Part shown: positions 1 through 64,000 of the stretch, piece after piece
Layout of the letters: each line of letters opens with the position of its first letter
How positions within the stretch are numbered: position 1 is the stretch's first letter
Notes under the pieces: model-generated
The model's database searches: none
What the model saw: only the letters and a program-made list of their open reading frames with translations
What the model was told of the DNA's origin: nothing
Position numbers and translations under genes: made by a program
NCBI GenBank assembly: GCA_041664925.1
Contig: JBAYJV010000001.1
Span: 125,845-189,844, forward strand
From: Minisyncoccota bacterium
GTDB taxonomy: Bacteria > Patescibacteriota > Minisyncoccia > JBAYJV01
Length of the DNA stretch: 64,000 nucleotides
Reading direction: 5' to 3'

Positions 1-653
1 AAAACTACTCCCAACTCTTTTAGGTGACTTAAATTGTGATACTTTTTTTCAATAAATTTGCGCGCCATCTCTAGCCATCTTCTGTCAAGAATCATGAATT
101 TCGGTTCACGCATTTCAAAGTCATCAGGCTTAAGATTTGTATATTCCTTAAGAAAAGCTTCATTCATCCATTTACTATCTTCTAAAAATCTCAAATTAGC
201 ATATATCTCATAAATATTTTCCTTCGAAAGAAGATCGTCAACATTGCGATATTCACCCGTACTTAGCAGGTTTGGTGGAGGACATTTGCGGATCATTTTC
301 TTTGCCGATTCTTCTTTCAAGTAAAATCCCTGTTTTCTACCAGTAAGATCAAGGGCTTTTTCCATCATAGGACGAAAACTTTCCGGCTTGATAAAATTTG
401 GTTTCTTAAAATAATCTGAAAGTGTGCGATCGGCTCTTCTTAGGCGATTGATAAGGGCCCTAAAGATTTCTTCACTGTCTTCCGTTCTGACACCAAGTTT
501 TTTGATTGTAATATCAAGAATTTTTTGATTTGTTTCATGAATTTCTTGAAAAACATGCTTCTGTCCCGTCTTTTTTGCCATATGCTTATCAAGTTTTTCA
601 AGCACTTCTGGCTCAACGCGCAAAATTTTAGCAATATGAGTAATGGCCTCCAT
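1..653 (-). CDS. hypothetical protein, truncated by window start (about 217 N-terminal codons visible)
   Basis: Manual reverse-complement translation from the ATG at 653..651 reads MEAITHIAKILRVEPEVLEKL...RRWLEMARKFIEKKYHNLSHLKELGVV with no stop down to position 1. It is absent from the ORF track because no stop lies in the window. The listed 440..634 ORF is a different frame and probably spurious. Confidence 0.5.
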   Translation of the reverse strand, partial: MEAITHIAKILRVEPEVLEKLDKHMAKKTGQKHVFQEIHETNQKILDITIKKLGVRTEDSEEIFRALINRLRRADRTLSDYFKKPNFIKPESFRPMMEKALDLTGRKQGFYLKEESAKKMIRKCPPPNLLSTGEYRNVDDLLSKENIYEIYANLRFLEDSKWMNEAFLKEYTNLKPDDFEMREPKFMILDRRWLEMARKFIEKKYHNLSHLKELGVV

Positions 654-756
654 ATATTTAATAAAATTAATTGAAAACAAACAACAAGTGATTATTTTAA
701 AAAATAATCATCCCATCTCAAATTATATAATATATTGATTCTTTTTACAGTAATCC

Positions 757-1686
757 TTAGTTTTCTTTAATTATTTTGACGATAGAATCTTTGTCCATTC
801 CATATTTTTTCCAAAGATCTCTGTAATCTCCCGACTCGCCAAATTGATCATTAACCCCAAGACGTTTTAGTGGCACACTGATAGAATTCTCAGCTAAAAT
901 TTCCGCTATAGCTGATCCAAGCCCTCCAATTACCTGGTGATCTTCAAGAGTTAAAACTAATTTCGCCTCCTTGGCAAATCTGATAACAATTTCTTTTTCT
1001 ATTGGTTTGATTGTGTGAACATTCAAGATGGCAATCGATTTTTCTTTTATTTCCTCAGTAGCCATAATTGCCTCGCCAAGAATTGGCCCTGTTCCAAAAA
1101 TAACAATATCTTTCCCTTCTCGTAGAATGTTAATTTTCCCAACCATAAATTGAGAGTCTGAATTTGTCAGAACTAAGGTTTTTGGTCTAGCAATCCTTAT
1201 GTATACCGGTCCAATAATTTTACTCGCTTCAATGGTTGCTTTGTATGCTTCGAAAATATCGCAAGGAGAAATAACGGTCATATTTGGAAGAGTTCTTGTA
1301 AGCGCCAGATCTTCGAGAATTTGATGAGTTGCTCCATCTTCACCCGTAGAAAGCCCACCATGAGAACCAATAAGTTTTACGTTAACATTGTTATAACAAA
1401 CATCAATTCGAATCTGTTCCCACGCCCTTCCGATTAAAAATTCAGAAAAACTTGTCGCAAAAGGGATTTTTCCAGATAAGGCTAATCCGGCAGCAACACC
1501 AACCATGTTTTGTTCCGCAACACCACACTCAATAAATTGACCCGACATCATATTTCTCACGGTATCAACCTTAAGAGATGGCGCCAAATCGGCGCTTAGA
1601 ACAACGATATCCCTATTTGTTCTAGCCAATTCCAAGATAGCCTCCCCAAAGCCATCACGAATAGATTTGAATGATTGTTCTTCCAT
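757..1686 (-). CDS. transketolase, C-terminal (pyrimidine-binding) subunit
   Basis: 309 aa. It has a GEDGATHQ motif (compare the canonical GEDGPTHQ) and transketolase C-terminal-domain architecture. It sits immediately downstream of the N-terminal subunit gene. Confidence 0.85.
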   Translation of the reverse strand: MEEQSFKSIRDGFGEAILELARTNRDIVVLSADLAPSLKVDTVRNMMSGQFIECGVAEQNMVGVAAGLALSGKIPFATSFSEFLIGRAWEQIRIDVCYNNVNVKLIGSHGGLSTGEDGATHQILEDLALTRTLPNMTVISPCDIFEAYKATIEASKIIGPVYIRIARPKTLVLTNSDSQFMVGKINILREGKDIVIFGTGPILGEAIMATEEIKEKSIAILNVHTIKPIEKEIVIRFAKEAKLVLTLEDHQVIGGLGSAIAEILAENSISVPLKRLGVNDQFGESGDYRDLWKKYGMDKDSIVKIIKEN

Positions 1687-1700
1687 AGATATCTGTAATA

Positions 1701-2534
1701 TTATAAATCAACACCTAGTTCTCTGAGGGCTTGCTCAGCTTCCTCTTGATTGGGTGCTTTTCCGTGCCATTCCCATTTATTTTCCATAAAACTTACGCCT
1801 TTACCTGGAATCGTTTTGGCTAAAACCACTTTTGGTCCACTATCAAATTGTCTTGATCGCTCCAGTGCCGACAAAATTTCTTCTGGAACATGACCATCAA
1901 CCTCAATAACATTCCAGCCAAAATTTTGATATTTAGTCTTTAGAGATTCTATTGGCATAATTTGAGAAACATCACCGCTAAGCTGGATAGCATTTCGATC
2001 AACAATAACATTGAGATTTGATAATTTATATTTTGAGGCAAGCATTATCGCTTCCCAAGTTGATCCTTCCTGATGTTCTCCGTCTGAAGTTATACACCAA
2101 ACTTGATAATTTTTATTATTAAATCTTGCCGCCAAACTCATGCCACAAGCAACGGAAAGGCCATGCCCTAACGATCCGCTCGATGCTTCAATAATTGGCA
2201 GATTCTTTTTTGCCGGATGTCCTTGAAGAGGGCTTCCAAATTGCCTTAATTTTGCTAAGTCTTCAATCGGAAAATACCCTGATCGTGCTAATGTTGCATA
2301 AAGAATCGGACAAATATGACCGTTAGATAAAATAACTCGCTCCCGATCTTCCCAATTTGGATCTTTTAGATCATGGGACAAAACTTTAAAATAAAGAACT
2401 GCAAAAATATCAGCCATACCTAAAGAACCAGCCGGATGCCCGGAACCAGCCAAAGAAATCATTTTTATAACATCCTGCCTTAAAAGATTAGCAGTCTCTT
2501 TTATTTGATTGATTGAATAGTCAAATGGATTCAC
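1701..2534 (-). CDS. transketolase, N-terminal (thiamine-diphosphate-binding) subunit
   Basis: 277 aa with GHPAGSLGMADIF and SDGEHQEG (GDG-type TPP motif). The split two-gene transketolase arrangement is known from archaea and several reduced bacterial lineages. Confidence 0.85.
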   Translation of the reverse strand: MNPFDYSINQIKETANLLRQDVIKMISLAGSGHPAGSLGMADIFAVLYFKVLSHDLKDPNWEDRERVILSNGHICPILYATLARSGYFPIEDLAKLRQFGSPLQGHPAKKNLPIIEASSGSLGHGLSVACGMSLAARFNNKNYQVWCITSDGEHQEGSTWEAIMLASKYKLSNLNVIVDRNAIQLSGDVSQIMPIESLKTKYQNFGWNVIEVDGHVPEEILSALERSRQFDSGPKVVLAKTIPGKGVSFMENKWEWHGKAPNQEEAEQALRELGVDL

Positions 2535-2570
2535 TTTTAAATAAGATTAATTTTAAATAAACAATATCTA

Positions 2571-3224
2571 TTATATCATGATTTGTAATTTCTTAATTGC
2601 ATTTTCCAGCGATTTCTCCTTCCACAAAAAACTATTAACATAAACTCGATCAGCTCCAGCATTGGTTATTGCTTTAATGCTTTCGTCATTTACTCCGCCG
2701 TCCACGCTAATAATCAAATCTTTTTTTAAATTTTTAAGAAAATTGATTTTTGTTAAAACATCGGCTTGAAATGCTTGTCCTTTTTTTCCCGGATTAACGG
2801 AAAGCAACAAAACCTCATCAATCCTTGAAAGATAATCAATAATATGACTTGGATCGGTTTCTGGATTAATCGCTATTCCAACACCTATGTCGTGCGCCTT
2901 GATTCTCTTTATTAAATTATTTATAGCAAATCCTCTCGTCTTTTTTTTAATACTCAAGAATGATTCGTAATGAAAGATGATTTTTTTAAATCCCAATTCT
3001 TTTAATTGATCAATAATTGTCCACGGATTTTTCACCATAATGTGTGCCTCTAGATCAGTCTCTGTAGATATTTTCTTAAAACCATCTAAATCTCCTGATT
3101 TTTCTTTAACGAAAAAACCATCGCCAAAATCAATTTGGGCTTTTTTGAAATACGACTCAAGTTTTTTTATTTTCTTTTCAATTTTAGAAAAATTCTTTTC
3201 TAAAACTGCCGGAATAATTTCCAT
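2571..3224 (-). CDS. rpe: ribulose-phosphate 3-epimerase-like
   Basis: 217 aa with SVNPGKKGQ and DGGVN motifs typical of Rpe TIM barrels. It sits in an operon with tkt, rpiB and gap. Confidence 0.65.
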   Translation of the reverse strand: MEIIPAVLEKNFSKIEKKIKKLESYFKKAQIDFGDGFFVKEKSGDLDGFKKISTETDLEAHIMVKNPWTIIDQLKELGFKKIIFHYESFLSIKKKTRGFAINNLIKRIKAHDIGVGIAINPETDPSHIIDYLSRIDEVLLLSVNPGKKGQAFQADVLTKINFLKNLKKDLIISVDGGVNDESIKAITNAGADRVYVNSFLWKEKSLENAIKKLQIMI

Positions 3225-3268
3225 GTTATCTGTGTAAATCTGTTTATAAATCTGCGCAAATCTGTGGT

Positions 3269-4606
3269 TTATCTAATCCCCATTGAAGAAATTCCTGTTC
3301 CAAACAAGGTTGCCAATACTACAACCATTATAATTCCTAAAATCAATAAACTTACAATTGTCACGACAAAAACCCAAACCCCTTTTGCTACGCCATGTTT
3401 AATTCCAAAGTAAATCGAAGGACCGAAAACAAGCGCTAGGATGATAATTCCCTCCAATAGAACAAAGAGAAGAACCACAAGGGTGTTATATTGATAACTA
3501 ATATTGCTCTGAATAACCTGAATTAATAATGATCCTAGTATTCCCACTACAATAGTACTAAGGGCCGCACCAACACCACTCATAATTATTTTTAATGGCA
3601 AAAGATGGTTTTTGTTAGTTTTTGATATTTTCTCTGCTCTTTTTTTGGCTCGCTTGATTAAAAACCACACCAAGAAACTAACACTTGCTAAGAAGATTAA
3701 AATTCCCAAAATCCAACCAATAATTGCCCATTTATGAAGAGCGAAACGGCTCTCTGCGTATTTTCCTTCAACAGTAAAACTTTCCCAAGGATCAAGCCCT
3801 GAAGTTGTTTTTACATAACCTGAAGCATAAGTGATTTGATTAGAGAAAGTAGTTAGCGCTTGATTGGCTACACCTGCCGCTTCTGGAGCCATTGACTTGA
3901 AAGCGGTGTCATAAGTTGAACGATATTGGGTTTGCGCTTGACCGCCGTCTAGATAAAGTCCCTCCTGAACATCAACGGCTACCCGAACTTGATCTATGTC
4001 GTAAGAGGCCTTAATTGTTTCAAATTTAAAATTAAAAACACCAGCCGATTTCTTGGCATAATTGGGTACTTTATAATAGAGCAAAATCCCAGCTTGCCCT
4101 TGTTCATCAATTGGTTTTTTAAGTTCTATCGTGTACTTAACTGAATTTGAAAGTTCTTCTACTTGAGGCTCGAGAGTATAATAGAGCGGATCCCAGGTTT
4201 TTACCTGCCATCGCCAGTCGGAACATTTTTGTTCATATTTGAGACACCCACCGCTACTCATTTCTGTACAAACATTCGGTTCATATTGATAACAATACTG
4301 TTCTTTTTGATAAAACTCTTCTACGATTTTGATTAATCTAATATCAACTCCCGGGACTTCGACAACTGTTGAATTAATTTGATCTTGACCACTATTTTGT
4401 AAAAGAAGTTTTGCTGCCACAGTCGCTTCGCCCTCGCCATCAAAAACAACAGAATAATATTGGTTTTGACCAAAAATTGTACCATCAGTACTGGGCATAA
4501 TGTCTGGTACAGCCACACTATTAGTTACTTGCGCAGCGCCAACACTAGCGCCAAATCCAAAAATCGTAACCAAGCATATTGCCAAGAATAAAAATTTTTT
4601 TCTCAT
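3269..4606 (-). CDS. membrane protein of unknown function (signal peptide, ~300-aa extracytoplasmic domain, multi-pass C-terminal TM region)
   Basis: 445 aa. The N-terminus MRKKFLFLAICLVTIFGFGASVGAA is a signal peptide. The C-terminal 150 aa consists of hydrophobic helices. Confidence 0.5.
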   Translation of the reverse strand: MRKKFLFLAICLVTIFGFGASVGAAQVTNSVAVPDIMPSTDGTIFGQNQYYSVVFDGEGEATVAAKLLLQNSGQDQINSTVVEVPGVDIRLIKIVEEFYQKEQYCYQYEPNVCTEMSSGGCLKYEQKCSDWRWQVKTWDPLYYTLEPQVEELSNSVKYTIELKKPIDEQGQAGILLYYKVPNYAKKSAGVFNFKFETIKASYDIDQVRVAVDVQEGLYLDGGQAQTQYRSTYDTAFKSMAPEAAGVANQALTTFSNQITYASGYVKTTSGLDPWESFTVEGKYAESRFALHKWAIIGWILGILIFLASVSFLVWFLIKRAKKRAEKISKTNKNHLLPLKIIMSGVGAALSTIVVGILGSLLIQVIQSNISYQYNTLVVLLFVLLEGIIILALVFGPSIYFGIKHGVAKGVWVFVVTIVSLLILGIIMVVVLATLFGTGISSMGIR

Positions 4607-4807
4607 ATTTTTACAATTACATATTTTTTTCCCTCTTAATTTAGTACGATTGGTTTCTTAATTTGTAACGAGTCTTAAAGATAGTTAAAAATTTAAAATG
4701 ATGCATTCTTCCAATATTTTACACTTTACACTTTTCACTTTAAACTTTTATAACACTGCTCACAAAATAAGGTTATTCCAATAATTGATGGTCTTCAATT
4801 AATATTC

Positions 4808-5170
4808 TTAACATGTCAGGTGAAATCCTGCCATGATTCTTTTTCCTTTATTTTTTATGATTTCGTTAAAAATTTCTGTTGCTTCTTTTGTTTTTGCTTC
4901 TTGAAGTTCAATCTCATTATCCTCAAAAAACTTTTTAGTTTCTGGTAGAATTTTTAAGATCCCAGAATAGCCTGTGCCCATAATAAAAATATCTGGTTTA
5001 ATAATCGCGATATCAACTAGGTCTTCAGGAACAAGTTCATGGCCTTCAATGCGCCGCCATCCATCTTCTATTTCTCCTTCTGGATAAATTATTAAATCAC
5101 TTGTATATTTCTTGCCATCAATAATCATGTGGCCAAAGTTGTAATCTTCAATGTGCATATTATTGATCAA
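4808..5170 (-). CDS. Mth938-like domain protein (DUF498/AAMDC family)
   Basis: 120 aa ending ...GFHLTC, matching the conserved C-terminal G(V)FH(S)TC of Mth938/AAMDC family proteins. Size and IDGxxY...GTG pattern fit. Confidence 0.6.
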   Translation of the reverse strand: MINNMHIEDYNFGHMIIDGKKYTSDLIIYPEGEIEDGWRRIEGHELVPEDLVDIAIIKPDIFIMGTGYSGILKILPETKKFFEDNEIELQEAKTKEATEIFNEIIKNKGKRIMAGFHLTC

Positions 5171-5594
5171 TTTTATTGATTCTTCTTGTATATTTTTCCT
5201 CTCCAGAAAATTCTGTATGAAGCCAAATATCTATAATTTCTTCTGCTTTTTTATCCGTCACAAAATCTGCCCCCAATGATAAAATATTAGTATTATCATC
5301 TTTGCGTGATAATCTGGCTGCTTCAGGAATTGATACTAGCGCTGACCTAATCCCCTTGATGCGATTAGCTGCAATATCAACGCCAACCCCAGAACCGCAA
5401 ATAAGAATACCCTTGTCAGTTGTCGGATTTTCTGCTACTTTTTCTGCAACCGCTCTTGCAAAATCGGGAAAATCATCAAGCGCGTCATACTTTAAATTTC
5501 CCAGATCCTCATGATCCAAGCCCTGTTCATCAAGATAGTTTTTTATTTTTTCTTTTAGTTCAAATCCCCTGTGGTCAGATCCTAGATATATCAT
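5160..5594 (-). CDS. rpiB: ribose-5-phosphate isomerase B (RpiB/LacAB family)
   Basis: 144 aa with MIYLGSDHRGFELK and ILICGSGVG motifs. Confidence 0.8.
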   Translation of the reverse strand: MIYLGSDHRGFELKEKIKNYLDEQGLDHEDLGNLKYDALDDFPDFARAVAEKVAENPTTDKGILICGSGVGVDIAANRIKGIRSALVSIPEAARLSRKDDNTNILSLGADFVTDKKAEEIIDIWLHTEFSGEEKYTRRINKIDQ

Positions 5595-5679
5595 GCTAAT
5601 AAATACGAATTACGAATTATTATTTTGGAATTATAGAATTTATATTTTTTTGAAAATTAAAAATTGGATTATGCACAAA

Positions 5680-6717
5680 TCATGAATTGATCGTCATAAG
5701 GTGTCCGACGCGAATCACATGTTCAAGTAAGGAGACTGTGTATCCCCATTCATTGTCATACCAAATAAGCACTTTCACTAAGTCACCATCTACTATTTTC
5801 GTTGATTTTAAATCAACGATCGCTGGGTATGGATCTTTTATGATATCGGTTGAAACCAATTCTTCGTCGCTGGTTTTTACAATACCTTTCCAGCGCGGTT
5901 CCTTTTCGGCCTCTTTGAGAATATTATTAATTTCTTCAACACTAGTAATTTTTGACGCGACAAAAGTAACATCAGCGATTGATCCGCAAACCACCGGAAC
6001 CCTGATCGCCAGACCATCAAATTTTCCTTTAAGGGCAGGCAAGGCATCGCCCGTGGCAATTGCAGCGCCAGTAGAAGATGGACCCAAGTTGACTGCCGCC
6101 GCTCGTCCTCGTCTTAAATCTTTAGTATCGGGTCGATCAACAATGCCTTGAGTAGCGGTATAAGCATGGACTGTATTTAAAATTGCTTTCTTTATTCCTA
6201 GTTTTTCAGATAAAATTGCCACTACAGGAGCAATAGCATTGGTTGTGCAAGAAGCATTGGAGGTAATCGCAGATAAACCATCTTTGAAATCTTCGTCATT
6301 GACGCCAATTAAAACTTGCTGACCCCCACTACCCTTTGCTGGAGCAGTAATAATAACTCTTTTGGCGCCAGCTTTTAAATGAGCGCCTGCCTTTTCATAA
6401 TCAGTAAAAACGCCAGTTGATTCGATAACTACGTCTACTCCTAAATCTCCCCATGGTAATTTTTCAATTTCCTTTTCTGTTAAGCTTAATATTTTTTTAC
6501 CATCGACTTCTAAATAGTTCGATTGTCCCTCACTAATTGCCTTCACATTTTTTTCATAACGACCATAAACGCTGTCATATTTTAAAAGATAAGCGAGCGT
6601 TTCATCATCAGTTAAATCATTGATTGCGACAATCTCAATGTCCGGTTTCTCTAAAGCCAACTTAAGAAAACAACGACCGATACGACCAAAACCATTAATA
6701 GCAATTTTTATAGGCAT
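5680..6717 (-). CDS. gap: glyceraldehyde-3-phosphate dehydrogenase, type I
   Basis: INGFGRIGR NAD-binding motif and SNASCTTN active-site motif. The start was moved to the internal Met (MPIKIAINGFGRIGR), codon 9 of the listed ORF. Confidence 0.85.
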   Translation of the reverse strand: MPIKIAINGFGRIGRCFLKLALEKPDIEIVAINDLTDDETLAYLLKYDSVYGRYEKNVKAISEGQSNYLEVDGKKILSLTEKEIEKLPWGDLGVDVVIESTGVFTDYEKAGAHLKAGAKRVIITAPAKGSGGQQVLIGVNDEDFKDGLSAITSNASCTTNAIAPVVAILSEKLGIKKAILNTVHAYTATQGIVDRPDTKDLRRGRAAAVNLGPSSTGAAIATGDALPALKGKFDGLAIRVPVVCGSIADVTFVASKITSVEEINNILKEAEKEPRWKGIVKTSDEELVSTDIIKDPYPAIVDLKSTKIVDGDLVKVLIWYDNEWGYTVSLLEHVIRVGHLMTINS

Positions 6718-6871
6718 AATACTAATAATCACAAATAACAAAAACCATAGCGTTTCCGTCTAAATAGATTATACACTAAAAAATAGATACTTTTAAGTGG
6801 ATAAAAAAACGGCCAAAAAATAAGTTATTTTTAAGCAATATTTTGAATTGAAGCAAAATTTGCTAAAATAC

Positions 6872-6899
6872 TTGACAAACTTTCTGTATCTGCTATAAT
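6872..6899 (+). promoter_or_regulatory. consensus sigma70 promoter (TTGACA, 16-nt spacer, TGcTATAAT) driving small RNA 1
   Basis: Sequence ACTTGACAAACTTTCTGTATCTGCTATAATG. It is near-identical over 31 nt to the promoter at 8890..8917. Confidence 0.7.
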
Positions 6900-6905
6900 G
6901 ATTAT

Positions 6906-7027
6906 GTTGGTGAGATTGCATAAGAAATGTAATGAACAACCAGCCTTGGGTCGAGGTCACCCTTGGAAAAAGGGGATGCGCTCACCAACACCAGAGTCCG
7001 ACTTTTGAAGAAGGACTCTTTTTTTAA
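6906..7027 (+). ncRNA. candidate small structured RNA (~120 nt), family unassigned (a 4.5S/SRP-like hairpin is one possibility)
   Basis: It starts about 7 nt after the -10 box. A 9-bp closing stem (GTTGGTGAG with CTCACCAAC) encloses a GC-rich hairpin with a GGAA-containing apical loop. It ends in an intrinsic terminator (AGAGTCC, 13-nt loop, GGACTCT, T7) at 6993..7026. There is no ORF. Confidence 0.45.
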
Positions 7028-7135
7028 TATTATTATTAAAATATAATAAAAGCCCAAACCCTAGCATATCATCAGATATTCATTGACAAAACATTATAAT
7101 TCGAATAAGATTTGATTAGTTTTCAAGGAGGAACA

Positions 7136-7426
7136 ATGAATCGACTACGCAAGTTCTTTAAGAAATTTTCTCAGCCTGGTAGAAAAATGAGTTTTACGAT
7201 TACTTTTTCAGAAAAAAGTTTTGCCAGACTAAAAGTTCTTTTGAATTTGAGCGAGTTGAAAGATGTATCAGAACTTCTTCTTCGTGCCTTAGGTTGGTAC
7301 GATATGGCCGTTGAATGTCTTTCGAACGGTGGAACGATAACTTTAGAAAATACCGATGGATCCGAAGAAACAATGCGCAATTACCAAGACGTGATTGAGT
7401 GGCTCAATCGCAATGGTATAAAGTAA
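7136..7426 (+). CDS. ribbon-helix-helix (RHH/CopG-Arc-like) small DNA-binding protein, hypothetical
   Basis: 96 aa. AAGGAGG RBS lies 6 nt upstream, so the start was moved from the listed 7112. SFTITFSEKSFARLKVLLNLSELKDVSELLLRAL fits a beta-strand plus two helices, as in an RHH fold. An upstream TTGACA, 17-nt spacer and TAAGAT form a promoter-like site at about 7085..7113. Confidence 0.45.
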   Translation: MNRLRKFFKKFSQPGRKMSFTITFSEKSFARLKVLLNLSELKDVSELLLRALGWYDMAVECLSNGGTITLENTDGSEETMRNYQDVIEWLNRNGIK

Positions 7427-7457
7427 AAAAACGACCCTTAACGGGTCGTCTTTTTTT
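7427..7457. terminator. bidirectional intrinsic terminator
   Basis: AAAAAACGACCC, loop TTAAC, GGGTCGTCTTTTTTT. It lies between convergent genes 7136..7426(+) and 7464..7658(-). Confidence 0.7.
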
Positions 7458-7463
7458 ATATTG

Positions 7464-7658
7464 TTATTTCTTGAAATCGTCTTTGAGTTTTTCTTTGAGA
7501 TAAACGCACAATCCTTCGCAATCAAGAATCTGCGGACAAATACCGCAGCATCTCGGTAAAACGCATTTGCGATGATTTTGCGACCTGTCTTTGCACATCT
7601 TCCATAATTGTTTTTCGCATTTTTCTGATAACGCAAAATAATCTTTTACTTTTGCCAT
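7464..7658 (-). CDS. cysteine-rich small protein (8 Cys, CxxxC...CC.IC....C...C), putative metal-binding
   Basis: 64 aa, MAKVKDYFALSEKCEKQLWKMCKDRSQNHRKCVLPRCCGICPQILDCEGLCVY. It has no recognisable family. Confidence 0.4.
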   Translation of the reverse strand: MAKVKDYFALSEKCEKQLWKMCKDRSQNHRKCVLPRCCGICPQILDCEGLCVYLKEKLKDDFKK

Positions 7659-7993
7659 AGCTTTTTTAACTGAGCCAAATTTTTTACAGAAAAAACCGAC
7701 TTACCATTCTCGTAAAATTTCCATTCTTTGTCTTCTAAAATAAACTTAAAAAAAGATTTGCCATCTTCCCTAAAATTCTGATCCGTTCTTTTGCCTTCAA
7801 AATATTCGATAGAATATTCATCACCGCTGCTTTCATAAGTTTGTTCTCCGTAATTTTTCAGAATTTCAATCGCTTCTTTTTTGAATTCATCAAAATTGAC
7901 TTCTGTACCAACTGGAGAAATCGAATCATATCTTGATAATCCGCAACAGCCAATTCTTAAATTTTTAAACTCAACTCGTCTTAAAATAAACAT
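7646..7993 (-). CDS. hypothetical protein
   Basis: 115 aa. It overlaps the downstream Cys-rich ORF by 13 nt, so they are probably co-transcribed. Confidence 0.4.
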   Translation of the reverse strand: MFILRRVEFKNLRIGCCGLSRYDSISPVGTEVNFDEFKKEAIEILKNYGEQTYESSGDEYSIEYFEGKRTDQNFREDGKSFFKFILEDKEWKFYENGKSVFSVKNLAQLKKLWQK

Positions 7994-8008
7994 GGTTAAT
8001 TAAAATCA

Positions 8009-8380
8009 TTATACTTTTATTCTTTCTACTTCTATTGCTACTACACCGAACTTTTTTTGCTGTTCATCGGTATAGAATTGTTTGTATTTTTCAAGACCCT
8101 GCTCAATTGTTTCAACATCGGGCAATATTTTTTTAATCGGTTCTTTTTCGAGCATTTCTTTTATAGAAATATATGCTTGCACTCTTTTTACGAACACTTC
8201 TACTGATTCTGTTTCTTGATTATTATAAACGATTATACGATCTCCTGGTTTTATAAATTGATATTTTCCTTTCCTAATTCGCCCTTCAATTGTTTTTTGA
8301 CCATTCTTAACAAATGTAAAATATGGTTCAGTTCGATGATTGTGATAGGTGGTAAAATTAGTTTCAGATATCTTTTTCAT
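8009..8380 (-). CDS. ASCH-domain (PUA-like) protein, YqfB-like
   Basis: 123 aa with ...KNGQKTIEGRIRKGKY..KPGDRI... matching the ASCH core (GxKTxExR ... GD). Its size matches E. coli YqfB, an ac4C amidohydrolase. Confidence 0.55.
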   Translation of the reverse strand: MKKISETNFTTYHNHRTEPYFTFVKNGQKTIEGRIRKGKYQFIKPGDRIIVYNNQETESVEVFVKRVQAYISIKEMLEKEPIKKILPDVETIEQGLEKYKQFYTDEQQKKFGVVAIEVERIKV

Positions 8381-8387
8381 ATTACTA

Positions 8388-8819
8388 TTATTTTTTTATT
8401 CTCGAAATATCATCTATTGTAATCCATGCCGACATTGCACCAAGTCCCGTTTTGTCAATTTCGAATGGCTTAATTTCTTGTGAATTCTTTAAGAATATAA
8501 GCATGCAATATTTTTTGTTTTTGAATCTTTCAAAAAATTCGGGAATTTTTTCTTTTTCTATACCATCTTCTTTGCCATATTCGTCTAATATTTCTTTTAC
8601 TTTTTTAGGGGTCAAATCGGAAAATTGAACGACATCGCTAACTTCCGCTTTTATATTTACTGGTTCTCCCGAATCTTTAAAATAAATCGTTTCTCTTTTT
8701 TTGATATTATTCCAAGGTTTATATTTTACCGAATACCAGCGCGATTCAATCTTTTTCTGACCGCTCAGAATTTTATCTGTAAGACCCCAAGATTTTCTCA
8801 TTATTGCTACATGTTCCAT
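8388..8819 (-). CDS. ASCH-domain (PUA-like) protein
   Basis: 143 aa with WGLTDKILSGQKKIESRW matching the ASCH N-terminal beta-hairpin motif. It is in tandem with the previous ASCH gene. Confidence 0.5.
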   Translation of the reverse strand: MEHVAIMRKSWGLTDKILSGQKKIESRWYSVKYKPWNNIKKRETIYFKDSGEPVNIKAEVSDVVQFSDLTPKKVKEILDEYGKEDGIEKEKIPEFFERFKNKKYCMLIFLKNSQEIKPFEIDKTGLGAMSAWITIDDISRIKK

Positions 8820-8889
8820 ATTTCTGACTTTACATAAACTCTTTAACCTTTAATTTTTATCTAAATTTACACATTTTTACCAAAAACAC

Positions 8890-8917
8890 TTGACAAACTT
8901 TATGTATATGCTATAAT
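8890..8917 (+). promoter_or_regulatory. consensus sigma70 promoter (TTGACA, 16-nt spacer, TGcTATAAT) driving small RNA 2
   Basis: Sequence ACTTGACAAACTTTATGTATATGCTATAATG. It differs at 2 of 31 positions from the promoter at 6872..6899. Confidence 0.7.
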
Positions 8918-8923
8918 GGTAGT

Positions 8924-9112
8924 ATTGTCACATAGCTCAAGATATAGCAGAGCGGCGGCCCAAAAACCGTGTCAGACCGATGGGGCATAGGGGCAGTGCT
9001 GGCAAGCACATAGGCCCTCAAAACCTAGGTCGCGAGATAATGCATCTCGTTGTGTGAGTCGAAACTCACTGTGGCAGCACAGCCGTATGGTTCGCCCAGC
9101 GGCTTTTTTTTA
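8924..9112 (+). ncRNA. candidate structured RNA (~190 nt), family unassigned
   Basis: The segment is GC-rich (>50% against a ~33% background) and has no ORF. It has multiple perfect hairpins (GCGAGAT, aatgc, ATCTCGt; GTGAGT, cgaaa, ACTCAC; CTGTG, gcag, CACAG). It is followed by GGC plus T8 at 9101..9112. It contains AUAGGGGCAG, reminiscent of the RNase P P4-P5 junction, but it is far too short for a bacterial RNase P RNA. Confidence 0.45.
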
Positions 9113-9164
9113 TCAATAGTCGCTATATTGTTATTAATATAGATATACAAATTGCCTACAAAGA

Positions 9165-9192
9165 TTGACTTTTTTTATCAATATGCTATAAT
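9165..9192 (+). promoter_or_regulatory. sigma70 promoter (TTGACT, 16-nt spacer, TGcTATAAT) for the small-ORF pair
   Basis: GATTGACTTTTTTTATCAATATGCTATAATATAATC. It shares the extended -10 TGCTATAAT with the two sRNA promoters. Confidence 0.6.
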
Positions 9193-9222
9193 ATAATCAT
9201 ACGGTAAAAGGAGGTAGCGGTC

Positions 9223-9420
9223 ATGTCTCTATTAGATGAGTATCGTAATTGTTCTACCAATCCCCCGACCGATGTTGCGAAAAGGATTTTGTTTGATGTT
9301 ATCGACGATATTACTAGTCGAAGCGGATGGGATTGGGACGACGATCCAGTAGTTGATGACGAAACGAAAGAGGAAATCCTAGAAACAAATCTAGAAAAAA
9401 TCCAACGCCATCTGCAGTAA
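9223..9420 (+). CDS. small highly acidic protein (65 aa), hypothetical
   Basis: Strong RBS AAAGGAGG 7 nt upstream. About 17 D/E against 7 K/R/H, with a DDDPVVDDETKEE stretch. Its GC content is clearly above the local background. Confidence 0.5.
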   Translation: MSLLDEYRNCSTNPPTDVAKRILFDVIDDITSRSGWDWDDDPVVDDETKEEILETNLEKIQRHLQ

Positions 9421-9453
9421 GAATAAATTAGGGTCAATGAAAGGAGGACAGTT

Positions 9454-9663
9454 ATGGATGATACTTGGAGTGTTAAGTGTCAAAGTTGTGGCGTTGAGTA
9501 CAAGGTAGAAGCATCTGGAGAACAAGAAGCTATCAAAGCTGCTAGGAAAGAACACGAACGAGTGAATGCAGAAGCGACGGCTTTTCGGTGCGATCTTGGT
9601 CCCTTCATGACTCACGCGTTCAATCTCACTCACCCTGATCATCCATGCGCTCCGAAAGAATAG
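9454..9663 (+). CDS. small Cys-containing (zinc-ribbon-like CxxC) protein, hypothetical
   Basis: 69 aa. RBS AAAGGAGG upstream. CQSC...C...HPDHPC. It is GC-rich like its neighbour. Confidence 0.5.
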   Translation: MDDTWSVKCQSCGVEYKVEASGEQEAIKAARKEHERVNAEATAFRCDLGPFMTHAFNLTHPDHPCAPKE

Positions 9664-9698
9664 TGAACCAATATCGCTACTCATCAAGTTCGCCTCGA

Positions 9699-9732
9699 GT
9701 CCCATTCAGCGTGTCTGTTTGGGACTTTTTTT
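9699..9732. terminator. bidirectional intrinsic terminator
   Basis: GTCCCA, loop TTCAGCGTGTCTGTT, TGGGAC then T7. It lies between 9454..9663(+) and 9731..10180(-). Confidence 0.65.
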
Positions 9733-10180
9733 ATTTATTATGAAATTTTTTATCCTTAGGAATGTCGTAATAAGTTATTCCTTTCTCATGGCTTTCAATG
9801 GATATTCTGCAAATATCAAATAACGGCTGAGGAAGGTTATTTAAATCATACCAATCCCACGACTCGCATTTTTCAGGCTCTAAAACTTTCGGCTCGCCGC
9901 TTTTGAAGTCCGCCAATAATCCGATATGAACATAATGTTTTGGCGCATAAGCGATAACATTGGCTAAAAATTGGAAACGGATATTTTTAATTTCAATGCC
10001 GCATTCTTCGCGAACTTCTCTTCTCGCACAATCTTCAAAAGATTCCATATATTCAAGATGTCCTCCGGGAAAGGCATATTCTCCTTCGCCATGCGACCCT
10101 TTTCTTTTTCCAAGTAAAAATTTCCCATCCTTAAAAATCATCACGCCAACTCCAACTTTTGGTTTATCGTTTTGATCCAT
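9731..10180 (-). CDS. NUDIX hydrolase
   Basis: Nudix box GGHLEYMESFEDCARREVREECG (Gx5Ex7REuxEExG). Confidence 0.8.
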   Translation of the reverse strand: MDQNDKPKVGVGVMIFKDGKFLLGKRKGSHGEGEYAFPGGHLEYMESFEDCARREVREECGIEIKNIRFQFLANVIAYAPKHYVHIGLLADFKSGEPKVLEPEKCESWDWYDLNNLPQPLFDICRISIESHEKGITYYDIPKDKKFHNK

Positions 10181-10195
10181 AAATTTAGGTTATAA

Positions 10196-10225
10196 AAATT
10201 TACGAAGTCCGACTTCGTAAAAATT
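10196..10225 (-). terminator. intrinsic terminator (perfect 10-bp stem)
   Basis: TTACGAAGTC, loop CG, GACTTCGTAA flanked by A/T runs. It lies downstream of 10224..10865(-). Confidence 0.6.
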
Positions 10226-10865
10226 ATAGTTTAATTTCTTTTCCATTTCCAACTAATTTTACTTCCTCATCTTGAACTAATATTGCCTGTTCGTCGGTAA
10301 GTATTCTAACTGGATATTTTGATGTCTTGATTTTTTCTTTTAATAATTCTTGATATTCAGGTTTGTAGTGCGCTGTGACCAAAAAAGGCACTAAATTAAG
10401 AGCTGTGAAATCAGTAATTCCATAATGATTATATTTGTCCTGATGCTTCCAAGTAGCCATCTCTATCGTCGGACAAGCAATGTATGAACCAGCGCTCGAT
10501 CCAATATATATAATTCCATTTCTTACTAATTCTTTTATCACTTTATCAAAGCCACTCTCAAGAACAACTTTTAATAAATAGAAGGTATTGCCTCCTTCAA
10601 CATGAATAATTTCTTTATTTTTTAGTATGTCTTCTAATTCTTGTTCATTTTTGCCCTCTATATCTATCTCTTTAAAATTATAATTGAGTTCTTTCATTCG
10701 TTTCCTGTGTCGCTCTAGATAAGAAATATCAGAAACGCCTTTTGAGGCAGTTGTAATATAAGCTATCTTCATTTGAGTGATCGGTTTTGGCAAAAAAGAC
10801 AAATCCCCATCAGTCAAAAATTTTCCGCTTGATGTTAATAATATAGTTTGCATATTTTGTACCAC
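10224..10865 (-). CDS. peptidase S51 (dipeptidase E / PepE-like)
   Basis: 213 aa with a GGNTFYLL motif and IGSSAG nucleophile-elbow region typical of the S51 family. Confidence 0.6.
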   Translation of the reverse strand: MVQNMQTILLTSSGKFLTDGDLSFLPKPITQMKIAYITTASKGVSDISYLERHRKRMKELNYNFKEIDIEGKNEQELEDILKNKEIIHVEGGNTFYLLKVVLESGFDKVIKELVRNGIIYIGSSAGSYIACPTIEMATWKHQDKYNHYGITDFTALNLVPFLVTAHYKPEYQELLKEKIKTSKYPVRILTDEQAILVQDEEVKLVGNGKEIKL

Positions 10866-10875
10866 CTAGTCAGAA

Positions 10876-13647
10876 TTAAGAATATTTTTCTAAACAACAT
10901 TTTTTAAACTTCTTGCCCGAGCCGCATGGACAGGGATCATTTCTGCCAACATGCTTAAATTCTGGCGGGGTGTTGTCGTTGCTTGACTGCTTTTGTTCTT
11001 GCTCTTTGGAAAATCTTTCAATCGCATTTTCTGGCGCATCTTTTTTCACCTGCGATAAAAGCGGTTTATTTTGATCTTGAGTTTTAGCTGCTCCTTGTAA
11101 AATTATCGGTGTTTCACGGCGAATAAAACGAGCATTCGGTTGTTCTTGAATTTCTATTCTGAAAAATCTTTTGAGCGTTTCTCTTCTTATATCAAACAAT
11201 AACTCCTTAAATCTCTGGTAGCCATCATTTTTATATTCTACAAGCGGATCTCTTTGTCCATAAGCTCGCAATCTCACGCTGTCGCGCAAATATTCCATAC
11301 CATCTAAATGTTCCATCCAAAAAAGATCAATTGTTGATAGAAGTAGTCCTCTAGAAACTTGAATAAAAACTTCTTTATCAGCCACTTCTCTGATTTTTGA
11401 AATTCTTTCAAGAGCAGAATTGATGATTATATTTTTAATTTTTTCTCTTTTTTCTGAAGGCGTAATGTTTTCATCCTTAATTCCAAGAAGTGTTTTGTGA
11501 AGATCTTGATTTAAATGAAAAGCGGCAACACCCTCTTCGGCTAATTCCTCAAGATTCCACATTCTTTCTTCTCGTTCGGGAAGAAGAGCATTGGTCATTT
11601 CCTCGGCTTCTTTTCCAATATATTCCTTGAATGTTTCCTCTGGCTTATCGCTTTCCAAAATTTCGTTGCGCTTACGATAAATAGTTTCTCGGTGAACATT
11701 CATAACATCATCGTATTCCAAAACATGTTTTCTGGCATCAAAATGAAATCCTTCTATTTTGCCTTGAGCAGATTCAAGCGCGCGAGAAACCATTGCATTT
11801 TCAATCGGCTGATCTTCGGGTATGCCAAATTTTCCCATTAAATTCTTGATGCGATCGGAACCAAAAACCCTCATTAAATCGTCTTCAAGTGAAACGAAGA
11901 ATTGAGATTCTCCCGGATCACCCTGACGACCAGCGCGACCTCTTAACTGATTGTCGATTCTGCGAGCTTCATGGCGTTCCGTACCAATGACGCAAAGTCC
12001 GCCAGCTTCTTTAACTTTCTTTGCCTCTTCTTCATTAAAAGGATTACCTCCTAAGACAATATCAACACCACGGCCAGCCATATTAGTTGCAATTGTTACC
12101 GCCCCAAATCTGCCTGCTTGAGCAATAATTTCTCCTTCTCTCTCATGGTTTTTTGCATTCAAAAGATTGTGTTCTATGCCTTCGACTTTAAGAAGCGCCC
12201 CTAAGCGTTCATTTTTTTCAATAGAAATTGTGCCAACCAAAACGGGTTGGCCTTTTTTATTGCATTCTTTTATTTTTCTAATGATTGCTTCGTATTTTCC
12301 TTTTTCGGTTTGGTAAATACTATCCGGCCTGTCTTTACGAATTAATGGTCTGTGAGTGGGAATTGACGTGACATCAAGTTTATAAACTTTGTGAAATTCT
12401 TCCGCACTCGTCAAAGCGGTTCCGGTCATACCGGCTAATTTTTTATAAAGTCTGAAATAGTTTTGAAAAGTAATCGTTGCTAGGGTTCGTGATTCCTTAT
12501 TGACTTCAACTCCTTCCTTGGCTTCGATTGCCTGATGAAGACCTTCTGAATAGCGTCTTCCCGGCATAAGGCGACCCGTAAAGTCATCAACAATAATAAC
12601 TTCGCCATCCTTGACGACATAATTTTTATCACGCTTGAAAAGAATCTCCGCTTGAAGCGCTTGTTCTAAATGATGAAGAATGTCTATATTTGATCCTGAA
12701 TAAATATCGGCCATCCCCAAAAGTTTTTCGACATGATTAATGCCTTCTTCCGTCAGTGTTACCGCCCTCATTTTCTCATCTAAGTTGTAATCAGTATTTT
12801 CTTTTAATTTGGGAACAACTTGAGACAACGTTTTATAAAGTTCGCTTGAATTTGTGTCCGGCTGGGAAATAATCAGAGGCGTTCTGGCTTCATCAATTAA
12901 TATGGAATCTACTTCGTCGACAATGCCATAGCTATGACCTCTTTGCGATTTTTGGGATAGATCATAAACCATATTGTCTCTCAAATAATCAAAACCGTAT
13001 TCATTGTTTGTTCCATAAGTAATATCCATCGCATATGCTTGTCTTCTTTCGCAAGGTCTTAAAAATTCTTGAACAACATGAAAAGATCCAAGCTCATCGC
13101 GTTTTTCATCGAGAATTTCTTCTTCTTTGTCTGTTTTTTTCCAAGTCGAATCATAAAGAAATGATTGATTTTGTTGTTGAATGCAACCGATTGTTAATCC
13201 CAAAAAATCGTAAATCTGACCCATCCAAACAGCATCTCTTCGAGCCAAATAATCATTGACCGTAACCACATGGGCGCCTTTTCCCGTCAAAGCATTTAAA
13301 TAAACCGCCAATGTTGCTGCCAAGGTTTTCCCTTCTCCAGTTTTCATTTCAACAACATGACCACGATGGAGAGCAATACCACACATAAGCTGTTCATCAA
13401 AATGACGCTGTTTTAATGTGCGTTTTGACGCTTCTCTGACCAATGCAAAAGCAAGTGCTAACGCACCATCAACTGTCAATTCTCCATTTTCAACGCTATG
13501 TTTTAGCTTTATGCTTTTTTCTTTAATTTGGACATCAGAAAGCTTTTCGAGTTCCGGCTCGAAATTATTAACTTGATCAATAATCGGTCTTAAACCATCT
13601 GTGTACTTTTTATTGGCATCGCCAAAAATTTTAGATAGAATCCCCAT
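10876..13647 (-). CDS. secA: preprotein translocase ATPase SecA
   Basis: 923 aa with a Walker A MKTGEGKTL and a C-terminal zinc finger CPCGSGKKFKKCC. Confidence 0.95.
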   Translation of the reverse strand: MGILSKIFGDANKKYTDGLRPIIDQVNNFEPELEKLSDVQIKEKSIKLKHSVENGELTVDGALALAFALVREASKRTLKQRHFDEQLMCGIALHRGHVVEMKTGEGKTLAATLAVYLNALTGKGAHVVTVNDYLARRDAVWMGQIYDFLGLTIGCIQQQNQSFLYDSTWKKTDKEEEILDEKRDELGSFHVVQEFLRPCERRQAYAMDITYGTNNEYGFDYLRDNMVYDLSQKSQRGHSYGIVDEVDSILIDEARTPLIISQPDTNSSELYKTLSQVVPKLKENTDYNLDEKMRAVTLTEEGINHVEKLLGMADIYSGSNIDILHHLEQALQAEILFKRDKNYVVKDGEVIIVDDFTGRLMPGRRYSEGLHQAIEAKEGVEVNKESRTLATITFQNYFRLYKKLAGMTGTALTSAEEFHKVYKLDVTSIPTHRPLIRKDRPDSIYQTEKGKYEAIIRKIKECNKKGQPVLVGTISIEKNERLGALLKVEGIEHNLLNAKNHEREGEIIAQAGRFGAVTIATNMAGRGVDIVLGGNPFNEEEAKKVKEAGGLCVIGTERHEARRIDNQLRGRAGRQGDPGESQFFVSLEDDLMRVFGSDRIKNLMGKFGIPEDQPIENAMVSRALESAQGKIEGFHFDARKHVLEYDDVMNVHRETIYRKRNEILESDKPEETFKEYIGKEAEEMTNALLPEREERMWNLEELAEEGVAAFHLNQDLHKTLLGIKDENITPSEKREKIKNIIINSALERISKIREVADKEVFIQVSRGLLLSTIDLFWMEHLDGMEYLRDSVRLRAYGQRDPLVEYKNDGYQRFKELLFDIRRETLKRFFRIEIQEQPNARFIRRETPIILQGAAKTQDQNKPLLSQVKKDAPENAIERFSKEQEQKQSSNDNTPPEFKHVGRNDPCPCGSGKKFKKCCLEKYS

Positions 13648-13709
13648 AAAATATAAGTGAAAAAAATAAAAATGCGCACTTATATCATTGTACTCCTAAA
13701 AACGTAAAA

Positions 13710-13745
13710 TTCAAAGAAAAAACCCCGCTACTCTGCGTAGCGGGG
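13710..13745 (-). terminator. intrinsic terminator downstream of 13752..14972
   Basis: On the minus strand, CCCCGCTAC, loop GCAGA, GTAGCGGGG followed by TTTTTTCTTT. Confidence 0.7.
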
Positions 13746-13751
13746 ATGATC

Positions 13752-14972
13752 TCAAGAAACTATTTCTTTGGTCCTGAGATGCGCTTCTTGGACGATTTCG
13801 GAATGCCATCTAGTGTGGTCATCTCCAACCGTTCCAAGTTTTCCAGCCTTCGCCATCTCTAGAAGATTGTGGAATTCATCCATTCTCCTTTTAGTATCTG
13901 GCTGAATCACGATATGATTGGTGACTTGATTGCTCCCGGGCGATTCAAGGACGCTAAAGTCCATTCTTTGAACCGTCTGGGCAGAGAATGTGTCAGAAAC
14001 AACGAAAGGCAAAGCGTCTACTGGATCAGAGCAATATCCCAGTGCTTCTGCAATTTCTTTGTAGATAGTATCGATAATTCTTGTCTGCTCAGGATCTCTC
14101 CCATGCCATTTCAAACTATCACGCTCATCAATTGTTGCAACTGGAGCATCCATTGCCATCAGGTGTAATCCCTCTTTGATATCATTAAAATGAGCAAATC
14201 GAATTCCAGACTTCTCGGCCAACCTGAGGATCTTTTGGAATTCAACCCACTTATCTAGTTGAGGAACACCATTAACGTGATTGATTAGTGGCACTTCAAG
14301 ATCTGTGAAGAATATCACGAGATTGTGCTTACTTGCAGCCAAACACCTTCTCATTTCATAGACAAAGTCTTGAGGCGTGGTTTCGTTCCGGTGCATTCTA
14401 AGATAAACAGATCTCATCTCAGAGGCCTCAGCGACAAAAACCGGAACGCCATTACATAAAATGATTTCGTCTTTGAGTGGTTTTCTCGTGTCTTGATCTT
14501 CTGGCCAATATTCATAGCTGCAGTTGAGGTCTTTGAGACTTAGAATTCCTCCCTCAGAGCCAACTGTAGCCAAGAAATCGGTAATTCCAAGAGAACTTAC
14601 ATCCATCTCCGGCCAGCAGTGAACCCAGCTTAACTTCTTTCGTGGAATGTATTTTGCTAAAACCTTAAGAGTGATTTCGATTTGAGCTCTTCTTAGTTGC
14701 GGAAAAGAACTTGCCAGCATATGAGTTTGAAAACCCGGCGTTACGCTAATCAAAGGATTTCTGTCAATCTCAGTTAGTGATTTTCTGTCAGCAATATCCA
14801 AGAACAGAACATCTTCGCCCTGATAAGAGAGTTCTGTTGGAACCTGAATGCTGGATAGAAGTTGTCTATACCAACCCTGAGATAATGCTTGACGCATAGA
14901 GCCGAAAGGCCACTCAGAATGACGGAAATTTCCATGAAGAACCATTACTACGGTCGGCTGTACAAACCTCAT
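13752..14972 (-). CDS. hypothetical (beta/alpha)7-barrel carbohydrate-active enzyme, tentatively GH57-like / polysaccharide-deacetylase-like
   Basis: 406 aa. N-terminal VVMVLHGNFRHSEW loosely resembles the GH57 LHxHxPyvRH start. It is markedly GC-richer (~45%) than its neighbours. The assignment is weak. Confidence 0.3.
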   Translation of the reverse strand: MRFVQPTVVMVLHGNFRHSEWPFGSMRQALSQGWYRQLLSSIQVPTELSYQGEDVLFLDIADRKSLTEIDRNPLISVTPGFQTHMLASSFPQLRRAQIEITLKVLAKYIPRKKLSWVHCWPEMDVSSLGITDFLATVGSEGGILSLKDLNCSYEYWPEDQDTRKPLKDEIILCNGVPVFVAEASEMRSVYLRMHRNETTPQDFVYEMRRCLAASKHNLVIFFTDLEVPLINHVNGVPQLDKWVEFQKILRLAEKSGIRFAHFNDIKEGLHLMAMDAPVATIDERDSLKWHGRDPEQTRIIDTIYKEIAEALGYCSDPVDALPFVVSDTFSAQTVQRMDFSVLESPGSNQVTNHIVIQPDTKRRMDEFHNLLEMAKAGKLGTVGDDHTRWHSEIVQEAHLRTKEIVS

Positions 14973-15075
14973 GTATCCTCCTTATTTTTTGTTAAAGTAC
15001 GATTTCATTGCTCATTATAATACTTATTTATCAAATTGTCAATAGTTTTAATTGAAAAGGACCTTTTTTAATCTT

Positions 15076-15107
15076 ATATAAAAAAAGCCTGCTATTGCTA
15101 ACAGGCT
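15076..15107 (-). terminator. intrinsic terminator overlapping the 3' end of 15098..15658
   Basis: AGCCTG, loop CTATTGCTAA, CAGGCT with a T-run on the minus strand. The stop codon lies in the loop. Confidence 0.5.
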
Positions 15108-15658
15108 TTTAGGTGTCTGTATTCAGAAAAAATTCTCGTATAAATGAATTTTTTAACTGGCGGGAAAAGACCAAGAAAGAACAAAAGCCAAGATATGGTC
15201 TCGTGCACAACATCTTGTTTATCCAGATAAGCAGAAGTTTTCTCTACAAAATCAATATCTCTCATCCAATAATTAAACAATTTTAGTATCTTTACGACTA
15301 AACAAATTCGCTTTATGTGCCCAAGATTGCTTACAAGAAAAATCCTTTTCCATTTTCTTTTTTGAATAATATCAGCGGCATCAGTGAAATTTGTCCATGT
15401 ATCATAAGATCCATCGGCTACATAGATGAGTTTCTCAGGAACACCATGTTCCGCTAACCAATCTTTCATATCGTGAGCAATAACTCTGTCCTTAGACGGA
15501 TGGTGAACTCCTCCAGTTACAAGAATAGATCTGCTCTTGTCTTCTTGCCAAACTTCAAGTCCTCTCTCAAGCCTAGAAACTAGATCTTGAGAAAGTTCTC
15601 CTATCCTTTTGTCATACGCTTCAGCAAAAATCATTACAGCTTCATCAACGAGACTCAT
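15098..15658 (-). CDS. DUF218 (YdcF/SanA/ElyC-like) domain protein
   Basis: 186 aa with ILVTGG, GVP and DT motifs characteristic of DUF218. Confidence 0.55.
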   Translation of the reverse strand: MSLVDEAVMIFAEAYDKRIGELSQDLVSRLERGLEVWQEDKSRSILVTGGVHHPSKDRVIAHDMKDWLAEHGVPEKLIYVADGSYDTWTNFTDAADIIQKRKWKRIFLVSNLGHIKRICLVVKILKLFNYWMRDIDFVEKTSAYLDKQDVVHETISWLLFFLGLFPPVKKFIYTRIFSEYRHLKAC

Positions 15659-15663
15659 TCCCC

Positions 15664-15723
15664 TCCTTTTTTTCTTTTTAAAGAACCGCCGTTATCCTAT
15701 CAAAATTACTAATAAAAGTCAAT
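15664..15723 (-). promoter_or_regulatory. duplicated promoter/5'UTR module, copy 1 (upstream of the DUF218 gene)
   Basis: As read on the plus strand, a ~48-nt near-identical block (TCCTTTTTTTCTTTTTAAAGAACCGCCGTTATCCTATCAAAATTA) is shared with 19047..19107. On the minus strand it contains TTGACT, a 17-nt spacer, TAGGAT, the sequence AACGGCGGTTCTTTAAAAAG, an AAGGAGG RBS, then ATG. Confidence 0.6.
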
Positions 15724-15835
15724 ACATTCTACTTAAAAATAACTAGAAAATTTGACTTTTTTAAAATATTGTATTAGGATGATTTTTGGCAAATGGATTG
15801 CCAAAAGTACCTTAAAAAATCAGCTAGGAGGAGAA

Positions 15836-16564
15836 ATGGAAAAGGGTAAGTTTATTAGAGGAGTCGCATTTGATCTTGAAGGAACAGTTGTCAACTTAGA
15901 GCCAATTCATCATCAATCCCACATTCTTTCAGCTCAAGATGTTGGATTGCGTCTAACGCTAGATGACTGTTTTGAAAGGCTTCCTCACTTTATTGGCGGG
16001 CCAGATGAAAAGGTCGCAGAAGAAATTGCTCACGAAGTTGGCGCCACCAATCCTGATGTTGCATCTCGAATTCTTGAAAGCAAAAGAGCCCATTATGAAA
16101 GACTATTTAGAGATTTTTCTTTTACTACTCGACCAGGATTCTTTGAAATTTTTGGATGGTTAAGAGCGCATAATCTTGGAGTTGCAATCGGCACGGCTAC
16201 GCCTTTTTCAAGGATTCGACCCATTCTTGATCGATCAGGATTATCCATGTTATTTACAAAAAAAGAAATTATCACAGAGATTGATGTTAAGCATAATAAA
16301 CCTGCTCCAGATATTTTTCTTGAAACAGCGAAAAGAATGGGGGTAAATCCAGATCAACAACTGGTTTTTGAGGATTCCCCGCGCGGAGTTATGGCAGGCA
16401 TAGCGGCTGGATCTCTTGTTGTTGGAATGCCTATTTATAAGAAAGCTTCGGTGCTTCAGGCGTTGCTAGAAGCAGGAGTATCAAGAATCTTTATGGAATG
16501 GAACGAAATAGAAATCGCCGCCCTGATAATCAATTTAAGCTCTGAGCCTCAAAGAACACAATGA
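15836..16564 (+). CDS. HAD-superfamily hydrolase (HAD-IA, beta-phosphoglucomutase/phosphatase-like)
   Basis: Motif I FDLEGT, motif III KPAPDIF and motif IV FEDSPRGVMAG are present. The start was moved to the ATG with the AGGAGG RBS, which is codon 29 of the listed ORF. Confidence 0.65.
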   Translation: MEKGKFIRGVAFDLEGTVVNLEPIHHQSHILSAQDVGLRLTLDDCFERLPHFIGGPDEKVAEEIAHEVGATNPDVASRILESKRAHYERLFRDFSFTTRPGFFEIFGWLRAHNLGVAIGTATPFSRIRPILDRSGLSMLFTKKEIITEIDVKHNKPAPDIFLETAKRMGVNPDQQLVFEDSPRGVMAGIAAGSLVVGMPIYKKASVLQALLEAGVSRIFMEWNEIEIAALIINLSSEPQRTQ

Positions 16565-17433
16565 TGATGCTAGGACAGAAGCGAATACTAAGTGAAAATT
16601 CCAAAGGATCGTTGCTGATTATTGCAGCAATGGCAATCTTCAGTCTCTATGGTGTTTTTGTAAGATCGATAAAAGCGTCACCAGAAATCATTCTTTTCTT
16701 TAACGCTCTGATAGTCGCTCTTATTTTCCGCTTCATTTTCTTTAAAAATAGAGAGAACTTCAACATCAAAAAACACTGGTTAATGATTCTTGCCCTAGGA
16801 GCGGTTTTTGTGGGCAATAACTTTTTCTTCTTTACCGCCTTCAAATTTACCACGATGTCTAATGCTATTCTAGCGCATTATACTGCTCCGATTTTTGTTG
16901 CAGTCTTAGCTCCTTTCTTACTCAAAGAAAGAATGGAAAAAAATAGCTGGATAGCGCTATTTCTCTCCTTTATTGGCCTTATTATTCTTGGCATTAAAGG
17001 ATTAGCACTAAGCCATAATGATCTTCTGGGCATTCTTTTCGGAACTGGTTCCGGATTGATGTATGGATTATCAATCATTGTCTATAAATATCTGCTTAGA
17101 GATCTGTCTGTGTTGACGCTCATTTTCTATCAATCATTGTTGGGTTCTTTAATTCTAGCGCCATTCATTGCGCCGCAAATCACGCTATCCCTTCCTTTTC
17201 TTTGGTTCGTTGCCTTTGCTCTGCTTTTCGGAATCATAGCAACTTTCCTTCACTTCCAAGGCATGAAAAGAGTCAAGGCACAACATGCAGGTATAATTGG
17301 TTATTCAGAACCCTTGTTCGGGACAATCTATGGTTTCTTGTTTTTTGCTGAAAAACCAACTATCGCAACTGCAATTGGCGGAGGGTTAATTGTTCTTGGG
17401 GGATTCATAATCCTCAGAAATCAAAATCATTAA
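16561..17433 (+). CDS. EamA/DMT-family transporter (10 TM)
   Basis: 290 aa, duplicated 5-TM EamA-like hydrophobic pattern. ATGA overlap with the HAD gene. Confidence 0.65.
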   Translation: MMMLGQKRILSENSKGSLLIIAAMAIFSLYGVFVRSIKASPEIILFFNALIVALIFRFIFFKNRENFNIKKHWLMILALGAVFVGNNFFFFTAFKFTTMSNAILAHYTAPIFVAVLAPFLLKERMEKNSWIALFLSFIGLIILGIKGLALSHNDLLGILFGTGSGLMYGLSIIVYKYLLRDLSVLTLIFYQSLLGSLILAPFIAPQITLSLPFLWFVAFALLFGIIATFLHFQGMKRVKAQHAGIIGYSEPLFGTIYGFLFFAEKPTIATAIGGGLIVLGGFIILRNQNH

Positions 17434-17451
17434 AGAATATTTACAAAAGAA

Positions 17452-17490
17452 AAAGGCCTGTCGTATGAAACGATAGGCCTGTTTTTTTAT
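17452..17490. terminator. bidirectional intrinsic terminator
   Basis: GGCCTGTCG, loop TATGAAA, CGATAGGCC then TGTTTTTTT. It lies between convergent genes. Confidence 0.55.
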
Positions 17491-18086
17491 ATCTCTCCGA
17501 GAATTTTATTAATATCAAGCGAAGGAAATCGCCTGACAAGATGAGGCAGAGCAAGAAAAGTCGCTTCTCTTGACGGTCCTTCTTTGATTGTATTAAACAC
17601 CCTTCGAATCCATTCCTCCAATGGCACCAATTCAACTCGAATTACTTCATTCTTGTCGAAAGAGCCATCTTGCCACTGCTTACACCCAAGGGCTAGAAAA
17701 AGACTGCAACGAGTTTGAGAATTGCGGACTGAGAGAGGTAAGATGCCAAGAGCAATAACTTCTTGTGCATCATATCCGCCCTCTTCTCGAAGTTCTCTTC
17801 TGGCAACCTCTTCAGGAGATTCTCCTCCATCTACATCGTCATTCCCCCCTGTCAATACTTGTAAGGTTTCGTCTACTCCCTGGTAATACTGCCAGGTAGT
17901 CACTACCATACCGTCCTCTGTGACAGCCATGGTTACTGACCAGTTCTGTTGGTCATAAAAAATCCAAGTTTCGACCTTTTCGGTAATCGGATGTATTAAT
18001 ACAACCCTAGACAACCTCTTGCCACGAGAAATCGCTAGTATGGTTTCGCTCGATACTGAATCTCTCACGTAAAGTTTTCCTGACAT
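17487..18086 (-). CDS. NUDIX hydrolase
   Basis: Nudix box GGESPEEVARRELREEGG. The start was placed at an internal Met (MSGKLYV), so it abuts the upstream IMPase gene end. Confidence 0.7.
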   Translation of the reverse strand: MSGKLYVRDSVSSETILAISRGKRLSRVVLIHPITEKVETWIFYDQQNWSVTMAVTEDGMVVTTWQYYQGVDETLQVLTGGNDDVDGGESPEEVARRELREEGGYDAQEVIALGILPLSVRNSQTRCSLFLALGCKQWQDGSFDKNEVIRVELVPLEEWIRRVFNTIKEGPSREATFLALPHLVRRFPSLDINKILGEI

Positions 18087-19039
18087 TATTCCACGCTCCT
18101 TCCGTAGTCTTCCACCAACCACTTAGTTAGTTCTTCAACTAATCTTGGATTTCCGGCGATAAAACCAGTTGTTTTGTGTCCGGGATTATAATGCCTAACT
18201 TCTGGCTTATCGAGCAAATTGATTTTCCCACCAACAATTTCATAGAGCTGGACTTTACCACCAGCTTCCTCAACCAGAGGATAGCCAGCAGCCCAATCCC
18301 ATGGCATCTGCGGTGCTTGAACAAAAGCGTCAACTCTTCCGCTAGCAACAAGCGCCAAGCCAAGAGCACAAGATCCCATACTATTAGCCGTCCGCGATTT
18401 GCTAGCTGCTTTGTTTAATAACCTACTAAAAACAGCGATCCTTGGAATGTCAATGCCGTAAGCAATTACACTTTCTTCGATTGCTTTGTCGGAAGCCACA
18501 CAAGCCCTTCTAGTTTCTCTAGGATTTCCTAGAGCTACATAAACACCTTTGCCGCGCCTGCCAAAAACAAGTAATCCGCCTTTTATTTCAGGAGCATAAA
18601 TCACGCCTAACTGATGAACGCCATGCTCCATGGTGCCGATTGAAACCGAATATTCGTAGAGATCTCTGGCATATTGGGCAGTTCCATCGAGAGGATCAAC
18701 ACAAAAAACCAGTTCAATATCTAAGATGCTTGCATAGTTCTCAGGCGTTAAAACTTGTTTATCGGCATCACTCTCTTCTGTTTTTTCTTCGACTAAGAAA
18801 AATGCTTGAGGAAAACTCAATCTTTCCAAAATTAAATCCTGAGATCTAAGATCGGCATTTGTAACCAGATTATGAATCGAACCGCCTGCCTTACGCTGAC
18901 TTTCTCTGACAAAATTCGGATCAATAATTGCGTGAGCAGCGTCTAGCCCAGCTTTCACCATGTGATAGAGAAACCCATCTTCAATCTGAACAAGTTGCAG
19001 ACTCAAATCTTCAGTCCTTAATTGATTTCTTTCTGCCAT
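18086..19039 (-). CDS. inositol monophosphatase family protein (IMPase/CysQ/SuhB-like)
   Basis: 317 aa with VDPLDGT and WDWAAG motifs. Confidence 0.75.
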   Translation of the reverse strand: MAERNQLRTEDLSLQLVQIEDGFLYHMVKAGLDAAHAIIDPNFVRESQRKAGGSIHNLVTNADLRSQDLILERLSFPQAFFLVEEKTEESDADKQVLTPENYASILDIELVFCVDPLDGTAQYARDLYEYSVSIGTMEHGVHQLGVIYAPEIKGGLLVFGRRGKGVYVALGNPRETRRACVASDKAIEESVIAYGIDIPRIAVFSRLLNKAASKSRTANSMGSCALGLALVASGRVDAFVQAPQMPWDWAAGYPLVEEAGGKVQLYEIVGGKINLLDKPEVRHYNPGHKTTGFIAGNPRLVEELTKWLVEDYGRSVE

Positions 19040-19046
19040 TTTTTCT

Positions 19047-19107
19047 CTCCTTTTTTCTTTTTAAAGAACCGCCGTTATCCTATCAAAATTATTTACAAAA
19101 GTCAATG
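19047..19107 (-). promoter_or_regulatory. duplicated promoter/5'UTR module, copy 2 (upstream of the IMPase gene)
   Basis: Near-identical to 15664..15723. It is followed by an RBS and the ATG at 19039. Confidence 0.6.
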
Positions 19108-19159
19108 ATTGGAATAAAAAAATGACTGGCATGAGTCAATCATTTTTTGTTATTTTTCC

Positions 19160-19206
19160 TCGAGATTCTTCCCCTGTACCATACGGCACAGGATCAGAAT
19201 GACATG
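19160..19206 (-). other. conserved stem-loop element, copy Y (in the 3'UTR of hpf)
   Basis: The minus-strand reading is UGUCAUUCUGAUCCUGUGCC, loop GUAU, GGUACAGGGGAAGAAUCUCGAGG. Flanks are identical to element X at 57516..57560. The stem differs but pairing is preserved (8 bp with one G.U). Confidence 0.5.
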
Positions 19207-19265
19207 CTGCAGAGCCGAATAATCCTGCAACTTTTCACTTTAAACTTTAAATTTTTAATTTACTC

Positions 19266-19676
19266 TTACATCCCTTCTTCTCTGTCTCTTTTTCTTAAAT
19301 TTCTCATAAAAGATAAGGGCGAAAGATGGGTTAAGAGTTTCCATTTTCTCGCTTGTCTCAGTTCTTTCGAAGAAAACTTATCTTTATAATGTTTTAATTC
19401 TCTAGTAATTCTTGATTCCATTTTATCAATCGCTTCGTAGAGATTTTCCGCTCTTTCTTCTTCGTGAATTGTTCTGTTCTTAAGAACAATATCAATTTTT
19501 GATTCAAAATAGTTCCCCTTATTGTGGTGTTGGCTTGTTTTTTCAAGCTCAATCCAAACTTCCTGTTTTCCCGGAGCATAACTGACAAGTTTTTTTACAT
19601 TTTTAAGTCTCTTGTCTAGATAATTTTGGATAGCAGGAGTCATTTCAAAGCCAGTAGTGTTAACATGGATGTTCAT
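19266..19676 (-). CDS. hpf: ribosome hibernation-promoting factor (RaiA/HPF family)
   Basis: MNIHVNTTGFEMTPAIQNYLDKRLKNVKKL matches the HPF N-terminus (MNIxITGhnvEiTpAlrdYvekKl). The start was set at Met codon 8 of the listed ORF. Confidence 0.75.
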   Translation of the reverse strand: MNIHVNTTGFEMTPAIQNYLDKRLKNVKKLVSYAPGKQEVWIELEKTSQHHNKGNYFESKIDIVLKNRTIHEEERAENLYEAIDKMESRITRELKHYKDKFSSKELRQARKWKLLTHLSPLSFMRNLRKRDREEGM

Positions 19677-19841
19677 AAATTTAAAAACAAAATACAAATA
19701 CTTATTTTTAAATAAATTCGAAACACGAAACTCGAAATCCTAAACAATGCCTAAATTCAAACATTTTAAATTCAAAACGGTTTAATATTTTGGATTTAGA
19801 TATTTAAATTTGTTTCGAATTTCGAAATTCAATATTCGGAT

Positions 19842-21596
19842 TTACGACTTAATGTCAGTACTTATTTTATAAAAGTCTCTTTCCCGATTATTGATAACAT
19901 AGACGCTTTTCCAATCTCTTCCTGAAGAAACAAATTCTTCCCCGGTTATATTAAGCCAGTGTTTTTGTCCTGACCCATCAATTTCGTAAACTCTTTTATC
20001 TCCATCAGCTCTTACAAAATTACTTTCCTGATAGCGATTTAATTCTGACAAAGAAATTTCTTTAACTAAAGCCCAGTTTAAGTGTCCATAAAAACTAAAG
20101 ATTTTGTCAGATAAAATATGGCGCCTGTAATTACCATTAATTATATAAACTTTATAATCATCTTTTGCCCTGACAAGGTCACCATCTTGAATGAAAGATG
20201 ATTGAGCTTGGTTGGACGAATTAATAACAGATAGCGTTGAAGTTGGAACCGATTCTGTTTCCTGATTGCTCGTAACCGAAAGACTGAAATTATTATAATC
20301 TAAAGTTTCGTCTTGATAGTGACTATTATAAATTAAATAAGGCATGATAACAATTTTTTTAAGATCACCGCCTAGGCGATGCATTGTAATTTCTCCGGTT
20401 TTGCCGTCAGAAAAATTCCAATCGGATACGAAGTAATTTCCCGCCGAATCCATTTTTAAAATTTTCGCTCTGAACTCTCCTCTGGCAGCACTGCCATTAA
20501 AACTAATAACGACTTCGTTGTTGGTATCTTTTTTGGCAGCAATTTCATACCACAAAGGCATCCATTCTTTTATGAGACCAGATCTTAAAATAGCAAGACC
20601 AGGAAAAACTTCGTATTGTGCAGTTGGAGAAACATGGAGATTGCGAAGAAAATAATTTAGAAAACCATACTCAACCTCTTGGCGAGCATCGTTTAAATAA
20701 AGACTAATCATCCAATCGCCAAAGATTTTCGTGAAATCATTGCTTCCCCCAGCGGTACGGAGAGCATTGTTTATACTATCAATACCGACATCGCTATTTC
20801 TTGTCAATTGACTGAAAAAACCATTACCATAGTGATCCGCGAAATATTGTGCAAGCAGATTTATCGGAAGATAATCATAAAGTCTTCCACGCCATTCAGT
20901 TAATGGATCTGAGGGATATTGAAGAAACTTTTCAATCCTTGCTTTTAGATTTGAATTATTATAATCCTCAGTATCATATCCTAAAAATGTTGAAACATAT
21001 TCGCCCCTAAGTTCATTAAGCCAAATGTCTTCAGTTTTAGTTTGAATTCTTTCTTTTTGATTATAGGTAATTAAGTGTTGGAATTCGTGAGCAACATAAC
21101 TTTTGAGTTCCTGATCAAATAAAAAGTCAGCGCTTAAATATATCATTTCTCTTACATTTGAAGCGCTATTTTGCGAAAGAGTCATTTCGTCGGCAGCATT
21201 AAAATATCCTCCCACGCCATCAGTTAGCTTGGTAAAGAAAATGGTAATTCTAGGATCATTGTCAATTCCAGGGTTCCAAATATCCCCAAGAAGCTGTGTT
21301 AATTTTGGATAAATTTCTTGATCAAAGCTTTTTCCCAATTTTTTTATTATTTCTTTAAGTTGATTTTTTTGCTCGAGAGAAAGTGTGTCTAAATAATCAT
21401 CCTCTATGTAATAGTAAGCTCTGTCAGATTCATAATATGATTGCGCTGTTATTTCTTCGCGATTCGTAAAATCATAATAGCTATCAACAAAAAATTTAGT
21501 ACTAGCTGCGCTTACAGAAACTGGAAGAAAATTAAAAGCCAAGCCCAGAAAAAGGGCTATTAATAAAATCTTAAGTTTTGAAAATATTCTTTTCAT
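19842..21596 (-). CDS. secreted zinc metallopeptidase-like protein (HExxH, downstream E) with C-terminal surface-anchor-like module
   Basis: 584 aa with a signal peptide. AHEFQHL...E is a gluzincin-like motif. The C-terminal ~120 aa (DGDLVRAKDDYKVYIING...RADGDKRVYEID...KHWL) is shared with two other secreted proteins in the window. Confidence 0.5.
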   Translation of the reverse strand: MKRIFSKLKILLIALFLGLAFNFLPVSVSAASTKFFVDSYYDFTNREEITAQSYYESDRAYYYIEDDYLDTLSLEQKNQLKEIIKKLGKSFDQEIYPKLTQLLGDIWNPGIDNDPRITIFFTKLTDGVGGYFNAADEMTLSQNSASNVREMIYLSADFLFDQELKSYVAHEFQHLITYNQKERIQTKTEDIWLNELRGEYVSTFLGYDTEDYNNSNLKARIEKFLQYPSDPLTEWRGRLYDYLPINLLAQYFADHYGNGFFSQLTRNSDVGIDSINNALRTAGGSNDFTKIFGDWMISLYLNDARQEVEYGFLNYFLRNLHVSPTAQYEVFPGLAILRSGLIKEWMPLWYEIAAKKDTNNEVVISFNGSAARGEFRAKILKMDSAGNYFVSDWNFSDGKTGEITMHRLGGDLKKIVIMPYLIYNSHYQDETLDYNNFSLSVTSNQETESVPTSTLSVINSSNQAQSSFIQDGDLVRAKDDYKVYIINGNYRRHILSDKIFSFYGHLNWALVKEISLSELNRYQESNFVRADGDKRVYEIDGSGQKHWLNITGEEFVSSGRDWKSVYVINNRERDFYKISTDIKS

Positions 21597-23083
21597 TTGA
21601 AGAATCGTCTCTTTATTTCAATACCCCAAAAAGCAAAAAGAATAGAAGAAATAATCGTGCTTACAAAAAGTATAATTTGAGGTTTTTGGAAAATGGTTTT
21701 TTTAAAGACTCCTGAATTGCTTGTTAATTTTATATCTCTTTGACTGTTTTTCTCTAATTTATTGCTAATTGATTTTGGAAGAATAATTCCCTCATCTGCT
21801 AGAACTTTTTTAATTTCAAAAATATTATCAATGTCGGCTGTAGTTGGAATATTGACCTGTTTTTTAAAATCTGCGCCCAAAACAACTTTAGATGAAACTT
21901 TTTTTGAGGCAACAGTACTGGCAAAAATAATTACCTGGTTTTTTGAATTAGATAGTACGCTATCCTCAACTTTTTTATCGAGAATACTTGTTTTATTGGT
22001 ATTCTTCTCGTCTAGGTAAATAATATTGCTAAATCCTGGGGTTGGGACAAGTGTCCAAAAAAACTTTTCATCTTTTCTAGCCGCAGACATTCCTAGTTTT
22101 GGCTTTTCGTAACTTACCTCATCCGCTAATTCTCCAGAGGGATATGAAAGACGGATTTTGTCTTTATCATTGTTTAAGGTGATTTTTGTAAGCGGTCTTG
22201 GCAATACCAAAAAAGTATTTGGCAAAACAAGGGTATTTTTGGGAAAAATAAAACGATGGCTACTTGTTCCTTCGTCGGCAATTTCCCATCCCGAAATATC
22301 AGCCAAATAACTGGAAAAATTACCAATTTCAATCCATTCATTTTTTTCTTCTTCCGTCAAAGGATCAGGTAAAAATTCGGATATAAAAATCGCCTGCGGA
22401 TAGACATTGACAATTAATGTATCAATGCTAGTAGATTTCCCGTCACCAACCTCAAGACTTACCACATATTTTCCAGATAATTCGTAAAAATGATCAATGC
22501 TCGTTCCTTCTTTAGAATTTCCATCTCCAAAATTCCAAAAATAAACCAGTTCGTCGTGGTCAGGATCAAAAGATTGAGAGCCATCAAAATGGACTGTTGT
22601 TGCAACATTCGTAACAATATCTTGACCCGCTTCTGCTATTGGTCGCTGATTAGCAGAACCACCACTCGTTTGAGAAGTAGAAGTCGCTGTTGAAATTGAC
22701 CCTGTTTCGGAAGTCGTAGTGGCGGTTGATGAGTCAGTAGAGGTACTCGTTGAAGGAACTTGTGGTGAGCTTGTTGAACTAACACACGCTAATCCTTCCT
22801 GTTTTATCTTAGTAAGCGTTGTTTCACCAATACCACTGACTCTTAATAAATCGTCTAATGAAGTAAAAAGCGATATATTTCTTTCCGCAATAATCTTTTC
22901 CACTGTTACGGGACCTATCTGTGTGATTTTATCTAAATTATCTGCTGGCGCCTGATTAATATTGATTTGACCCTGAAGGCATTCAGCAAAAACTTTATTA
23001 AATAAAACAAGACTGCTCACGAAAACCGCCAAAATGAGCAGAAGTTTGCAGGTTTTAACTTTAAACATTGAAACTCTTGGCAA
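21593..23083 (-). CDS. ComEA-like helix-hairpin-helix DNA-binding domain fused to a PKD domain and a lamin-tail domain (LTD), surface protein
   Basis: 496 aa. N-terminal signal/anchor, then ININQAPADNLDKITQIGPVTVEKII...VSGIGETTLTKIK (ComEA HhH pair). A Ser/Thr-rich linker follows, then a PKD-like FDGSQSFDPDHDELVYFWNFGDG, then an LTD (ISEFLPDP...EWIEIGNFS...ISGWEI). Confidence 0.65.
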   Translation of the reverse strand: MPRVSMFKVKTCKLLLILAVFVSSLVLFNKVFAECLQGQININQAPADNLDKITQIGPVTVEKIIAERNISLFTSLDDLLRVSGIGETTLTKIKQEGLACVSSTSSPQVPSTSTSTDSSTATTTSETGSISTATSTSQTSGGSANQRPIAEAGQDIVTNVATTVHFDGSQSFDPDHDELVYFWNFGDGNSKEGTSIDHFYELSGKYVVSLEVGDGKSTSIDTLIVNVYPQAIFISEFLPDPLTEEEKNEWIEIGNFSSYLADISGWEIADEGTSSHRFIFPKNTLVLPNTFLVLPRPLTKITLNNDKDKIRLSYPSGELADEVSYEKPKLGMSAARKDEKFFWTLVPTPGFSNIIYLDEKNTNKTSILDKKVEDSVLSNSKNQVIIFASTVASKKVSSKVVLGADFKKQVNIPTTADIDNIFEIKKVLADEGIILPKSISNKLEKNSQRDIKLTSNSGVFKKTIFQKPQIILFVSTIISSILFAFWGIEIKRRFFK

Positions 23084-23105
23084 TTTTAATTATGGAAACC
23101 TAAAA

Positions 23106-23137
23106 CAGAAAATACCTGCCTGCCGGTAGGCAGGTAA
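23106..23137 (-). terminator. intrinsic terminator downstream of 23139..23444
   Basis: ACCTGCCTG, CCGG, TAGGCAGGT hairpin with a U-run on the minus strand. The hairpin sequence recurs at 59137..59155. Confidence 0.6.
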
Positions 23138-23138
23138 A

Positions 23139-23444
23139 TTATTTTTTATCCTTCTGAATTTCACTTAAGAGTCCCTGGATCTCTTCTTTATTTTCTTCAA
23201 ATAATTGTTTGAGTTCGTCTTTGTGTTTTAATAGCGCAGGCAAACTATCAAGTTGAAGTTTTTGAAGGGTTGGGTGTTTGGCAATAAATTCTTTAAATTT
23301 CTTTTCCATTTTAATCATATCAGCCGCAGTGATTCCTGAAATATCAACATTGAGCTGGGCGTGATCTAGTCCCATATTTTTCATTTGTTTTTGAATTCTT
23401 TTTTGAAGAATTTTATCTAGAAGACTCATGATATTAAATTTCAT
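23139..23444 (-). CDS. hypothetical small helical protein
   Basis: 101 aa, Lys/Glu-rich. It starts 1 nt inside the stop of the upstream gene. Confidence 0.4.
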   Translation of the reverse strand: MKFNIMSLLDKILQKRIQKQMKNMGLDHAQLNVDISGITAADMIKMEKKFKEFIAKHPTLQKLQLDSLPALLKHKDELKQLFEENKEEIQGLLSEIQKDKK

Positions 23445-25657
23445 TACATATTATCAAGTTTAATGTTAAACATAGTTTCCATATCTTTTTTTATATCGGG
23501 ACTAACTTTAACCGCCTCTTTAAGATAATATACGAATTTATCATTGTTTTTGAGATTGCCGTAAAGGCCAGCTAAAATTAATCGTGGATAACTCCAATTG
23601 GTTTCAACTTTTTCTAGTCTTTCAAAAATACCAACGAACCACTGAGTATCTCCTTGGGTCAAAAAATCAGCTCTAATAAGATTTGTCCAAGGAAATCTAT
23701 CAAAAATACTTAACGCTCTCGACAATAACAAACGGCCATTAATAGAGTCTTTTACTATAAAATGAATTCTTGCTGCCTCCCAGAAGGAACGATAATAATG
23801 AAGATTAAGCATCATTGCTTTGTCTAAGTAATTGCCAACATCTTCAAATTTCTGTTTCTGTAAAGATATCAGCGCTAAGCTGTAATAACTATCAAACTTG
23901 TTTGGCGCTTTTTTTAAATAATCTAGATAAATATTTTCGGCTCGATTGAGATTATTGCTATCGAATTCGTAACCGGTTAAGTAAAGCTGCGCTAAAATCA
24001 GGCTATTTTTTAGATCGTGAGGATTCTCTCTATAAATTTTTTCCTCTTCTTTTATTACAAAATCGAGATATGGTTTTAATTTTTCCTTACCTGAATTTGA
24101 ACGAATTGTGCCAAGCGGCTTATACATTTCAGACAAGATTTCTCGGTTGCCAAATGTATTTAAGCCAAGAGCTAAGCGATAAACTGGTAAAACTTTTTCA
24201 GCACTTTGTCCTGTATATTCCATTTTTAGTGCAACCAATCCTTGTTTTGCCGCCATTAAGGGACGAACATTGCCCTTAATAAAACAAAATCCCAGAATCA
24301 AGCTACCTACTATAAATACCACCAAACATAAAGATTCTTGAGAATCCTTCTCTTTTTTTTCTGGCTTTTCAGTCATTAAAATAAAACCGGTAAAACCCAA
24401 AATCGTGTACCACCATAAATAAGATGCTTGAAAATCAAACAAAAACAAAAGCCCAACGATGTAAGCAAAAACTAGAGCTATTAGAGCAAAAGCGCTTTCT
24501 CCCAATACATTGCGCCTTTTCCAAAAAGCATATATAACTACCCCAAAAATTGATAGGTAACCACACAATCCAACCAACCCTGAATCAACCATAACTTCGA
24601 TAATTTTGTTATGCGGTTTATCAAACCAAACGTCTTCAAAAGAAGCTGTTTGAGGTTTATAGTACGGCGCAAATAAAAATCCCTGAGAACCAATTCCCCA
24701 GCCCATAATCGGTCGATCTTTCCATTCACTAAGCGCAATGTTCCAGACTACTCCGCGAGTTTCAAGAGAAAGGCTACTAGAAAAAACATTAAGCCTTTGC
24801 GGTAAAATTTTTGTAATTTTCCAATCCGGATGAGAAAAGATAAATGCAAGAAGTCCAATAGAAATTACGATTCCTCCAAAAATACTAATATAAATTCTTC
24901 TTTTTTTTGAAAATAAACTTGAAAGGATTAAGAAAATAATTACTCCGACAAAAACAGATAAAATCGCTCCCCTGGTCCCGCTAATAAAAATTGCAAAAAC
25001 TCCAAAAAACCCATTGAGTATATAAAAAATGCGCCACCAAAAATTCTTATCAGAGAAAAACAAAAAAGCTGCCAAAAAGAATTGAAAGACTGCTTGAACA
25101 CCCATATATGTAGCATTACCAAGCGTTGAAAAAGCCCTGTCTCCGCCAAATTGAGCCAAATAGGATAAACCCATTTTCTGAAGCAGTCCCAGAAAGTCTA
25201 TTAATAGAAATGATCCTAATAAAAATCTAAGAAAATTGAGCCAATCTTTCTTTTTTCTCAACACATTAATGAGTAAAAAAGCATACGCCCCAAAATGATA
25301 AAGATTGAAGAGTCCGTCCATTCTCTCATAGTTTGTCCAGAGGCTGAATATTTTATCAATTCCAAAAATACTTGATATCGTAACAATGCCAAAATAAACA
25401 AGAATCGTCCAATTTAAAACGCTAAACCTAGGACGATAATCTTTACTAAACAGATTTAAAAGTAAGTAAAGAAAAAATACTATTTCAACTAATATTTGAA
25501 AAGCGAGCGCCTTTCCTACTACAAAAGGGAAATAAGTTGAAGCACTTATAATGAGGGGTGTTAAAAGACAAAGACTTAGTCCGCCCAAGATAAGATAATA
25601 TAATTTCCTTGCAATTCCTTGGTTTCCTAGTTGATTTTTCTGATCAGGTGAAGACAT
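23444..25657 (-). CDS. O-antigen ligase (Wzy_C/WaaL-like) family membrane protein with C-terminal TPR repeats
   Basis: 737 aa with about 12 TM helices and an ISGTRGAILS motif typical of the Wzy_C domain. The C-terminal ~280 aa are TPR-like. Confidence 0.6.
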   Translation of the reverse strand: MSSPDQKNQLGNQGIARKLYYLILGGLSLCLLTPLIISASTYFPFVVGKALAFQILVEIVFFLYLLLNLFSKDYRPRFSVLNWTILVYFGIVTISSIFGIDKIFSLWTNYERMDGLFNLYHFGAYAFLLINVLRKKKDWLNFLRFLLGSFLLIDFLGLLQKMGLSYLAQFGGDRAFSTLGNATYMGVQAVFQFFLAAFLFFSDKNFWWRIFYILNGFFGVFAIFISGTRGAILSVFVGVIIFLILSSLFSKKRRIYISIFGGIVISIGLLAFIFSHPDWKITKILPQRLNVFSSSLSLETRGVVWNIALSEWKDRPIMGWGIGSQGFLFAPYYKPQTASFEDVWFDKPHNKIIEVMVDSGLVGLCGYLSIFGVVIYAFWKRRNVLGESAFALIALVFAYIVGLLFLFDFQASYLWWYTILGFTGFILMTEKPEKKEKDSQESLCLVVFIVGSLILGFCFIKGNVRPLMAAKQGLVALKMEYTGQSAEKVLPVYRLALGLNTFGNREILSEMYKPLGTIRSNSGKEKLKPYLDFVIKEEEKIYRENPHDLKNSLILAQLYLTGYEFDSNNLNRAENIYLDYLKKAPNKFDSYYSLALISLQKQKFEDVGNYLDKAMMLNLHYYRSFWEAARIHFIVKDSINGRLLLSRALSIFDRFPWTNLIRADFLTQGDTQWFVGIFERLEKVETNWSYPRLILAGLYGNLKNNDKFVYYLKEAVKVSPDIKKDMETMFNIKLDNM

Positions 25658-25793
25658 ATTTTGTTTTTAAATAGAAACTCAATATTTACTGCAGAATCAT
25701 TTTACCAAAAAAAATTCATCAAAACAATATGGTTCTTTAGAAAAAACTAGATCAAATATTGAATTTTTGGTAAAAATCGTTAGAATTAGAGCA

Positions 25794-27167
25794 ATGGCAA
25801 AATTAATTAAACAACATAGAACTTTGTTCTTGGTTATTGGAGATTTGGCAATGCTTTATTGCGCTTTATTTTTAACTCTTCTGGTTCGTGGACCTTCAGA
25901 TATCGGATCTATATTGCCAATTCATCTAAGATATTTTAGCATTATTTTTTTGCCTTGGCTTTTGGTTTTGTACATAACAGGACTTGATGATAAAAAATTA
26001 ATCAATAATAAATCTGTCTTTTTCAAAAAACTTGTTCAAGCTACTTTAATAAATGGCGCTATTGCAGTGGCATTTTTTTATCTTTTGCAATCACCCATCA
26101 GTCCGAAGCGAAATCTCTTTTTTGTAATGGTTTTCTTTTGGATACTTTTTTATTTATGGCGCCAGATTTTTTACCTAGCAATCAAGTCAAATTTCCTCAT
26201 GACCAAAGTTGCCTTTGTGGGAATAAATAAAGAAGTGCTTGAAATTATTGATCTTTTGGAAAAAAATCCTCAGTTCGGATATCGAATTGATTTTGTACTG
26301 ACTTCTAAAGAAAATCCGACTATTTCCCTTGTTCCAAAACACATAAATCTTCGCCAAGGACTCTCAAGTTTAAATAATTTACTTGAAACATCTTCTGTTA
26401 ACAAGATCATTGTCGCCATGAATCCTGAAACTAACCCAGTACTTGCAAAAGAACTTTATCATTCGTCCTCCAATATTGAATTCATTTATTTTCCTGATTT
26501 TTATGAACAGATTACTCAAAAAATTCCCATAGAGATGATTAATCGTTTTTGGCTCCAATCAAAAACTACAGAAAAAAGTTATGAATTCTTTAAGAGAATT
26601 TTTGATATAACATTGGCTGCACTTGGAGGTTTAATTTTGGCTGTTTTATTTCCTTTTATTTCTTTGGCTTATATTTTCTCAGATGGTTTTCCTATTACTT
26701 TTACTCAGTCAAGGGTTGGTAGGCACGGAAAAAAATTTAGAATTTATAAACTCAGGACAATGATTAAAGACGCAGAAAGAGAAAGACCTCTTTGGGCTGA
26801 AGAAAACGATGTGAGGGTCACTCGTCTGGGTAGATTTTTGAGAAAATATTATATAGATGAATTTCCTCAGTTTTTGAATATTCTTAAAGGAGAAATGTCT
26901 GTTGTCGGACCTAGGCCTGAACGACCAGAATTTGTTAAGACCCTGGAAAAAGAAATTACTTTTTATCCCCTGAGAAATATGGCCCGACCCGGAGTTACTG
27001 GCTGGGCTCAGGTTAATTCCTTTTACGCAAGATCGGTAGATGATAGCGTAGAAAAAACCCGATATGATCTTTATTATATAAAGAATCATTCTCTGATTTT
27101 TGATATTGAGATAATTTTGCGAACAGTAAAAATGATTTTTTCAAAAAGAGAAAAACAGAATTACTAA
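25794..27167 (+). CDS. undecaprenyl-phosphate sugar phosphotransferase (WbaP/bacterial sugar transferase family), initiating enzyme
   Basis: N-terminal TM segments. The C-terminal domain carries KRIFDI, FRIYKLRTM and VGPRPE motifs. The start was set to the first ATG. Confidence 0.8.
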   Translation: MAKLIKQHRTLFLVIGDLAMLYCALFLTLLVRGPSDIGSILPIHLRYFSIIFLPWLLVLYITGLDDKKLINNKSVFFKKLVQATLINGAIAVAFFYLLQSPISPKRNLFFVMVFFWILFYLWRQIFYLAIKSNFLMTKVAFVGINKEVLEIIDLLEKNPQFGYRIDFVLTSKENPTISLVPKHINLRQGLSSLNNLLETSSVNKIIVAMNPETNPVLAKELYHSSSNIEFIYFPDFYEQITQKIPIEMINRFWLQSKTTEKSYEFFKRIFDITLAALGGLILAVLFPFISLAYIFSDGFPITFTQSRVGRHGKKFRIYKLRTMIKDAERERPLWAEENDVRVTRLGRFLRKYYIDEFPQFLNILKGEMSVVGPRPERPEFVKTLEKEITFYPLRNMARPGVTGWAQVNSFYARSVDDSVEKTRYDLYYIKNHSLIFDIEIILRTVKMIFSKREKQNY

Positions 27168-27330
27168 ATAATCCACAGTTCCAAATGTGGATAAGCTCAC
27201 GTTTCTGGTAGTAAAATTAATCCATAAGTATTCACTAGCTAAGCCTTTAAGAGGTGTTTGTTTGTAAAATTTTATATAATTTGTTAACCGCGTTAAAATT
27301 ACTTTAGATGACAATGCGTTTTTTATTAAT

Positions 27331-28017
27331 ATGAAGGTCATTATTCTAGCAGGAGGAAAAGGTACTCGCCTTCCCTTGTCTGCCAAGAACATTCCAAAGC
27401 CATTGGTAACCGTTCACGAAAAAACGATTTTAGATTATCATATTGATATTCTTAAGGGTTTCGGATTTTCGGACATACGGCTCAGTCTTGGTCATATGGC
27501 TGATAAAATCATAGATCATGTAAAAAAGCGTTATGGTAATTTTTGCGAATGGATTGTTGAGCCTGAAAAACTTGGAACGGGAGGAGCATTAAAATACGCT
27601 TCATCTGACTTAAAAAAAGATTTTTTGGCTTTTAATGTTGATGATTTTCCAGAAATGGATATGCTTGACTTTGTCGAAAGCCATATTAACCGCAACATTG
27701 AAAATACGATTGCCATTTATAAAGTTGAAAATGCACAGGATTTCGGACTGATCAAACATAGCTGTGGTTATATTGAAGAATTCTCGGAAAAACCAGAAAC
27801 TCCTGTGTCTGGGTATATTAATACTGGTTTTTACATTTTGAATCCATCAATTTTTAAAGAAATCAGCGAGTCCTCTTTCTCTATAGAAAAAGATGTTTTT
27901 CCTGTCTTAGCAAAGACCCGACGCCTCGCCTGCTACTCCAATGTTCATCACTGGTTTACCACTGGCACAGAAGAACGTCTCCTTGAAGCTCATGAATATT
28001 TAAAAAAATATTTATAA
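27331..28017 (+). CDS. sugar-phosphate nucleotidyltransferase
   Basis: MKVIILAGGKGTRL signature, 228 aa. Confidence 0.7.
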   Translation: MKVIILAGGKGTRLPLSAKNIPKPLVTVHEKTILDYHIDILKGFGFSDIRLSLGHMADKIIDHVKKRYGNFCEWIVEPEKLGTGGALKYASSDLKKDFLAFNVDDFPEMDMLDFVESHINRNIENTIAIYKVENAQDFGLIKHSCGYIEEFSEKPETPVSGYINTGFYILNPSIFKEISESSFSIEKDVFPVLAKTRRLACYSNVHHWFTTGTEERLLEAHEYLKKYL

Positions 28018-28814
28018 TGAATTATTCTCTTCAAATTGATCCGCAAAAAGTTTCAAAAGAGATTGTTTTATTTTTAAAAAGAGAGTTTTCTGGTAGAAAA
28101 AAGAAGATAGCTATCCTCGGTGTTTCTGGTGGAATTGATTCTGCTGTCACTGCTTTTTTGTGTCATAAGGCTGGGTTAAAATTATATGCCATTAACCTCC
28201 CCTATAACACACAAAGCATTGCTGATGGAAATTTGATTGCCAGTTCAATTAAGCTTCCTAAGGAACAAATCTTAACCGTTAATATAGGTAGCTCAGTTGA
28301 TAGTCAATTTGAAGAAATAGAAAAAAATACAAAACTAGATGTTATCGATAAAGGAAATATGATGGCCCGCCAAAGAATGATTGTCCAATACGCCCTTGCA
28401 AGAAAATTGGGCGGACTGGTTATTGGTACAGAAAATTTGAGCGAATACTATTTAGCATATTTTACCCTGTTTGGTGATCAAGCCTATGATATTGCTCCCA
28501 TTGCCGGTCTTTTAAAGGCTCAGGTTTATCAATTAGCTCAATATTTAAAAGTACCGGAAAAAATTATTAGCAAAGCGCCTTCAGCCGATTTATGGGAAAA
28601 TCAAACCGATGAGAAAGAGTTGGGGTTTTCTTACGTCGAAGCTGATCCTATTATTTATTTAAATAAAATAAAACTTGTCAGTCCACCTAAAATTATTACT
28701 CAATATGGATTGAAAAAATCTTTAGTTAATAAAGTTATCAAAAGAATTCACGACACTGAATTTAAAAGAGAAGACGTGCCAAAATACCATATAAAAATTA
28801 AAAGTGAAAAGTGA
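28017..28814 (+). CDS. nadE: NH3-dependent NAD+ synthetase
   Basis: PP-loop GVSGGIDSAV, ~265 aa. Confidence 0.7.
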   Translation: MNYSLQIDPQKVSKEIVLFLKREFSGRKKKIAILGVSGGIDSAVTAFLCHKAGLKLYAINLPYNTQSIADGNLIASSIKLPKEQILTVNIGSSVDSQFEEIEKNTKLDVIDKGNMMARQRMIVQYALARKLGGLVIGTENLSEYYLAYFTLFGDQAYDIAPIAGLLKAQVYQLAQYLKVPEKIISKAPSADLWENQTDEKELGFSYVEADPIIYLNKIKLVSPPKIITQYGLKKSLVNKVIKRIHDTEFKREDVPKYHIKIKSEK

Positions 28815-28821
28815 AAAATTA
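28793..28821 (+). repeat. 29-nt direct repeat, copy A (AAAAATTAAAAGTGAAAAGTGAAAAATTA), overlapping the nadE stop
   Basis: 27 of 29 nt are identical to 63969..63997. The two copies bracket about 35 kb. Confidence 0.6.
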
Positions 28822-28945
28822 CAATGCAAAATTAAAAATTTTAGATTTTAGACTGTAGTTTTGTGTTTTTCATTTCTAGTTTTTCATTCGCCGCTAAATA
28901 GGATCATTAAGTAAACATATTCTTTTTTTAGTTAAAATAATTTTC

Positions 28946-30283
28946 ATGTCAAAACAAATTTGTCTGTCTGTTATTGGATTAGGAAAGTTAGGAATTTGTG
29001 CCGCTGTCTGCCCTGCCTACAAAGGATATAAAGTTCTCGGTCTTGATATAAATAAAAGAACCGTAGATTTAGTCAATAAAGGAAAGGCTCCTGTAATCGA
29101 ACCACAGCTTCAGACGTTAATAGATAAATCTAGAAATAATTTACGCGCTACTCAAGATTTTGAAAAAATTATTAAAGAGTCTGATGTTACTTTCTTAATT
29201 GTTCCGACTCCATCAAAACCAGATGGACATTTTTCTGACAAATTTCTCAAAGATGCTTTTGTGCCTCTTGCTAAACATCTCAAAGACAAAAAAAATTATC
29301 ATCTTTTCGTAATCACATCTACCGTTTCTCCAGGCACAACCGAATCAAATCTTATCCCTTTAATAGAAAAGTATTCAGGTAAAAAACTTAATAAAGATTT
29401 TGGCATTTGCTACAACCCTGAATTTATTGCTTTGGGAAGTATAATAAAAAATAGCCTTAATCCTGATATGGTTTTGATTGGAGAATCAGATAAAAAAGCT
29501 GGAAACATTTTAGAAAAAATATATAAGACTGTTTGCGATAACAATCCATACATCGCCAGAATGTCTATTGTCTCTGCCGAAATAACAAAGATTAGTTTAA
29601 ATGCTTATGTCACAATGAAAATTAGTTTTGCCAATACGCTTGGCAATCTTTGCGACAGAATTCCCGGATCAGAAGTAGATAAAATCAGCCGAGCCCTGGG
29701 AGCCGACAAAAGAGTTTCGCCCTATTATTTAAAAGCTGGTCTTGCTTTTGGCGGACCATGTTTTCCTCGTGACGGCCGAGCTTTTGTGGCTTTTGCAAAA
29801 AAATATGCTTACGATGCAAAATTAGTTAAGGCGACTGACGCAGTCAATCGCCTTCAGATAGAATTAACTATTAAGAAAATTCAAGAAGTTTTTAAAAATT
29901 CTAAAAATAATACTGTTTCGATTTTGGGGCTTGCTTATAAGACAGATACTCCTGTTATAGAAGAATCTGCCGCAATATTTCTTATAAAAGAATTACTTAA
30001 AAAGAAGGCGAAAATTTCCGTTTACGATCCTTTGGCCATAGAAAGTACAAGAAAGGTTTTTGGAAAAAAGATTGATTACGCAAAATCAGTAAAAAGTTGT
30101 ATAAATTCTTCCTCGGTCATAATCATAACTACCCCAGAAAAAGAATTTCTTAAAATAAATAAAAATTACTTTACGAAATTAACTACTGTCATTGATTGTT
30201 GGAGAATTTTACAATATAAGCCACTCGGAAAAAATGTGATTTATGATGCCTTGGGAAAATATGAAAAAAATAGAAGAAGTTAA
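28946..30283 (+). CDS. nucleotide-sugar dehydrogenase (UDP-glucose/GDP-mannose dehydrogenase family)
   Basis: N-terminal GLGKLG Rossmann motif and catalytic GGPCFPRD motif. Confidence 0.75.
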   Translation: MSKQICLSVIGLGKLGICAAVCPAYKGYKVLGLDINKRTVDLVNKGKAPVIEPQLQTLIDKSRNNLRATQDFEKIIKESDVTFLIVPTPSKPDGHFSDKFLKDAFVPLAKHLKDKKNYHLFVITSTVSPGTTESNLIPLIEKYSGKKLNKDFGICYNPEFIALGSIIKNSLNPDMVLIGESDKKAGNILEKIYKTVCDNNPYIARMSIVSAEITKISLNAYVTMKISFANTLGNLCDRIPGSEVDKISRALGADKRVSPYYLKAGLAFGGPCFPRDGRAFVAFAKKYAYDAKLVKATDAVNRLQIELTIKKIQEVFKNSKNNTVSILGLAYKTDTPVIEESAAIFLIKELLKKKAKISVYDPLAIESTRKVFGKKIDYAKSVKSCINSSSVIIITTPEKEFLKINKNYFTKLTTVIDCWRILQYKPLGKNVIYDALGKYEKNRRS

Positions 30284-31070
30284 AAATTATTGGGATGCCA
30301 GGCCTTGCAACATTCGTCATTCTCAAAAATCAATTGGGTCAAGAGAATATTTCGATGAAGTTGAAAAAAGGAAATATTTTGTTGAACCGCACATTCCCAA
30401 ATTCGCCCAATTCAATAAATGGAAAGATAAAGAAGTGCTCGAGCTGGGTTGTGGCATTGGCACCGACTCAATTAATTTTGCTAGGTTAGGGGCCAGACTG
30501 ACTGTTGTTGAATTATCAAAAGAAAGTCTTGATCTCGCCAAGAAAAGATTCAAAGTTTTTGGCCTTGAAGTTAAATTTTACGAAGGAAATATTGAAAACT
30601 TGAGCAGTTTTTTGCCTCAAAAAAAATACGATCTAATTTATTCTTTTGGTGTCATCCACCACACGCCAAGTCCCGAGAAAGTTTTTAAAGAAATTAAAAA
30701 ATACTGCAAACCCGAAACTGAAATTAAAATCATGCTTTATTCGAAATGGTGTTGGAAGGTTTTTTGGATTATCATGGGTTATGGCAAAGGGCAATTTTGG
30801 AAAACAAAAACTTTGGTTCCCAAATATTCAGAAGCTCAGACAGGTTCGCCCGTAACTTATATTTACTCTTTTAATGAAATCCGCCACTTAATGAAAGATT
30901 TTAAAGTCGTTAAAATATCGAAAGACCACATTTTCCCATACATAATTAAAAATTATAAAAAATACCAATACAAAAAAGTTTGGTATTTTCGTTATCTCCC
31001 GCATTCTATTTTTCACTGGCTTGAAAAAAGATTAGGCTGGCACACACTGATTATCGCAAAATTAAAATGA
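30261..31070 (+). CDS. class I SAM-dependent methyltransferase
   Basis: VLELGCGIGTDS motif I. The start could also be the upstream ATG at 30243. Confidence 0.65.
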   Translation: MKKIEEVKNYWDARPCNIRHSQKSIGSREYFDEVEKRKYFVEPHIPKFAQFNKWKDKEVLELGCGIGTDSINFARLGARLTVVELSKESLDLAKKRFKVFGLEVKFYEGNIENLSSFLPQKKYDLIYSFGVIHHTPSPEKVFKEIKKYCKPETEIKIMLYSKWCWKVFWIIMGYGKGQFWKTKTLVPKYSEAQTGSPVTYIYSFNEIRHLMKDFKVVKISKDHIFPYIIKNYKKYQYKKVWYFRYLPHSIFHWLEKRLGWHTLIIAKLK

Positions 31071-32293
31071 AAATTCTCTTTATTCAACCAACTGGAGACA
31101 AAAGAGGCCACTACGGCATTTACACTAGCCATGTCTGCCAAGAATTGGCAAAGACTGGAGCTGATGTGACTCTTTTTACGAATAAGATTTATCTCGAAAA
31201 ATATTTAGATCAAAAACCATTATTTAAAATCTTTGAATACAAAAAAGGACGCTATGGCTTTGAAAAATTTGATAGAATCAAGAAGAAAATTCCGCTCTTA
31301 TATATTTACGGATATTTAAGAAATTCGTTTGTAGCTATTACGCAAGCGCTTAAATACATAAAAAGAAATGACTTTGATGTCGTTTTTGTAATGGACACCG
31401 AGTACGGCATTTTATCTTCCTTGCTTAAATTCTATTCAAAGAAAATTCCACCACTAGTATTAATGGTTCAAGCCGCCAATTTTTCTTTTTCTAAATTTGC
31501 CGGCAATCCCATTATTAAAATTTATAAAACAATTCAAAAAAGAATTTTGCAAAGTGTTATCCCAAAAAAAATTAAAGCATTTACAGTATTAGGAGAATTT
31601 CATAAAGAAAAACTTCAAAAACAGCTTGGTCTCAAAAAAGATTTTCCCATAAAAGTCATTTACGATGGCGCCGATCAGCCCAAAGAATTTCTTGGTCAAA
31701 AAGAGGCTCGCAAAAAAATAAACATAGAATATGAAAAAGATGTTTTGCTTTTCTTTGGGATGCTGCGAAAAGATAAGGGCATTGAATATCTTTTAGAAGC
31801 AATTTCTTTGTTGAAAAAAGAAGAATTTAAGCTGGTAATCGCTGGGTCATTGTTTGATTATAACGAGAACGACATTAAATCATTGGTTAAGAAATTCGGA
31901 ATAGAAGATAGGGTTATTTTAAGACTTGGATATGTTGATGACAAAGATGTGCCTCTCTATTTTTTCTCAAGCGATGTTGTTGTTTTTCCTTATCGAAAAA
32001 TCTATACAGGCGGGAGCGGTCCTCTCTTGAAAGAAGCAGCAATTTATAAAAAACCTGTCATCTCCAGCAATGTTTCTGAAATGGGTCGTCTCGTTAAAAA
32101 TTATAAAATGGGCATAATTGTTGAGCCAGAAAATGTCCACGACTTGGCAGAAAAAATAAAAGAGTTTCTAGCGCTATCAGAAAAAGAAAGAGAAGTCTTT
32201 GCAAACAATGCTGCTAAAGCAGCCAATACTTGGCAAAAAATGGGCAAAGAATATTTGGAATTTTTTGAAGAAATAATCAATGCAAAGAATTAA
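31067..32293 (+). CDS. glycosyltransferase family 4 (GT-B)
   Basis: 408 aa with a C-terminal EX7E-like region and GT1/GT4 architecture. Confidence 0.65.
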   Translation: MKILFIQPTGDKRGHYGIYTSHVCQELAKTGADVTLFTNKIYLEKYLDQKPLFKIFEYKKGRYGFEKFDRIKKKIPLLYIYGYLRNSFVAITQALKYIKRNDFDVVFVMDTEYGILSSLLKFYSKKIPPLVLMVQAANFSFSKFAGNPIIKIYKTIQKRILQSVIPKKIKAFTVLGEFHKEKLQKQLGLKKDFPIKVIYDGADQPKEFLGQKEARKKINIEYEKDVLLFFGMLRKDKGIEYLLEAISLLKKEEFKLVIAGSLFDYNENDIKSLVKKFGIEDRVILRLGYVDDKDVPLYFFSSDVVVFPYRKIYTGGSGPLLKEAAIYKKPVISSNVSEMGRLVKNYKMGIIVEPENVHDLAEKIKEFLALSEKEREVFANNAAKAANTWQKMGKEYLEFFEEIINAKN

Positions 32294-33728
32294 AAAATTT
32301 TTATTCAGCAATATTCATTTAAAACAGGTCATCTTTAAAAATACTTTTTGGATGGGCTTATCAGAAGTCATAACAAGACTTTCAAAATTCTTTTTGGTAA
32401 TTTTTATTATCAGATCTTTGGGCGCAACCGAATACGGTAAATTTTCTTTTGCAATGTCCTTCGTCTCTATCTTTGTTATATTTATTGATTTTGGGATTTC
32501 TTCAATTTTAACTAGGGAATTCGCCAAGGATCAAAAACAGGAAGAAAAATTCTCTGCTCTGCTTTCATTAAGATTGATTTTAGGCACCATAACTATTTTT
32601 TTGGTTAATGCGGGATCTCTTTTAATTACTCACGATCCGGCCATAAGAAGAGTGATTTTGGTTTTATCCTTTTATGTTTTCTTGGCAGAATTTAGTGGAA
32701 TATTCTTCTGTTTCTTCAAGGCTCGACAGAAAATGGAATATGAGGCATGGATAAAAATTATCCAGGCGTTTGTTTTGACAGGAATAGGTTTTGGAATTCT
32801 TGCCATCTTTCCATCAGTAATCGCCCTAAGTTACGCCTATGCTTTAGCAGCCCTTTTCACTTTTGTTATTACATTGATTTTCTTTTATACGAAAATTGCT
32901 CGCCTAACATTATCATATAACAAAGTCATTTGGAAAGAATTTTTATCAAGCTCTTGGCCCATTGCGCTTATTGGCGGCATTTCAACTCTTTACAACTCAA
33001 CTGATTCAGTAATGATGGGTTATTTTGGACAAATCACTCAGACTGGCTATTACAATGCAATTTTTAAAATTATTGGTATTGTTATTCTGCCAATGAATTT
33101 AATTATTCAAAGCTTTTACCCTGCTTTAAGTTCTAAAATAAAAGAGAAAGAAAAATTTCAGAATATTTGGAATACGCAGTTTCAAATCATGCTTTTTTTG
33201 GCAACTCCCTTATTGGTAGCAGGCATGGTTCTTGCGCCAAAAATTATTCTGTTTCTATATGGTAGCGAATTCCTTGCCGCAACTCTCACTTTCAGAATTC
33301 TTATTGTGGGCGCATTCCTTCTTTATCTTTATATTCCTTATCGAGAAGCATTGGTAATTTTTGATTTACAAAAAAAATTATTCAAAATCGTCTTTGCGGG
33401 AGCAATCATTGATATAATTTTGAATTATCTTTTAATCCCAAGGTACAGTCTTGACGGCGCTTCTTCTACAACTACCATTACTCATCTTTTTGTTTTTGTG
33501 AGTTTACTCGTTTTAGTGAAAAAGCATACTTACATATCATTTGACGGACGCACTAACTTAAAATTCGCAGCAACGTCATTGGCGGCAAGTTTAGTAATGG
33601 GGTGTTCCTTTGTTTATTTAAAACTTCCCATTATTCCACTGATTATCATTGGATCAATAATTTATCTCGTAATTTTTGCTGCGTTTAATGTAAAACAAAT
33701 TATTCAAAAATATGCAATTAAAAGGTAA
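32280..33728 (+). CDS. Wzx-type oligosaccharide flippase (MOP superfamily polysaccharide biosynthesis protein)
   Basis: 482 aa with about 12-14 TM helices. The N-terminal region is typical of PST-family flippases. Confidence 0.65.
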   Translation: MQRIKKFLFSNIHLKQVIFKNTFWMGLSEVITRLSKFFLVIFIIRSLGATEYGKFSFAMSFVSIFVIFIDFGISSILTREFAKDQKQEEKFSALLSLRLILGTITIFLVNAGSLLITHDPAIRRVILVLSFYVFLAEFSGIFFCFFKARQKMEYEAWIKIIQAFVLTGIGFGILAIFPSVIALSYAYALAALFTFVITLIFFYTKIARLTLSYNKVIWKEFLSSSWPIALIGGISTLYNSTDSVMMGYFGQITQTGYYNAIFKIIGIVILPMNLIIQSFYPALSSKIKEKEKFQNIWNTQFQIMLFLATPLLVAGMVLAPKIILFLYGSEFLAATLTFRILIVGAFLLYLYIPYREALVIFDLQKKLFKIVFAGAIIDIILNYLLIPRYSLDGASSTTTITHLFVFVSLLVLVKKHTYISFDGRTNLKFAATSLAASLVMGCSFVYLKLPIIPLIIIGSIIYLVIFAAFNVKQIIQKYAIKR

Positions 33729-34638
33729 AAAAGTATTGGTTACTGGCGGGGCTGGTTTTATTGGCAGCCATACTGTTGACGCACTCATAAAAGAAGGAGC
33801 GAAAGTTATGGTGGTTGACAATCTCTCTACGGGACGAAAAGAAAATTTAAACCCCAAGGCGAAGTTCTATAAACTTAATATAAAAAGTCCTAAGATAGAA
33901 GAAATCATAAAAAAAGAAAAACCAGAAATCGTTTATCACTTTGCACATTTCGTATTGGTGCCAAAATCAGTTAAAAACCCGCTTCTTGATATGGATTGTT
34001 TAATCGGCACAATTAGAATTTTAAAATCACTAACAGAGATCAAGAACTTTAAAAAATTTGTTATGGCTTCTTCTGGTTTTTTATACGGCAACACAAAACA
34101 TCGCCCAACGAAAGAAACAGAACCAATTAGCCCAATTTCTCCATATGTGGTTACCAAAAAAGCGATTGAAAATTATTTAGAATTTTATAAACAAACCTAT
34201 GGCATCCCTCGTGTAATTTTGCGTTACCCAGGTGTTTATGGACCAAGGCAAATAACTGGAGCGATGGCCGATTATATTAGAAAACTCTCAACCAATAAAC
34301 AAGCAGAAATTTGGGGAGATGGTAAAAAAACTAGAGATTATATTTTTATTGAAGATGTGGTTAGGGCAAACATTGTGGCACTTGATTTAAAAGATAATTA
34401 TTCGAACCCAGTTTTTAATGTAGGTACCGGGATAGAAACAACGCTAAACGAATTATATTTTAAGATAGCAAAAAAATTAAACAAGAAAGCCAGTCCAATT
34501 TATTATCCTGATAGAAAAGGCGAACAAGTTAGGTATAGCCTAGATGCATCAAAAATAAAGAAAGAGCTTGGTTGGAGTTATAAAATATCTCTCGAAGAAG
34601 GTCTCGAAAAAACACTAAAATATTGGAAATTAATATGA
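33712..34638 (+). CDS. NAD-dependent epimerase/dehydratase (extended SDR)
   Basis: VLVTGGAGFIGSH motif and a YxxxK-type extended SDR. Confidence 0.7.
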   Translation: MQLKGKKVLVTGGAGFIGSHTVDALIKEGAKVMVVDNLSTGRKENLNPKAKFYKLNIKSPKIEEIIKKEKPEIVYHFAHFVLVPKSVKNPLLDMDCLIGTIRILKSLTEIKNFKKFVMASSGFLYGNTKHRPTKETEPISPISPYVVTKKAIENYLEFYKQTYGIPRVILRYPGVYGPRQITGAMADYIRKLSTNKQAEIWGDGKKTRDYIFIEDVVRANIVALDLKDNYSNPVFNVGTGIETTLNELYFKIAKKLNKKASPIYYPDRKGEQVRYSLDASKIKKELGWSYKISLEEGLEKTLKYWKLI

Positions 34639-35528
34639 AAAACTCAAAGAACATCAACGAGAAAGAATGTTTTGTGTGTAGCTCTTCCAGTATTCCAAAA
34701 ATAATCGGGCAGTACAAACATTGGAAATTATATGAATGCCCCAACTGTTTTTTTCAATATTGGTGGCCCATCGAACAAGCTCTCGACCAATATTTTGAAG
34801 AAAAATACAAATCATTCGCAGATACAAAAACTAAGCCCGATTTTGGAATGAATCAAAAATTGGCTTTAAAATTTGTAAAATCAGAAGTAAAAAAACAAAT
34901 TAATCTTAATAACTTATTGGATGTTGGCTGTGGAGAAGGAGCGTTTCTCAATGGAATACGCGACTCAGGAATTTCTTCTTGGGGAGTTGACTTTAATAGT
35001 AGAGCAATTAAAAAAGCTAAAAAAATATTTGGTCTAAAAAATTTATATCCTCTTTCAATATATGATTTTGCCAAAACATCAAAGTTGCCGAAATTCGACA
35101 TTATCACTTTTTTTGAAGTACTTGAGCATATAGGAGATCCATTAAAATTTATTCGAACGATTAAAAAACTTTTAATAAATAGTGGAATAATAATTTTTAG
35201 TGTTCCAGATGCAAAAACCTACGGCTATTGGGAGAAAATAATTAATGTCCCCCCTCACCATCTTACGAGATGGACAAAAGATATTATTAGGCAGCTTCTA
35301 AATCAATATGGATTTGAGGTATTAAAGATTAAAAGCATTAACAGACCCGATTCAGAATGTTCATTTATGAATCTTTCTTTGAAAATGGGTGCAAAAAAAA
35401 ATCATTACGCATCGTTTTCTACAAAAACAAAAATGATTTGGAAATACCTTTCTTTGCCATATCGTCAAATTATTTATTTATTGAAATTAAAAAGACCGAC
35501 AATATTCGTAATCGCTCAACTAAAATAA
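34635..35528 (+). CDS. class I SAM-dependent methyltransferase with N-terminal Cys4 zinc ribbon
   Basis: CFVCSSS...CPNCFF, then LLDVGCGEGAF motif I. The ATGA overlap with the upstream gene fixes the start at 34635. Confidence 0.65.
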   Translation: MKNSKNINEKECFVCSSSSIPKIIGQYKHWKLYECPNCFFQYWWPIEQALDQYFEEKYKSFADTKTKPDFGMNQKLALKFVKSEVKKQINLNNLLDVGCGEGAFLNGIRDSGISSWGVDFNSRAIKKAKKIFGLKNLYPLSIYDFAKTSKLPKFDIITFFEVLEHIGDPLKFIRTIKKLLINSGIIIFSVPDAKTYGYWEKIINVPPHHLTRWTKDIIRQLLNQYGFEVLKIKSINRPDSECSFMNLSLKMGAKKNHYASFSTKTKMIWKYLSLPYRQIIYLLKLKRPTIFVIAQLK

Positions 35529-35530
35529 GT

Positions 35531-36439
35531 ATGCCATTGATAACCGCTATAATAACAACATTTAACAGAGCGTTGTTTTTGAAAAAAGCAGTTGAAAGTG
35601 TTCTTGCTCAAACTTTTGAAAATTTTGAGCTTTTGGTGTTAGATAACTCATCTACCGACAACACCGAAAAAATCGTCAATGGTTTTAATGATAAACGAAT
35701 CAGATACATCAGACACGAGCCGATTGGCATATCTGCTGCAAGAAATCTTGGCGTAAAAGAAGCTAAGGGAGAATTTGTTGCTTTTTTGGATGATGACGAT
35801 GAATGGCTTCCGAATAAGCTTCAAGACCAAATAAATATTTTTAATAAAGACGGTTTAGATACCGCGTTAGTTTATGGAGGCTTTGTATGGATAGGTGAAA
35901 AAAATAAAGTTATTGGAAAACATTTGCCGGCCATAAAAGGGTACATCCTAAAAGAACTTTTATCTCAGAAAGATTATTTTACCGGTTCTGCCTCCAACCC
36001 AATGATAAGAAAAAGCGTGTTTGAGGATATTGGTTATTACGATGAAAAAGTTTTAACAGGAGAAGATTGGGAACTTTATTTAAGACTAGCTCAAAAATTC
36101 AAGATTGATTTTATAAATAAATTTGTTGTTAAAATTAGCCAGCATTCAGGGTCGCGCTTGGGGGGGAAATTATTAGAAGCAGCTGAGTTAGAATTATTAG
36201 TGCTTAAAAAATATAGCGATATTTTTGAAAATGACAAAAAATTAAAAAGCCTCTATTTGCAAAAAATTGGCGGGAAATTCTGCCGTATCGATCAACCCAA
36301 AAAAGGCAGAGCCTATTTCAAAAAAGCTATTAAAACATATTCGCTAAATCTTTTGGCCTATAGCCAGTTCTTTCTGAGTTTTTTTAGTGATTCATTCTAT
36401 AGAACAATCCATAAATTTTATAAAACTATTACACACTAA
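35531..36439 (+). CDS. glycosyltransferase family 2
   Basis: ITAIITTFNRA...LVLDNSSTDNT...FLDDDD (DXD). The start was moved to the ATG following the upstream stop. Confidence 0.75.
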   Translation: MPLITAIITTFNRALFLKKAVESVLAQTFENFELLVLDNSSTDNTEKIVNGFNDKRIRYIRHEPIGISAARNLGVKEAKGEFVAFLDDDDEWLPNKLQDQINIFNKDGLDTALVYGGFVWIGEKNKVIGKHLPAIKGYILKELLSQKDYFTGSASNPMIRKSVFEDIGYYDEKVLTGEDWELYLRLAQKFKIDFINKFVVKISQHSGSRLGGKLLEAAELELLVLKKYSDIFENDKKLKSLYLQKIGGKFCRIDQPKKGRAYFKKAIKTYSLNLLAYSQFFLSFFSDSFYRTIHKFYKTITH

Positions 36440-36456
36440 TATTATTTAGATTAAAT

Positions 36457-37473
36457 ATGAAAATTCTTTATCACATACCATATACTGAAACAACTGGAGC
36501 CGAAAGATGGATTTATGAAGGATGGAAAGATGCTTGGCAAGAATTAAATCATCAGTTTTATGAATTTAAAGACGTTGATAATTTGGCAAAAAAAGTAGAC
36601 AAAATCAAGCCAGATATTTTTTGGACAGCACACAATTTAATAAATATATTAAACGAAAACCAAAAAAATCTTTTAAAAAAAATTCGTCAAGAAGGAGTTG
36701 CGGTTTTCTTTTTCGTAGATGGATCACTTAATGAAAGAGAGCTTGAAATTATAAAAAATGAAGAAATTGCTGACATTTATATCGGAGAAAGAGAGCTTGA
36801 TTCAATGGAAAAATTTATAAAATTAACTGACAGAAAATATTATCTAATCCCCAATGCCGCAGATAAAAAATATCATTTTCCTGTATCTTCGGTAAAAAAA
36901 TACGAATACGACATTGTGTACCTTGGAGCGAAACTTCCCAAGAAAAAATGGTTTTTTGATAATGTTCTCATTCCCCTAACAAAAAAGTATAAAGTGGGAA
37001 TTTTTGGTCCGTATTGGACAACGAAAGACAATTTATTGCGTGCAACTCAAAAGATATGTAAAAAAATTAAATTTAGTGCAGGGGTAAGTTTTTTGAATAG
37101 TTTTAGAATTGTTATTCCACCAGAAGAAGAAAATTTACTTTATTCATCAGCAAAAATTTCTTTGAACTTTCACGAAAGAGAACCAGACGGCAGTCAGCCA
37201 CATCACATACTAAACCAACGCACTTTCAAGATCCCTGCCTGCGGAGGGTTTCAAATTTGCGATTATGTTCCAGCGCTTCAAAAATATTTTACTGAAAATG
37301 AAATAATCACGGCCCGTTTAGATGATGCTGATTGGTTTAAAAAGATTGATTATTATCTAAATCATGAGGAAGAAAGACTAAGAATAAAGAAGGCTGGAAC
37401 AAAAAAGGCCCTCGAAGAGCACACCTATCACAATCGCGTAAAACAAGTTATTGATCTATATGAGAATATTTAA
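36457..37473 (+). CDS. glycosyltransferase, CgeB-like / GT1-type C-terminal domain
   Basis: 338 aa with a C-terminal Glyco_trans_1_2-like region. The assignment is tentative. Confidence 0.4.
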   Translation: MKILYHIPYTETTGAERWIYEGWKDAWQELNHQFYEFKDVDNLAKKVDKIKPDIFWTAHNLINILNENQKNLLKKIRQEGVAVFFFVDGSLNERELEIIKNEEIADIYIGERELDSMEKFIKLTDRKYYLIPNAADKKYHFPVSSVKKYEYDIVYLGAKLPKKKWFFDNVLIPLTKKYKVGIFGPYWTTKDNLLRATQKICKKIKFSAGVSFLNSFRIVIPPEEENLLYSSAKISLNFHEREPDGSQPHHILNQRTFKIPACGGFQICDYVPALQKYFTENEIITARLDDADWFKKIDYYLNHEEERLRIKKAGTKKALEEHTYHNRVKQVIDLYENI

Positions 37474-38335
37474 ATTCATCACCAAGGCCACGATCATTCT
37501 CAAGGCAAATCCTTTTTTAGGATATCGACATATAGTATGTAAGTGTCGAATTAAGATACCCTCGAAAAAACAATTTAGTGTAATAAAAAAAATAGGAAAG
37601 ATAAGATTTGATCTTCGATCAAGAATTTTGGATACTAGCGTTGAATATCGGAAAGAATTGTTTTTTGGTTGTTATGAATTGCCCGTAGTAAGAATACTAA
37701 TGACTGTTCTAAAAAAAGGAGATACTTTTATAGATGTTGGCGCAAATATTGGATATATAAGCGCTATAGCCATGGACCTGGTCGGTCCACAAGGACAAGT
37801 TCACGCTTTTGAGCCAGTTAAGCAATATTTTAGAGAACTTAAAAAACTAAAAATATTGAATAAGAATTATCAATTATATTTAAACAATGTTGCTGTTGGG
37901 AAAAGCGATGGTCAGCATAAAATGCATTGTACAAAACCACCGTTTCTTGGGGGAAGTACAATAGTTAATGGTTTTTTACCAAAAGAAACTCCACAAGAGA
38001 CTCAAGTTGTAAAAATAATGAGACTGGATACATATATACGAAAAAACAACATAAAAAAAATTAAGCTTATAAAAATAGATGTTGAGGGATACGAATATTC
38101 TGTTCTACAAGGTTTTGTTGATCAATTGTTTCTCCTAAAGAAAAAGCCCATAATTATTTGTGAAATATCGCCATCGGCTTATGTAAAAATTGACTACAGC
38201 TTAAAACAACTAAAAAAATATATGTCCGATCACGGTTATGTTGCTAAATCTATCTTAAATCCAAAAGTAATAATTGACATAGAAAATCTTAAAGACACCC
38301 AAGATGTCTTGTTTATGAGCAATAGTCATAATTAG
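37451..38335 (+). CDS. FkbM-family methyltransferase
   Basis: FIDVGANIGYIS motif, ~290 aa. Confidence 0.65.
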   Translation: MIYMRIFKFITKATIILKANPFLGYRHIVCKCRIKIPSKKQFSVIKKIGKIRFDLRSRILDTSVEYRKELFFGCYELPVVRILMTVLKKGDTFIDVGANIGYISAIAMDLVGPQGQVHAFEPVKQYFRELKKLKILNKNYQLYLNNVAVGKSDGQHKMHCTKPPFLGGSTIVNGFLPKETPQETQVVKIMRLDTYIRKNNIKKIKLIKIDVEGYEYSVLQGFVDQLFLLKKKPIIICEISPSAYVKIDYSLKQLKKYMSDHGYVAKSILNPKVIIDIENLKDTQDVLFMSNSHN

Positions 38336-38351
38336 ACATAGACTAATTATC

Positions 38352-39317
38352 ATGCCGAAAAACCTTTTAGTCTCTATTATTATCCCCGCTCACAATGCAG
38401 AGAATTATATTCGAAGAGCGATAGAAAGCGCCCTTAATCAGACATATAAAAATATAGAAATTTTTGTTATTGATGATGGATCAACCGATAACACAGCTAA
38501 AATAATTAAATCCTATAAAGATCCGCGGATAATTTATCTCTATCAAGAAAATGGCGGCCAAGGAAAAGCAAGAAATTATGCTATTAGTAAAAGTACGGGA
38601 AAATATATTACTTTTTTAGATGCCGATGATATTTATCTGCCCGAAAAAGTAGAGCAAGAGGCTAAGTTTTTGATTGCTAATCCGAAATACAAAATTGCTT
38701 ATTGTGATATGTTGCATTTTTATGCTGATAAGCCTGATAAGTTTTTTAGAAAAAAATATCAATACTATTCGGGAGATATTTTGGAAAATTTATTGGATTC
38801 CGTTTTTCTAAATTTGAGTACTGTAATGATTTCTCGAGAACTCTGGAATAATGTAATCAAATCATTAAGCGAAAGGCGATATTATTCAGAAGACTGGGAA
38901 ATGTTTTTAAAAATAGCTGTTAGCGGTTTTTTGTTTGGATATGTCAATAAGGATTTAGTCAAAGTTGAAGTTAGAAGAGATAGTATTACTAGATTAGAAA
39001 ATCAATGGATAGTGAAAGAAAACGCAATAGAAATTTTTAAAAAAATCCTTCCGCAAATTCCTAAAGGAAAATTTGACAGTAAACAAATAAAAAAAATAAT
39101 TAAAAAAATGGAATTCAAACTTGCTATTGCTTATTTGGTGGTCGGAAAGAAAAAAGAATTCTATAAGATTTTTATTTATTTATTAAATCAGCCATTTAGA
39201 ATCTTTCTACAAATTCCAGCAATTGCATTGATTGCAACTCCATCTTTTATTTTAGAACCGCTTCTTAAAAAGGTGTGGTTACTAAATCAAATAAGGAATT
39301 CCCAAAATGAAGAATAA
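38352..39317 (+). CDS. glycosyltransferase family 2
   Basis: VSIIIPAHNAENYI...IDDGSTDNT...FLDADD. Confidence 0.8.
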   Translation: MPKNLLVSIIIPAHNAENYIRRAIESALNQTYKNIEIFVIDDGSTDNTAKIIKSYKDPRIIYLYQENGGQGKARNYAISKSTGKYITFLDADDIYLPEKVEQEAKFLIANPKYKIAYCDMLHFYADKPDKFFRKKYQYYSGDILENLLDSVFLNLSTVMISRELWNNVIKSLSERRYYSEDWEMFLKIAVSGFLFGYVNKDLVKVEVRRDSITRLENQWIVKENAIEIFKKILPQIPKGKFDSKQIKKIIKKMEFKLAIAYLVVGKKKEFYKIFIYLLNQPFRIFLQIPAIALIATPSFILEPLLKKVWLLNQIRNSQNEE

Positions 39318-40347
39318 TAAAAAGCAAAATTCATTGCCCTTAGTCTCGGTTATAATGCCAATTAGAAACGAAGAGAAATATATTAAAGAATGCCTTGAAC
39401 AAATCATTTGCCAGAAATATCCAAAGAATAAAATGGAAATTTTAGTTATTGACGGAATGAGCGAGGATAAAACCAGGGAAATCGTTAATCGTGAATCGAC
39501 AATCGCAAATCGAAAATTCAATATTCATATTCGACTGATTGATAATCCGAAAAAAAATCGATTCCCTGCCCTCAATATCGGAGTTAAAAATGCCAAAGGC
39601 GATTTTATCTTCAGGGTTGACGCAAGAACAATTATTCCTAAAGATTATATTCTCAAATGCGTAACAACTTTACTTGAAACCGGAGCTGATAATGTTGGGG
39701 GTATTCAGAAACCATTGGCAGTAAAGGGGACACAACAAGCCATAGGATTAGCTATGTCACATCCTTTTGGCGTAGGTAACGCTCAGTTTCGCATAGGAAA
39801 AAAAAGTGGCTTCGTGGATAGTGTTTACCTTGGCTGTTTTAGAAAAAGCATTTTCAAAAAAATAGGACTTTTTGATGAAAAATCAGGAATAATCAGTGAG
39901 GATTCAGACATAAACCATCGCATAAGAGTAGCGGGCGGTAGGGTATATTTAAATAAAGATATCATTGCCTATTACTATCCTAGAGATAATTTTAAGGATT
40001 TATGGAAACTTTATTTTAGATATGGTGGTTCTAGGGCAGGAAATTTTTACAAACATGGAACGCTGCGCTTAAGACAGCTTGTTCCTCCAGGATTTCTTGC
40101 AACCATTGTCCTACTTATGTTTTTGTCATTAATAACATTGCTTTTTCTTAAAATTTTATGTACAATCTTGGTAGGATATGCATTGATAGATATTGTTTTC
40201 TCGTTTTGGTTAGCAATAAAAAATAACCGCGCTCCCCTTTTTCTTAAATTACTTATTATTTTTCCCTGTATGCATTTTGCGTGGGCCTTAGGATTTTTTA
40301 AACGCTTATTTCAGGGTCGTAATTATAAAAAAGATTGGCAATACTAA
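39307..40347 (+). CDS. glycosyltransferase family 2 with C-terminal TM helices
   Basis: VSVIMPIRNEEKYI...VIDGMSEDKT, with C-terminal hydrophobic helices. Confidence 0.75.
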   Translation: MKNNKKQNSLPLVSVIMPIRNEEKYIKECLEQIICQKYPKNKMEILVIDGMSEDKTREIVNRESTIANRKFNIHIRLIDNPKKNRFPALNIGVKNAKGDFIFRVDARTIIPKDYILKCVTTLLETGADNVGGIQKPLAVKGTQQAIGLAMSHPFGVGNAQFRIGKKSGFVDSVYLGCFRKSIFKKIGLFDEKSGIISEDSDINHRIRVAGGRVYLNKDIIAYYYPRDNFKDLWKLYFRYGGSRAGNFYKHGTLRLRQLVPPGFLATIVLLMFLSLITLLFLKILCTILVGYALIDIVFSFWLAIKNNRAPLFLKLLIIFPCMHFAWALGFFKRLFQGRNYKKDWQY

Positions 40348-40348
40348 T

Positions 40349-41281
40349 ATGAAAATATTAATTACCGGCGTTGCTGGATTTATTGGCAGCAATCTCAGCA
40401 GTCGCTTAATTAAAGAGAATTTTCAAGTTGTTGGCATTGATAATTTAAGTTATGGCGTTAAGGAACAAATTCCCAAGGGCGTTGATTTTTATAAATTAGA
40501 TATCCGATCAAAAAAAATCTATCCCCTATTTAAAAATGTTGATTTTGTTTTTCACTTAGCGGCAAAAAATTGCATTGCAGATTGCCAAAACGACCCCGTT
40601 GAAACTTCAGATATTAACGTTGCAGGAACTGTTAATGTTTTTGAAGCAGCAAAGAAAGCAAAAGTAAAAAAAGTTATTTATGCTGAATCTTCTGCAATTT
40701 ATGAAGGGAGCAGAATTTATCCCACCCCAGAAACAGAAGAAAAACCAGAAAGTTTTTATGCTATTAGCAAGCTATCGTCAATGCTCTTCGCTAAAGCCTA
40801 TCAAAGATATTTTGGTCTTTCTTCAACCGCTTTGCGCTATTTCTGTGTCTATGGCCCAAGACAGGATTATCGCAGAACCATTCCTCCTATAATGAGTGCC
40901 TTTATCATCAGATTATTAAAAGGGAAAGCACCAGTCATTTATGGCGATGGTACAAAAAAAAGAGATTTTGTTTATGTTGATGATGTGAACGATTTTCATC
41001 TTTTATGCCTTAAGGATAAGCGAACCGATAATAAGGTTTTTAATATAGGCAGTGGAGAAAATTATTCAGTTTTAGAAATTTATCACCTGATTAGTAAGCT
41101 TTTAGATATTAAGATAAAACCGAATTTCAAACCGAACCTTCCCGGTGAGGCCCAAAAAACATTAGCAGACATCTCGTTGGCAGAAAAAATTGGTTGGAAA
41201 CCAAAAACCAGTATCGAAACAGGTCTTTGGGAGATGATTAAATATATTAAAGAAGAAATTAAGAATGGTAATATTAAATAA
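40349..41281 (+). CDS. NAD-dependent epimerase/dehydratase (GalE-like)
   Basis: MKILITGVAGFIGSNL with YAISK as the catalytic YxxxK. Confidence 0.7.
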   Translation: MKILITGVAGFIGSNLSSRLIKENFQVVGIDNLSYGVKEQIPKGVDFYKLDIRSKKIYPLFKNVDFVFHLAAKNCIADCQNDPVETSDINVAGTVNVFEAAKKAKVKKVIYAESSAIYEGSRIYPTPETEEKPESFYAISKLSSMLFAKAYQRYFGLSSTALRYFCVYGPRQDYRRTIPPIMSAFIIRLLKGKAPVIYGDGTKKRDFVYVDDVNDFHLLCLKDKRTDNKVFNIGSGENYSVLEIYHLISKLLDIKIKPNFKPNLPGEAQKTLADISLAEKIGWKPKTSIETGLWEMIKYIKEEIKNGNIK

Positions 41282-41995
41282 ATGAAAGTAATTCTCCTTG
41301 CTGCCGGTAAAAGCACTAGATTAAAAAAAATTACCGAAAATATTCCCAAGCCAATGTTAAGGGTTGGAAATGAAATTGTTCTTGAACATAATATTTTCTG
41401 GCTTAAAAAATACGGCATTTACGATATTTATATTAACCTTCATTATCTTCCCAAAGTTATTAAAGACTACTTCGGCAATGGTAAGAAATTGGGTATTAAA
41501 ATAAAGTATTCATACGAGAAAGAAATTTTAGGAACCGCCGGAGGAATAAAAAAAATAATTGATAGATATAAAAAAGATAATTGGAAAAGTGATTTCTTGG
41601 TAGTCTACGGTGATAGTTTCTATCCCATTGATTATGATTTAAAAAAAATCATTGCCTTTCATAAAAAGAAAAAGGGTATTGCCACAATTGGTTTTTATCA
41701 CAAAAAAAGTGAAATTTGGAAAAGTGGTATTGCGGTTTTGGATGAGAATAAGCGCATTAATAATTTTATTGAAAAACCAAATCCAAAAGAAATAAAAAGC
41801 GATTTAGTCAACACAGGAATTTATATATTTAGTTCAGGAATCATAAATTATTTACCTAAGAGTTTTTCTGATTTTGGGAAAGATATTTTTCCAACGCTGC
41901 TCAAAAAAAATATCCCCATTTATGGATATGTTTTTAGGCAAGATTTAATACCTATTGATACGCCTGAACTTTACCTTAGAGCACAAAAACTATGA
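41282..41995 (+). CDS. hddC: sugar-1-phosphate nucleotidyltransferase, probable D-glycero-alpha-D-manno-heptose 1-phosphate guanylyltransferase
   Basis: MKVILLAAGKSTRL. It lies immediately upstream of and overlaps the heptose 7-phosphate kinase gene. Confidence 0.55.
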   Translation: MKVILLAAGKSTRLKKITENIPKPMLRVGNEIVLEHNIFWLKKYGIYDIYINLHYLPKVIKDYFGNGKKLGIKIKYSYEKEILGTAGGIKKIIDRYKKDNWKSDFLVVYGDSFYPIDYDLKKIIAFHKKKKGIATIGFYHKKSEIWKSGIAVLDENKRINNFIEKPNPKEIKSDLVNTGIYIFSSGIINYLPKSFSDFGKDIFPTLLKKNIPIYGYVFRQDLIPIDTPELYLRAQKL

Positions 41996-42993
41996 TTATT
42001 ACTCGTACGCCATTTAGGTTTACATTAGGAGGAGGAGGCACTGATTTGCCAGCATATTATTCAAAGTATGGTGGTTTTATTTTTTCTGCTGGCATAAACA
42101 AGTATATGTTTATCAACATTAATCAGCCGGTAGCCGACGATCTAATTAGAATTAAATATGATGATTCAGAGACAGTCAAAAGCCTTGATTTGGTTAGGCA
42201 CGATATCGCTAGAGAGGCACTTCGCATGATGCATATCAAAAATAATATAGATATCGCTTCTATGGCTGATATTCCTGGAGGTACCGGACTAGGCTCTTCA
42301 AGTTGTTACGCTGTCGGATTATTAAATGGACTTCACGCCATAAAAAAACAAAAAATCTCGCGCAGACAATTAGCTGAAAAAGCCTGTAAGCTAGAAATCG
42401 ACATTCTTAAAAAACCCATTGGGAAACAAGATCAATATATAGCTACCTTTGGAGGATTGACCGTTTTAGACATTGATAAAAAGGGTAAGGTAAAAGTTAG
42501 GTCAGCAAAACTTTCTGATGAAACTATTGAAAATTTGAATCGCAATCTTTTAATGTTTTATACTAATACTTCAAGGGACGCTAATGTAATTCTTGCTGAA
42601 CAAAGCCATGGAGCTAAGCAAGAACAAAAAAATGTTATAGAAAGTATGCACTATATAAAAGAAATCGGTTATAAGATCCTTAAAGCGGCTGAAAGTGGTA
42701 ATATCACTGACATCGGTGTTTTATTTGATAAGCACTGGCAGCACAAAAAGAAAATATCTTCAAAAATGTCTAATCCTAGATTTGATAAGATATATAATAT
42801 TGCTAAAGAAAACGGTGCGCTGGGTGGAAAAATTTTGGGAGCTGGGGGTGGTGGATTTTTTATCTTTTATATCGAAAAGAAACAATCAGAATTCCGTAAA
42901 GTTATAAAAGAATTGGGACTTCGGGAAATGGAATATGCTTTTGATTTTGAGGGCACAAAAGTATTGGCAAATTTTGAGAATATTAAAAAGTAG
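41992..42993 (+). CDS. hddA: GHMP kinase, probable D-glycero-alpha-D-manno-heptose 7-phosphate kinase
   Basis: IITRTPFRFTLGGGGTDLP and PGGTGLGSSS GHMP motifs. Size and N-terminus match HddA. Confidence 0.6.
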   Translation: MIITRTPFRFTLGGGGTDLPAYYSKYGGFIFSAGINKYMFININQPVADDLIRIKYDDSETVKSLDLVRHDIAREALRMMHIKNNIDIASMADIPGGTGLGSSSCYAVGLLNGLHAIKKQKISRRQLAEKACKLEIDILKKPIGKQDQYIATFGGLTVLDIDKKGKVKVRSAKLSDETIENLNRNLLMFYTNTSRDANVILAEQSHGAKQEQKNVIESMHYIKEIGYKILKAAESGNITDIGVLFDKHWQHKKKISSKMSNPRFDKIYNIAKENGALGGKILGAGGGGFFIFYIEKKQSEFRKVIKELGLREMEYAFDFEGTKVLANFENIKK

Positions 42994-42997
42994 ATAT

Positions 42998-44311
42998 ATG
43001 ACAATTCGAAAAAAGAAAATTGGAATAATTGGCCTTTGGCATCTCGGTTGCGTAGTTGCCTCTTCTCTTGCCGATGCCGAACACAACGTTATCGGCACTG
43101 ATTTTGATCAAAAAATATTAGAAGACTTAAAAAACAAAAAATCGCCAATTCAGGAACCTGGATTAGAAGAGTTACTTAATAAAAATATTAAAAAAGGCAC
43201 CCTTGTTTTAACAAATTCTTTTCAACAAGCAATAACTGATGTTGATTTTATATTAATAGCTTTTGATACTCCAGTAGACAGCAACGATAGACTGGATTTA
43301 TCGCCTATTTATAAAGCATGCAATTTGATTGCTAAATATGCTCCTAAAAAATTTACATTGGTGATTATGAGTCAAATACCAGTTGGCACTTCGAGAGAAC
43401 TTAAAAAAATAATTTTAAACAAAAACAAAAAGTTATCTTTCGATATCATTTATAGTCCTGAAAATCTTAGATTGGGCGAGGCACTAAAAGGGTTTGCTAA
43501 TCCAGAAAGAATTATTATCGGACTTGAGAAACACAGCATAAAGCAGAAAGCAGAAGAATTGTTTTCTTTTATAAAAGCGCCGAAAATTTATATGGACATA
43601 GAAAGCGCTGAAATGACAAAACATGCTATTAATACATATTTGGCAACTTCTATCAGCTTCATTAATGAATTAGCAAATTTGTCTGAGGTTCTGGGCGTTG
43701 ACATTAAAAAAGTAATAGAGGGAATGAAAAGCGATAGTCGGATCGGAAAACGTGCATTTTTGAATCCAGGATTAGGTTTTTCTGGAGGAACGCTCGGTCG
43801 AGATATTCAAGTCTTGAGAAATTTTGGGAAAAAACTTGAAATTAAGACCGGCCTTATGGATGCTGTGCTAAAAATTAATAAAAGTAGACAAGAAATGCTA
43901 TTTAAAAAAATTAATAACATTTTCTCTTCCCTTTCTGGGCTAAATATTGGATTACTTGGGCTCACTTATAAGGCGGGAACTAATACTTTGCGACGATCGG
44001 TCGCCATAGAAGTAGCTCGAAAATTAATCAGTAGAGGCGTCAATGTTAGCGCTTTTGATCCAATGATTAGTGAAAAAGTTAATACTATTAAAAAATTAAA
44101 AATTTCAAAAAGTCCATACGAAATTGCCAATGACGCAGATGCATTGATATTAATGACAGATTGGCCAGAATTTAGAAAACTAGATTTTGTTAAGATAAGA
44201 AAAATCATGAAAAAAGTAATTATTATCGATATGAAAAATTTTCTAGATACTGACATGCTTAAAAAATTATCTTTTGACTATTACGGTGTGGGCATAAAAA
44301 ACATTTCATAA
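42998..44311 (+). CDS. nucleotide-sugar dehydrogenase (UDP-glucose/GDP-mannose dehydrogenase family)
   Basis: IGIIGLWHLGCVVA Rossmann fold. The start was set at the internal ATG (MTIRKKKIGIIG). Confidence 0.7.
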   Translation: MTIRKKKIGIIGLWHLGCVVASSLADAEHNVIGTDFDQKILEDLKNKKSPIQEPGLEELLNKNIKKGTLVLTNSFQQAITDVDFILIAFDTPVDSNDRLDLSPIYKACNLIAKYAPKKFTLVIMSQIPVGTSRELKKIILNKNKKLSFDIIYSPENLRLGEALKGFANPERIIIGLEKHSIKQKAEELFSFIKAPKIYMDIESAEMTKHAINTYLATSISFINELANLSEVLGVDIKKVIEGMKSDSRIGKRAFLNPGLGFSGGTLGRDIQVLRNFGKKLEIKTGLMDAVLKINKSRQEMLFKKINNIFSSLSGLNIGLLGLTYKAGTNTLRRSVAIEVARKLISRGVNVSAFDPMISEKVNTIKKLKISKSPYEIANDADALILMTDWPEFRKLDFVKIRKIMKKVIIIDMKNFLDTDMLKKLSFDYYGVGIKNIS

Positions 44312-44321
44312 AAATAAACTC

Positions 44322-45191
44322 ATGATTTTACTTAAAAATAATTCTACGAATTTAAAGAATAAAGTAGCTGTGATTACGGGAGGCACAGGTGGCATAGGAA
44401 GTGTTATTGCATTACTCTTTGTCAAAGAAGGTGCAAAAGTAATTATTATTGATGTTGATAAAAAAAGAATTGATGCTTTAGTTAAAAAAATAGGAAACGA
44501 ATCTATCGGTATAAAAATAGATGTTCGTAATCCTTCCCAAATAAAAAAGGCTGTGAGCGAAATCGTAAGAAAGTTCAAAAAAATTGATATTCTGATAAAT
44601 GCCGCAGGAGTACAAGGACCAATCGGTCTTCTCGTTGATGCCGATTTAGATAATTGGACTAATAACATTAAAATTAATTTATTTGGAACTGTTAATTTTT
44701 GTAAAGCAGTCTTACCCTTGATGATAAAAAAGAAGGGCGGTAGGATTATTAATTTTTCAGGAGGCGGTGCAACATTTTCCAGGCCACATTTTTCTGCTTA
44801 TGCTGTTTCAAAAATTGCTGTAGTAAAATTTTCAGAAATTTTAGCTGATGAGGTAAAAAAGTATAATATCTATGTCAATGCTATTGCTCCAGGAGGAATA
44901 AATACAAATATGCTAAAAGAGGTTTTGCAGCAAAGAAAATCTGCAGGCGAAGAAGAATTTAAAAAAGCTCAAGAAAGAAAGAAAGATGGCGGTACTCCTC
45001 CGGAATTAGTTGCCGAATTGGTATTATTCTTGGCTTCTGAAAAATCACACAATCTTACAGGAAAACTCATAAGCGCCCCTTGGGATAATTGGAAAAAGTG
45101 GAGTAAAAATGATATAATCCAAATTAATAAAACTACAAAATACACTTTGAAAAGAATAGATAATAAAAATTTTAAAGAAATTAAAATATGA
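44322..45191 (+). CDS. SDR-family oxidoreductase
   Basis: VAVITGGTGGIGS and YAVSK catalytic motif. Confidence 0.7.
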   Translation: MILLKNNSTNLKNKVAVITGGTGGIGSVIALLFVKEGAKVIIIDVDKKRIDALVKKIGNESIGIKIDVRNPSQIKKAVSEIVRKFKKIDILINAAGVQGPIGLLVDADLDNWTNNIKINLFGTVNFCKAVLPLMIKKKGGRIINFSGGGATFSRPHFSAYAVSKIAVVKFSEILADEVKKYNIYVNAIAPGGINTNMLKEVLQQRKSAGEEEFKKAQERKKDGGTPPELVAELVLFLASEKSHNLTGKLISAPWDNWKKWSKNDIIQINKTTKYTLKRIDNKNFKEIKI

Positions 45192-46183
45192 ATATAGGAA
45201 TCATTGGCGCTGGACTCATTGGCAATAAACGCGCACAAACTATAGAAGAAATTGGAAAAGATGTGATCGTTGCCATTGCTGATATTGAAAAAAATAAAGC
45301 GATAGAATTTTCAAGAAAATACCAGTGTCGAGCGCTAGACAAATGGCAAAAAATGGTTAAGATGGACGGTATTGATGCTATTATTATTGCTGTTCCCAAT
45401 AAATGGGTTGCGCCAATAGCAATTGAAGCTTTAAAACAAAAAAAGCATATTCTCTGCGAAAAACCATTTGGAAGAAACGCCAGTGAGTCGAAGCAAATTT
45501 TAGAAACAGCTAAACGAAATAAATGTTTAGTTAAGGTTGGTTTTAATCATCGTTTCCATCCAGCAATTTGGAAAGCAAAAGAAATCATTAATAAAAATAA
45601 AATTGGAAAGGTAATTTTTATTAGAGCTCGTTATGGACATGGTGGAAGATTGGGAATGGAAAAAGAATGGAGAGCGAACAAAAATATTTCCGGTGGCGGA
45701 GAACTTTTAGATCAAGGCGTTCATTTAATTGATCTTGCAAGATGGTTTGCTGGAGAAATTAGAGAGGTTTTTGGTGTCGTAGAAACTAAATTCTGGGACA
45801 TGAAAGTTGAAGACAATGCCTTTGTGATTATGAAAAATGATGATGTAACTGTGGAGTTTCATGTTAGCTGGACTAATTGGAAAAATATTTTTTCTTTTGA
45901 AATTTTTGGAGAAAAAGGTTTTTTACAAATTGAAGGATTGGGTGGAAGTTATGGAAAAGAAAAACTAATCTTTGGGGAACGAAATCTAGGCTTTGGCATT
46001 CCAAAGATTCAAGAATTTGAATTTGAAAAAGACCTAAGCTGGCAAGAAGAATGGAAAAACTTTCGATCAGCGGTTTTAAAAAAAGAAAAAATGATTGGTG
46101 ATGGCAATGACGGACTCAAGGCAAATCAAATTGTTGAAGCAATTTATCAATCAAGTAAGATTAAAAAAATCGTCAGTCCATGA
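45188..46183 (+). CDS. Gfo/Idh/MocA-family oxidoreductase
   Basis: MNIGIIGAGLIGNKRA with an EKP motif. Confidence 0.7.
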   Translation: MNIGIIGAGLIGNKRAQTIEEIGKDVIVAIADIEKNKAIEFSRKYQCRALDKWQKMVKMDGIDAIIIAVPNKWVAPIAIEALKQKKHILCEKPFGRNASESKQILETAKRNKCLVKVGFNHRFHPAIWKAKEIINKNKIGKVIFIRARYGHGGRLGMEKEWRANKNISGGGELLDQGVHLIDLARWFAGEIREVFGVVETKFWDMKVEDNAFVIMKNDDVTVEFHVSWTNWKNIFSFEIFGEKGFLQIEGLGGSYGKEKLIFGERNLGFGIPKIQEFEFEKDLSWQEEWKNFRSAVLKKEKMIGDGNDGLKANQIVEAIYQSSKIKKIVSP

Positions 46184-46704
46184 AAAGCACCAGAGCAATT
46201 TTTTTAGACAGAGACGGGATCATTAATGATTTAGTTTTCAGGGATAACGGGTTTTTTTCTCCTAGAGTTTTCAGTGATTTTAAGCTTAAAAGAGGCATAA
46301 AAAAATTCTCACAAAAAACTAAGAGCCTTGGTTTTTTAACAATCGTTGTGACCAATCAACCGGACATAGAAAGAAAATTAATGAAAGTAAGTGAACTTGA
46401 AAAAATGCACAGTGTAATTATGGAAAATCTATCAGTTGACGAAATCGTGACTTGTCCGCATGATGATAAAAATAATTGTTTGTGCAGAAAACCAAAACCC
46501 GGAATGATAAAAGATATGTCAAAAAAATGGCATATAGATTTAAAAAAATCTTTTATCATCGGAGACAGCTGGAAAGATGTTGAAGCTGGTAAGCAGGCTG
46601 GTTGCAAAACTATTTTTTTGAAAACTGATTATAATAAAAAAGAAGAGATTTTCCCCGACTTTAAGGTCTCCTCTTTTAGAGAAATTATTGATATCATTAA
46701 ATAA
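46180..46704 (+). CDS. gmhB: D,D-heptose 1,7-bisphosphate phosphatase (HAD-IIIA)
   Basis: FLDRDGIIN motif I and a CPHDDKNNCLCRKPKPGM Zn-binding insertion typical of GmhB. Confidence 0.65.
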   Translation: MKSTRAIFLDRDGIINDLVFRDNGFFSPRVFSDFKLKRGIKKFSQKTKSLGFLTIVVTNQPDIERKLMKVSELEKMHSVIMENLSVDEIVTCPHDDKNNCLCRKPKPGMIKDMSKKWHIDLKKSFIIGDSWKDVEAGKQAGCKTIFLKTDYNKKEEIFPDFKVSSFREIIDIIK

Positions 46705-46727
46705 AGTTTTATTTATTTATAATTTAC

Positions 46728-47447
46728 ATGAAACAAAAGTTAAAACTTCCTAAAATTAAAATTTTTTCTGATGGTGCTTGTAGGGCAGACATTCTGAAAC
46801 AAGCAAAAATTCCTCTAGTAAAAGGGTTCACAACTAATCCGTCATTAATGAGAAAATCTGGTATTACAGATTATGAAAAATTCGCTAAAGACATTCTAAG
46901 GTTTGTTAAAACCAAGCCGATCTCCTTTGAGGTATTCTCTGATGACTTCAGCGAGATGGAACGACAAGCCAGAGAGATTGCTTCATGGGGAAAAAACGTT
47001 TATATAAAAATTCCAATAACCAACACTAAGGGAAAATCATCATTTAACCTAGTTAAAAAACTTTCTTACGACAATATTAAGATCAATGTAACCGCCGTAA
47101 TGACATTGGGACAAGTTAAAAATATTGTTAAGGCATTGAACCCCAAAACACCAAGCATTGTCTCGGTGTTTGCCGGCAGGATCGCTGATACTGGAGTAAA
47201 TCCAATTCCAACAATGAGAGCGGCTGCAAAGCTTCTATCAAAACTTCCCAAAGCCGAGCTTCTCTGGGCCAGCCCCAGACAACCACTTGATGTGTTTTTA
47301 GCAGCACAGGCTAAATGTGACATCATCACAGTTTTTCCAGAAATAATAGGAAGATTTGATAGAATTGGCAAAGACTTAAAGGAATATTCTCTTGAAACTG
47401 TTAAAATGTTTTATGAAGACGCAAGGACAGCCGGATACAAGTTGTGA
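46728..47447 (+). CDS. tal: transaldolase / fructose-6-phosphate aldolase family (short TalC/FSA type)
   Basis: IFSDGA...GFTTNPSLM matches the TAL/FSA signature (GVTTNPS). About 239 aa. Confidence 0.65.
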   Translation: MKQKLKLPKIKIFSDGACRADILKQAKIPLVKGFTTNPSLMRKSGITDYEKFAKDILRFVKTKPISFEVFSDDFSEMERQAREIASWGKNVYIKIPITNTKGKSSFNLVKKLSYDNIKINVTAVMTLGQVKNIVKALNPKTPSIVSVFAGRIADTGVNPIPTMRAAAKLLSKLPKAELLWASPRQPLDVFLAAQAKCDIITVFPEIIGRFDRIGKDLKEYSLETVKMFYEDARTAGYKL

Positions 47448-48031
47448 TACCAAAGTCTATGATAAGCAAACAAAAAAAATACATTGATAGATATCTAAAG
47501 GAGGTAAGGGTAATTATAGAACTTATTGATAGAGAAAAAATTATTGAGATAATTGATGTCTTGGAAAAAATCAGAGAAAAAAAAGGTAGAATTTTTGTTT
47601 TGGGAATTGGTGGTTCTTCAGCTAATGCTTCTCATGCCGTAAATGATTTCAGAAAGATTTGTGGTATCGAAAGTTACACTCCAACCGATAATGTTGCAGA
47701 ACTGACTGCTTGGACAAATGATAATGGTTTTGAATATATATTTATAAAATGGCTTCAGTGTTCTCATTTCAATAAAAATGATGCATTAGTTATTTTATCT
47801 GTCGGAGGTGGCAGTCAAACAACTTCTCAAAACTTAGTTTTGGCAATGCGTTATGCTAAAAAACTTGGAGCTAAAATTGTCGGCATAGTTAGTCGTGATG
47901 GTGGAGAGACAAGGAAACTTGCTGATGCCTGCGTTATCATTCCCCCACTTGTTCATGAGCGCATCACTCCCCACGCAGAAGAGTGGCAAGGTATAATTCT
48001 TCACTTAATCGCAAATGCACTTGTTTCTTAG
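47444..48031 (+). CDS. gmhA: SIS-domain sedoheptulose-7-phosphate isomerase
   Basis: IFVLGIGGSSANASHAVNDF and SVGGGS motifs. Confidence 0.65.
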   Translation: MIPKSMISKQKKYIDRYLKEVRVIIELIDREKIIEIIDVLEKIREKKGRIFVLGIGGSSANASHAVNDFRKICGIESYTPTDNVAELTAWTNDNGFEYIFIKWLQCSHFNKNDALVILSVGGGSQTTSQNLVLAMRYAKKLGAKIVGIVSRDGGETRKLADACVIIPPLVHERITPHAEEWQGIILHLIANALVS

Positions 48032-48057
48032 TTATATTATATTTGTGTTTTGATTTT

Positions 48058-49017
48058 ATGGCAACAAAGAAAAAAATCTTAGTAACAGGCGCTGGTGGTT
48101 TTATCGGCCATCACTTGGTCCGTTTTCTCAAGAAAAAAGGTTATTGGGTAAGAGGCGCTGATATAAAATACCCTGAATATTCTCCCAAAAATGAAGCGGA
48201 TGAATTTTTAAAAATTGACCTGCGAGATACCAAAAACTGTCTCAAGGCAACTCAAGGAATGGACGAAGTCTATAATTTAGCAGCCAATATGGGCGGCATT
48301 GGCTTTATTACTTTTCACACTTCTGATGTTTTATATGACAATGTGATGATTAACGCCAATATGGCGGAAGCTTGCAAGCAGAACAAAGTCAAAAGGATTT
48401 TCTATTCTTCCTCTGCTTGTGTTTATCCTATTGGGAAACAGAAGAATCCTAAAGTTATTGCTTTAAAAGAAAAAGATGCTTATCCGGGAGATCCTGACAA
48501 TGAATATGGCTGGGAAAAATTATTCTCCGAGCGCCTTTATGCTTCTTATAAAGAATTTTACAAAGTAAGAATTGCCAGATTTCACAATATTTTTGGCGAA
48601 GAAGGAACTTACGATGGCGGAAGAGAAAAGGCGCCGGCCGCTCTTTGTCGAAAAATTGCTTTGGCAAAAACCAAAGACACAATTGAGATTTGGGGAGATG
48701 GAAAACAGACAAGATCGTTTTGCTATATAAGCGATTGCGTTCAAGCTATATACGGTTTGATGAAATCTGATTTTGATCAGCCATTAAATATAGGGTCAAG
48801 CAGATTGGTGTCTATGGATGAACTTGCTGATATTATCGCCAAGATTGCCAAAAAAACAATCACTAAAAAACATCTTCTTAATAAACCGCAAGGCGTTAGA
48901 GGAAGAAATTCTGACAATACTCTTTTTAAAAAACTTTTTGGTTGGGCGCCACCAAAGATTAGTTTAGAAGAAGGGCTTAGAAGAAATTACGAATGGATTG
49001 AAAAACAAGTAAAATAA
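48058..49017 (+). CDS. NAD-dependent epimerase/dehydratase, nucleotide-sugar modifying
   Basis: ILVTGAGGFIGHHLV motif. The start was moved to the ATG after the gmhA stop. Confidence 0.7.
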   Translation: MATKKKILVTGAGGFIGHHLVRFLKKKGYWVRGADIKYPEYSPKNEADEFLKIDLRDTKNCLKATQGMDEVYNLAANMGGIGFITFHTSDVLYDNVMINANMAEACKQNKVKRIFYSSSACVYPIGKQKNPKVIALKEKDAYPGDPDNEYGWEKLFSERLYASYKEFYKVRIARFHNIFGEEGTYDGGREKAPAALCRKIALAKTKDTIEIWGDGKQTRSFCYISDCVQAIYGLMKSDFDQPLNIGSSRLVSMDELADIIAKIAKKTITKKHLLNKPQGVRGRNSDNTLFKKLFGWAPPKISLEEGLRRNYEWIEKQVK

Positions 49018-49029
49018 TAAATACACACA

Positions 49030-49057
49030 AAAGACCCCGCCTTGAGCGGGGTCTTTT
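49030..49057. terminator. bidirectional intrinsic terminator
   Basis: AAAGACCCCGC, loop CTTGA, GCGGGGTCTTTT. It lies between convergent genes. Confidence 0.75.
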
Positions 49058-49076
49058 ATTTTACTTGATTTGTTGT

Positions 49077-50420
49077 TTATGAAGTCAGGTCTGTTCCGGT
49101 AGTATAGGCATCTCTATCAACTTGATTAATGATATAAATTGCATCCCAGTCATACTTTGAAGAGAAAACGCTTGCTGACATATTCATCCAGCGCTTAGCG
49201 CCGGTATCGCCATCCGGATAAAGCCTATAAACCTTAGGATCGTTAACTTTTTTGGCAACATCATTGCATCTTACCAAATCAGAAATGGTATAAGTGAGCA
49301 TTTCTGCATTGGTAATAATTTTTAAATTACTCCATTTGAGATGCTGATAGCTATCAAAGACATGAGGACTCAAAACCAACCTTCGATATTTCTTACTATT
49401 GATTAATTTCACAATATAAACATCGAATTTTTCCATACCGGGAGCATTCGATGCTCTGACAATATCGCCGTCAACAAGATGACTGTCAGGTGTGGTAGTG
49501 TCGGGAGTACTCGATCCGGTAGCACCACCAATGATTGAGAAATATGTGAAGTGAGTCGTTGTTGCAGTAATGGTATTGGTAACCTTATCAATCGTACATG
49601 AAAGTGCTATCCATTTTGAAGTAGCTGTGTCCCAGTAATATATTTTTAAGCTATTTTCATCAAGCCCTTGAATTTGGGCATCTGTATAGGTCATCGTGAT
49701 TGTTACTGCCTTGGTAAATGTCGTTAAGTTTGTTGAGCCAACTGTTGCAGTGTAATTATATAAATTACCAACAATTGTTTGTCCCGTGCCTATGCCAGCA
49801 ACCATACCTGACACAGCGCTTGATGTTTGAGCAACGGATTCAATGGCAACGGCCGTAGATGCCGTGAGAGTGTCTTTTTCTATCTTTACAGTCGCTTTAG
49901 TGCCATTGCTACCAGTCAAAGAAGTCTCTCCGCCTAATGAAGCTGTGGCAATCACCGAACCATTGGTCGTTGAAGGCATCGCTTGGGCAGGAACTCCGCC
50001 ACCACCACCACCGCTACTACTGCTAGTGCTAATTGTGTAAGCAGCAGAAGCAGTTGAAGATTGTCTATTATTAGAGTAACAAGATATCGCTGTAATTGTT
50101 TGACTAGAAGAAACTGAAATAGCTGAAGCGTAAAGAGTACCTGTGGTACAGGTAGTCCCCAAGGCGCTACAGACTGGTGTAGTGCCGTTAGCAGTATAGC
50201 AAATACCTGTTGTTCCTGCTGCAGTTAGAGTAACGCTTTGAGTTGATGTATAAGTACCAGCTGCAGGAGAAATCGTAGGAGCTGCTATTAATGTTCCGCT
50301 TATACCAGTTTCAAGTGTAGGTGATAAAGTACCTGATGCTTCAGACGCACTAACAACATCAATAACCAAAAAAGACGTCAAAAGCATCAAGCCAAAAACA
50401 TATAAAACTTTTTTTACCAT
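49077..50420 (-). CDS. secreted Thr/Ser-rich surface protein with C-terminal anchor-like module
   Basis: 447 aa with a signal peptide and poly-Gly/Ser/Thr low-complexity stretches. The C-terminal ~125 aa (HLVDGDIVRASN...VYIVKL...RCNDVAKKVNDPKVYRLY...KRWM) are homologous to the modules in 19842..21596 and 59256..62507. Confidence 0.55.
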   Translation of the reverse strand: MVKKVLYVFGLMLLTSFLVIDVVSASEASGTLSPTLETGISGTLIAAPTISPAAGTYTSTQSVTLTAAGTTGICYTANGTTPVCSALGTTCTTGTLYASAISVSSSQTITAISCYSNNRQSSTASAAYTISTSSSSGGGGGGVPAQAMPSTTNGSVIATASLGGETSLTGSNGTKATVKIEKDTLTASTAVAIESVAQTSSAVSGMVAGIGTGQTIVGNLYNYTATVGSTNLTTFTKAVTITMTYTDAQIQGLDENSLKIYYWDTATSKWIALSCTIDKVTNTITATTTHFTYFSIIGGATGSSTPDTTTPDSHLVDGDIVRASNAPGMEKFDVYIVKLINSKKYRRLVLSPHVFDSYQHLKWSNLKIITNAEMLTYTISDLVRCNDVAKKVNDPKVYRLYPDGDTGAKRWMNMSASVFSSKYDWDAIYIINQVDRDAYTTGTDLTS

Positions 50421-50496
50421 AATATTTATTTAAGCAAATTGATTATTTTGAGTGAGAGAGGGTAGGAAACCTACCCCCTCCCTGAAATCTTTTTGA

Positions 50497-53400
50497 TTAT
50501 GATGATTGAATGCCGTAACTGGTAGAATAAGATCCACTCGATGAACCCGTCGGCACTTTCGCTTCAACCGTCACCTGAATTTGTCTACCAATTGTTGAGG
50601 CATCGGTGTCGCCAGTTAATGTCATGCCACTACTAAGAGTGCTAGCTGCTGTAATACCAATCGCACTGCCAGTTGTGCTTGCATTTGATGATTGAGCCGA
50701 ATAGAAACGCATATTATCAGTCACGGCAATCGTATTGCTTCCGCTCGTCCAATTATCAAACTTCATTTTGAAGGTCGTTTCTGAGGTCGGTACCGTGATA
50801 TTGAATGTCCATGACCAACCATCGGTTGTTGAAGCAACGCCATCTGGCCATCCACCAGCAACAGCGGCATAAGATTCCTTAGTGGTAATACTCGTTACAG
50901 CTAACGATCCATCGCCTTGAGCGACTGTCGTAAATTCTTGATCTGCCTTTGTTGTGTAGGCTGTCATAGCGTTTCCTGCGGCATCTTTGGCGCCGGAAAC
51001 CCAGATATAATACTGCGTGCTGTTATCCAAGCTCGCAACAGGATCAATCGTAGCAATATAAGTACCGGAGACATAAGTGACTACTGAATTAACTACTGCA
51101 TCCGTAGATGAGGCTCTCAATTGAACCGTGTTTGTATTGATGGTATCGGAATCCATTGCTTCAGAGAAGGTAACGGTTGGTGAAACTGTAATAGCAGTAC
51201 CTGTTGCATTATCTAACGGTGTTTGTGATAACACGCTTGGAGCGCTATCTGCTATGGTCGTAAATTCTTGATCTGCCTTTGTTGTGTAGGCTGTCATAGC
51301 GTTTCCTGCAGCATCTTTAGCGCCTGAAACCCAGATATAATACTGAGTACTATTGCTCAAGCTAGCAACTGGATCAATGGTAGCAACATAAGTACTGACA
51401 TTGTAAGTAACCACTGAATTAATTATCGCATCCGTAGATGAGGCTCTTAATTGAACAGTGTTTGTATTTACGGTTGACGAATCCATCGCTTCAGAGAAGG
51501 TAACGGTCGGAGAGACTGTAATGGCGGTACCTGTTGCATTATCTAGCGGTGTTTGTGATGATACACTTGGAGCGCTAGATGAAACCGTAATGCCTGTCTG
51601 AGACCCTGTAATGGTCGGACTGGCATTATCTGTTCCCGTTACGCTGACTCCTCCTTCAGCAGTTGTGAATTTAATCATGTCGTTAAAGAGATAGCTTCCA
51701 TTGTCACCTGCTATGAAGGTGTGTCTGCCATTACTTTGCCAGATCGGTCCAGTTGATGACGCGTCCATCCAGACAGAACCAGTATAAGCAGTATCAATAT
51801 TACTGTTAGCATCAACAGAAGCTACTGTTACATCAACAGGAGTATTGGCTGCTGGAGTGGTTGTGCAACTAACCGACAATACAGAAACTATAAAGTTTAT
51901 AGCAAGAGTCGTATCGGCCGTTGAAGTTGTTAAGGTTGAACCAACACCTGTATCAGAAGCGGTTAAGCTTAATGTGTCTTCATCGGGAGTAGTTGCCGTC
52001 AAGTTGGCTGCTGGAATTTGGACTGTCGTTAATGCCTTAGTTCCAGCCACTAAAGTACTGGTACTAGAAGTAAGAGTTAGTGAATCGCCTGTTGAGTCAG
52101 CAATAGCGATAGAGATAGTACTGACATCATCAGGATCGGTGTTGCTGTGAACATCTTTTGCTGTGACTGTTACTGAGATATTATCAGCAAATCTGACATT
52201 TGGGGAAGCTGCCGCCGAAGAAACATCAGACACCACTAATTTTGTCGCAACCACATCCAATGGGGTTGTTGTTGTGACGGCTGACATGTTACCGGCAGTA
52301 CCTAAAGCCCCATCGTCGTCGAAAGACAGGGTGATTGATGCGTCGTCAGTAAAGGTGCCATCAACGCTCGCTTTAAGCCCTGAGAAAGTGGCAATACCCA
52401 AAGTCATCGTGCTAGTTGTATTACCAACTAATGAAGTATTAGCAGTTGTTGAGGTAGCGGTAATTGTTTCTGAGCTGATACCAGTATCGGTGTTGCTGTG
52501 AGCATCGTAGGCTTTAATGACTGGCTGAGTAGTCAAGTTAACCAAGTCAACTGCGCCGCTTGGACTAGTAGTGATTGCTAGTTGAGTAGCAACTACATCC
52601 AAGGAGGTAGTTGAAGTAACAGCTGCCATATTAACGCCACCAATATCTCCGTCATCATTGAAGGATAAATTCATCGAAGCGCCATCAGTAAATGTCCCAT
52701 CAACATTAGCTTTGAGTCCTGAGAAGGTAGCAATACCTGAAGCCATGACCGCTGTCGTTGTGCCCGATACTGAAACGTTTGACGTGTCTGTAGTAGCGGT
52801 AATTGTTTCTGTGCTAACACCAGTATCGGTATTATTGTGAGCATCGTAGGCCTTAATGACTGGCTGAGTAGTTAATGCTACGGTATCAACCGCTCCACTT
52901 GGAGCAGTAGTTATTGCTAATTTTGTTGCAACTACCCCCAAAGAGGTGGTCGCGGTAACAGGTGTCATATCAACACCGCCAATACCTCCGTCATCATTGA
53001 AGGAGAAAGTGATGGTAGAACCATCAGTAAATGTTCCATCCACACTCGCTTGAAGTCCAGAGAAAGTGGCAATACCTGAAGCCATAGTGCTAGTCGTATT
53101 GCCAACGGCTGAAATATCTGTAGTTGTAATTGAGGCTGTAATGACTTCTCCCGTAACACCGGCATCGGTGTTGTCGTGAGCATCGTAGGCCTTAATGACT
53201 GGTTGACCTGTTAAGTTTACTAAATCTTCCGCACCACTTGGAGCAGTAGTTATTGATAATTTTGTCGCAACTACACCCAAGGAGGTGGTCGCGGTAACAG
53301 GTGTCATATCAACACCGCCAATGCCTCCGTCATCATTGAAGGATAAAGTAATTTCAGATCCGTCGGTAAAAGTACCATCTATACTTGCTTGGAGTCCTTC

Positions 53401-56193
53401 AAAGGTAGCAATACCTGAAGCCATAGTACCAGTCGTATTACCGACTAATGAAACATTAGAAGTTGTTGAAGTAGCTGTAATGACTTCTCCGTTAACGCCG
53501 GCATCGGTATTATTGTGGGCATCATAGGCTTTAACAACTGGTTGAGTTGTCAAGTTGACCAAATCAACGGCACCACTCGGACTGGTAGTTAAAACTAATT
53601 GAGTCGCAACTACGCCCAGTGAAGTTGTTGCGGTTGTTGTTGCCATATCAACGCCACCAATAGCTCCGTCATCGTTAAAGGAGAGTGTAATCGTAGCGCC
53701 ATCAGTAAAGGTGCCATCAACATTAGCTATAAGTCCTGAAAAAGTGGCAATACCTGAAGTCATGGTTGCTGTTGTTGTGCCCGAGACTGAAACGTTAGAT
53801 GTATCCGTGGTGGCCGTAATAACTTCCGCAGTAGCACCTGTATCAAGTGTACCATTAGCATCTTGAGCTTGAATGGCTGGTTGGGTTGTCAAGGCTACCG
53901 CATCAACTGCACCAGCTGGCGGAGTAGTGACAACTAATTGAGTTGCCTTAACGTCTGCAGTCGTAGTAGCACTTACCGCTGGAGTAGCGCTAAGATTTAC
54001 TAATCCTGAGCCTGCCACATCATCAGTAAAGATAAGTTGAACATCTTCAGCATCAGCAAAAGCCGTATAGATCATACTAGTAAAGGTAGCAATACCGTTT
54101 GAGGCCGTAGTCGTTGAACCAGCGGTAATACTACCAGCAGCATTGTCTGTCGCTGTTAAAACATCAGAATCAATATGGGTATCAATTTTTCCCTGAGCAT
54201 TAGTATAGTGAACCACCGGTACAGTCATTGATACGCCACTAATAATATTTGAAGGTTCGGTATTGACCGTAAGACCGGTCGCCAGAACATCGGCGGTTGT
54301 AGTCGCAGCATTAACTGGGGAGCCACTAAAGTCCACAGCACCACCACCCGCTGCATTGTCGGTAAAGACGAAAGTGACATTTTCCTCATCAGCAGCTGCG
54401 AAATACAGCAATCCAGCAAAATCAACTTCACCAGCTGCAGCAGAAACAGTTGTTGTGCCTGTTAAACTACCAGCTGATCCCTCTGTAATTGCAACCGTGT
54501 CAGAAGTTGTAATTGCAGTATCCACTTTATTGTCCGCATCTACATATTTAATAACCGGTTGAACCATGGAAACACCGCTAATGATACTTGCCGGTTGAGT
54601 AGTAACAAGAAGTTTGGTGGCGACCACATCAGCAGTTGTAGAGGCAGAAGTTACGGGAGTGCTTATATTAACACCACCGATTGAATCATCGGTAAAGGTG
54701 AATTGAACTGCTTCTTGATCGGCATTAACCGTATATTTCATGCCCGTGAATGTGGCAACACCGCTTGAAACAGTAGTTGTTGAGACAGCAGTAATGCTGC
54801 CAGCGGCATTATCAGTCGCCGTTAGAATGTCAGCGGTAATATCAGTATCAGTTGCATTATTAAGGTCAACATAGCGGACTATGGGTACCGTCATTGAGAC
54901 ACCGCTAATAATAGTTGAAGGCTGAGTATTAATCGCAAGAGCGGTTGCCACGACATTAGCTGTTGTGGTGGCCGCATTGACTGGAGAACCATCGAAAGCT
55001 TTAGCACCACCAGCATTATCGGTAAAGGTAAAGGTTACACTCTCCTGATCAAGAGCCGCCGTATAAATCAATCCCGAGAAGGTAGCGACACCAGATGTAG
55101 CAGAAGTTGTTGTAGCGCCCGCCGTTAATGATCCTGCTGATCCTTCTGTAATAGTAACTGTATCGCCAGTTGTAATGGCAGTATCTACTGTACCGATAGC
55201 ATCTACATATTTAACAACCGGTTGAACCATGGAGACGCCACTAACAATAGTTGCTGGTTGAGTAGTGACAAGAATCCTGGTTGCTACAACATCTGAGGTT
55301 ACGCTATTTGAATGGACATGTAAGGTGTCGCCGGTAGCAGTGGTTATGAAAGATTCTCCGTCGACAACAGCCGTATATTTAATACCAGAAAAAGTAGCCA
55401 CACCACTAACTGAAGTGGTTGCCAGAGTTCCACTAAGATCACCTGCGCCATCTTCTGTTAGAGTAATTGTCTCTGCAAAATTAGTATCGGTATTACCATA
55501 AGTATCTCTCGCAGTAACTTCTGGTTGTGTCAAAGAAACGCCACTGACAGAGCTAGCCGGCTGAGTTGTAAAAACAAGTTGCGTAGCTGTGCCAGGGGTA
55601 AGAGTAACTGCCGCAACATTGGTTTGAGCTGTTTCATCGGTTGCATTTGTGTCAATCGTAAGAGTTCCTGTGGCTCCAGAGGTAGTTGCATTTTGAATAC
55701 CTACTAAAAATCTAAAAGTTGTCGTGCCCGCGCTTAAATCATAAGCATTTAACAGTGTCACGGTAACCGTTCTAGCTGAAGCACTACCGACAACATTATC
55801 AACCGCCCGGTTTACGCCATTAACACTGACCATACCAGTAACAACACTACCGCTTCCATTGTTATTATTAATAGCAGAGCCAACGCTTCCTAAGTCGCCA
55901 TCAGTAATAACATAACCAGTCGGAAAAGTGACTGTAATGGTATTAGCAGTATTAGTCGTATTGGTAAGAAAAGTTGTGTTGTAATCAGCGCCAGTAGCGC
56001 CAACTACTAAGTCAGCTGCTGCGTTTCCCGCAACAACTCCAGAAGAAACTGTTGCCCCGACTGGTAACGGATTTGCCAATAAAAAAATCCCCCCTACAAG
56101 GAGAAACATTATGGTAAATAGCGCCGAGGTCTTTCTTGTATTTTGAGTTCGCATAATTGTTTTTGATAGAAAATTAATTATTTTAGTAAACAT
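50497..56193 (-). CDS. giant surface protein (1898 aa) with N-terminal signal/anchor, more than 10 tandem Ig-like (~105-113 aa) repeats and two C-terminal Big_5/SbsA-type Ig domains
   Basis: Thr/Ser/Ala/Val-rich. Repeats include VVATKLVVTTQPASIISGVSMVQPVIKYVDA.... The two C-terminal copies PSVSSQTPLDNATGTAITVSPTVTFSEAMDS...YYIWVSGAKDAAGNAM have the Big_5 pattern. DNA-level tandem repeats are evident. Confidence 0.7.
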   Translation of the reverse strand: MFTKIINFLSKTIMRTQNTRKTSALFTIMFLLVGGIFLLANPLPVGATVSSGVVAGNAAADLVVGATGADYNTTFLTNTTNTANTITVTFPTGYVITDGDLGSVGSAINNNNGSGSVVTGMVSVNGVNRAVDNVVGSASARTVTVTLLNAYDLSAGTTTFRFLVGIQNATTSGATGTLTIDTNATDETAQTNVAAVTLTPGTATQLVFTTQPASSVSGVSLTQPEVTARDTYGNTDTNFAETITLTEDGAGDLSGTLATTSVSGVATFSGIKYTAVVDGESFITTATGDTLHVHSNSVTSDVVATRILVTTQPATIVSGVSMVQPVVKYVDAIGTVDTAITTGDTVTITEGSAGSLTAGATTTSATSGVATFSGLIYTAALDQESVTFTFTDNAGGAKAFDGSPVNAATTTANVVATALAINTQPSTIISGVSMTVPIVRYVDLNNATDTDITADILTATDNAAGSITAVSTTTVSSGVATFTGMKYTVNADQEAVQFTFTDDSIGGVNISTPVTSASTTADVVATKLLVTTQPASIISGVSMVQPVIKYVDADNKVDTAITTSDTVAITEGSAGSLTGTTTVSAAAGEVDFAGLLYFAAADEENVTFVFTDNAAGGGAVDFSGSPVNAATTTADVLATGLTVNTEPSNIISGVSMTVPVVHYTNAQGKIDTHIDSDVLTATDNAAGSITAGSTTTASNGIATFTSMIYTAFADAEDVQLIFTDDVAGSGLVNLSATPAVSATTTADVKATQLVVTTPPAGAVDAVALTTQPAIQAQDANGTLDTGATAEVITATTDTSNVSVSGTTTATMTSGIATFSGLIANVDGTFTDGATITLSFNDDGAIGGVDMATTTATTSLGVVATQLVLTTSPSGAVDLVNLTTQPVVKAYDAHNNTDAGVNGEVITATSTTSNVSLVGNTTGTMASGIATFEGLQASIDGTFTDGSEITLSFNDDGGIGGVDMTPVTATTSLGVVATKLSITTAPSGAEDLVNLTGQPVIKAYDAHDNTDAGVTGEVITASITTTDISAVGNTTSTMASGIATFSGLQASVDGTFTDGSTITFSFNDDGGIGGVDMTPVTATTSLGVVATKLAITTAPSGAVDTVALTTQPVIKAYDAHNNTDTGVSTETITATTDTSNVSVSGTTTAVMASGIATFSGLKANVDGTFTDGASMNLSFNDDGDIGGVNMAAVTSTTSLDVVATQLAITTSPSGAVDLVNLTTQPVIKAYDAHSNTDTGISSETITATSTTANTSLVGNTTSTMTLGIATFSGLKASVDGTFTDDASITLSFDDDGALGTAGNMSAVTTTTPLDVVATKLVVSDVSSAAASPNVRFADNISVTVTAKDVHSNTDPDDVSTISIAIADSTGDSLTLTSSTSTLVAGTKALTTVQIPAANLTATTPDEDTLSLTASDTGVGSTLTTSTADTTLAINFIVSVLSVSCTTTPAANTPVDVTVASVDANSNIDTAYTGSVWMDASSTGPIWQSNGRHTFIAGDNGSYLFNDMIKFTTAEGGVSVTGTDNASPTITGSQTGITVSSSAPSVSSQTPLDNATGTAITVSPTVTFSEAMDSSTVNTNTVQLRASSTDAIINSVVTYNVSTYVATIDPVASLSNSTQYYIWVSGAKDAAGNAMTAYTTKADQEFTTIADSAPSVLSQTPLDNATGTAITVSPTVTFSEAMDSDTINTNTVQLRASSTDAVVNSVVTYVSGTYIATIDPVASLDNSTQYYIWVSGAKDAAGNAMTAYTTKADQEFTTVAQGDGSLAVTSITTKESYAAVAGGWPDGVASTTDGWSWTFNITVPTSETTFKMKFDNWTSGSNTIAVTDNMRFYSAQSSNASTTGSAIGITAASTLSSGMTLTGDTDASTIGRQIQVTVEAKVPTGSSSGSYSTSYGIQSS
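50927..51590 (-). repeat. two ~330-bp near-identical tandem DNA repeats (Big_5 domain units) inside the giant gene
   Basis: GTCGTAAATTCTTGATCTGCCTTTGTTGTGTAGGCTGTCATAGCGTTTCCTGC recurs with a 330-bp period at about 90% identity. Confidence 0.7.
52300..53900 (-). repeat. array of ~340-bp tandem DNA repeats (Ig-like units) inside the giant gene
   Basis: GCATCGTAGGC(T/C)TTAATGACTGG recurs at about 52503, 52841, 53183 and 53521. Confidence 0.65.
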
Positions 56194-56446
56194 GATTTTA
56201 TTTTTTGCTGCTGGTCTTGTTTTCTGTTATTTTTTTAGGTCGACCCCAAAACAATAAAACAAGACTTATCGCAGACTTAAAAAGGATATTAACGTTTAAA
56301 TTAAAGTTAAACAAACCAAATGGAAATAGATTTCCATCGGGGAAAGCAGAGTCTATAAGCGTTAGCGAATATCTCTTCTTTTACCTCCATTATACCACAA
56401 AAGAAAATAGAGGGTTGTGGATAACTTTAAACAAAAAATCCCGTCT

Positions 56447-56482
56447 TTTAGACGAGATTTCTTGTTCTGTTTATTTATTATT
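56447..56482 (-). terminator. intrinsic terminator downstream of 56483..57433
   Basis: On the minus strand, ATCTCGTCT, loop AAA, AGACGGGAT then TTTTTTGTTT. Confidence 0.55.
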
Positions 56483-57433
56483 TTAATTATCCATAAACCA
56501 TTTGACTGTCTTTCTTATACCTTTTTTTAAGTCATGCTCTGGCTTCCATCCCAAAAGCTTCCCAGCTTTGCTCGCATCAAGAGCGCTACGATTAATGTCA
56601 CCTTGCTTTTTGGGACCATAGATTACTTCTGTTTTTTTTCCGGTCACATTAAAAATCGTTTTGTAAAGATTGTTTATGTCTACCTCGCTGCCCGTACCAA
56701 TATTTATAAGTCTTTGGTCAAGTTTCCATGAAGAAGTATTGTTTTTTAATGCCAAAAGGTTCGCCCTAACAACATCTTCTACATATATATAGTCTCTGGT
56801 AATTTTTCCTGAACCATTAATTGTAATTGGCTTCCCTTTCAATAATTTATCTATAAAAATTGCAATTACACCAGCTTCACCAGAACTATTTTGTCTTGGA
56901 CCATAAACATTCGCATATCTTAAGGAAATAAAATCAAGGCCGAAAAGCCGATGATAAAGAGAAAAATATTCTTCAGTAGTCTTTTTTGTAAGACCATAAG
57001 CGCTTTCAGAAATAATCGGATGATTCTCTGGAGTAGGAATATTTTTAGTTTCTCCATATAAAGCTCCGCCAGTTGAAGAAAAAATAATCTTCGGCGACTT
57101 ACCCCAAACTTTTCCGAAATAAAGAGAGTTCTGTAAGACATTTAAAAATCCCAAAATATTTGTTTTAGCATCAAAAAACGGATTTTTTACTGATCCCCTA
57201 GCGTCGATTTGGGCAGCTAAGTGAAAAATCACTTCTGGTTTTTCTTTTATGAAAACTTTACTCAGCTTCTTATCTATAATATCCATTTTATAGAATTTCG
57301 CTTTGGGACTAAGGTTCTTTTTTGTGCCAGAAGATAGATTGTCTATCACAACAACCTTGTGGCCTTTTTTTATTAAATTGTCAACGATGTGGCTGCCAAT
57401 GAAGCCAGCTCCACCGGTAACAAGAATTTTCAT
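56483..57433 (-). CDS. NAD-dependent epimerase/dehydratase (UDP-glucose 4-epimerase-like)
   Basis: MKILVTGGAGFIGSHIV with YGLTK as YxxxK. Confidence 0.75.
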   Translation of the reverse strand: MKILVTGGAGFIGSHIVDNLIKKGHKVVVIDNLSSGTKKNLSPKAKFYKMDIIDKKLSKVFIKEKPEVIFHLAAQIDARGSVKNPFFDAKTNILGFLNVLQNSLYFGKVWGKSPKIIFSSTGGALYGETKNIPTPENHPIISESAYGLTKKTTEEYFSLYHRLFGLDFISLRYANVYGPRQNSSGEAGVIAIFIDKLLKGKPITINGSGKITRDYIYVEDVVRANLLALKNNTSSWKLDQRLINIGTGSEVDINNLYKTIFNVTGKKTEVIYGPKKQGDINRSALDASKAGKLLGWKPEHDLKKGIRKTVKWFMDN

Positions 57434-57515
57434 AGAAATTCAGTGAAAAATCACTAACCTTAACATCCTATCACAAATATTCAAATTGTCAAGCAAAAAT
57501 GGGTAATATGTGCTT

Positions 57516-64000: not shown

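Follow-up and report, generated by a model that had tools for sequence, protein, structure and literature searches.

The window, by which we mean the whole 64,000-nucleotide stretch of DNA analysed, carries two predicted small RNA genes on its forward strand, RNA1 (about 120 nt, 6906–7025) and RNA2 (about 189–190 nt, 8924–9112). Their neighbours are genes for GAPDH, RpiB, a NUDIX protein, peptidase S51, and SecA, and the GAPDH is 100 per cent identical to an NCBI protein from a ‘Candidatus Paceibacterota bacterium’ MAG. The content of the GAPDH–SecA interval differs in every relative compared, which marks it as a hypervariable island; across relatives its genes include HicA, PIN, Gp49/HTH, GIY-YIG, DUF3800, and ASCH/DUF3850. 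In the window, ORF96 (7136–7426, forward strand) lies 3′ of RNA1 behind a promoter-like site of its own (7083–7111) and is conserved in relatives without RNA1. An ASCH-domain gene (8388–8819, reverse strand) is divergent from RNA2, and relatives have a non-homologous DUF3850/ASCH gene in its place. Downstream of RNA2, a third promoter is followed by ORF65 (9223–9420, sixty-five amino acids, with a ribosome-binding site) and ORF69 (9454–9663), both on the forward strand.

The promoter of RNA1 is ACTTGACAAACTTTCTGTATCTGCTATAATG (6870–6900) and that of RNA2 is ACTTGACAAACTTTATGTATATGCTATAATG (8888–8918). An earlier note on this DNA had reported a near-identical promoter pair, and this was borne out: twenty-nine of thirty-one positions are identical (zero matches were expected in 100 shuffles), and both sites are 12/12 versions of TTGACA-16-TGnTATAAT. 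The coordinates given there hold for the first promoter; those for the second (8889–8919) are off by one. Within the 64 kb, only these two sites combine 12/12 hexamers with an extended -10 TG. The repeat is longer than 31 nt, extending over 64 nt at 75 per cent identity on the forward strand, with one copy at 6846–6909 (-35 TTGACA at 6872–6877, TG at 6891–6892, -10 TATAAT at 6894–6899) and the other at 8864–8927 (-35 at 8890–8895, TG at 8909–8910, -10 at 8912–8917). The RNA2 promoter is conserved, with one spacer position differing across three lineages, and the RNA1 promoter stretch (6865–6905) is 91 per cent identical to the RNA2 promoter of the related loci L088 and L090. Judged by these alignments, the promoter of RNA1 is a paralogous copy of the promoter of RNA2.

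Both units had been described as GC-rich, hairpin-rich transcripts, one about 120 nt and the other about 190 nt long, that end in terminators and are free of ORFs. Folding and base composition agree with this, and the only ORFs in either are of at most thirty-six amino acids and have no ribosome-binding site. The RNA1 fold (6906–7026) reaches -43.1 kcal/mol (z = -4.0, with 0/200 shuffles as good), and its GC content rises to 48 per cent against a window mean of 36.5 per cent. In the predicted structure a 9-bp closing helix (6906–6914/6981–6989) encloses three hairpins (6915–6933, 6943–6957, and 6960–6974), the third of which has a GGAAA loop; then come ACC and an intrinsic terminator (6993–7025, forward strand) made of a hairpin (6993–7019) and a U-tract. 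The GGAA-containing loop of the earlier description is thus present, but the one long hairpin that was said to carry it is instead a three-hairpin junction. The terminator core AGTCCGACTT also occurs in terminator hairpins at 10199–10221 of the window and at 9847–9869 of L090. RNA1 itself is found in the window and in the identical Logan contigs L001 and L002 only: it is missing at all related loci, and searches of these, viral contigs, and phage genomes returned no homologue beyond this species. Because RNA1 lacks a homologue, its fold z-score is the single line of support for its functionality.

RNA2 belongs to a 260-nt homology unit (8854–9113, forward strand) that comprises an upstream A/T element, the promoter, the RNA, and its terminator. 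Its fold (8924–9114) has a free energy of -67.8 kcal/mol (z = -2.7), and GC reaches 59 per cent against the same window mean. The predicted closing helix (8925–8932/9070–9077) encloses five stems (8935–8953, 8955–8970, 8975–9031, 9032–9050, and 9054–9069) and is followed by CAC and an intrinsic terminator (9081–9112, forward strand), with a hairpin at 9081–9104 and U8, which is invariant in all three lineages. A run of seven to eight U residues follows the terminator hairpins of RNA1 and RNA2 alike, and the RNA2 terminator hairpin is also present 3′ of an unrelated ORF in L105.

Three variants of RNA2 could be compared, from the window and two related Paceibacteria lineages. The module is 92–94 per cent identical among them (93 per cent over 260 nt to L088), against an identity of 0.61–0.66 at the fourfold-degenerate sites of GAPDH, RpiB, and SecA in the same lineages (binomial P about 1e-18 to 1e-21). 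Variable columns are concentrated outside the helices, with 14/77 unpaired and 7/114 paired columns varying (Fisher P = 0.017), and five of the seven changes in paired columns retain a G-U or Watson–Crick pair. Stems and internal loops are conserved, while hairpin loops drift. With only three variants to align, there are zero compensatory pairs, and the structure is consistent with the data rather than proven. Of the conservation and covariation by which the earlier note had proposed to judge the RNAs, sequence conservation was found in three lineages and compensatory pairs were not. RNA2 appears to be a functional RNA under purifying selection, with constraint demonstrated for its sequence and suggested for its structure. 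Selection alone need not account for the high identity, part of which could come from the module having moved horizontally in recent times.

The module occurs as a single copy per locus, and its flanks are non-homologous between the window and L088. L114, a close relative, precisely lacks it, and so does the GAPDH–SecA island of L109; although those genomes might carry a copy elsewhere, this points to an accessory rather than a housekeeping unit. In 680 kb from eighty GTDB loci chosen with the GAPDH protein, R1, a model of RNA2, had no match to this RNA; the best GAPDH match was only 60 per cent identical, so these loci are too distant. A metagenome scan with an invariant RNA2 18-mer returned the two known relatives, random matches, and a single gene that is unrelated but shares the terminator. 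Neither the promoter nor RNA1 or RNA2 had a match in viral contigs or phage genomes.

In relatives, RNA2 is followed by an unrelated third RNA, RNA3, which has a homologous promoter; a convergent TPR gene lies beyond RNA3 there. RNA3 matches no known Rfam family. The third promoter in the window (9165–9192, forward strand, TTGACT-16-TGCTATAAT), which the earlier note had placed correctly and credited with the extended -10, was confirmed as TTGACT-16-TATAAT with a TG. It precedes no RNA gene and is predicted to drive ORF65 and ORF69; a 14-nt stretch of its spacer (TTTTTTTATCAATA) recurs from the tail of the RNA2 terminator. In all DNA compared, the promoter type AAAAYACTTGACAA...TGnTAnnAT is used by RNA1, RNA2, and RNA3 only. 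Paralogy of the transcribed parts was considered and rejected as unproven, with R1 scoring about 0–5 bits on RNA1 and RNA3; what the three RNAs have in common is confined to their promoters and end-closing architecture. RNA2 and the RNA3 of L087 share a 13-nt hairpin (GUGCUGGCAAGCA) that is not kept in the RNA3 of L090.

The suggestion that both units are unannotated housekeeping RNAs did not hold up. At the Rfam gathering score, the models of SRP RNA, RNase P RNA, 6S RNA, and tmRNA had no match in the whole window; at E ≤ 10, positions 6700–9300 gave chance terminator-type matches only, and the isolated RNAs (6900–7030, 131 nt; 8915–9115, 201 nt) matched no known family. The families named for checking (SRP_bact, 6S, RNaseP, and tmRNA) are thus missing at either threshold. 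The models compared were RF00010, RF00011, RF00373, and RF02357 for RNase P (on the 201-nt RNA2 stretch), RF00169 and RF01854 for SRP (on both stretches), and RF00013 and its relatives for 6S. Chance terminator-type matches were likewise all that Rfam found in 115 kb of related loci, and ARAGORN found zero tRNA or tmRNA genes in the window. 6S RNA is non-essential, sometimes present in paralogous copies, and poorly conserved in sequence between phyla. RNA2 resembles it in length (about 190 nt) and strong promoter, but 6S folds into a rod whose 5′ and 3′ ends close a central bubble, whereas the MFE and consensus folds of RNA2 form a multi-branched, five-stem junction. The 4.5S/SRP geometry proposed for RNA1 finds some likeness in length and in the GGAA-containing hairpin loop. 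Bacterial SRP RNA, however, has a helix 8 with a GNAR tetraloop and conserved symmetric and asymmetric loops, and the 4.5S type is a single hairpin; RNA1 is a three-hairpin junction that lacks the domain IV motif and any SRP match in Rfam. Neither RNA is rod-like in its MFE fold. Still, CPR RNase P RNAs are divergent and known to fall below Rfam thresholds (PMC8172020), and RNA2 is of a size similar to the reduced type T RNase P RNA of Pyrobaculum. Stable RNAs typically have strong promoters, and RNA2 is a strong stand-alone gene with a superficially similar helix order, readable as P2-P3-P5/7-P8-P15-P18-P2′. It has an AUAGGG(G)CAG-plus-hairpin stretch like the P7/P8 region of E. coli RNase P RNA, GCAUAGGGGCAGUGCUGGCAAGCAC resembling E. 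coli CCAUAGGGCAGGGUGCCAGGUAACGCC, and a 9-bp pairing of GACCGAUGG with CCGU(A)UGGUU could mimic P4, a pairing with which the G-to-A change of L088 at column 58 would agree. Yet the likeness to CR-I claimed for RNA2 fails on comparison with E. coli rnpB: CR-I GAGGAAAGUCC and CR-V/P4 ACAGAAnCCGGCUUA are absent, with GUGUCAGACCGAUGG and GCACAGCCGUAUGGUUCG instead, and no covariance model matches in either direction (R1 scores ≤4.6 bits on rnpB). The putative P4 3′ strand, moreover, lies inside the terminator hairpin that is used by an unrelated gene in L105. The distribution also argues against a housekeeping role: RNase P RNA is essential and present in every genome of a lineage, and SRP RNA is universal and vertically inherited, whereas close relatives do without RNA2 at this locus and RNA1 is absent from all the related loci compared. 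We therefore consider it very improbable that RNA2 is a 6S RNA or an RNase P RNA pared down to the C-domain, or RNA1 a 4.5S/SRP RNA, in very divergent or reduced form, and an extremely reduced catalytic RNA less probable still. The layout of both units, with a closing helix around a multi-helix junction, an intrinsic terminator directly after it, and a co-oriented ORF 110–120 nt downstream, is riboswitch-like, and they might be read as cis-acting leaders (riboswitch or attenuator aptamers plus terminators) of ORF96 and of ORF65–ORF69. This is quite improbable, since the downstream ORFs have their own promoter-like sites (7083–7111 and 9165–9192), the ORF96 orthologues in L088 and L090 lack RNA1, and in relatives RNA2 is followed by RNA3 and the convergent gene rather than ORF65. 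Neither RNA has a conserved link to a co-oriented downstream gene, no anti-terminator alternative is evident, and Rfam returned no riboswitch family. Small proteins were another candidate, as a 36-aa ORF in RNA1 (6898–7008, near-leaderless and starting at the predicted 5′ end) and a 25-aa ORF in RNA2 (8980–9057) both lie on the transcribed strand. We rejected this reading as extremely improbable: both ORFs lack a Shine–Dalgarno sequence, the RNA1 peptide had one spurious repetitive match and no real relatives among 1.84 billion representatives, and most lineage changes in the RNA2 ORF replace amino acids (read from the alignment, K>E, I>R, G>S, I>M, M>T, and V>A in L090).

A further possibility is that the RNAs are mobile or defence-type island content (an RNA antitoxin, a decoy, or the ncRNA of an uncharacterised system) that moves as promoter–RNA–terminator cassettes. 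The variable, HicA- and PIN-bearing island would suit this, as would the non-homologous flanks and presence/absence polymorphism of the RNA2 module, the T-rich short repeats (TTTTTTTAT) at both of its ends, and the single promoter type common to three different RNAs. We nonetheless regard it as unlikely. PADLOC defence HMMs had no match among the seven island ORFs of the window, for which PHROG matches were limited to the ASCH-type ‘RNA-binding protein’, and the RNA2 indel could have arisen simply by deletion between short repeats. Genes for a reverse transcriptase, an integrase, or a transposase are lacking near RNA1 and RNA2, in the window or in the relatives’ neighbourhoods, so the adjacent RT gene of retron/DRT-type ncRNAs is lacking. 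In type III toxin–antitoxin systems the RNA (ToxI) consists of tandem repeats that precede the gene for an endoribonuclease toxin, an arrangement not seen here; positions 6700–9700 contain no tandem repeats except a 12-nt, 2.5-copy array inside ORF65. MITE-like elements have terminal inverted repeats and dispersed copies, whereas these modules have no flanking terminal inverted repeats and one copy per locus, and matches in viral contigs and phage genomes are lacking, as noted above. A DGR template was also considered and dropped, there being no second, adenine-variable copy of RNA1 or RNA2 in the window. For RNA1 the competing view is that a duplicated strong promoter landed beside a pre-existing intergenic hairpin and terminator, and that the transcript is a non-functional by-product. 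Its confinement to one species, its copied promoter, and the recurrent AGTCCGACTT core of its terminator favour this, as does a simple hairpin (AUAUGUUGGAGGUGAGACCUCCAACAUAU) that L090 has at this locus and that its closing helix (UAUGUUGGUGAG...CUCACCAACA) resembles; but the fold is far more stable than its shuffles, and a GC-rich 66-nt insert in a 36 per cent GC genome is unexpected for junk, and on balance we think a by-product unlikely. We infer instead that RNA1 is a young, species-specific unit reusing a copy of the RNA2 promoter.

The best explanation is that RNA1 and RNA2 are stand-alone, accessory, lineage-restricted small ncRNA genes of the GAPDH–SecA island of Candidatus Paceibacterota (CPR), with predicted transcripts that fall outside described RNA families and are not housekeeping RNAs, and we hold this to be probable. 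RNA2 has the promoter, terminator, intergenic site, and above-neutral constraint generally expected of a stand-alone sRNA, and RNA1 the promoter, terminator, and fold only. The other proposal of the earlier note, novel sRNAs of this lineage, accordingly stands for RNA2, which is constrained across three lineages, and is only plausible for RNA1. At each locus, a near-consensus sigma-70 promoter of one paralogous family would drive the predicted RNA, the first bases of which would form the 5′ strand of the closing helix, with the internal hairpins and intrinsic terminator after it. The RNAs may be abundant and act in trans, working through their fold as protein-binding or scaffold RNAs rather than by an antisense seed or as a cis leader; of the modes of action this seems the most likely, though we propose it tentatively. 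Antisense duplex energies between either RNA and fifty-nine translation-initiation regions of the window stayed within the shuffle range (nothing beyond z = -2.6), as did the duplex between RNA1 and RNA2. Lineage-specific orphan sRNAs that act in trans and are transcribed from their own sigma-70 promoter to a Rho-independent terminator are similar in being intergenic, 100–200 nt long, accessory, and restricted to a narrow clade. Unlike typical seed-pairing sRNAs, RNA1 and RNA2 are far more structured and GC-rich and have variable hairpin loops, and three different RNAs under one promoter type also set them apart from orphan sRNAs.

Apart from rRNA, tRNA, and divergent forms of RNase P RNA, the literature searched yielded almost nothing about regulatory or structural small RNAs in CPR/Patescibacteria, and nothing specific to the group on structured RNAs and covariation. 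At present RNA1 and RNA2 are orphan sRNA genes of narrow distribution. RNA2 is a clean candidate: its promoter and terminator are perfect, its sequence is strongly constrained, and its presence/absence polymorphism is well delimited. The two units also illustrate that a GC-rich island behind a consensus promoter in an AT-rich genome is by itself no sign of a housekeeping RNA. A bolder view, which we think unlikely, is that RNA1, RNA2, and the relatives’ RNA3 form a previously undescribed set of self-contained promoter–RNA–terminator cassettes that are gained, lost, and reshuffled in a hypervariable, toxin–antitoxin-rich island of Paceibacteria and act as accessory structured RNAs (RNA antitoxins, decoys, or protein sponges tied to ASCH, NUDIX, or TA genes). 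If true, few functional accessory ncRNAs of CPR bacteria would have been described before them, and a link between these RNAs and the toxin–antitoxin or nucleotide-modifying genes of the island would offer a view of accessory RNA biology in an uncultured phylum.

Two predicted small RNA genes, RNA1 (~120 nt) and RNA2 (~190 nt), each follow a consensus promoter on the forward strand, ACTTGACAAACTTTCTGTATCTGCTATAATG at 6870-6900 and ACTTGACAAACTTTATGTATATGCTATAATG at 8888-8918. These sites differ at two of thirty-one positions and are thus as alike as an earlier note had claimed, though the second lies one base to the left of where that note had placed it. Shuffled sequence gave no promoter pair as similar, and across the 64 kb only these two promoters combine TTGACA-16-TATAAT with an extended -10 TG. 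The likeness spans 64 nt (6846-6909 and 8864-8927, 75% identical), starting ~25 nt before the -35 and reaching the first transcribed bases. A third promoter, TTGACT-16-TGCTATAAT at 9165-9192, is also present as proposed; it aligns in register with the other two (71%), and an RBS and a 65-aa ORF (ORF65) come after it. An exact 14-nt direct repeat, TTTTTTTATCAATA, is found in the RNA2 terminator tail (9105-9118) and in the spacer of this third promoter (9170-9183). Elsewhere in the window, a further near-consensus promoter with TGCTATAAC (59029-59001, minus strand) lies upstream of a 407-aa ORF (57747-58970, minus strand), and the region at 59097-59283, 3' of a 1083-aa gene, is GC-rich and contains two strong hairpin terminators and a AGCGAAGGAGG duplication.

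Downstream of the two promoters GC content is 48% (RNA1) and 59% (RNA2), compared to 36.5% in the window. RNA1 (6906-7026) has a predicted fold of -43.1 kcal/mol (z = -4.0) and RNA2 (8924-9114) one of -67.8 kcal/mol (z = -2.7), and each ends in a hairpin and U-run. All overlapping ORFs are ≤36 aa and have no RBS; the 36-aa ORF in RNA1 has no real relatives. Both are therefore GC-rich, terminator-ended units, as the earlier reading had it. The single long hairpin suggested for RNA1 is instead predicted to be a 9-bp closing helix enclosing three hairpins. The terminator hairpin of RNA2, CAGCCGTATGGTTCGCCCAGCGGCTTTTTT, also occurs in identical form behind an unrelated ORF in a groundwater metagenome contig from another organism (L105, 5176-5205).

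Both RNAs have the GAPDH/RpiB genes on one side and the NUDIX, peptidase S51, and SecA genes on the other, and share this interval with two ASCH-domain genes and with small ORFs that belong to no known family. The GAPDH (5680-6717, minus strand) is identical to a protein encoded on a 433-kb contig of a MAG that NCBI lists as ‘Candidatus Paceibacterota bacterium’; in GTDB its nearest relatives, at ≤60% identity, are Patescibacteria. The proteins MFA6436745.1 and MFA6895839.1 point to the MAG, and the organism or its relatives occur in Logan SRR6484324 and SRR18595301, JGI 3300029286 and 3300029268, and ENA ERZ27250635. The GAPDH-SecA island (window 6742-10875) is hypervariable, with gene content unlike in every genome compared (the window, L083, L086, L088, L090, and L109). 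Genes found there include HicA, PIN, Gp49/HTH, GIY-YIG, DUF3800, NUDIX, ASCH/DUF3850, and large PKD/CARDB proteins. In the window, a 64-aa cysteine-rich ORF, CVLPRCCGICPQILDCEGLC (7464-7658, minus strand), overlaps the start of a 115-aa ORF and matches none of the Pfam, PADLOC, or PHROG families. A short hairpin repeat, TGTCATTCCCGCGAAAGCGGGAATC / GTCATTCCGTATTTAATACGGAAT, occurs several times in the island's intergenic spacers in L109 (2529-3060 and 4114-4342) and looks like a REP-type element.

We compared these units across contigs with close homologues of GAPDH or of ORF96, the gene downstream of RNA1. RNA2 and its promoter are also present in two other lineages (L087/L088/L102/L103 and L090/L091/L092/L098), with pairwise identities of 92-94% over 189-191 nt. 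In the same genomes, GAPDH, RpiB, and SecA are 61-66% identical at fourfold-degenerate sites and 91-97% identical at first and second codon positions. Judged from these alignments, RNA2 and its promoter are under constraint equal to that at replacement sites in core enzymes (p ~1e-18 to 1e-21). Variation is concentrated in unpaired positions, with 14 of 77 unpaired columns variable compared to 7 of 114 paired ones (Fisher p = 0.017). Five of the seven paired-column changes retain a standard pair, two break one, and none is compensatory; the predicted structure is compatible with the three available sequences.

RNA2 has an accessory distribution. Homology between the window and its relatives is restricted to 8854-9113, a 260-nt module that starts ~35 nt before the -35 and ends at the terminator U-run, and both flanks are unrelated. 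In the window the module is bordered by an ASCH gene on its 5' side and by the ORF65 promoter on its 3' side; the relatives have a DUF3850/ASCH gene that is not homologous to the window's at the first position and different sequence at the second. The ORF96 proteins of L114 and L087 fall in one 90% cluster and the flanks align well, but L114 precisely lacks the whole ~260-nt module (L114 2289-2330 compared to L087 6516-6790); an insertion or a deletion would both fit. Short T-rich repeats, TTTTTTTAT, occur at both module ends in L087. The island of L109, whose GAPDH is in the same 90% cluster, contains none of RNA1, RNA2, or RNA3 (a further unit, described below), and none is found within +/-10 kb in the more distant L083 and L086.

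These absences bear on the earlier suggestion that both RNAs might be unannotated housekeeping RNAs. Rfam 15 gave no match in the window at gathering score, searches at E<=10 (6700-9300, and each RNA alone) returned only chance terminator-like matches, and ARAGORN found no gene. RNase P RNA deserves consideration, as divergent forms are documented in CPR bacteria (PMC8172020) and GCAUAGGGGCAGUGCUGGCAAGCAC in RNA2 recalls the P7/P8 region of the E. coli RNA, which we fetched for comparison. CR-I and CR-V are absent from RNA2, however; all RNase P models score below ~9.5 bits on the isolated RNA, and a covariance model built from RNA2 reaches ≤4.6 bits on E. coli rnpB. A ‘P4’ pairing can be drawn, but it involves the terminator hairpin, and that hairpin also serves the unrelated CPR gene in L105. 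The housekeeping interpretation thus finds no support from these searches or from the relatives' islands. Because the module is missing from the L114, L109, L083, and L086 loci and the island is itself variable, a universal housekeeping role for RNA2 is unlikely, though the absences apply to the island or locus and a second copy could lie elsewhere.

In the L087 and L090 lineages, RNA3, another promoter-RNA-terminator unit, lies 170 nt downstream of RNA2 (L087 6962-7205; L088 9150-9410; L090 11464-11714; L102 381-625). Its promoter, AAAACACTTGACAAGTTTTTTAGATATGATAGTAT, is homologous to the RNA1/RNA2 type and precedes a ~200-nt GC-rich region and a terminator. The RNA3 copies of the two lineages are 90% identical and show one compensatory pair; Rfam gave no match for RNA3, and it was not found in the window. 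In all fetched DNA, the motif AAAAYACTTGACAA...TAnnAT occurs only 5' of RNA1, RNA2, and RNA3, and no homology is detectable among their transcribed parts. The idea of different RNAs driven by the same promoter is therefore right, and extends to a third member.

RNA1 is confined to the window and two identical Logan contigs. Its promoter is nearest to the relatives' RNA2 promoter (91% over 41-43 nt), and its terminator (6993-7019) has a AGTCCGACTT core common to a terminator hairpin recurring in the genus. Between the GAPDH gene and ORF96, L090 carries a plain hairpin, AUAUGUUGGAGGUGAGACCUCCAACAUAU (9880-9910), that is similar to the RNA1 closing helix and may represent a precursor of it. On these grounds RNA1 appears to have been assembled recently. 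A promoter-like site of its own precedes ORF96, whose orthologues occur without RNA1; both RNA units are independent of their downstream genes. The recurring terminator hairpin that shares AGTCCGACTT with RNA1 is bidirectional, with core GAAGTCCGACTTC, and is present at several unrelated intergenic sites (window 10199-10221, L090 9847-9869, L109 ~4140-4165).

Transcription of the RNA1 and RNA2 units would be strong and constitutive. RNA2 may act in trans through its fold, since its hairpin loops drift while stems and internal loops are kept, the opposite of the pattern in seed-pairing sRNAs. No convincing antisense targets were found in the window. The adjacent ASCH-family genes are annotated as ‘RNA-binding’ in PHROGs, but they are only a lead as an RNA2 partner, because DUF3850 genes are present in L109 and L114, both of which have no RNA2 at the island or locus.

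Of the earlier proposals, novel sRNAs of this lineage fares best: constraint across three lineages supports it for RNA2, and the fold z-score and GC-rich 66-nt core make a functional RNA1 plausible. A less likely reading is that the two belong to a type of accessory or defence-linked RNA cassette so far undescribed in CPR bacteria. We consider RNA1 and RNA2 to be orphan sRNA genes, restricted to the genus and located in a hypervariable island; as a gene type they are already known, and their general interest is modest.

Follow-up and report, generated by a model that had tools for sequence, protein, structure and literature searches.

The hypervariable secA-gap interval of an uncultured Paceibacteria (CPR) genome contains an 853 bp stretch that consists of two independent units, and not of a single imported anti-defence cassette. 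One unit encodes a predicted tRNA-shaped RNA, the other a pair of very small proteins, one acidic and one with a CxxC motif (Table 1; positions are those of the window, i.e. the whole 64 kb stretch of DNA that was analysed). An earlier note on this DNA had read the RNA and the two ORFs as one module. This reading was dropped because the RNA and the protein pair are each equipped with a promoter and a terminator and differ in their distribution. In the explanation that we favour, with slightly better than even confidence, two autonomous and probably strongly expressed transcription units sit side by side in this fast-turnover interval, one producing a non-decoding RNA derived from a tRNA and the other a pair of mini-proteins.

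Table 1. Positions of the features of the two units in the window.
Feature	Position	Strand	Description
Unit 1	8890-9112	+	P1, tRNA-shaped RNA, terminator T1
Promoter P1	8890..8917	+	-35 TTGACA, 16-nt spacer, extended -10 TGcTATAAT; 12/12 consensus
tRNA-shaped non-coding RNA	8926..9077	+	152 nt; from predicted fold and conservation
RNA acceptor stem	8926-8932 with 9070-9076	+	7 bp
RNA U8 and A9	8933-8934	+	
RNA D arm	8935-8953	+	4-bp stem GCUC/GAGC
RNA anticodon-like arm	8955-8970	+	5-bp stem, 6-nt loop in window copy
RNA extra hairpin	8975-9031	+	57 nt, between anticodon stem and variable arm
RNA long variable arm	9032-9050	+	19 nt
RNA T arm	9054-9069	+	5-bp stem with G53-C61, 6-nt loop
RNA discriminator G (G73)	9077	+	CCA not encoded
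Terminator T1	9081..9112	+	Hairpin 9081-9104 with UUCG loop and internal mismatch, then U8; -11.3 kcal/mol
Unit 2	9165-9732	+	P2, acidic protein gene, CxxC protein gene, T2
Promoter P2	9165..9192	+	TTGACT, 16-nt spacer, TGcTATAAT; 11/12 consensus
Shine-Dalgarno	9207..9214	+	AAAGGAGG, 8 nt 5' of acidic ORF ATG
Acidic protein gene	9223..9420	+	65 aa, three predicted helices; Patescibacteria-only family
Intercistronic spacer	9421..9453	+	GGGTCAA at 9431-9437, second AAAGGAGG
Second Shine-Dalgarno	9440-9447	+	AAAGGAGG, 6 nt 5' of CxxC ORF ATG
CxxC protein gene	9454..9663	+	69 aa, probable zinc-binding, beta-beta-alpha-beta model
3' UTR and terminator T2	9664..9732	+	Hairpin 9697-9727, then U7; -15.8 kcal/mol, z = -3.4

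Both predicted promoters are made of sigma-70 hexamers at 16 nt spacing, within the usual 16-18 nt, and carry the TG of an extended -10 box. In the first 20 kb only four sites, these two included, reach a score of 11/12 or better. By consensus match they would indeed be the dedicated strong promoters announced by the earlier note. P1 is conserved together with the RNA in two other loci (L140 and L169). Another promoter of the window, at 6859-6899, resembles P1 with 85% identity over 41 nt. The well-spaced ribosome binding sites claimed ahead of each ORF are also present; their sequence, AAAGGAGG, is found five times in 64 kb.

T1 and T2 both show, on the + strand, the hairpin followed by a U-tract that is expected of intrinsic terminators. 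Hairpins can also form on the minus strand, where the U-tract is absent. What had been called a strong bidirectional terminator (T2) is therefore not bidirectional by its sequence. The 23-nt core of T1, with its T-rich tail, is found 3' of at least 70 different contexts in metagenomes, and also 3' of the acidic gene in other genomes. T1 is thus a generic Patescibacteria terminator hairpin, and its presence was rejected as proof that the RNA originated from an acidic-gene cassette. Among 210 fetched loci, the T2 pattern is restricted to positions following CxxC genes, and DNA similarity with homologous loci extends through the 3' UTR of the CxxC gene and T2. A U.U mismatch in the T2 hairpin of the window is a C-G pair in one of these loci (L001). 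The U-tract of T2 overlaps the stop codon of a convergent NUDIX gene.

A transcript running from P1 to the hairpin and U8 of T1 would measure about 187 nt (54% GC, MFE -69.5 kcal/mol, z = -2.8), which agrees with the structured, GC-rich small RNA previously claimed for this region. As judged from reading of the sequence and from ARAGORN, the RNA keeps the frame of a tRNA: the acceptor stem has 7 bp, the D stem 4 bp and the T stem 5 bp with G53-C61, and U8 is present. The window copy has CCAAAA as its anticodon-like loop (6 nt), whereas L161 has CUAAAA (6 nt) and L140 has CCAUAAAA (8 nt), so that a 7-nt loop with U33 and a fixed anticodon is not maintained, U33 being absent from the window copy. 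The T loop, UCGAAA, has 6 nt instead of the 7 of canonical tRNAs, and the GG present in the D loop of L140 and L161 is AG in the window (G18 to A). A coding function for the region was discarded, the only ORF on the + strand being a TTG-initiated one of 30 aa that runs through the terminator.

Searches for known RNA classes were carried out with Rfam, using gathering thresholds on the whole window and E <= 10 on positions 8800-9800 and 8918-9085. No credible family was found for the RNA, with nothing below E = 0.4 in 8800-9800, and the Rfam tRNA model gave no match to the 168 nt of the shorter interval even at E <= 10. ARAGORN with default settings predicted no gene in the window. At a 90% threshold, it draws a cloverleaf only once the 57-nt hairpin has been deleted by hand; the controls for this threshold gave no call in 3000 shuffled sequences and one false call in the whole window. 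The 80% threshold corresponds to noise level, with 25 calls without introns and 114 with introns in a window that is free of tRNAs. Outside its own family, a covariance model of the RNA (R1) matched only one tRNA-Ala and one tRNA-Trp, both weakly. Identification as a tmRNA was rejected, neither Rfam nor ARAGORN (at default settings or at 80%) having produced a tmRNA call. The same applies to 6S, SRP and RNase P RNAs and riboswitches, for which no Rfam covariance model matched, and to the Y RNA YrlA, which lacks a Rfam family match here while the ends of the RNA pair as an acceptor-like stem. Retrons, toxin-antitoxin RNAs and integron cassettes were also considered and set aside: the surroundings contain no reverse transcriptase, repeats or integrase, and both units start from a promoter of their own. 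From these comparisons, the RNA appears to be tRNA-shaped and to belong to no described family.

The RNA is strongly conserved within a narrow range of genomes. It shares 141 of its 152 nt with the copy of a congeneric genome (L161), whereas in the neighbouring secA gene 313 fourfold sites are only 61.7% identical (p about 1e-18), and it is 91-93% identical to its relatives overall. The consensus promoter and the terminator are kept in all copies. The 265 bp formed by P1, the RNA and T1 are the sole conserved stretch in L169, L161 and L140, with unrelated DNA on both flanks, and both protein genes are absent beside the RNA in these three loci. A search of 1.5 Mb of fetched loci with R1 recovered only three close copies and true tRNAs, with no distant homologue, and the RNA is known from one genus-level clade only. 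Among the variable paired columns, five of seven still pair through wobble changes, the other variable columns being unpaired positions. No compensatory double change was seen in any pair of the three distinct but closely related RNA sequences, for which reason the secondary structure is given as a prediction throughout.

In our model, P1 would start transcription 1-3 nt 5' of the 152-nt tRNA-derived RNA and T1 would end the transcript, whose maturation would resemble that of a tRNA and involve RNase P and an activity that trims the 3' end. The product would serve as a stable, non-decoding tRNA mimic bound by a tRNA-recognising protein. The nearest candidate partners would be the two divergently encoded PUA-like proteins of the ASCH superfamily (8009-8380 and 8388-8819); in two related genomes that carry the RNA, both have an ASCH-superfamily neighbour, although of different subfamilies, the one in the relative being a DUF3850 protein. 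The flanks of the RNA would act as a hotspot of gene replacement, as those of tRNA genes do. We tentatively suggest, at well below even odds, that the RNA is the first member of an undescribed CPR class: a tRNA-derived, non-decoding molecule, shaped as an L with two extra arms, that may have a dedicated partner (the PUA-like ASCH proteins next to it being possible candidates) and serve it as a tRNA mimic or an aminoacyl carrier, and whose gene may mark an exchange hotspot for small accessory genes.

Two other explanations for the RNA were weighed against this proposal. It could be a genuine translational or aminoacyl-carrier tRNA, either of type II with a 57-60-nt insertion spliced as an intron, or aminoacylated by an enzyme that ignores the anticodon (as in the Ser, Leu and Ala systems) for a non-ribosomal reaction such as the synthesis of cell-wall cross-bridges. 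The cloverleaf frame, the 7-bp acceptor stem, the long variable arm and the discriminator G73 are in line with such a tRNA, and an alternative GCGGCC/GGUCGC pairing would create a loop of 7 nt and place a 60-nt insert one nucleotide past the anticodon position, albeit at a noise-level threshold. The missing CCA would be no obstacle, since bacterial tRNA genes often do not encode it. However, the anticodon loop varies between 6 and 8 nt among the three homologues, without U33 in the window copy, the T loop lacks one nucleotide, neither a G3.U70 pair nor a Ser-type G1-C72 is present, and the intron search of ARAGORN calls the RNA only at the threshold that also yields the 114 calls mentioned above. 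Furthermore, we know of no bacterial splicing system for such an insert, and we regard this explanation as very unlikely. Alternatively, the RNA could be a tRNA pseudogene in decay or the relic of an integration site, devoid of function, whose conservation would simply reflect the closeness of the compared genomes. Its confinement to one clade, its degenerate tRNA features and the recombination hotspots on both flanks would fit with decay. The identity of 93% over 152 nt, measured in the same genome pair in which the neutral sites of the neighbouring gene have dropped to 62%, argues against it, as do the persistence of a perfect consensus promoter and a terminator in every copy and the fact that substitutions spare the stems or keep their pairing. 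We find this scenario highly improbable.

The first product of Unit 2 is extremely acidic, as previously pointed out, with 17 Asp/Glu in 65 aa, a pI of 4.16 and a net charge of -10. An identical protein (100%) is annotated as hypothetical protein WC242_01365 of Candidatus Paceibacterota. Homologues share 41-75% identity, and the family includes at least 24 sequences, all from Patescibacteria, with K20, L23, F24, R33, W38, L53, T55 and N56 invariant. A dense negative charge, as would be expected in DNA mimics, is not conserved: the pI ranges from 4.1 to 9.4 in the family (median 4.6), two members are basic (9.0 and 9.4), and the motif DDDPVVDDE is an insertion specific to the window copy. The AF2 model predicts three helices (pLDDT 87), for which Foldseek found no match in the PDB better than E = 4.4. 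The best match of the family profile to PDB sequences (E = 0.027) was an unrelated protein, '4o87 N-tagged nuclease', and was judged unconvincing. No match was obtained in Pfam or PADLOC, the best E value against PHROGs was 0.047, and no relative was present in IMG/VR or among 50,697 GenBank phage records. The family is found in chromosomal contexts, beside secA or secDF.

The CxxC protein contains four Cys and four His. Eight close homologues and 25 cluster representatives were retrieved, all from Patescibacteria; the best match in the protein collection is 85% identical, the window genome's own copy not being among the matches. The pattern 'CxxC...C...HxxHPC' attributed to this protein by the earlier note is retained in part. 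C12 and H34 are invariant, C9 is nearly so and C46 is present in most members, whereas C65 and the HxxH histidines vary across the wider family. H34 lies on the helix of the AF2 model, which predicts a beta-beta-alpha-beta fold (pLDDT 78). We conclude that the protein very probably binds a metal and is probably a Cys2-His-Cys zinc protein. It is not a zinc ribbon as had been supposed, since it has one CxxC knuckle (C9, C12) where two are needed, and a different predicted fold. Neither IMG/VR nor the same 50,697 phage records contained a relative. Values of pN of 0.08-0.17 for the acidic gene and 0.09-0.22 for the CxxC gene, with pS saturated for both, point to strong purifying selection on the two families.

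Both protein genes belong to the accessory genome and vary in their presence, which supports the reading of the earlier note in part. Both are missing from the secA-gap interval of a congeneric genome with a SecA protein 94.8% identical, and from the vicinity of secA in the best 80 of 512 SecA relatives (species-representative loci). Elsewhere, they occur separately. The acidic gene is found alone, followed by T1, in seven loci (L005 and L095-L100), while in L094 it comes after a different small ORF. The CxxC gene is found alone in L001, L004 and L006 and behind other small ORFs in L007 and L010, followed in these loci by T2, except in L004 where the terminator is different. The slot facing the 3' end of secA is occupied by the CxxC gene in L001, by the acidic gene in L208 and by a deletion remnant of the acidic gene in L146. 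In these other genomes they are self-contained mini-genes, with promoter, Shine-Dalgarno sequence and terminator all accompanying the single ORF, and the pair of the window would probably have been joined by loss of the terminator of the acidic gene and of the promoter of the CxxC gene. The acidic genes of L005 and L094 have GGGGTCAA after their stop codon; the GGGTCAA of the intercistronic spacer, a 7-nt match, may be a remnant of this usual 3' UTR and mark the fusion junction. P2 would now drive a bicistronic mRNA for the acidic three-helix protein and the Cys2-His-Cys protein, both of which would be abundant small binding or regulatory factors and not DNA mimics.

Base composition makes only a weak case for a recent transfer. 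The GC content of the two ORFs, given previously as 45-50% against a background of about 33%, was measured as 40.9% (acidic) and 47.1% (CxxC), as compared to 36.5% for the window and 35.3% for its mean gene. Relative to in-frame gene chunks of equal size from the window, the acidic ORF is matched by 26% of them and the CxxC ORF lies in the top 4%. GC3 is 0.36 and 0.37 versus 0.29, a difference significant for neither ORF; the excess resides in codon positions 1 and 2 and therefore reflects amino-acid composition. As homologues in other genomes are also richer in GC than their own contigs, the raised GC is a family trait. High-expression codon bias was discarded as the source of the GC3 values, which are not significant; the candidate reference, a GC3-rich gene of 407 aa, turned out to encode a FG-GAP surface protein and not EF-Tu.

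These data bear directly on the possibility that the whole 853 bp form one horizontally acquired, possibly phage-derived cassette with a DNA-mimic anti-restriction protein, a zinc ribbon and an sRNA. The variable presence of the protein pair, the net charge of -10 in 65 aa and a weak but recurrent similarity of the CxxC family to the phage family phrog_2919 (15 of 27 members, best E = 9e-4) would be compatible with such an origin. Against it stand the differing distributions of RNA, acidic gene and CxxC gene, the failure of the acidic protein to match a PDB fold, Pfam, PADLOC or PHROGs at a convincing E value (its best PDB-sequence hit being the unrelated nuclease), the unconserved acidity with its copy-specific insertion, the absence of relatives in the phage collections, the unremarkable GC3 and the single knuckle of the CxxC protein. 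This explanation is already largely refuted, and we leave it only a very small probability. The two proteins could instead have a housekeeping role specific to this lineage, as partners of the machinery for translation or secretion; a zinc protein associated with the ribosome or with SecA would be an example. Strong promoters and the proximity of secA would then be accounted for. Genomes with only 55-75% protein identity repeatedly carry members of both families opposite the 3' end of secA, with the remnant in L146 as a further instance, and consensus promoters and Shine-Dalgarno sequences accompany them everywhere. However, their distribution is very patchy (25 CxxC cluster representatives among 1.84 billion, 24 acidic ones among 5.8 billion), both are absent from the congeneric secA-gap interval, and their convergent orientation precludes co-transcription with secA. 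We consider a housekeeping role unlikely.

Overall, the sequence features described in the earlier note (promoters, GC-rich RNA, Shine-Dalgarno-led ORFs, hairpin and U-tract terminators) hold, apart from the size of the GC contrast and the bidirectionality. As to its interpretation, the accessory, variably present nature of the protein genes stands and metal binding by the second protein is very probable, whereas the single module, recent transfer, DNA mimic, zinc ribbon and phage origin do not. In particular, the locus offers no evidence of a DNA mimic directed against restriction, or of a cassette derived from a phage. The locus rather illustrates how accessory genes are carried, with very small self-contained genes being exchanged in a slot adjoining secA. 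CPR bacteria (Patescibacteria) have tiny genomes and, to our knowledge, almost no described regulatory RNAs; a constrained, non-decoding, tRNA-shaped RNA with a consensus promoter would, if confirmed, add a new example of tRNA mimicry. With a covariance model now at hand for locating further copies, this RNA offers a tractable entry point.

The acidic protein resembles Ocr and ArdA in being small and, in the window copy, in its net charge of -10. It differs from them in several respects: profile and fold searches detected no similarity, its 65 aa are modelled as a three-helix bundle, the acidity is unconserved, and the gene resides in Patescibacteria chromosomes without phage or plasmid relatives. 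More generally, neither protein resembles a DNA mimic or a defence or anti-defence family by sequence or predicted fold. The CxxC protein recalls small phage zinc beta-beta-alpha proteins (phrog_2919, of unknown function) and T7 Gp2-like folds, each match being singly below significance, with no annotation to transfer.

The RNA has in common with type II tRNAs an acceptor stem of 7 bp, a 4-bp D stem (GCUC/GAGC), anticodon and T stems of 5 bp each (the latter with G53-C61), a long variable arm, U8 and a discriminator base. In contrast to type II tRNAs, its anticodon loop has 6-8 nt without a conserved U33, its T loop has 6 nt, it carries the extra 57-nt hairpin, and it is missed by default ARAGORN and by the Rfam tRNA model. 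YrlA-type Y RNAs measure about 100-200 nt, include a module that imitates a tRNA in its D and T arms, and act as protein-binding scaffolds (PMC4201824; bioRxiv 10.1101/312249). Their two ends pair to give the stem to which Ro binds, and their genes adjoin rsr (PMC4201824). In the window RNA, the ends form an acceptor stem instead and an anticodon-like arm is present, with no match to the Rfam Y RNAs. Another tRNA-shaped, non-translational RNA is the pseudo-tRNA 'tRNA-Other' of Bacillus cereus, which lies at a variable genomic island edge and was proposed to be a regulator (PMC3399842). The window RNA is similar to it in having a non-canonical anticodon loop and unrelated flanking DNA in close relatives. 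Compared by description and not by sequence, tRNA-Other is of normal tRNA size, whereas the window RNA reaches 152 nt and possesses an extra 57-nt hairpin, a 19-nt variable arm and a consensus promoter and terminator of its own.

The evidence supports a reading of this locus as two independent units in a gene-turnover hotspot, placed between gap and secA in an interval that in the window also contains two ASCH-domain genes, a NUDIX gene and a peptidase S51 gene. Unit 1 (8890-9112) carries a 152-nt RNA, and Unit 2 (9165-9732) an acidic ORF (9223-9420, 65 aa) and a CxxC ORF; both are probably highly expressed. The earlier note described what is present largely correctly, but its interpretation, a single horizontally acquired and possibly phage-derived anti-defence or regulatory cassette, is largely wrong. 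The NUDIX protein (9731-10180, convergent) hits PDC-S07, a candidate defence model in PADLOC (E = 1.5e-13), and NUDIX genes with a mutual identity of only 30-37% lie at most two genes from the CxxC gene in three loci fetched from other genomes for comparison (L001, L006 and L007).

The promoter, ribosome-binding site and terminator punctuation claimed for the locus is real. Each unit possesses a near-consensus promoter and a hairpin followed by a U-tract (see table), sites scoring at least 11/12 against the sigma-70 consensus number only four in the first 20 kb of the window, and the 64 kb contain five copies of the Shine-Dalgarno sequence AAAGGAGG, of which two precede the ATGs of the two small ORFs by 8 and 6 nt. 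The term bidirectional is not supported for the terminator, since a minus-strand U-tract is absent from both T1 and T2. A 56-nt intergenic repeat (15668-15723 and 19051-19106, two copies 95% identical) also holds a minus-strand promoter-like site, TTGACT-17-TAGGAT with TG.

Features of the two units, their flanking genes and the motif found 3′ of terminators (window coordinates unless a fetched locus is named)
Feature	Position	Strand	Description
gap	5680-6741	-	one flank of the interval with both units
Promoter P1	8890-8917	+	sigma-70 consensus 12/12, extended -10 TG
RNA acceptor stem	8926-8932 with 9070-9076	+	7 bp, read against the tRNA frame
RNA U8 and A9	after acceptor 5′ strand	+	tRNA-frame reading
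RNA D stem		+	GCUC/GAGC, 11-nt loop, then G26
RNA anticodon-like stem		+	5 bp, 6-nt loop
RNA extra hairpin	8975-9031	+	57 nt
RNA variable arm	9032-9050	+	19 nt
RNA T stem		+	5 bp, G53-C61, UCGAAA loop
RNA discriminator	9077	+	G
Terminator T1	9081-9112	+	hairpin -11.3 kcal/mol + U8, end of Unit 1
Promoter P2	9165-9192	+	sigma-70 consensus 11/12, extended -10 TG
Terminator T2	end of Unit 2	+	hairpin -15.8 kcal/mol + U7
secA	10876-13647	-	other flank of the interval with both units
CCCRTGRCAY(T)TTT motif	L001 6280-6320; L007 ~2035-2065; L094 ~2050-2076; L095 ~1268-1295		

The T1 core, CCG(C/T)ATGGTTCGCCCAGCGGCTT plus a T-rich tail, stands behind no fewer than 70 unrelated upstream contexts on metagenome contigs (loci L101-L205), and T1 is also found 3′ of the acidic gene in other genomes (93-97% identity). 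By this sequence distribution T1 is a generic, sequence-invariant terminator element of Patescibacteria, and we rejected it as a link between the RNA and the acidic gene. Ordinary intrinsic terminators lack such sequence sharing across unrelated contexts, and the core may be a REP-like or protein-binding element of these organisms. The motif CCCRTGRCAY(T)TTT recurs just 3′ of T1 and T2 terminators (17 of 105 T1 hits) and encodes on the opposite strand ...KKCHG-stop, the SEC-C zinc motif of the SecA C-terminus. The L001 copy is a true secA end; the copies of L007, L094 and L095 have no secA behind them and so look like rearrangement relics.

The two protein genes are modular. The acidic gene stands alone, with consensus promoter, Shine-Dalgarno site and T1, in L005 and L095-L100, and in L094 it comes after another small ORF. 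The CxxC gene is alone in L001, L004 and L006, whereas in L007 and L010 it is the second gene, preceded by unrelated small ORFs; T2 accompanies it in all these loci except L004, which has a different terminator, and among 210 fetched loci T2 is found only 3′ of CxxC genes. The plus-strand slot facing the secA 3′ end is occupied by the CxxC gene in L001 and by the acidic gene in L208, while L146 (~1700-1830) retains only what a deletion left: a TTGACA promoter joined without a gap to the final ~35 nt of the acidic gene (...IRRHL-stop), then T1 and the SEC-C C-terminal motif on the opposite strand. The spacer between the adjacent genes of the window holds GGGTCAA, found elsewhere after the acidic stop codon, which suggests that they would have been joined by a fusion in which T1 and the promoter of the CxxC gene were lost. 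The secA-gap interval is wholly different in L014 and L018, and neither protein gene nor the RNA was found within 6 kb of secA in the best 80 of 512 secA relatives from other species. L004 (3270-4305) likewise shows small genes packaged as self-contained cassettes whose punctuation is duplicated: adjacent to the CxxC gene lies one of ~60% GC that encodes ~178 aa, and the two have near-identical promoters (TTGACAATTTGCTAAATAT...) and identical ~55-nt terminators.

Both proteins are encoded by real genes under purifying selection, as indicated by a pN of 0.08-0.22 with saturated synonymous sites. The acidic product matches 'hypothetical protein WC242_01365 [Candidatus Paceibacterota bacterium]', its sole annotation, at 100% identity, which places the window in a CPR/Patescibacteria genome. 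It is one of at least 24 Patescibacteria proteins that carry no annotation, mostly 62-78 aa long (41-75% identity), in a family with invariant K20, L23, F24, R33, W38, L53, T55 and N56 and a conserved EEILETNLE motif. The CxxC protein has eight close homologues, and among 1.84 billion cluster representatives a full HMMER search gave 25 family matches at E <= 0.001. From a collection of 5.8 billion proteins the acidic protein was recovered at 100% identity and the window CxxC protein was not returned (best match 85% identical); its gene (9454-9663) was probably missed by gene calling in the source assembly. The stretch 5′ of the CxxC gene was given minus-strand ORFs by the gene callers in L001-L003.

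The DNA-mimic, zinc-ribbon and phage-origin readings of these proteins each lack at least one tested defining feature. Acidity is no constant of the acidic-protein family, since pI spans 4.1-9.4 and DDDPVVDDE is an insertion peculiar to the window copy; AlphaFold2 predicts three helices for the acidic protein (pLDDT 87), with a best PDB match of E = 4.4. In the CxxC family, C12 and H34 do not vary, C9 hardly does and most members have C46, which suggests a Cys2-His-Cys site, C65 being unconserved; the predicted fold is beta-beta-alpha-beta with CxxC at the hairpin turn (pLDDT 78). Pfam, PADLOC and profile searches of PDB sequences gave no significant match for the small proteins, and both families are absent from IMG/VR and GenBank phages. 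In the searches for relatives one signal alone recurred: 15 of 27 CxxC-family members weakly matched the functionally unannotated phrog_2919. We infer that both are small binding or regulatory factors.

The GC anomaly on which horizontal acquisition was partly argued had been overstated. Against a window GC of 36.5%, the acidic ORF (40.9%) is ordinary when compared with equal-sized in-frame chunks of window genes and only the CxxC ORF (47.1%) is unusual (top 4%); their excess resides in codon positions 1 and 2, with a non-significant GC3 excess. Homologues of both genes exceed the GC of their host contigs everywhere, so this modest excess is a family trait rather than the trace of a recent acquisition here. 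The GC content of the RNA segment is genuinely high (54%). An ORF of 1898 aa (50497-56193, minus strand), with at least five tandem 339-nt (113-aa) repeats (66-87% identity), is also one of the most GC-rich stretches of the window; since the neighbouring 407-aa ORF (57747-58970) carries FG-GAP repeats, both are probably surface proteins.

The RNA is the interesting part of the locus. Three homologues (L140, L161 and L169), at 90-94% identity, came from a metagenome scan with the T1 core. Constraint on the RNA is strong: the window and L161 RNAs share 141 of 152 nt, whereas the adjacent secA genes are 61.7% identical at 313 fourfold-degenerate sites. In a relative, conservation is limited to the 265 bp from P1 to T1 between unrelated flanks, and the divergent gene upstream again belongs to the ASCH superfamily, though to another subfamily, DUF3850. 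Five variable stem columns still pair via wobble, two break one pair each and the others are unpaired; the homologues, all close, display no compensatory double changes, and the fold therefore stays predicted.

Rfam returned no family for this RNA, even in permissive searches of short stretches, and no plausible ORF was found in the region. Over 1.5 Mb of fetched loci, covariance model R1, built from these homologous RNAs, recovered only the known copies and two weak matches, tRNA-Ala and tRNA-Trp, confirmed by ARAGORN. With the extra hairpin deleted, ARAGORN drew a cloverleaf at 90% of its normal threshold, at which none of 3000 shuffles was called and the whole window gave one false call (calls at 80% are noise). 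The anticodon loop is 6, 6 and 8 nt long in the three homologues, which argues against decoding, and CCA is not encoded at the 3′ end. In L199 (549-725), R1 spanned a tRNA-Trp gene (550-621) and a further copy of the gene's 3′ acceptor strand ~100 nt downstream, which may be an integration-site duplication. A second 12/12 promoter in the window (6872-6899), 85% identical to P1 over 41 nt, precedes a ~115-nt GC-rich RNA-like segment (region 6859-7025) that is closed by a 9-bp stem (GUUGGUGAG/CUCACCAAC) and has a terminator of its own; this segment has no Rfam match and is absent at the syntenic place in L169.

The Unit 1 RNA falls outside canonical tRNA, tmRNA and Y RNA by their defining membership tests. 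The best-supported reading of its predicted fold is a tRNA-derived, non-decoding tRNA mimic, which would make it a new variant of tRNA-like non-coding RNA. The nearest parallels to it are tRNA-Other, a B. cereus pseudo-tRNA that lies beside a genomic island and has effects on cell-wall properties and antibiotic resistance (PMC3399842), and the tRNA-like module carried by bacterial Y RNAs (PMC4201824).

Follow-up and report, generated by a model that had tools for sequence, protein, structure and literature searches.

Twin promoter-leader cassettes before non-homologous genes of a Minisyncoccota bacterium and their probable concerted evolution

Nucleotide pools control the start site or the initial transcribed sequence at E. 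coli rrn P1, which has a GC-rich discriminator, and at B. subtilis rrn, through iGTP sensing; reiterative transcription control is known for pyrG, pyrBI, codBA and upp. Small shared-operator regulons, such as those of the LexA, Pho and NrdR boxes, place the same sequence upstream of functionally linked units. A third kind of system, concerted evolution, is described for rRNA operons and duplicated tuf genes, and conversion between E. coli rrn operons has been measured (PMC8022953). In the 64,000-nucleotide stretch of DNA analysed here (the window), from a bacterium with a very small genome, one promoter-leader module stands upstream of both an IMPase-NUDIX gene pair and a DUF218 gene (Table 1). 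The module pair resembles the rRNA and tuf cases in its identity within a genome and divergence between genomes, in derived changes common to both copies, and in being made of direct repeats within reach of RecA-type recombination. It differs in that what is homogenised is a promoter and leader of only about 56-64 nt, where the classical unit is a whole paralogous gene or operon, and in that the genes behind the copies are not homologous to each other. A twin cassette under concerted evolution, with a conserved motif at the start site, is in our judgement the best explanation of the locus and a probable one.

An earlier note on this DNA had described a duplicated module of about 48 nt comprising promoter, 5'UTR and RBS. 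The anatomy was read correctly, including the assignment of TTGACT and TAGGAT, which agree with the promoter consensus; the duplication is real and somewhat larger, since a repeat search of the window returned a gapless direct repeat of 56 nt at 95% identity on the minus strand (15668-15723 versus 19051-19106) with an exact core of 41 nt, TAATTTTGATAGGATAACGGCGGTTCTTTAAAAAGAAAAAA. Beyond this core the copies stay alike up to the SD, with a 1-nt indel. A promoter scan scored both as sigma-70-type promoters of the form TTGACT-17 bp-TGn-TAGGAT, combining a near-consensus -35, an optimal spacer, a weak -10 and a GC-rich discriminator of 6-7 nt. The leader (GUUCUUUAAAAAG...GGAG) is 28-30 nt long, A-rich and purine-rich, and unstructured, its shared part stopping just before each gene's own SD. 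The block is a complete expression cassette, promoter plus leader, present in two copies before different genes.

Table 1. Features of the locus, with positions in the window
Feature	Position	Strand	Basis or remark
Module copy A	19040..19106	-	upstream of IMPase-NUDIX; repeat search and promoter consensus
Copy A -35 TTGACT	19105-19100	-	consensus; 17-bp spacer then carries TG of extended -10
Copy A -10 TAGGAT	19082-19077	-	promoter consensus
Copy A discriminator AACGGCG	19076-19070	-	between -10 and predicted +1
Copy A predicted +1 G	19069	-	placed by distance to -10
Copy A leader GUUCUUUAAAAAGAAAAAAGGAGAGAAAAA	30 nt, reaching ATG at 19039	-	predicted
Module copy B	15659..15723	-	upstream of DUF218; repeat search and promoter consensus
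Copy B -35 TTGACT	15722-15717	-	promoter consensus
Copy B -10 TAGGAT	15699-15694	-	promoter consensus
Copy B discriminator AACGGCG	15693-15687	-	between -10 and predicted +1
Copy B predicted +1 G	15686	-	placed by distance to -10
Copy B leader, SD AGGAGG	28 nt, ATG at 15658	-	predicted
IMPase-family phosphatase, 317 aa	18086..19039	-	Pfam Inositol_P, E 5.5e-37
NUDIX hydrolase, 199 aa	17487..18086	-	Pfam; weak NudE and YffH/AdpP similarity
EamA/DMT-family transporter, 290 aa	16561..17433	+	Pfam EamA, E 9e-41
HAD-IA phosphatase, beta-phosphoglucomutase (beta-PGM) family type, 242 aa	15836..16564	+	Pfam
DUF218 (YdcF/ElyC-type) protein, 186 aa	15098..15658	-	Pfam; monocistronic
DUF218 gene's own terminator	15083-15110	-	
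Orphan 406-aa protein, GH57-like fold	13752..14972	-	fold-level comparison
Consensus promoter of 406-aa gene, TTGACA-17-TATAAT	15042-15014	-	
Terminator of 406-aa gene	13723-13745	-	
Third promoter TTGACTTTT-N14-TAGGAT, drives HAD-EamA	15752..15808 (including hairpin)	+	divergent from copy B
11-bp hairpin/palindrome, core TTTTGGCAA-ATGGA-TTGCCAAAA	15782-15808	+	5' end of HAD-EamA leader
Hairpin between convergent NUDIX and EamA genes	17454..17480	.	bidirectional terminator (probable)
hpf terminator, hairpin and T-run	19115..19143	-	directly upstream of copy A

With the extended -10 class (TGnTATAAT) the module has in common the TTGACT hexamer, the 17-bp spacer, TG at -15/-14, a -10 of the form TAnnnT and a start about 7-8 nt downstream, while its -10, TAGGAT, departs from that class with 4 of 6 consensus matches. 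The window has four instances of this variant, three at the DUF218/IMPase locus and one before an epimerase gene (57465-57492). A full-text literature search found no experimental promoter mapping in Patescibacteria. The likeness to nucleotide-pool control is purely an analogy: the weak -10, GC-rich discriminator and G start agree with it, as does the conserved pyrimidine-rich GUUCUU before putative nucleotide or sugar-phosphate enzymes, while the discriminator is GC-rich in some lineages only (AATAGC in the close relative L006, GTAAGTA in the distant relative L049), and the module has neither a homopolymer run of at least 3 at the start nor a downstream attenuator.

In five lineages of close relatives (hpf and DUF218 at 86-90% nucleotide identity) the module is kept before the same genes; both copies can be seen in three genomes, those of the window, L006 and L049. 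The segment between SD and ATG follows the orthologue: it reads GGAGAGAAAA(A/G)ATG at the IMPase genes of the window, L006 and L009, and AGGAGGGGAA(AA)TG at DUF218. The discriminator, by contrast, follows the genome: AACGGCG in both window copies, AATAGC and AGTAGC in L006, where three changes, a deletion among them, are common to both copies. Among relatives the discriminator is the most variable patch of the module (ACGGCGG, ACGGCAG, ACGAAGG, ATAGCG, GTAGCG). The segment AACGGCGGTT, which had been suggested as a repressor site, lies between the -10 and the predicted start and is thus the discriminator; as the least conserved part of the module, altered in both L006 copies together, it is not supported as a recognition site. 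Window and L006 are about 75-82% identical over the module and 86-89% over neighbouring coding DNA; since the module is no better conserved, the case for constraint rests on deeper comparisons.

Such a comparison is offered by L049, whose proteins are 74% (SecA), 41% (DUF218), 43% (IMPase) and 48% (NUDIX) identical to those of the window and whose genes run hpf-DUF218-IMPase-NUDIX-secA. A direct repeat of 64 nt at 94% identity (3243-3306 and 3937-4000) lies upstream of its DUF218 and IMPase genes, with the same limits as in the window, from 1 nt ahead of the -35 to just before the SD. The two modules resemble each other only in the -35, the -10 and a GTTCTT placed 7 nt past the -10 (6-7 nt in the window clade); past GTTCTT the leader is not conserved. 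In L046 and L047, where the IMPase homologues are more distant, this position upstream of the IMPase gene is taken by GTTCTC and GTTGTT. In 127 kb, GTT[CG]T[TC] occupies that place at 9 of 331 loose promoter-like sites, against about 1.7 expected by our own arithmetic from background frequency, and 7 of these sites lie ahead of IMPase or DUF218(-like) genes.

Because the twin pairing recurs in this distant relative with a different sequence, the copy pairs would, judged from sequence, have been kept identical inside each genome for a long span of evolution. Near-identity within genomes, with only -35, -10 and GTTCTT shared between them, points to repeated homogenisation, most likely by gene conversion, for which the direct repeats, 0.7-3.4 kb apart, would be the substrate. 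The same pattern would arise if each lineage had duplicated the module anew and independently, in place of ongoing conversion. The targets of selection would be the promoter hexamers and the GTTCTT close to the start, whose role is presumptive; conversion alone gives no account of the retention of GTTCTT. Both promoters would be read by the housekeeping sigma factor, copy A driving an IMPase-NUDIX bicistron and copy B a monocistronic DUF218, and since the same cassette precedes both units they would receive the same transcriptional input. Of the co-regulation claimed by the earlier note, one part stands: the identical control regions single out genes that form a set, since in L049 DUF218, IMPase and NUDIX lie side by side in the interval from hpf to secA, again with twin promoters. 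Co-expression itself is presumed. The three genes appear to be an old functional unit of this Paceibacterota (CPR) lineage.

Alternatively, the module may bind a dedicated transcription factor with the start-proximal GTTCTT, with or without flanking bases, as its core, in a small regulon of DUF218, IMPase-NUDIX and possibly HAD-EamA, selection for the operator and not conversion keeping the copies identical. We regard this as possible but rather unlikely; it is compatible with concerted evolution as an added layer. GTTCTT or a one-mismatch variant keeps a constant distance from the -10 across lineages with proteins 41-48% identical, and +1 to +6 is a classical repressor position, but the identity of the copies reaches into the spacer, which an operator at +1 would leave free. 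Symmetry around GTTCTT, dyad or direct repeat, is not conserved: TTCTTT-AA-AAAGAA occurs in the window, L009 and L018 but not in L006, L038 or L049, and AAC-N4-GTT, similar to a Gram-positive LexA half-palindrome, has disappeared from L006, L037 and L049. The module thereby differs from LexA-, Pho- and NrdR-type regulons, and no regulator was found among the Pfam-scanned genes of the window (about half of its ORFs). A motif scan matched TTGACT-17-TGATAGGATA-N5-GTTCTTTAAA in an unrelated contig before a 244-aa protein (DUF218 sub-threshold, E 1e-3), and six copies of AAGGTTCTT in 21-nt phase lie upstream of the L049 hpf; against this, the L036/L037 and L033 matches were retrieved by the motif itself and are not independent tests, and GGTTCTT is not enriched in the window (15 versus 10.4 expected).

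The region had also been taken for a GC-rich island acquired horizontally, which would have brought its own promoters. Composition is indeed non-uniform: GC is 0.40 in the 5.4-kb region, where the window as a whole has 0.365, and the tetranucleotide deviation of the region is a local extreme in the first 45 kb. The rise is modest, however, uneven and common to orthologues, with IMPase (0.431), NUDIX (0.443) and the 406-aa gene (0.430) high and DUF218 (0.365), EamA (0.383) and HAD (0.397) near the flanking secA (0.382). Four of the six genes have an elevated GC3 (0.33-0.39 versus about 0.27), but DUF218 and HAD are at background, and the high GC1 and GC2 of IMPase and NUDIX point to amino-acid composition. 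Among the few taxon-named IMPase homologues, several of the closest outside the clade are from DPANN archaea (Pacearchaeota 48%, Aenigmarchaeota 38%); the L049 locus is without EamA-HAD and the GH57-like gene, which means that either one lineage gained part of the region or the other lost it. Recent transfer is nevertheless not supported and an acquired island is improbable, because the locus is syntenic in relatives: the whole arrangement, GC pattern included, recurs in L006, which is about 87% identical in nucleotides, and L049 holds the DUF218-IMPase-NUDIX core in the same hpf-secA slot. The window has no tRNA, its Pfam-scanned genes include no integrase, and the only flanking repeats are the modules themselves. 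Much stronger GC outliers lie at 49-62 kb, in genes for giant surface proteins (GC2 0.50-0.55).

A shared 5'UTR acting as RNA, whether as a riboswitch, an SD-sequestering thermometer or the target of a trans-acting small RNA or protein, is highly improbable, and the earlier suggestion of an RNA element is not supported. In its favour, GUUCUU is conserved at the 5' end, the leader's single pyrimidine tract (UUCUUU) can pair weakly with AAAGAA or AAGGAG near the SD, and the equivalent leader of the unrelated contig L033 folds into a strong hairpin that sequesters the SD (-14.1 kcal/mol, z = -3.0). The leaders of the window and L049, however, have minimum free energies of -0.5 to -5.7 kcal/mol with z from -0.5 to +1.3, and comparison with shuffled controls (-0.26 and +0.57 in the window, +1.2 and +1.3 in L049) gave no excess structure. 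No Rfam family matched at its gathering score and none overlapped the leaders at E<=10. The predicted leaders, at 28-30 nt, are too short for an aptamer plus expression platform, they differ past GTTCTT between window and L049, and the copies are identical over the untranscribed promoter too.

The 32-mer TTTTGATAGGATAACGGCGGTTCTTTAAAAAG occurs exactly twice in these 64 kb of the 433-kb source contig (0.00 expected from shuffles), so further copies before dozens of unrelated genes, as a generic promoter would have, were not seen there; a 20-base module motif likewise has only two copies per genome in the JGI metagenomes holding the L006 species. Both of two independent short-read Logan assemblies end within the repeat, exactly 30 nt inside the 41-nt block at each copy, as a k=31 assembler does on meeting a true repeat. 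It is scarcely credible that the repeat arose in assembly or is a fragment of a MITE or IS lying by chance before two genes, as long contigs of independent JGI, ENA and NCBI assemblies read through both copies in relatives, the flanks of copies A and B are unrelated and show neither terminal inverted repeats nor target-site duplications, and there are only two copies, with the ATG 35 and 37 nt from the -10, in both cases an exact promoter-to-start-codon distance.

Pfam confirms the calls of DUF218, HAD, EamA, NUDIX, IMPase-family (Inositol_P), hpf and SecA, and the call of a GH57-like protein holds at fold level only. The predicted fold of the 406-aa protein matches AmyC, GH57 branching enzymes and 4-alpha-glucanotransferase (E ~1e-8, TM 0.5-0.58), and acidic residues E122, D224 and E226 are invariant across its family; it differs from characterised GH57 enzymes in being shorter, with 10-14% identity, and has no Pfam match, one homologue reaching 18.3 bits against a cut-off of 21.2. 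The sugar or sugar-phosphate part of the proposed salvage theme is plausible because of this fold, the beta-PGM-type HAD, the ADP-sugar-hydrolase-like NUDIX protein and the neighbours of IMPase homologues elsewhere, a gene set resembling NDP-heptose synthesis; every NCBIfam match of the IMPase falls under equivalog cut-offs. The IMPase stop and the NUDIX start share bases (TAATG), an arrangement suggestive of translational coupling. The hpf terminator shields copy A from hpf read-through; the L006 orthologue keeps a hairpin at this site with several stem bases changed. The 406-aa gene, with its own promoter, lies outside module control. The HAD-EamA promoter has only the hexamers in common with the module, and its region is conserved in L006 and L038.

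The DUF218 gene and the IMPase-family gene are each preceded by a copy of the same promoter-leader block, hereafter the module. The window itself belongs to a 433-kb contig of a MAG that carries the annotation Candidatus Paceibacterota (CPR/Patescibacteria). A repeat search of the window aligned 15668-15723 with 19051-19106 over 56 nt, ungapped and at 95% identity, with an identical core of 41 nt, and a 32-mer of the module was found at two exact occurrences against 0.00 expected; these values bear out the duplicated block that the earlier note had described in front of the two genes. Two independent Logan assemblies end 30 nt inside the exact block, at each side, as a k=31 assembler would be expected to behave at a genuine repeat, and long contigs of relatives span both copies, which rules out an assembly artefact. 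A MITE or IS fragment is ruled out by the presence of only two copies with unrelated flanks, and neither terminal inverted repeats nor a target-site duplication were apparent in the sequence flanking either copy. In a motif scan, JGI metagenomes holding the species of L006, a close relative (fetched loci carry L-numbers), yielded just its two copies and one from another lineage. The 20-mer AACGGCGGTTCTTTAAAAAG gave a single chance match, inside a Clostridia coding region, across 185,579 representative genomes, among which the source genome apparently does not figure, and a generic ubiquitous promoter is unsupported on this ground. The metagenome motif scan matched 22 contigs: three belong to the window clade (L018, L023 and L032), three unrelated ones show promoter context (L033, and L036 and L037 with one common sequence), and 16 are without promoter context, those inspected having the match inside a coding region. 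Matches on two viral contigs, with one identical sequence and without promoter context, were taken as chance. The module repeat is real and looks functional.

Both copies score as sigma-70-type promoters, with TTGACT, a 17-bp spacer, TAGGAT and the TG of an extended -10, in agreement with the -35 and -10 elements proposed in the earlier note. The window has three occurrences of the string TTGACT-N17-TAGGAT, where 0.01 would be expected; the third is the divergent HAD-EamA promoter, which has the hexamers alone in common with the module and carries an 11-bp hairpin downstream. At 57.5 kb an epimerase gene has a fourth promoter with TGATAGGAT upstream, so that TAGGAT recurs as a -10 variant in the genome and is not a signal private to this locus. 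Downstream of the -10, the module continues with 7 nt (AACGGCG), an invariant G and then TTCTTTAAAA. In all relatives the G comes 7-8 nt past the -10, a distance canonical for transcription starts, and from this spacing and the conservation of the GTTCTT that the G opens we infer transcription starts at G19069 and G15686. The 'GC-rich segment' of the earlier note thus corresponds to the discriminator and the start. The predicted leader is 28-30 nt long, purine-rich except for UUCUUU, and ends with a strong Shine-Dalgarno (SD) sequence. As for the HAD-EamA hairpin, located at the predicted 5' end of that leader, its core is kept in the close relatives L006 and L038, and it may function as a 5' stem-loop with a stabilising effect or as an operator. 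A full-text literature search gave no work on transcription control in CPR/Patescibacteria and nothing relevant on Patescibacteria promoters or start sites; the locus gives a concrete, comparatively supported promoter architecture, including the recurrent TAGGAT variant.

Four further close lineages were obtained from protein look-ups and from one metagenome motif scan. L006, L007 and L008 display complete synteny with the window locus; in L009 and L010, hpf, module, IMPase and NUDIX come in this order with a kinase-like gene behind them; in L018, hpf and the module are separated by an inserted 175-aa gene; and L038 has the order HAD, module, DUF218. In the five-lineage alignment the -35 with TTTT, the 16-nt TAATTTTGATAGGATA and GTTCTTTAAAA are invariant, and five spacer positions, the discriminator and the A-rich stretch 5' of the SD vary. 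The segment from SD to ATG tracks the orthologue, and the discriminator tracks the genome. Indeed, the discriminator of L006 reads A(A/G)TAGC at both copies versus AACGGCG, AACGGCA or AACGAAG in the four other lineages, with three derived changes common to the two copies, one of them a deletion, and the L006 copies differ by 1 nt over promoter and leader start. It follows that AACGGCGGTT is not a conserved recognition site and that the copies are not evolving independently. Between the window and L006 the module is ~75-82% identical, no better kept than the surrounding genes (86-89%), and the other intergenic regions have decayed to 15-30%. The genes served by one of the copies diverge much faster than their flanks: compared with L006, L009 and L018, IMPase and NUDIX (17487-19039) are 67-86% and 60-81% identical at the nucleotide level versus 86-90% for hpf, DUF218, HAD, EamA and secA. 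The window-L006 identity profile of both genes is mosaic, and this overall pattern of divergence suggests relaxed or diversifying selection, or recombination; the profile has no clean breakpoint that would mark a cassette-replacement boundary at the module.

The distant relative L049 (NCBI contig CAYPPP010000006.1) was retrieved with an IMPase homologue at 43% identity and occupies the same chromosomal slot, with the order PKD/LTD protein, 588-aa protein, hpf, DUF218, IMPase, NUDIX and secA. SecA is 74%, NUDIX 48% and DUF218 41% identical to the window proteins, and a hairpin with a T-run follows DUF218 as in the window. EamA, HAD and the GH57-like gene are absent from the L049 locus, having been either gained in the window lineage or lost in L049. 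Here again DUF218 and IMPase each stand behind a common promoter-leader, 64 nt at 94% identity (3243-3306 and 3937-4000), with the sequence ATTGACAAAATGCTTATTTTATGTATAATGTAAGTAGTTCTTATTATTGTAAA; its likeness to the window module is limited to ATTGAC, the -10, and GTTCTT 7 nt past the -10. In both genomes the repeated unit starts 1 base before the -35 and stops just short of the gene-specific SD. Module identity is thus higher within genomes (41 nt exact in the window, 64 nt at 94% in L049) than between them. At this divergence unconstrained intergenic DNA would no longer be alignable, and near-identity within each genome therefore requires repeated homogenisation. The direct repeats lie 0.7-3.4 kb apart, and gene conversion between them would be the simplest mechanism; the pattern would also result from recurrent re-duplication. 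Our best reading is that the module represents twin promoter-leader cassettes which drive joint expression of an old gene trio and owe their continued identity to conversion. The DUF218 and IMPase-NUDIX units are swapped in order between the window and L049, compatible with recombination among module-type repeats. Within-genome identity of repeated cassettes is normally reported for paralogous genes; what is unusual here is concerted evolution of a promoter alone before non-homologous genes, in two deeply separated lineages, together with the conserved GTTCTT at the start site. The locus thereby offers a clean natural case of a promoter-only cassette identical before two non-homologous genes across deep divergence, and if this simple reading is true it is a small evolutionary curiosity involving no new mechanism.

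The start-site motif was also met beyond these lineages. More distant IMPase homologues, at 41-44% identity, lie beside genes resembling those of the NDP-heptose pathway, and two of these loci have promoters of the form TTGACA-17-TATATT-GTTATCA-GTTCTC (L046) and TTGACA-17-TATAAT-ATCGGCA-GTTGTT (L047). Among 331 loose promoter-like sites in 127 kb of non-redundant loci, nine carry GTT[CG]T[TC] at 5-8 nt past the -10 versus ~1.7 expected by our estimate from background frequency, and seven of the nine are upstream of IMPase or DUF218(-like) genes. On unrelated contigs, TTGACT-17-TGATAGGATA-N5-GTTCTTTAAA precedes a protein of 244 aa that matches DUF218 below threshold (E 1e-3), and a second, similar promoter precedes an unknown gene; both were found via the motif itself and are given little weight. 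From these comparisons we conclude that selection acts on GTTCTT at the predicted start. Possible roles are an initial transcribed sequence tuning escape or nucleotide sensing, a half-operator, or a 5'-terminal RNA signal, and the short conserved motif is a directly testable one. A bolder reading, which we consider unlikely, is that in this Patescibacteria branch DUF218 and IMPase(-NUDIX) are obliged to carry one promoter-leader and that GTTCTT (5'-GUUCUU on the mRNA) is a new regulatory signal. Such a signal may be an initiation or escape checkpoint reading G/U/C nucleotide pools, or a factor-binding site; if true, it would tie expression of nucleotide-sugar and sugar-phosphate phosphatases to nucleotide supply in organisms without de novo nucleotide synthesis. 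The twin direct repeats could also act as a recombination hinge, explaining the swapped gene order between lineages. Just 5' of hpf, L049 has three tandem 42-nt repeats (2549-2674) that contain AAGGTTCTT twice each in 21-nt phase, with a GTTCTT core as in the start-site motif; the region upstream of hpf in the window (19700-19840) has repeats of the GGATTTCGAGTTTCG type instead.

Neither of the control mechanisms envisaged in the earlier note, an RNA element or a repressor binding AACGGCGGTT, is supported. AACGGCGGTT as an operator is ruled out since the patch differs among relatives and is lost in L006, L049 and the unrelated contig L037, and a LexA-like AAC-N4-GTT box is discarded on account of its loss in the same three loci. 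In the alignment of relatives, GTTCTT is kept at +1 to +6 without a conserved symmetric partner, be it dyad or direct repeat, and no DNA-binding domain or regulator was found among the Pfam-scanned window genes (about half of the predicted ORFs). A riboswitch or structured leader is rejected: Rfam covariance models gave no match at gathering score across the whole window and none overlapping the module leaders at E<=10, and the folds predicted for the leaders of L049 and the window clade reach just -0.5 to -6 kcal/mol (z -1.0 to +1.3), no better than shuffles. On the unrelated contig L033, a similar TGATAGGATA-N6-GTTCTTTAAA promoter (86-176, minus strand) is followed by a leader with a strong SD-sequestering hairpin (-14.1 kcal/mol, z = -3.0).

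Features of the locus and of neighbouring parts of the window
Feature	Position	Strand	Remarks
Orphan 406-aa gene	13752-14972	-	
DUF218 gene	15098-15658	-	
Extended -10 TGATAGGAT	15702-15694 and 19085-19077	-	TAnnnT preceded by TGn
11-bp hairpin/palindrome	15782-15808	+	core TTTTGGCAA-ATGGA-TTGCCAAAA
HAD-IA phosphatase	15836-16564	+	
EamA transporter	16561-17433	+	
NUDIX gene	17487-18086	-	
IMPase-family gene	18086-19039	-	stop overlaps NUDIX start (TAATG)
hpf and secA	flanks of locus	-	
Element between hpf stop and terminator	19152-19215	-	GTCATTCTGA...hairpin...GAAGAATCTCGAG
Candidate RNA	8924-9112	+	~190 nt, ORF-free, GC-rich (~55%), 3' end hairpin and T-run
Small ORF, 65 aa	9223-9420	+	acidic
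Small ORF, 69 aa	9454-9663	+	Cys-rich

Hairpins resembling terminators are located past the ends of DUF218 and of the 406-aa gene, and another occupies the gap between NUDIX and EamA, which converge. In type, the HAD protein corresponds to the beta-PGM family, and the NUDIX protein bears a weak likeness to ADP-sugar hydrolases. The IMPase matched no equivalog; in other loci (L011-L015, L046-L048, L050-L051) the neighbours of its subfamily include an NTP transferase, a GmhB-like HAD, a SIS-domain protein, a GHMP kinase and an epimerase, and with such heptose-like neighbours the subfamily occurs in DPANN archaea and Patescibacteria. Judged by this gene context, the enzyme may act on sugar bisphosphates, as the phosphatase of a nucleotide-heptose-type pathway, rather than on inositol monophosphate. 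The locus may plausibly take part in the metabolism of sugar phosphates or nucleotide sugars, and the association of DUF218, a family of unknown function, with IMPase-NUDIX and sugar/nucleotide-sugar genes is a usable functional lead. The 183-aa gene upstream of IMPase in L051 was rejected as a DUF218 gene.

For the 406-aa protein, a member of an orphan family, 17 family representatives could be detected. Its structural model reached a pLDDT of 90.8 with a 16-sequence alignment versus 34.5 with a 3-sequence alignment, and is predicted to have the GH57 catalytic-domain fold, a (beta/alpha)7 barrel with a helical domain; the best 12 Foldseek matches in the PDB are all GH57 enzymes (E 7e-9 to 2e-6), and E122, D224 and E226 are invariant across the family. 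Pfam PF03065 gave no match to the protein at gathering score, with the homologue P0127 at 18.3 bits against a cut-off of 21.2. The 'GH57-like' label of the earlier note therefore stands for the fold (E ~1e-8) but not for membership of the profile. The 406-aa protein, DUF218 and the L037 protein all stayed without a match in sequence searches of the PDB. At L039, another locus with a GH57-like homologue, the module is absent, and a 199-aa neighbour was rejected as a NUDIX protein.

The region 13752-19110 had been proposed as a GC-rich, horizontally acquired island. Its GC content is 0.40 versus 0.365 for the window, a modest rise and a local compositional extreme within the first 45 kb, but the elevation is uneven: three genes are GC-rich (0.43-0.44), while DUF218, EamA and HAD (0.365-0.397) overlap with secA (0.382), and four of the six genes have an elevated GC3, DUF218 and HAD being at background. 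The orthologues of a relative show the same GC pattern, the locus is syntenic in L006, L007 and L008 with its core syntenic in L049, and neither a tRNA in the window nor an integrase among the Pfam-scanned neighbours was detected. Recent horizontal acquisition is not supported because of the synteny and the composition common to relatives. Few IMPase homologues carry a taxon name; among these, DPANN archaea account for several of the closest ones outside the clade, so that an ancient exchange may have occurred. The strongest GC outliers of the window, at 49077-62507, encode giant proteins, secreted or at the surface, of 447, 1898, 407 and 1083 aa, with Big_5, FG-GAP and CHB_HEX_C domains; in three of the four genes GC2 is 0.50-0.55, which makes amino-acid content the driver of their composition, whereas the 407-aa gene differs, with a GC3 of 0.485. 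A surface-glycan cluster (Wzy, Bac_transf, epimerases) extends from 23 to 49 kb.

Further elements were noted in the vicinity of the locus. The element at the hpf terminator is common to the window and L006; L009 and L018 have a plain terminator alone. Closer to the start of the window, the candidate RNA has a consensus TTGACA-17-TATAAT promoter upstream (~8890-8922) and a minimum free energy of -67.8 kcal/mol (z = -2.7), and matched neither an Rfam family nor a tRNA or tmRNA. Its 3' hairpin CCGYATGGTTCGCCCAGCGG with the T-run is also kept on L051 (2285-2330, minus strand), an unrelated contig of Patescibacteria-like character. The stretch as a whole looks like an unannotated structured small RNA. 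The two small ORFs have a strong TTGACT-17-TATAAT promoter and a GGAGG SD upstream; a longer minus-strand ORF (9391-9705) that overlaps both, with an odd GC3 of 0.58, is probably spurious.

Follow-up and report, generated by a model that had tools for sequence, protein, structure and literature searches.

Positions 25794 to 49017 of the window, by which we mean the whole 64,000-nucleotide stretch of DNA that was analysed, contain 24 consecutive genes, all on the plus strand, as determined from the ORF listing and from Pfam and NCBIfam scans. The only minus-strand ORFs of at least 100 aa within the block (26709-27089, 41083-41418, 44306-44668 and 47066-47371) are nested in plus-strand genes with strong family matches. 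The DNA belongs to a Candidatus Paceibacterota (CPR) MAG, and the SecA encoded in the window matches, at 100% identity, a protein from a Ca. Paceibacterota MAG (433-kb contig). The features outside the nine genes listed further below are as follows.

23444-25657, minus strand: Wzy_C-domain membrane protein, 737 aa (Wzy_C, 73.6 bits)
25794-27167, plus strand: WbaP-type polyprenyl-phosphate sugar-1-phosphate (priming) transferase (Bac_transf, 209.7 bits; TIGR03025, 341.9, cut-off 295.6)
27331-28017, plus strand: sugar-1-phosphate nucleotidyltransferase 1 (NTP_transferase, 111 bits)
28017-28814, plus strand: NadE, NH3-dependent NAD+ synthase (NAD_synthase, 211.8 bits; TIGR00552, 214, cut-off 63.7)
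28946-30283, plus strand: canonical nucleotide-sugar 6-dehydrogenase, UGDH-like (three UDPG_MGDP_dh domains; TIGR03026, 349.6 bits)
30243-31070, plus strand: class I SAM methyltransferase (Methyltransf_31/25/11, 65-70 bits)
31067-32293, plus strand: GT4 glycosyltransferase (Glycos_transf_1, 105 bits; Glyco_transf_4, 36 bits)
32280-33728, plus strand: Wzx (MOP-family) flippase (Polysacc_synt, 101.7 bits; 12 TM helices)
33712-34638, plus strand: extended SDR, NDP-hexose/hexuronate 4-epimerase-like (Epimerase, 179.8 bits)
34635-35528, plus strand: class I SAM methyltransferase (Methyltransf_23, 82 bits)
35531-36439, plus strand: GT2 glycosyltransferase a (Glycos_transf_2, 124.8 bits)
36457-37473, plus strand: Glyco_trans_1_2 (CgeB-like) glycosyltransferase (PF13524, 88.5 bits)
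37460-38335, plus strand: FkbM-family methyltransferase (Methyltransf_21, 90 bits; TIGR01444, 103.6 bits)
38352-39317, plus strand: GT2 glycosyltransferase b (Glycos_transf_2, 137 bits)
39307-40347, plus strand: GT2 glycosyltransferase c, membrane-anchored by C-terminal TM helices (Pfam and TM count)
48058-49017, plus strand: GDP-mannose 3,5-epimerase (GME) homologue (PDB 2c59, 333 bits, E 2.5e-98)
49027-49059, no strand assigned: bidirectional intrinsic-terminator-like hairpin closing the block (stem 12-15 bp, 7 GC pairs, T-runs on both strands)

The genes are tightly packed, with 21 of the 23 junctions overlapping or separated by 26 nt or less; the two larger gaps are of 163 nt (27168-27330) and 131 nt (28815-28945). 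The original prediction of a one-strand, operon-like glycan locus reaching from priming transferase to flippase agrees with the ORF, HMM and junction data, and the frequent 4-nt overlaps it described number six (ATGA at 31067, 34635, 41992, 45188 and 46180; GTGA at 47444), in addition to a 1-nt overlap at 28017. The first gene begins with the ATG at 25794, as in the public gene call (457 aa). The start of the Methyltransf_23 gene is fixed at 34635 by its ATGA overlap, and better starts were assigned to the first GT2 gene (likely 35531, 2 nt past the preceding stop), the second dehydrogenase gene (42998) and the last gene (48058). No convincing plus-strand terminator candidate was seen inside the block, and the strong, GC-rich hairpin that closes it starts 10 nt past the last stop codon; Rfam and tRNA scans of the window gave zero matches. 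Transcription from the divergent promoter region at 25658-25793 probably yields one long transcript of the block, or a few.

Every family that had been named scored above its curated Pfam threshold: Bac_transf, Polysacc_synt, Glycos_transf_1, Glycos_transf_2 (three times), Glyco_trans_1_2, the two class I methyltransferases, FkbM, NTP_transferase (twice), UDPG_MGDP_dh (twice), adh_short and GFO_IDH_MocA. The GT4, the three GT2 and the CgeB-like glycosyltransferases are thus all profile-supported, as are the three expected methyltransferases. The priming transferase has 4+1 TM helices by TM count, and TM topologies match expectation for the PGT, Wzx and Wzy. These results indicate that the ~23-kb surface-sugar assembly cluster is real and broadly ordinary.

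The divergently encoded Wzy_C protein has ~11 TM helices and a soluble C-terminus of ~270 aa by hydropathy count. It had been described as a TPR-bearing, ligase-like partner; the divergent Wzy_C protein is present, but the TPR signal is weak and sub-threshold (TPR_8, 20 bits, cut-off 25.7; TPR_17 sub-threshold; PrsT-TPR, 26 bits), and the ligase assignment is unproven. Judged from its sequence, the protein is a candidate polymerase, ligase or O-oligosaccharyltransferase. CPR bacteria are expected to lack LPS, and in such a host a polymerase or O-oligosaccharyltransferase is more likely than a ligase.

Among the sugar-supply genes, nucleotidyltransferase 1 matched best, below cut-off, the NCBIfam models for the archaeal GlmU N-domain and Man-1-P guanylyltransferase. 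The first dehydrogenase keeps the catalytic Cys in the motif GGPCFPRD, and the SDR at 33712-34638 has the T. maritima UDP-hexose 4-epimerase 4zrm as its best PDB match (249 bits). Two genes were missing from the original gene list, NadE and the GME homologue, and it also left out the GHMP kinase, HAD phosphatase, transaldolase and SIS isomerase genes on either side of the dehydrogenase-SDR-Gfo trio. The latter has conserved catalytic residues, with SSACVYP, YGWEK and GGREKAPAA aligning with the plant enzyme. NadE, which together with nucleotidyltransferase 1 is flanked by the 163- and 131-nt gaps, has no obvious part in glycan synthesis and is probably housekeeping.

The one unusual part of the locus is an uncharacterised cassette common to many phyla. 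Its nine genes are:

40349-41281, plus strand: GalE-like extended SDR epimerase (Epimerase, 190 bits; PDB 4zrm, 202 bits)
41282-41995, plus strand: sugar-1-phosphate nucleotidyltransferase, HddC/ManC-like (NTP_transferase, 123 bits)
41992-42993, plus strand: GHMP anomeric sugar kinase, HddA-like and divergent (GHMP_kinases_N/C)
42998-44311, plus strand: Cys-less UDP-Glc/GDP-Man dehydrogenase-family paralogue, optional (three UDPG_MGDP_dh domains)
44322-45191, plus strand: classical SDR, FabG/glucose-1-dehydrogenase-like, predicted ketoreductase (adh_short, 185.6 bits)
45188-46183, plus strand: Gfo/Idh/MocA oxidoreductase (GFO_IDH_MocA and C-terminal domains)
46180-46704, plus strand: HAD-IIIA phosphatase, GmhB-like (TIGR01656, 125.7 bits)
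46728-47447, plus strand: short-type transaldolase (TAL_FSA, 134.7 bits; TIGR02134, 303.7, cut-off 282)
47444-48031, plus strand: SIS-domain ketose-phosphate isomerase, GmhA-like and divergent (SIS_2, 38.9 bits)

The set, with its optional dehydrogenase, is conserved over more than 10 phyla. A search with the kinase only gave 36 loci, most with the same neighbours, in Planctomycetota, Desulfobacterota, Aminicenantes, Acidobacteriota, Bacteroidota, Ignavibacteriales/Kryptoniota, Saccharibacteria, Omnitrophota and Clostridia; cultured carriers include a Lawsonia intracellularis plasmid, where the same set is annotated, and a Rhizobium jaguaris replicon. Gene presence was counted in the 20 loci with enough flanking sequence. 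The SDR and the Gfo/Idh/MocA gene were each found in 19, co-inherited with the GHMP kinase, SIS, transaldolase, nucleotidyltransferase and epimerase genes; the epimerase, SIS and transaldolase genes were each found in 18, the nucleotidyltransferase in 17, the HAD phosphatase in 10 and the Cys-less dehydrogenase in seven. About half of the variants carry a PFK-family gene instead of the HAD phosphatase, with PFK-like ORFs in the HAD-less loci, and the transaldolase comes from either of two TAL subfamilies (31-64% identity). Because the dehydrogenase is absent in about two thirds of the cassettes and the HAD phosphatase in half, the tailoring chemistry of the window is not universal to the cassette. 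The epimerase is the most conserved member, with a median identity of 66% between phyla; of its more than 6,800 homologues, the best 120 are at least 67% identical. Locus L044 repeats the order epimerase, Cys-less dehydrogenase, SDR, Gfo, GHMP kinase. We infer that the cassette is a self-contained, horizontally mobile set. GT2 c adjoins it directly upstream in at least seven loci of several phyla (L002, L003, L016, L019, L035, L041 and L045), and is therefore a candidate transferase for the cassette sugar. Linkage of GME to the cassette was seen only in CPR relatives (synteny in L035, L041 and L045).

The second dehydrogenase differs from the canonical UDP-Glc, GDP-Man and UDP-GlcNAc 6-dehydrogenases, all of which use a Cys nucleophile. 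Its motif, GGTLGRD, has Thr in place of the catalytic Cys, with the Lys and Asn kept. The replacement is invariant in all 11 orthologues found beside the same cassette neighbours, and, among the 150 best 50%-cluster representatives, 115 have Thr at this position. Without the Cys, the enzyme cannot use the known mechanism to form a uronic acid; it is predicted to be a two-electron NDP-sugar dehydrogenase.

The most likely interpretation, which we hold with fair confidence, is that the block is a Wzx/Wzy-type lipid-carrier heteroglycan locus combined with a cassette for a higher, heptose-like sugar. By family assignment, the WbaP-type transferase starts the repeat unit on polyprenyl phosphate, the five glycosyltransferases lengthen it and the three methyltransferases decorate it; Wzx then flips the glycan over the membrane, and the Wzy_C protein polymerises it or passes it to an acceptor. 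Neither Wzz nor an export component is encoded in the window, which counts against this reading. Three modules could supply the sugars: nucleotidyltransferase 1, the Cys-bearing 6-dehydrogenase and the 4-epimerase-like SDR for a hexuronic acid; GME for an L-galacto or L-gulo GDP-sugar; and the cassette. In the last of these, the transaldolase would make a higher ketose phosphate, in the simplest case sedoheptulose-7-P, which the SIS isomerase would convert to an aldose phosphate; the GHMP kinase would phosphorylate C1, the HAD phosphatase remove the distal phosphate, and the nucleotidyltransferase form the NDP-sugar. Tailoring by the GalE-like epimerase, the Cys-less dehydrogenase, the Gfo/Idh/MocA enzyme and the SDR would likely consist of oxidation of a secondary alcohol, then a stereo-inverting or deoxygenating reduction, and GT2 c would be the likely transferase. 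The product is probably a modified sugar of seven or eight carbons, most likely a redox-tailored NDP-heptose; heptose-type genes are indeed present, in line with the heptose originally predicted. The substrate need not be sedoheptulose-7-P, because the four activation enzymes fall far short of the GmhA, HddA, GmhB and HddC equivalog cut-offs (gmhA, 54 bits against 209; HddA, 163 against 600; GmhB models, 96-118, below cut-off; HddC, 92 against 300). In PDB, the GHMP kinase matches the heptose kinases 3k85, 4n3o and WcbL at ~130-137 bits, and the SIS protein matches GmhA at 51 bits.

One live alternative, because eight of nine enzyme families match the lincosamide GDP-octose route, is that the cassette is the primary-metabolism counterpart of that pathway and makes an NDP-8-deoxy-octose for a surface glycan. 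We consider it possible, if doubtful. A transaldolase like LmbR would add a C3 unit to ribose-5-P, yielding octulose-8-P; the SIS (LmbN), GHMP kinase (LmbP), HAD (LmbK) and nucleotidyltransferase (LmbO) enzymes would carry this to NDP-octose; the epimerase (LmbM), Cys-less dehydrogenase (LmbL) and Gfo enzyme (LmbZ/CcbZ) would epimerise and 6,8-dehydrate it; and the classical SDR would reduce the 6-keto group, which is transaminated in lincosamide producers. The Lmb/Ccb octose genes encode a transaldolase (222 aa), SIS protein (202), GHMP kinase (323), HAD phosphatase (185), guanylyltransferase (232), UDP-Glc-4-epimerase-family epimerase (325), nucleotide-sugar-dehydrogenase-family protein (436) and oxidoreductase (~332), plus an aminotransferase (PMC4351081, main-text gene table and S1). 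The window has the same eight families, in this order, at 239, 195, 333, 174, 237, 310, 437 and 331 aa, although the likeness is one of protein family and length alone. The closest non-lincosamide BLAST matches of CcbK, CcbO and CcbZ are in Acidobacteria, a cassette-carrying phylum, and those of CcbN and CcbP in Sorangium (PMC4351081). An octose would also fit the retention of a dedicated transaldolase despite the two subfamilies in its slot, the low GmhA and HddA scores, the second, more canonical GmhA-like SIS in some loci (177 and 96 bits on the gmhA model, compared with 54), and the suitability of a Cys-less dehydrogenase for oxidising a secondary C6 alcohol. However, the transaldolase and the PFK-like gene of variants fit a self-contained sedoheptulose-7-P supply for a heptose equally well, most cassettes have no LmbL-like gene, and a literature search found no paper in which a polysaccharide gene cluster was linked to an aldo-octose or a transaldolase.

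A second alternative concerns the fate of the glycan and is, in our view, unlikely: the product would be protein-linked, with the Wzy_C protein acting as a PglL-type O-oligosaccharyltransferase that decorates neighbouring large surface proteins. The Wzy_C family spans ligases, polymerases and O-oligosaccharyltransferases, the CPR host is expected to be without LPS, no Wzz was found within the window, and the neighbours of the locus include giant secreted or Ig-like proteins (one of 1898 aa with Big_5, two of 447 and 1083 aa, and a PKD/LTD protein). These would be putative acceptors. Against this reading, a Wzz-like gene directly follows GME in the relative L045, which suggests polymerisation.

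It is improbable that the block is no single functional unit but a series of genes that share a direction in a compact CPR genome, a glycan locus plus housekeeping genes (NadE and the cell's pentose-phosphate transaldolase), and that the 163- and 131-nt gaps each hold a promoter of their own. Both NadE and the transaldolase pass their models, and weak promoter-like matches lie in the two gaps. Furthermore, the closest relative keeps GT2 b through GME at 86-88% nucleotide identity (collinear from 38357, with GT2 b, 38352, as the first gene of the kept 3′ block and 91% identical in amino acids in L041) and has its 5′ half replaced. The kept stretch speaks for the most likely interpretation given above and the replaced half against it; the 23 kb is therefore an evolutionary mosaic. 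Against separate units, promoter-like matches are not enriched over shuffled sequence (71 versus 79.6 expected), nearly all junctions are tight, and the transaldolase sits in the cassette in many phyla, which are expected to have pentose-phosphate enzymes of their own, and on plasmids.

The original prediction had read the dehydrogenase, SDR and Gfo/Idh/MocA genes (42998-46183) as a WbpA/WbpB-like start to a UDP-2,3-diamino/diacetamido uronic acid or a variant, which we regard as very improbable: the three families are as named and an archaeal UDP-GlcNAc 3-dehydrogenase model gives 140 bits on the Gfo protein (cut-off 450), but the solved structures closest to that protein are those of generic sugar/inositol dehydrogenases (91 bits), with only 48 bits to PDB 3q2k ("oxidoreductase" in the search listing), which we take to be WlbA, the WbpB orthologue, the dehydrogenase and its orthologues lack the Cys, block-wide Pfam/NCBIfam scans found, as already predicted, neither aminotransferase nor acetyltransferase, and the trio is co-inherited with the kinase, isomerase, phosphatase and transaldolase genes that flank it. 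The trio is therefore the tailoring part of the higher-sugar cassette, and the predicted uronic acid is plausible through the Cys-bearing first dehydrogenase but not through the trio.

The region from 25794 to 49017 had been proposed, from inspection of the sequence, to be a single-strand, operon-like glycan assembly line, and this was upheld by the 24-gene run, the HMM assignments, the junctions, the terminator and the transmembrane (TM) layouts. The ORF listing gave 24 consecutive genes, all on the plus strand, and every one was assigned by profile HMM above the Pfam curated threshold, with NCBIfam used for refinement; all of the glycosyltransferases called in the original prediction pass those thresholds. 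The families named there were likewise correct, but the list had missed NadE, the kinase/phosphatase/transaldolase/isomerase set and what the last gene encodes. The genes, in order, are as follows.

Genes of the glycan block (25794-49017), all on the plus strand
1, WbaP-type priming transferase
2, nucleotidyltransferase 1
3, 28017-28814, NadE, NH3-dependent NAD synthase
4, 28946-30283, nucleotide-sugar dehydrogenase 1
5, class I methyltransferase
6, GT4
7, Wzx
8, extended SDR 1
9, class I methyltransferase
10, GT2
11, Glyco_trans_1_2 (CgeB-like)
12, FkbM methyltransferase
13, GT2
14, 39307-40347, GT2, membrane-anchored
15, 40349-41281, extended SDR 2
16, 41282-41995, nucleotidyltransferase 2
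17, 41992-42993, GHMP kinase
18, 42998-44311, nucleotide-sugar dehydrogenase 2
19, 44322-45191, classical SDR
20, 45188-46183, Gfo/Idh/MocA
21, 46180-46704, HAD-IIIA phosphatase
22, 46728-47447, transaldolase
23, 47444-48031, SIS isomerase
24, best start 48058 (in agreement with the 319-aa gene call in relatives), extended SDR 3, a GDP-mannose 3,5-epimerase homolog

Six of the junctions are 4-nt overlaps (five ATGA and one GTGA) and one, between NadE and the nucleotidyltransferase gene before it, is a 1-nt overlap; the remainder are no longer than 26 nt, except for gaps of 163 nt (27168-27330) and 131 nt (28815-28945), which flank the nucleotidyltransferase 1/NadE pair. Promoter-like matches in the block showed no excess over shuffled sequence. 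No convincing plus-strand terminator was found inside the block, as had been noted at first reading, and a strong bidirectional hairpin with T-runs is positioned at 49027-49059, immediately 3′ of the last gene. Neither Rfam families (riboswitches included) nor tRNA genes were detected in the whole 64-kb window. The GC content of the block is 31-34%, as compared with 39-46% downstream. A Shine-Dalgarno motif is recognizable in almost none of the 24 genes, and the leaders are A/T-rich (25700-49017).

The locus as a whole is of an ordinary kind, a lipid-carrier glycan assembly cluster, and its general reading as an assembly line with methylation and heptose-type genes was right. The priming transferase scored 209.7 bits with Bac_transf and 341.9 bits with TIGR03025 (cut-off, 295.6) and has five TM helices (4+1), and Wzx is a MOP-family flippase (Polysacc_synt, 101.7 bits) with 12 TM helices; both counts are as expected for such proteins. 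The product of the divergent gene at 23444-25657 has a Wzy_C domain, about 11 TM helices and a soluble tail in which the TPR signal is sub-threshold; the Wzy_C domain is shared by polymerases, ligases and O-OTases. The locus resembles the WbaP- or WcaJ-initiated Wzx/Wzy loci for O-antigen, capsule or EPS, in which genes for a 4+1-TM PGT, a MOP flippase, a Wzy_C membrane protein, several GT2 and GT4 enzymes, methyltransferases and sugar nucleotides likewise run in one direction as a single block, with a GC content below that of the flanks and a gene content that differs among close relatives. It differs from them in its CPR host, in the lack of Wzz and Wza in the window, in the NadE gene embedded in the block, and in the long, weakly TPR-like tail of the Wzy_C protein. 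No match to a Wzz/PCP chain-length regulator was obtained in the block or in the scanned flanking ORFs; a Wzz-like gene follows the cluster in one relative, L045.

The host is a CPR bacterium: the SecA protein encoded at 10876-13647 is identical to one from Candidatus Paceibacterota, and the relatives that follow it are from Parcubacteria/Patescibacteria. LPS is expected to be absent from CPR bacteria. In the closest relative found (loci L041 and L042), collinearity with the window begins at 38357 and extends past 51192, with 86-88% nucleotide identity. Comparison with L041 identified a sharp breakpoint at approximately 38340, between the genes at 37460-38335 and 38352-39317; upstream of it there is almost no nucleotide identity, and the relative either has other genes there or encodes proteins with only about 41-47% identity. 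The 23 kb therefore falls into two parts, hypervariable on the 5′ side (25794-38335) and conserved on the 3′ side (38352-49017), a pattern typical of surface-glycan loci, and the breakpoint looks like a serotype-style cassette exchange within the lineage. Such variation between close relatives fits a surface structure that is under selection in an episymbiotic lifestyle. At about 23 kb on a 433-kb contig, this is a sizeable glycan locus for a CPR bacterium.

The more useful result, and the one worth following up, is not the locus as a whole but the cassette of genes 15 to 23 (40349-48031), a compact nine-gene unit whose carriers span more than 10 phyla and include two cultured bacteria, Lawsonia intracellularis and Rhizobium jaguaris. 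The survey used the GHMP kinase alone as a probe, with one genome per species, and all window proteins were mapped onto the loci obtained. It yielded 36 loci, from Planctomycetota, Desulfobacterota/Syntrophales, Aminicenantes, Acidobacteriota, Bacteroidota, Ignavibacteriales, Kryptoniota, Saccharibacteria, Omnitrophota and Clostridia. The recurring unit comprises a GalE-like epimerase, a nucleotidyltransferase, the GHMP kinase, an optional dehydrogenase 2, a classical SDR, Gfo/Idh/MocA, a HAD phosphatase, a SIS isomerase and a transaldolase. Close relatives of the epimerase are unnamed or only generically named. Members were counted in the loci with enough flanking DNA.

Occurrence of cassette members in the 20 loci with enough flanking DNA
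Classical SDR, 19/20
Gfo/Idh/MocA, 19/20
Epimerase, 18/20
SIS isomerase, 18/20
Transaldolase, 18/20
Nucleotidyltransferase, 17/20
HAD phosphatase, 10/20
Dehydrogenase 2, 7/20

Proteins of two different TAL subfamilies (31-64% identity) occupy the transaldolase slot, which is nonetheless kept. On the Lawsonia intracellularis plasmid, the annotated genes are SIS, HAD, transaldolase, nucleotide sugar dehydrogenase, SDR, Gfo/Idh/MocA, a "galactokinase" and a nucleotidyltransferase; other carriers of the cassette are a Rhizobium jaguaris replicon and a further MAG of high GC content. Plasmid loci of the Rhizobium leguminosarum type, which matched the kinase, have a different arrangement without transaldolase and were set aside. 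The membrane-anchored GT2 (39307-40347) adjoins the cassette upstream in at least seven loci from different phyla. In about half of the variants, the HAD phosphatase is replaced by a PFK-family gene (approximately 380-420 aa) between Gfo and SIS, with the motifs GILTGGGDVPPLNAVI, IGGEDTLS and KTIDNDV, and the two genes look mutually exclusive.

PFK-like genes in cassettes of homologous loci (further loci carry one too)
L005, 14664-15857
L012, 12968-14173
L013, 12882-14084
L017, 14241-15503
L023, 15645-16808
L027, 18044-19216
L033, 16105-17277

Some loci (L045, 7349-8956; L019, 2-1300) contain, besides the cassette copies, an extra GHMP kinase/SIS pair, or a near-canonical GmhA with a nucleotidyltransferase, which suggests two parallel higher-sugar pathways in one locus. 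With the gmhA model, the second SIS protein of L019 scored 177 bits and that of L045 scored 96 bits, as against 54 bits for the window protein; the cassette SIS gene of L045 appears to be split (131 + 63 aa). A protein annotated with a lysylphosphatidylglycerol synthase transmembrane domain is encoded beside the kinase/SIS genes on the Lawsonia plasmid (L038, 4302-5285) and on a plasmid of Rhizobium sp. C104 (L040, 5132-6091) and is absent in the window; its position hints that related sugars may be lipid-attached in these plasmid carriers.

Dehydrogenase 2 has the motif GGTLGRD, in which Thr replaces the catalytic Cys, while the Lys/Asn motif is kept. The same Thr was found in all 11 cassette-linked orthologs (from CPR, Planctomycetota, Desulfobacterota, Acidobacteriota, Ignavibacteriales, Lawsonia and Rhizobium), whereas canonical paralogs in the same loci retain Cys. 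When 1.84 billion cluster representatives were searched exhaustively with HMMER, 27,823 family members were obtained, and the best 150 of these included 115 with GGTL(A/G)RD-type motifs, 32 with Cys, 3 with His and 1 with Asn. The Thr-bearing (GGTL[AG]RD) proteins are a large and diverse subfamily of the UDP-glucose/GDP-mannose dehydrogenases. It is mis-annotated, the named members checked being called "UDP-glucose 6-dehydrogenase" or "nucleotide sugar dehydrogenase"; its named high-GC members are from Acidobacteriia and Myxococcales and are not LmbL. In this family, the second oxidation, which gives the acid, depends on a thiohemiacetal/thioester that the Cys forms. Because dehydrogenase 2 lacks this Cys, that second oxidation is not expected; the enzyme would stop after a two-electron oxidation and is predicted not to form a uronic acid. 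We infer that a two-electron oxidation would suit a secondary alcohol, for instance that at C6 in a heptose or octose.

The simplest reading is that the cassette product would be an NDP-heptose. The families of GmhA, HddA, GmhB and HddC occur together within 41282-48031 (SIS, GHMP, HAD-IIIA and NTP_transferase), as in the GDP-D-glycero-α-D-manno-heptose pathway of Aneurinibacillus, Campylobacter, Yersinia and Burkholderia, where the same four enzyme families lie in one cluster. The best solved relatives are heptose enzymes, heptose kinases for the kinase and GmhA for the isomerase (PDB). However, the four window proteins fall far below the NCBIfam equivalog cut-offs (gmhA, 54 against 209; HddA, 163 against 600; GmhB, 118 against 178; HddC, 92 against 300). 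Beyond these four, the cassette has a GalE-like epimerase, a classical SDR, Gfo/Idh/MocA, a transaldolase (or PFK-like gene) and, often, a Cys-less dehydrogenase; we know of no described heptose pathway that includes any of these additions. On the heptose reading, the transaldolase of the cassette would supply sedoheptulose-7-P as the starting compound, and the resulting NDP-heptose would then be modified by the epimerase, the SDR and the Gfo enzyme, joined by the Cys-less dehydrogenase in those cassettes that have one. We take the cassette for a probable, widespread variant of the NDP-heptose pathways, and no paper describing it was found in the literature searched.

To our knowledge, the only other sugar-nucleotide route with a transaldolase is that of the lincosamides, and a second reading, which we rank below the heptose type and consider rather unlikely, is that the cassette encodes a lincosamide-type NDP-octose route. 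In that pathway, LmbR, LmbN, LmbP, LmbK and LmbO build GDP-octose (PMC4351081 and S1; PMC12945683), which LmbM (an epimerase), LmbL (nucleotide-sugar-dehydrogenase family), LmbZ/CcbZ (an oxidoreductase) and LmbS (an aminotransferase) convert to GDP-lincosamide (PMC4351081; PMC12945683). Compared by family and length only, the window cassette has eight of the nine Lmb/Ccb protein families of Streptomyces lincolnensis and S. caelestis, with very similar lengths. The transaldolase, SIS, GHMP kinase, HAD and nucleotidyltransferase families are all adjacent and co-conserved, and the tailoring set of extended SDR 2, dehydrogenase 2 and Gfo is present in the window at the family level. The shared families include the transaldolase, which is otherwise uncommon in such routes, and the tailoring enzymes of the nucleotide-sugar-dehydrogenase and oxidoreductase families (PMC4351081; PMC12945683). 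Acidobacteria, in which the closest non-lincosamide BLAST matches of CcbK, CcbO and CcbZ were found (those of CcbN and CcbP were in Sorangium; PMC4351081), carry the cassette. The retention of the transaldolase slot, filled by two different TAL subfamilies, also leans towards an octose, as does the second, more canonical GmhA-like isomerase that some loci have beside the divergent SIS of the cassette. The match to Lmb/Ccb, however, is at the protein-family level only, an LmbL-like gene is missing from most cassettes, and the transaldolase and PFK-family gene can also be read as a self-contained supply of sedoheptulose-7-P. Unlike the lincosamide pathway, the cassette has a classical SDR in place of a C6 aminotransferase of the LmbS type, which is absent from it, and resides in a glycan assembly locus, not in an antibiotic cluster. 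PDB searches returned no octose-pathway enzyme, and nothing relevant was found in the literature linking octose or transaldolase to polysaccharide clusters. The GHMP kinase search had two Streptomyces records among its matches; the one Streptomyces plasmid match to the transaldolase that was examined is an unrelated catabolic gene.

In its full form, the octose proposal would be that the cassette makes an NDP-aldo-octose (e.g., an 8-deoxy-octose) for surface glycans by the logic of lincomycin, that the Cys-less paralog is an LmbL-like C6 dehydrogenase, and that the lincosamide sugar pathway originated here; we regard this as unlikely. If it were true, the cassette would be the widespread primary-metabolism source from which that pathway was recruited, and eight-carbon aldoses would be a common, overlooked part of bacterial envelopes, in CPR bacteria, Lawsonia intracellularis and some rhizobia among others. 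Whether the sugar is a modified heptose, as we prefer, or an octose, the cassette points to an uncharacterized nucleotide-sugar pathway, with a link, open to testing, to how the lincosamide sugar arose.

The WbpA/WbpB logic originally seen in the triad of dehydrogenase 2, SDR and Gfo/Idh/MocA (42998-46183) fails, because dehydrogenase 2 has no catalytic Cys, the Gfo protein is not specifically WbpB-like and has generic enzymes as its closest solved relatives, no aminotransferase (WbpE) or N-acetyltransferase (WbpD) family was found by Pfam/NCBIfam profiles in the 24 block genes, as had been noted at the outset, and the genes are co-inherited with another pathway in a conserved cassette; the likeness to the WbpA/WbpB/WbpE/WbpD (WlbA-D) pathway for UDP-2,3-diacetamido-2,3-dideoxy-uronic acid is that UDP-sugar 6-dehydrogenase-family and Gfo/Idh/MocA genes lie close together. 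In PDB searches, the Gfo protein scored 91 bits with generic sugar/inositol dehydrogenases and 48 bits with 3q2k (listed only as "oxidoreductase"), which we take to be WlbA.

A uronic acid in the glycan, also part of the original prediction, is plausible by another route. It would not come from the Cys-less enzyme of the triad but from dehydrogenase 1, in which the family motif GGxCxx(K/R)D is present as GGPCFPRD, with nucleotidyltransferase 1 and extended SDR 1 as further enzymes of the route; among solved structures, extended SDR 1 has its best match in a UDP-hexose 4-epimerase. The last gene product matches GDP-mannose 3,5-epimerase with 333 bits and conserves the Cys, Tyr-x-x-x-Lys and Lys motifs of the plant enzyme, which predicts a GDP-sugar of L-galacto or L-gulo configuration made from GDP-mannose; speculatively, its substrate may instead be the cassette product. 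This gene adjoins the cassette in CPR relatives only (L035, L041 and L045). Because no fetched relative locus has NadE beside glycan genes, we treat NadE as a probable housekeeping enzyme; that it amidates a uronic acid is pure speculation, and those loci gave no synteny in its support.

The locus is flanked by large, mostly unannotatable minus-strand genes (19842-23083 and 49077-62507), presumably for surface proteins. Upstream, these encode a protein with ComEA-HhH, PKD and lamin-tail domains and a 584-aa protein without a domain match. Downstream, where the GC content of the genes is clearly higher (0.42-0.46), they encode proteins of 447 aa (CHB_HEX_C/Fn3-associated domain), 1898 aa (Big_5 domains), 407 aa (FG-GAP repeat) and 1083 aa (no domain match). 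Another NAD-dependent epimerase/dehydratase gene is located on the minus strand at 56483-57433, about 7 kb downstream of the block, and a similar minus-strand epimerase follows the cluster in L045 (18228-19181).
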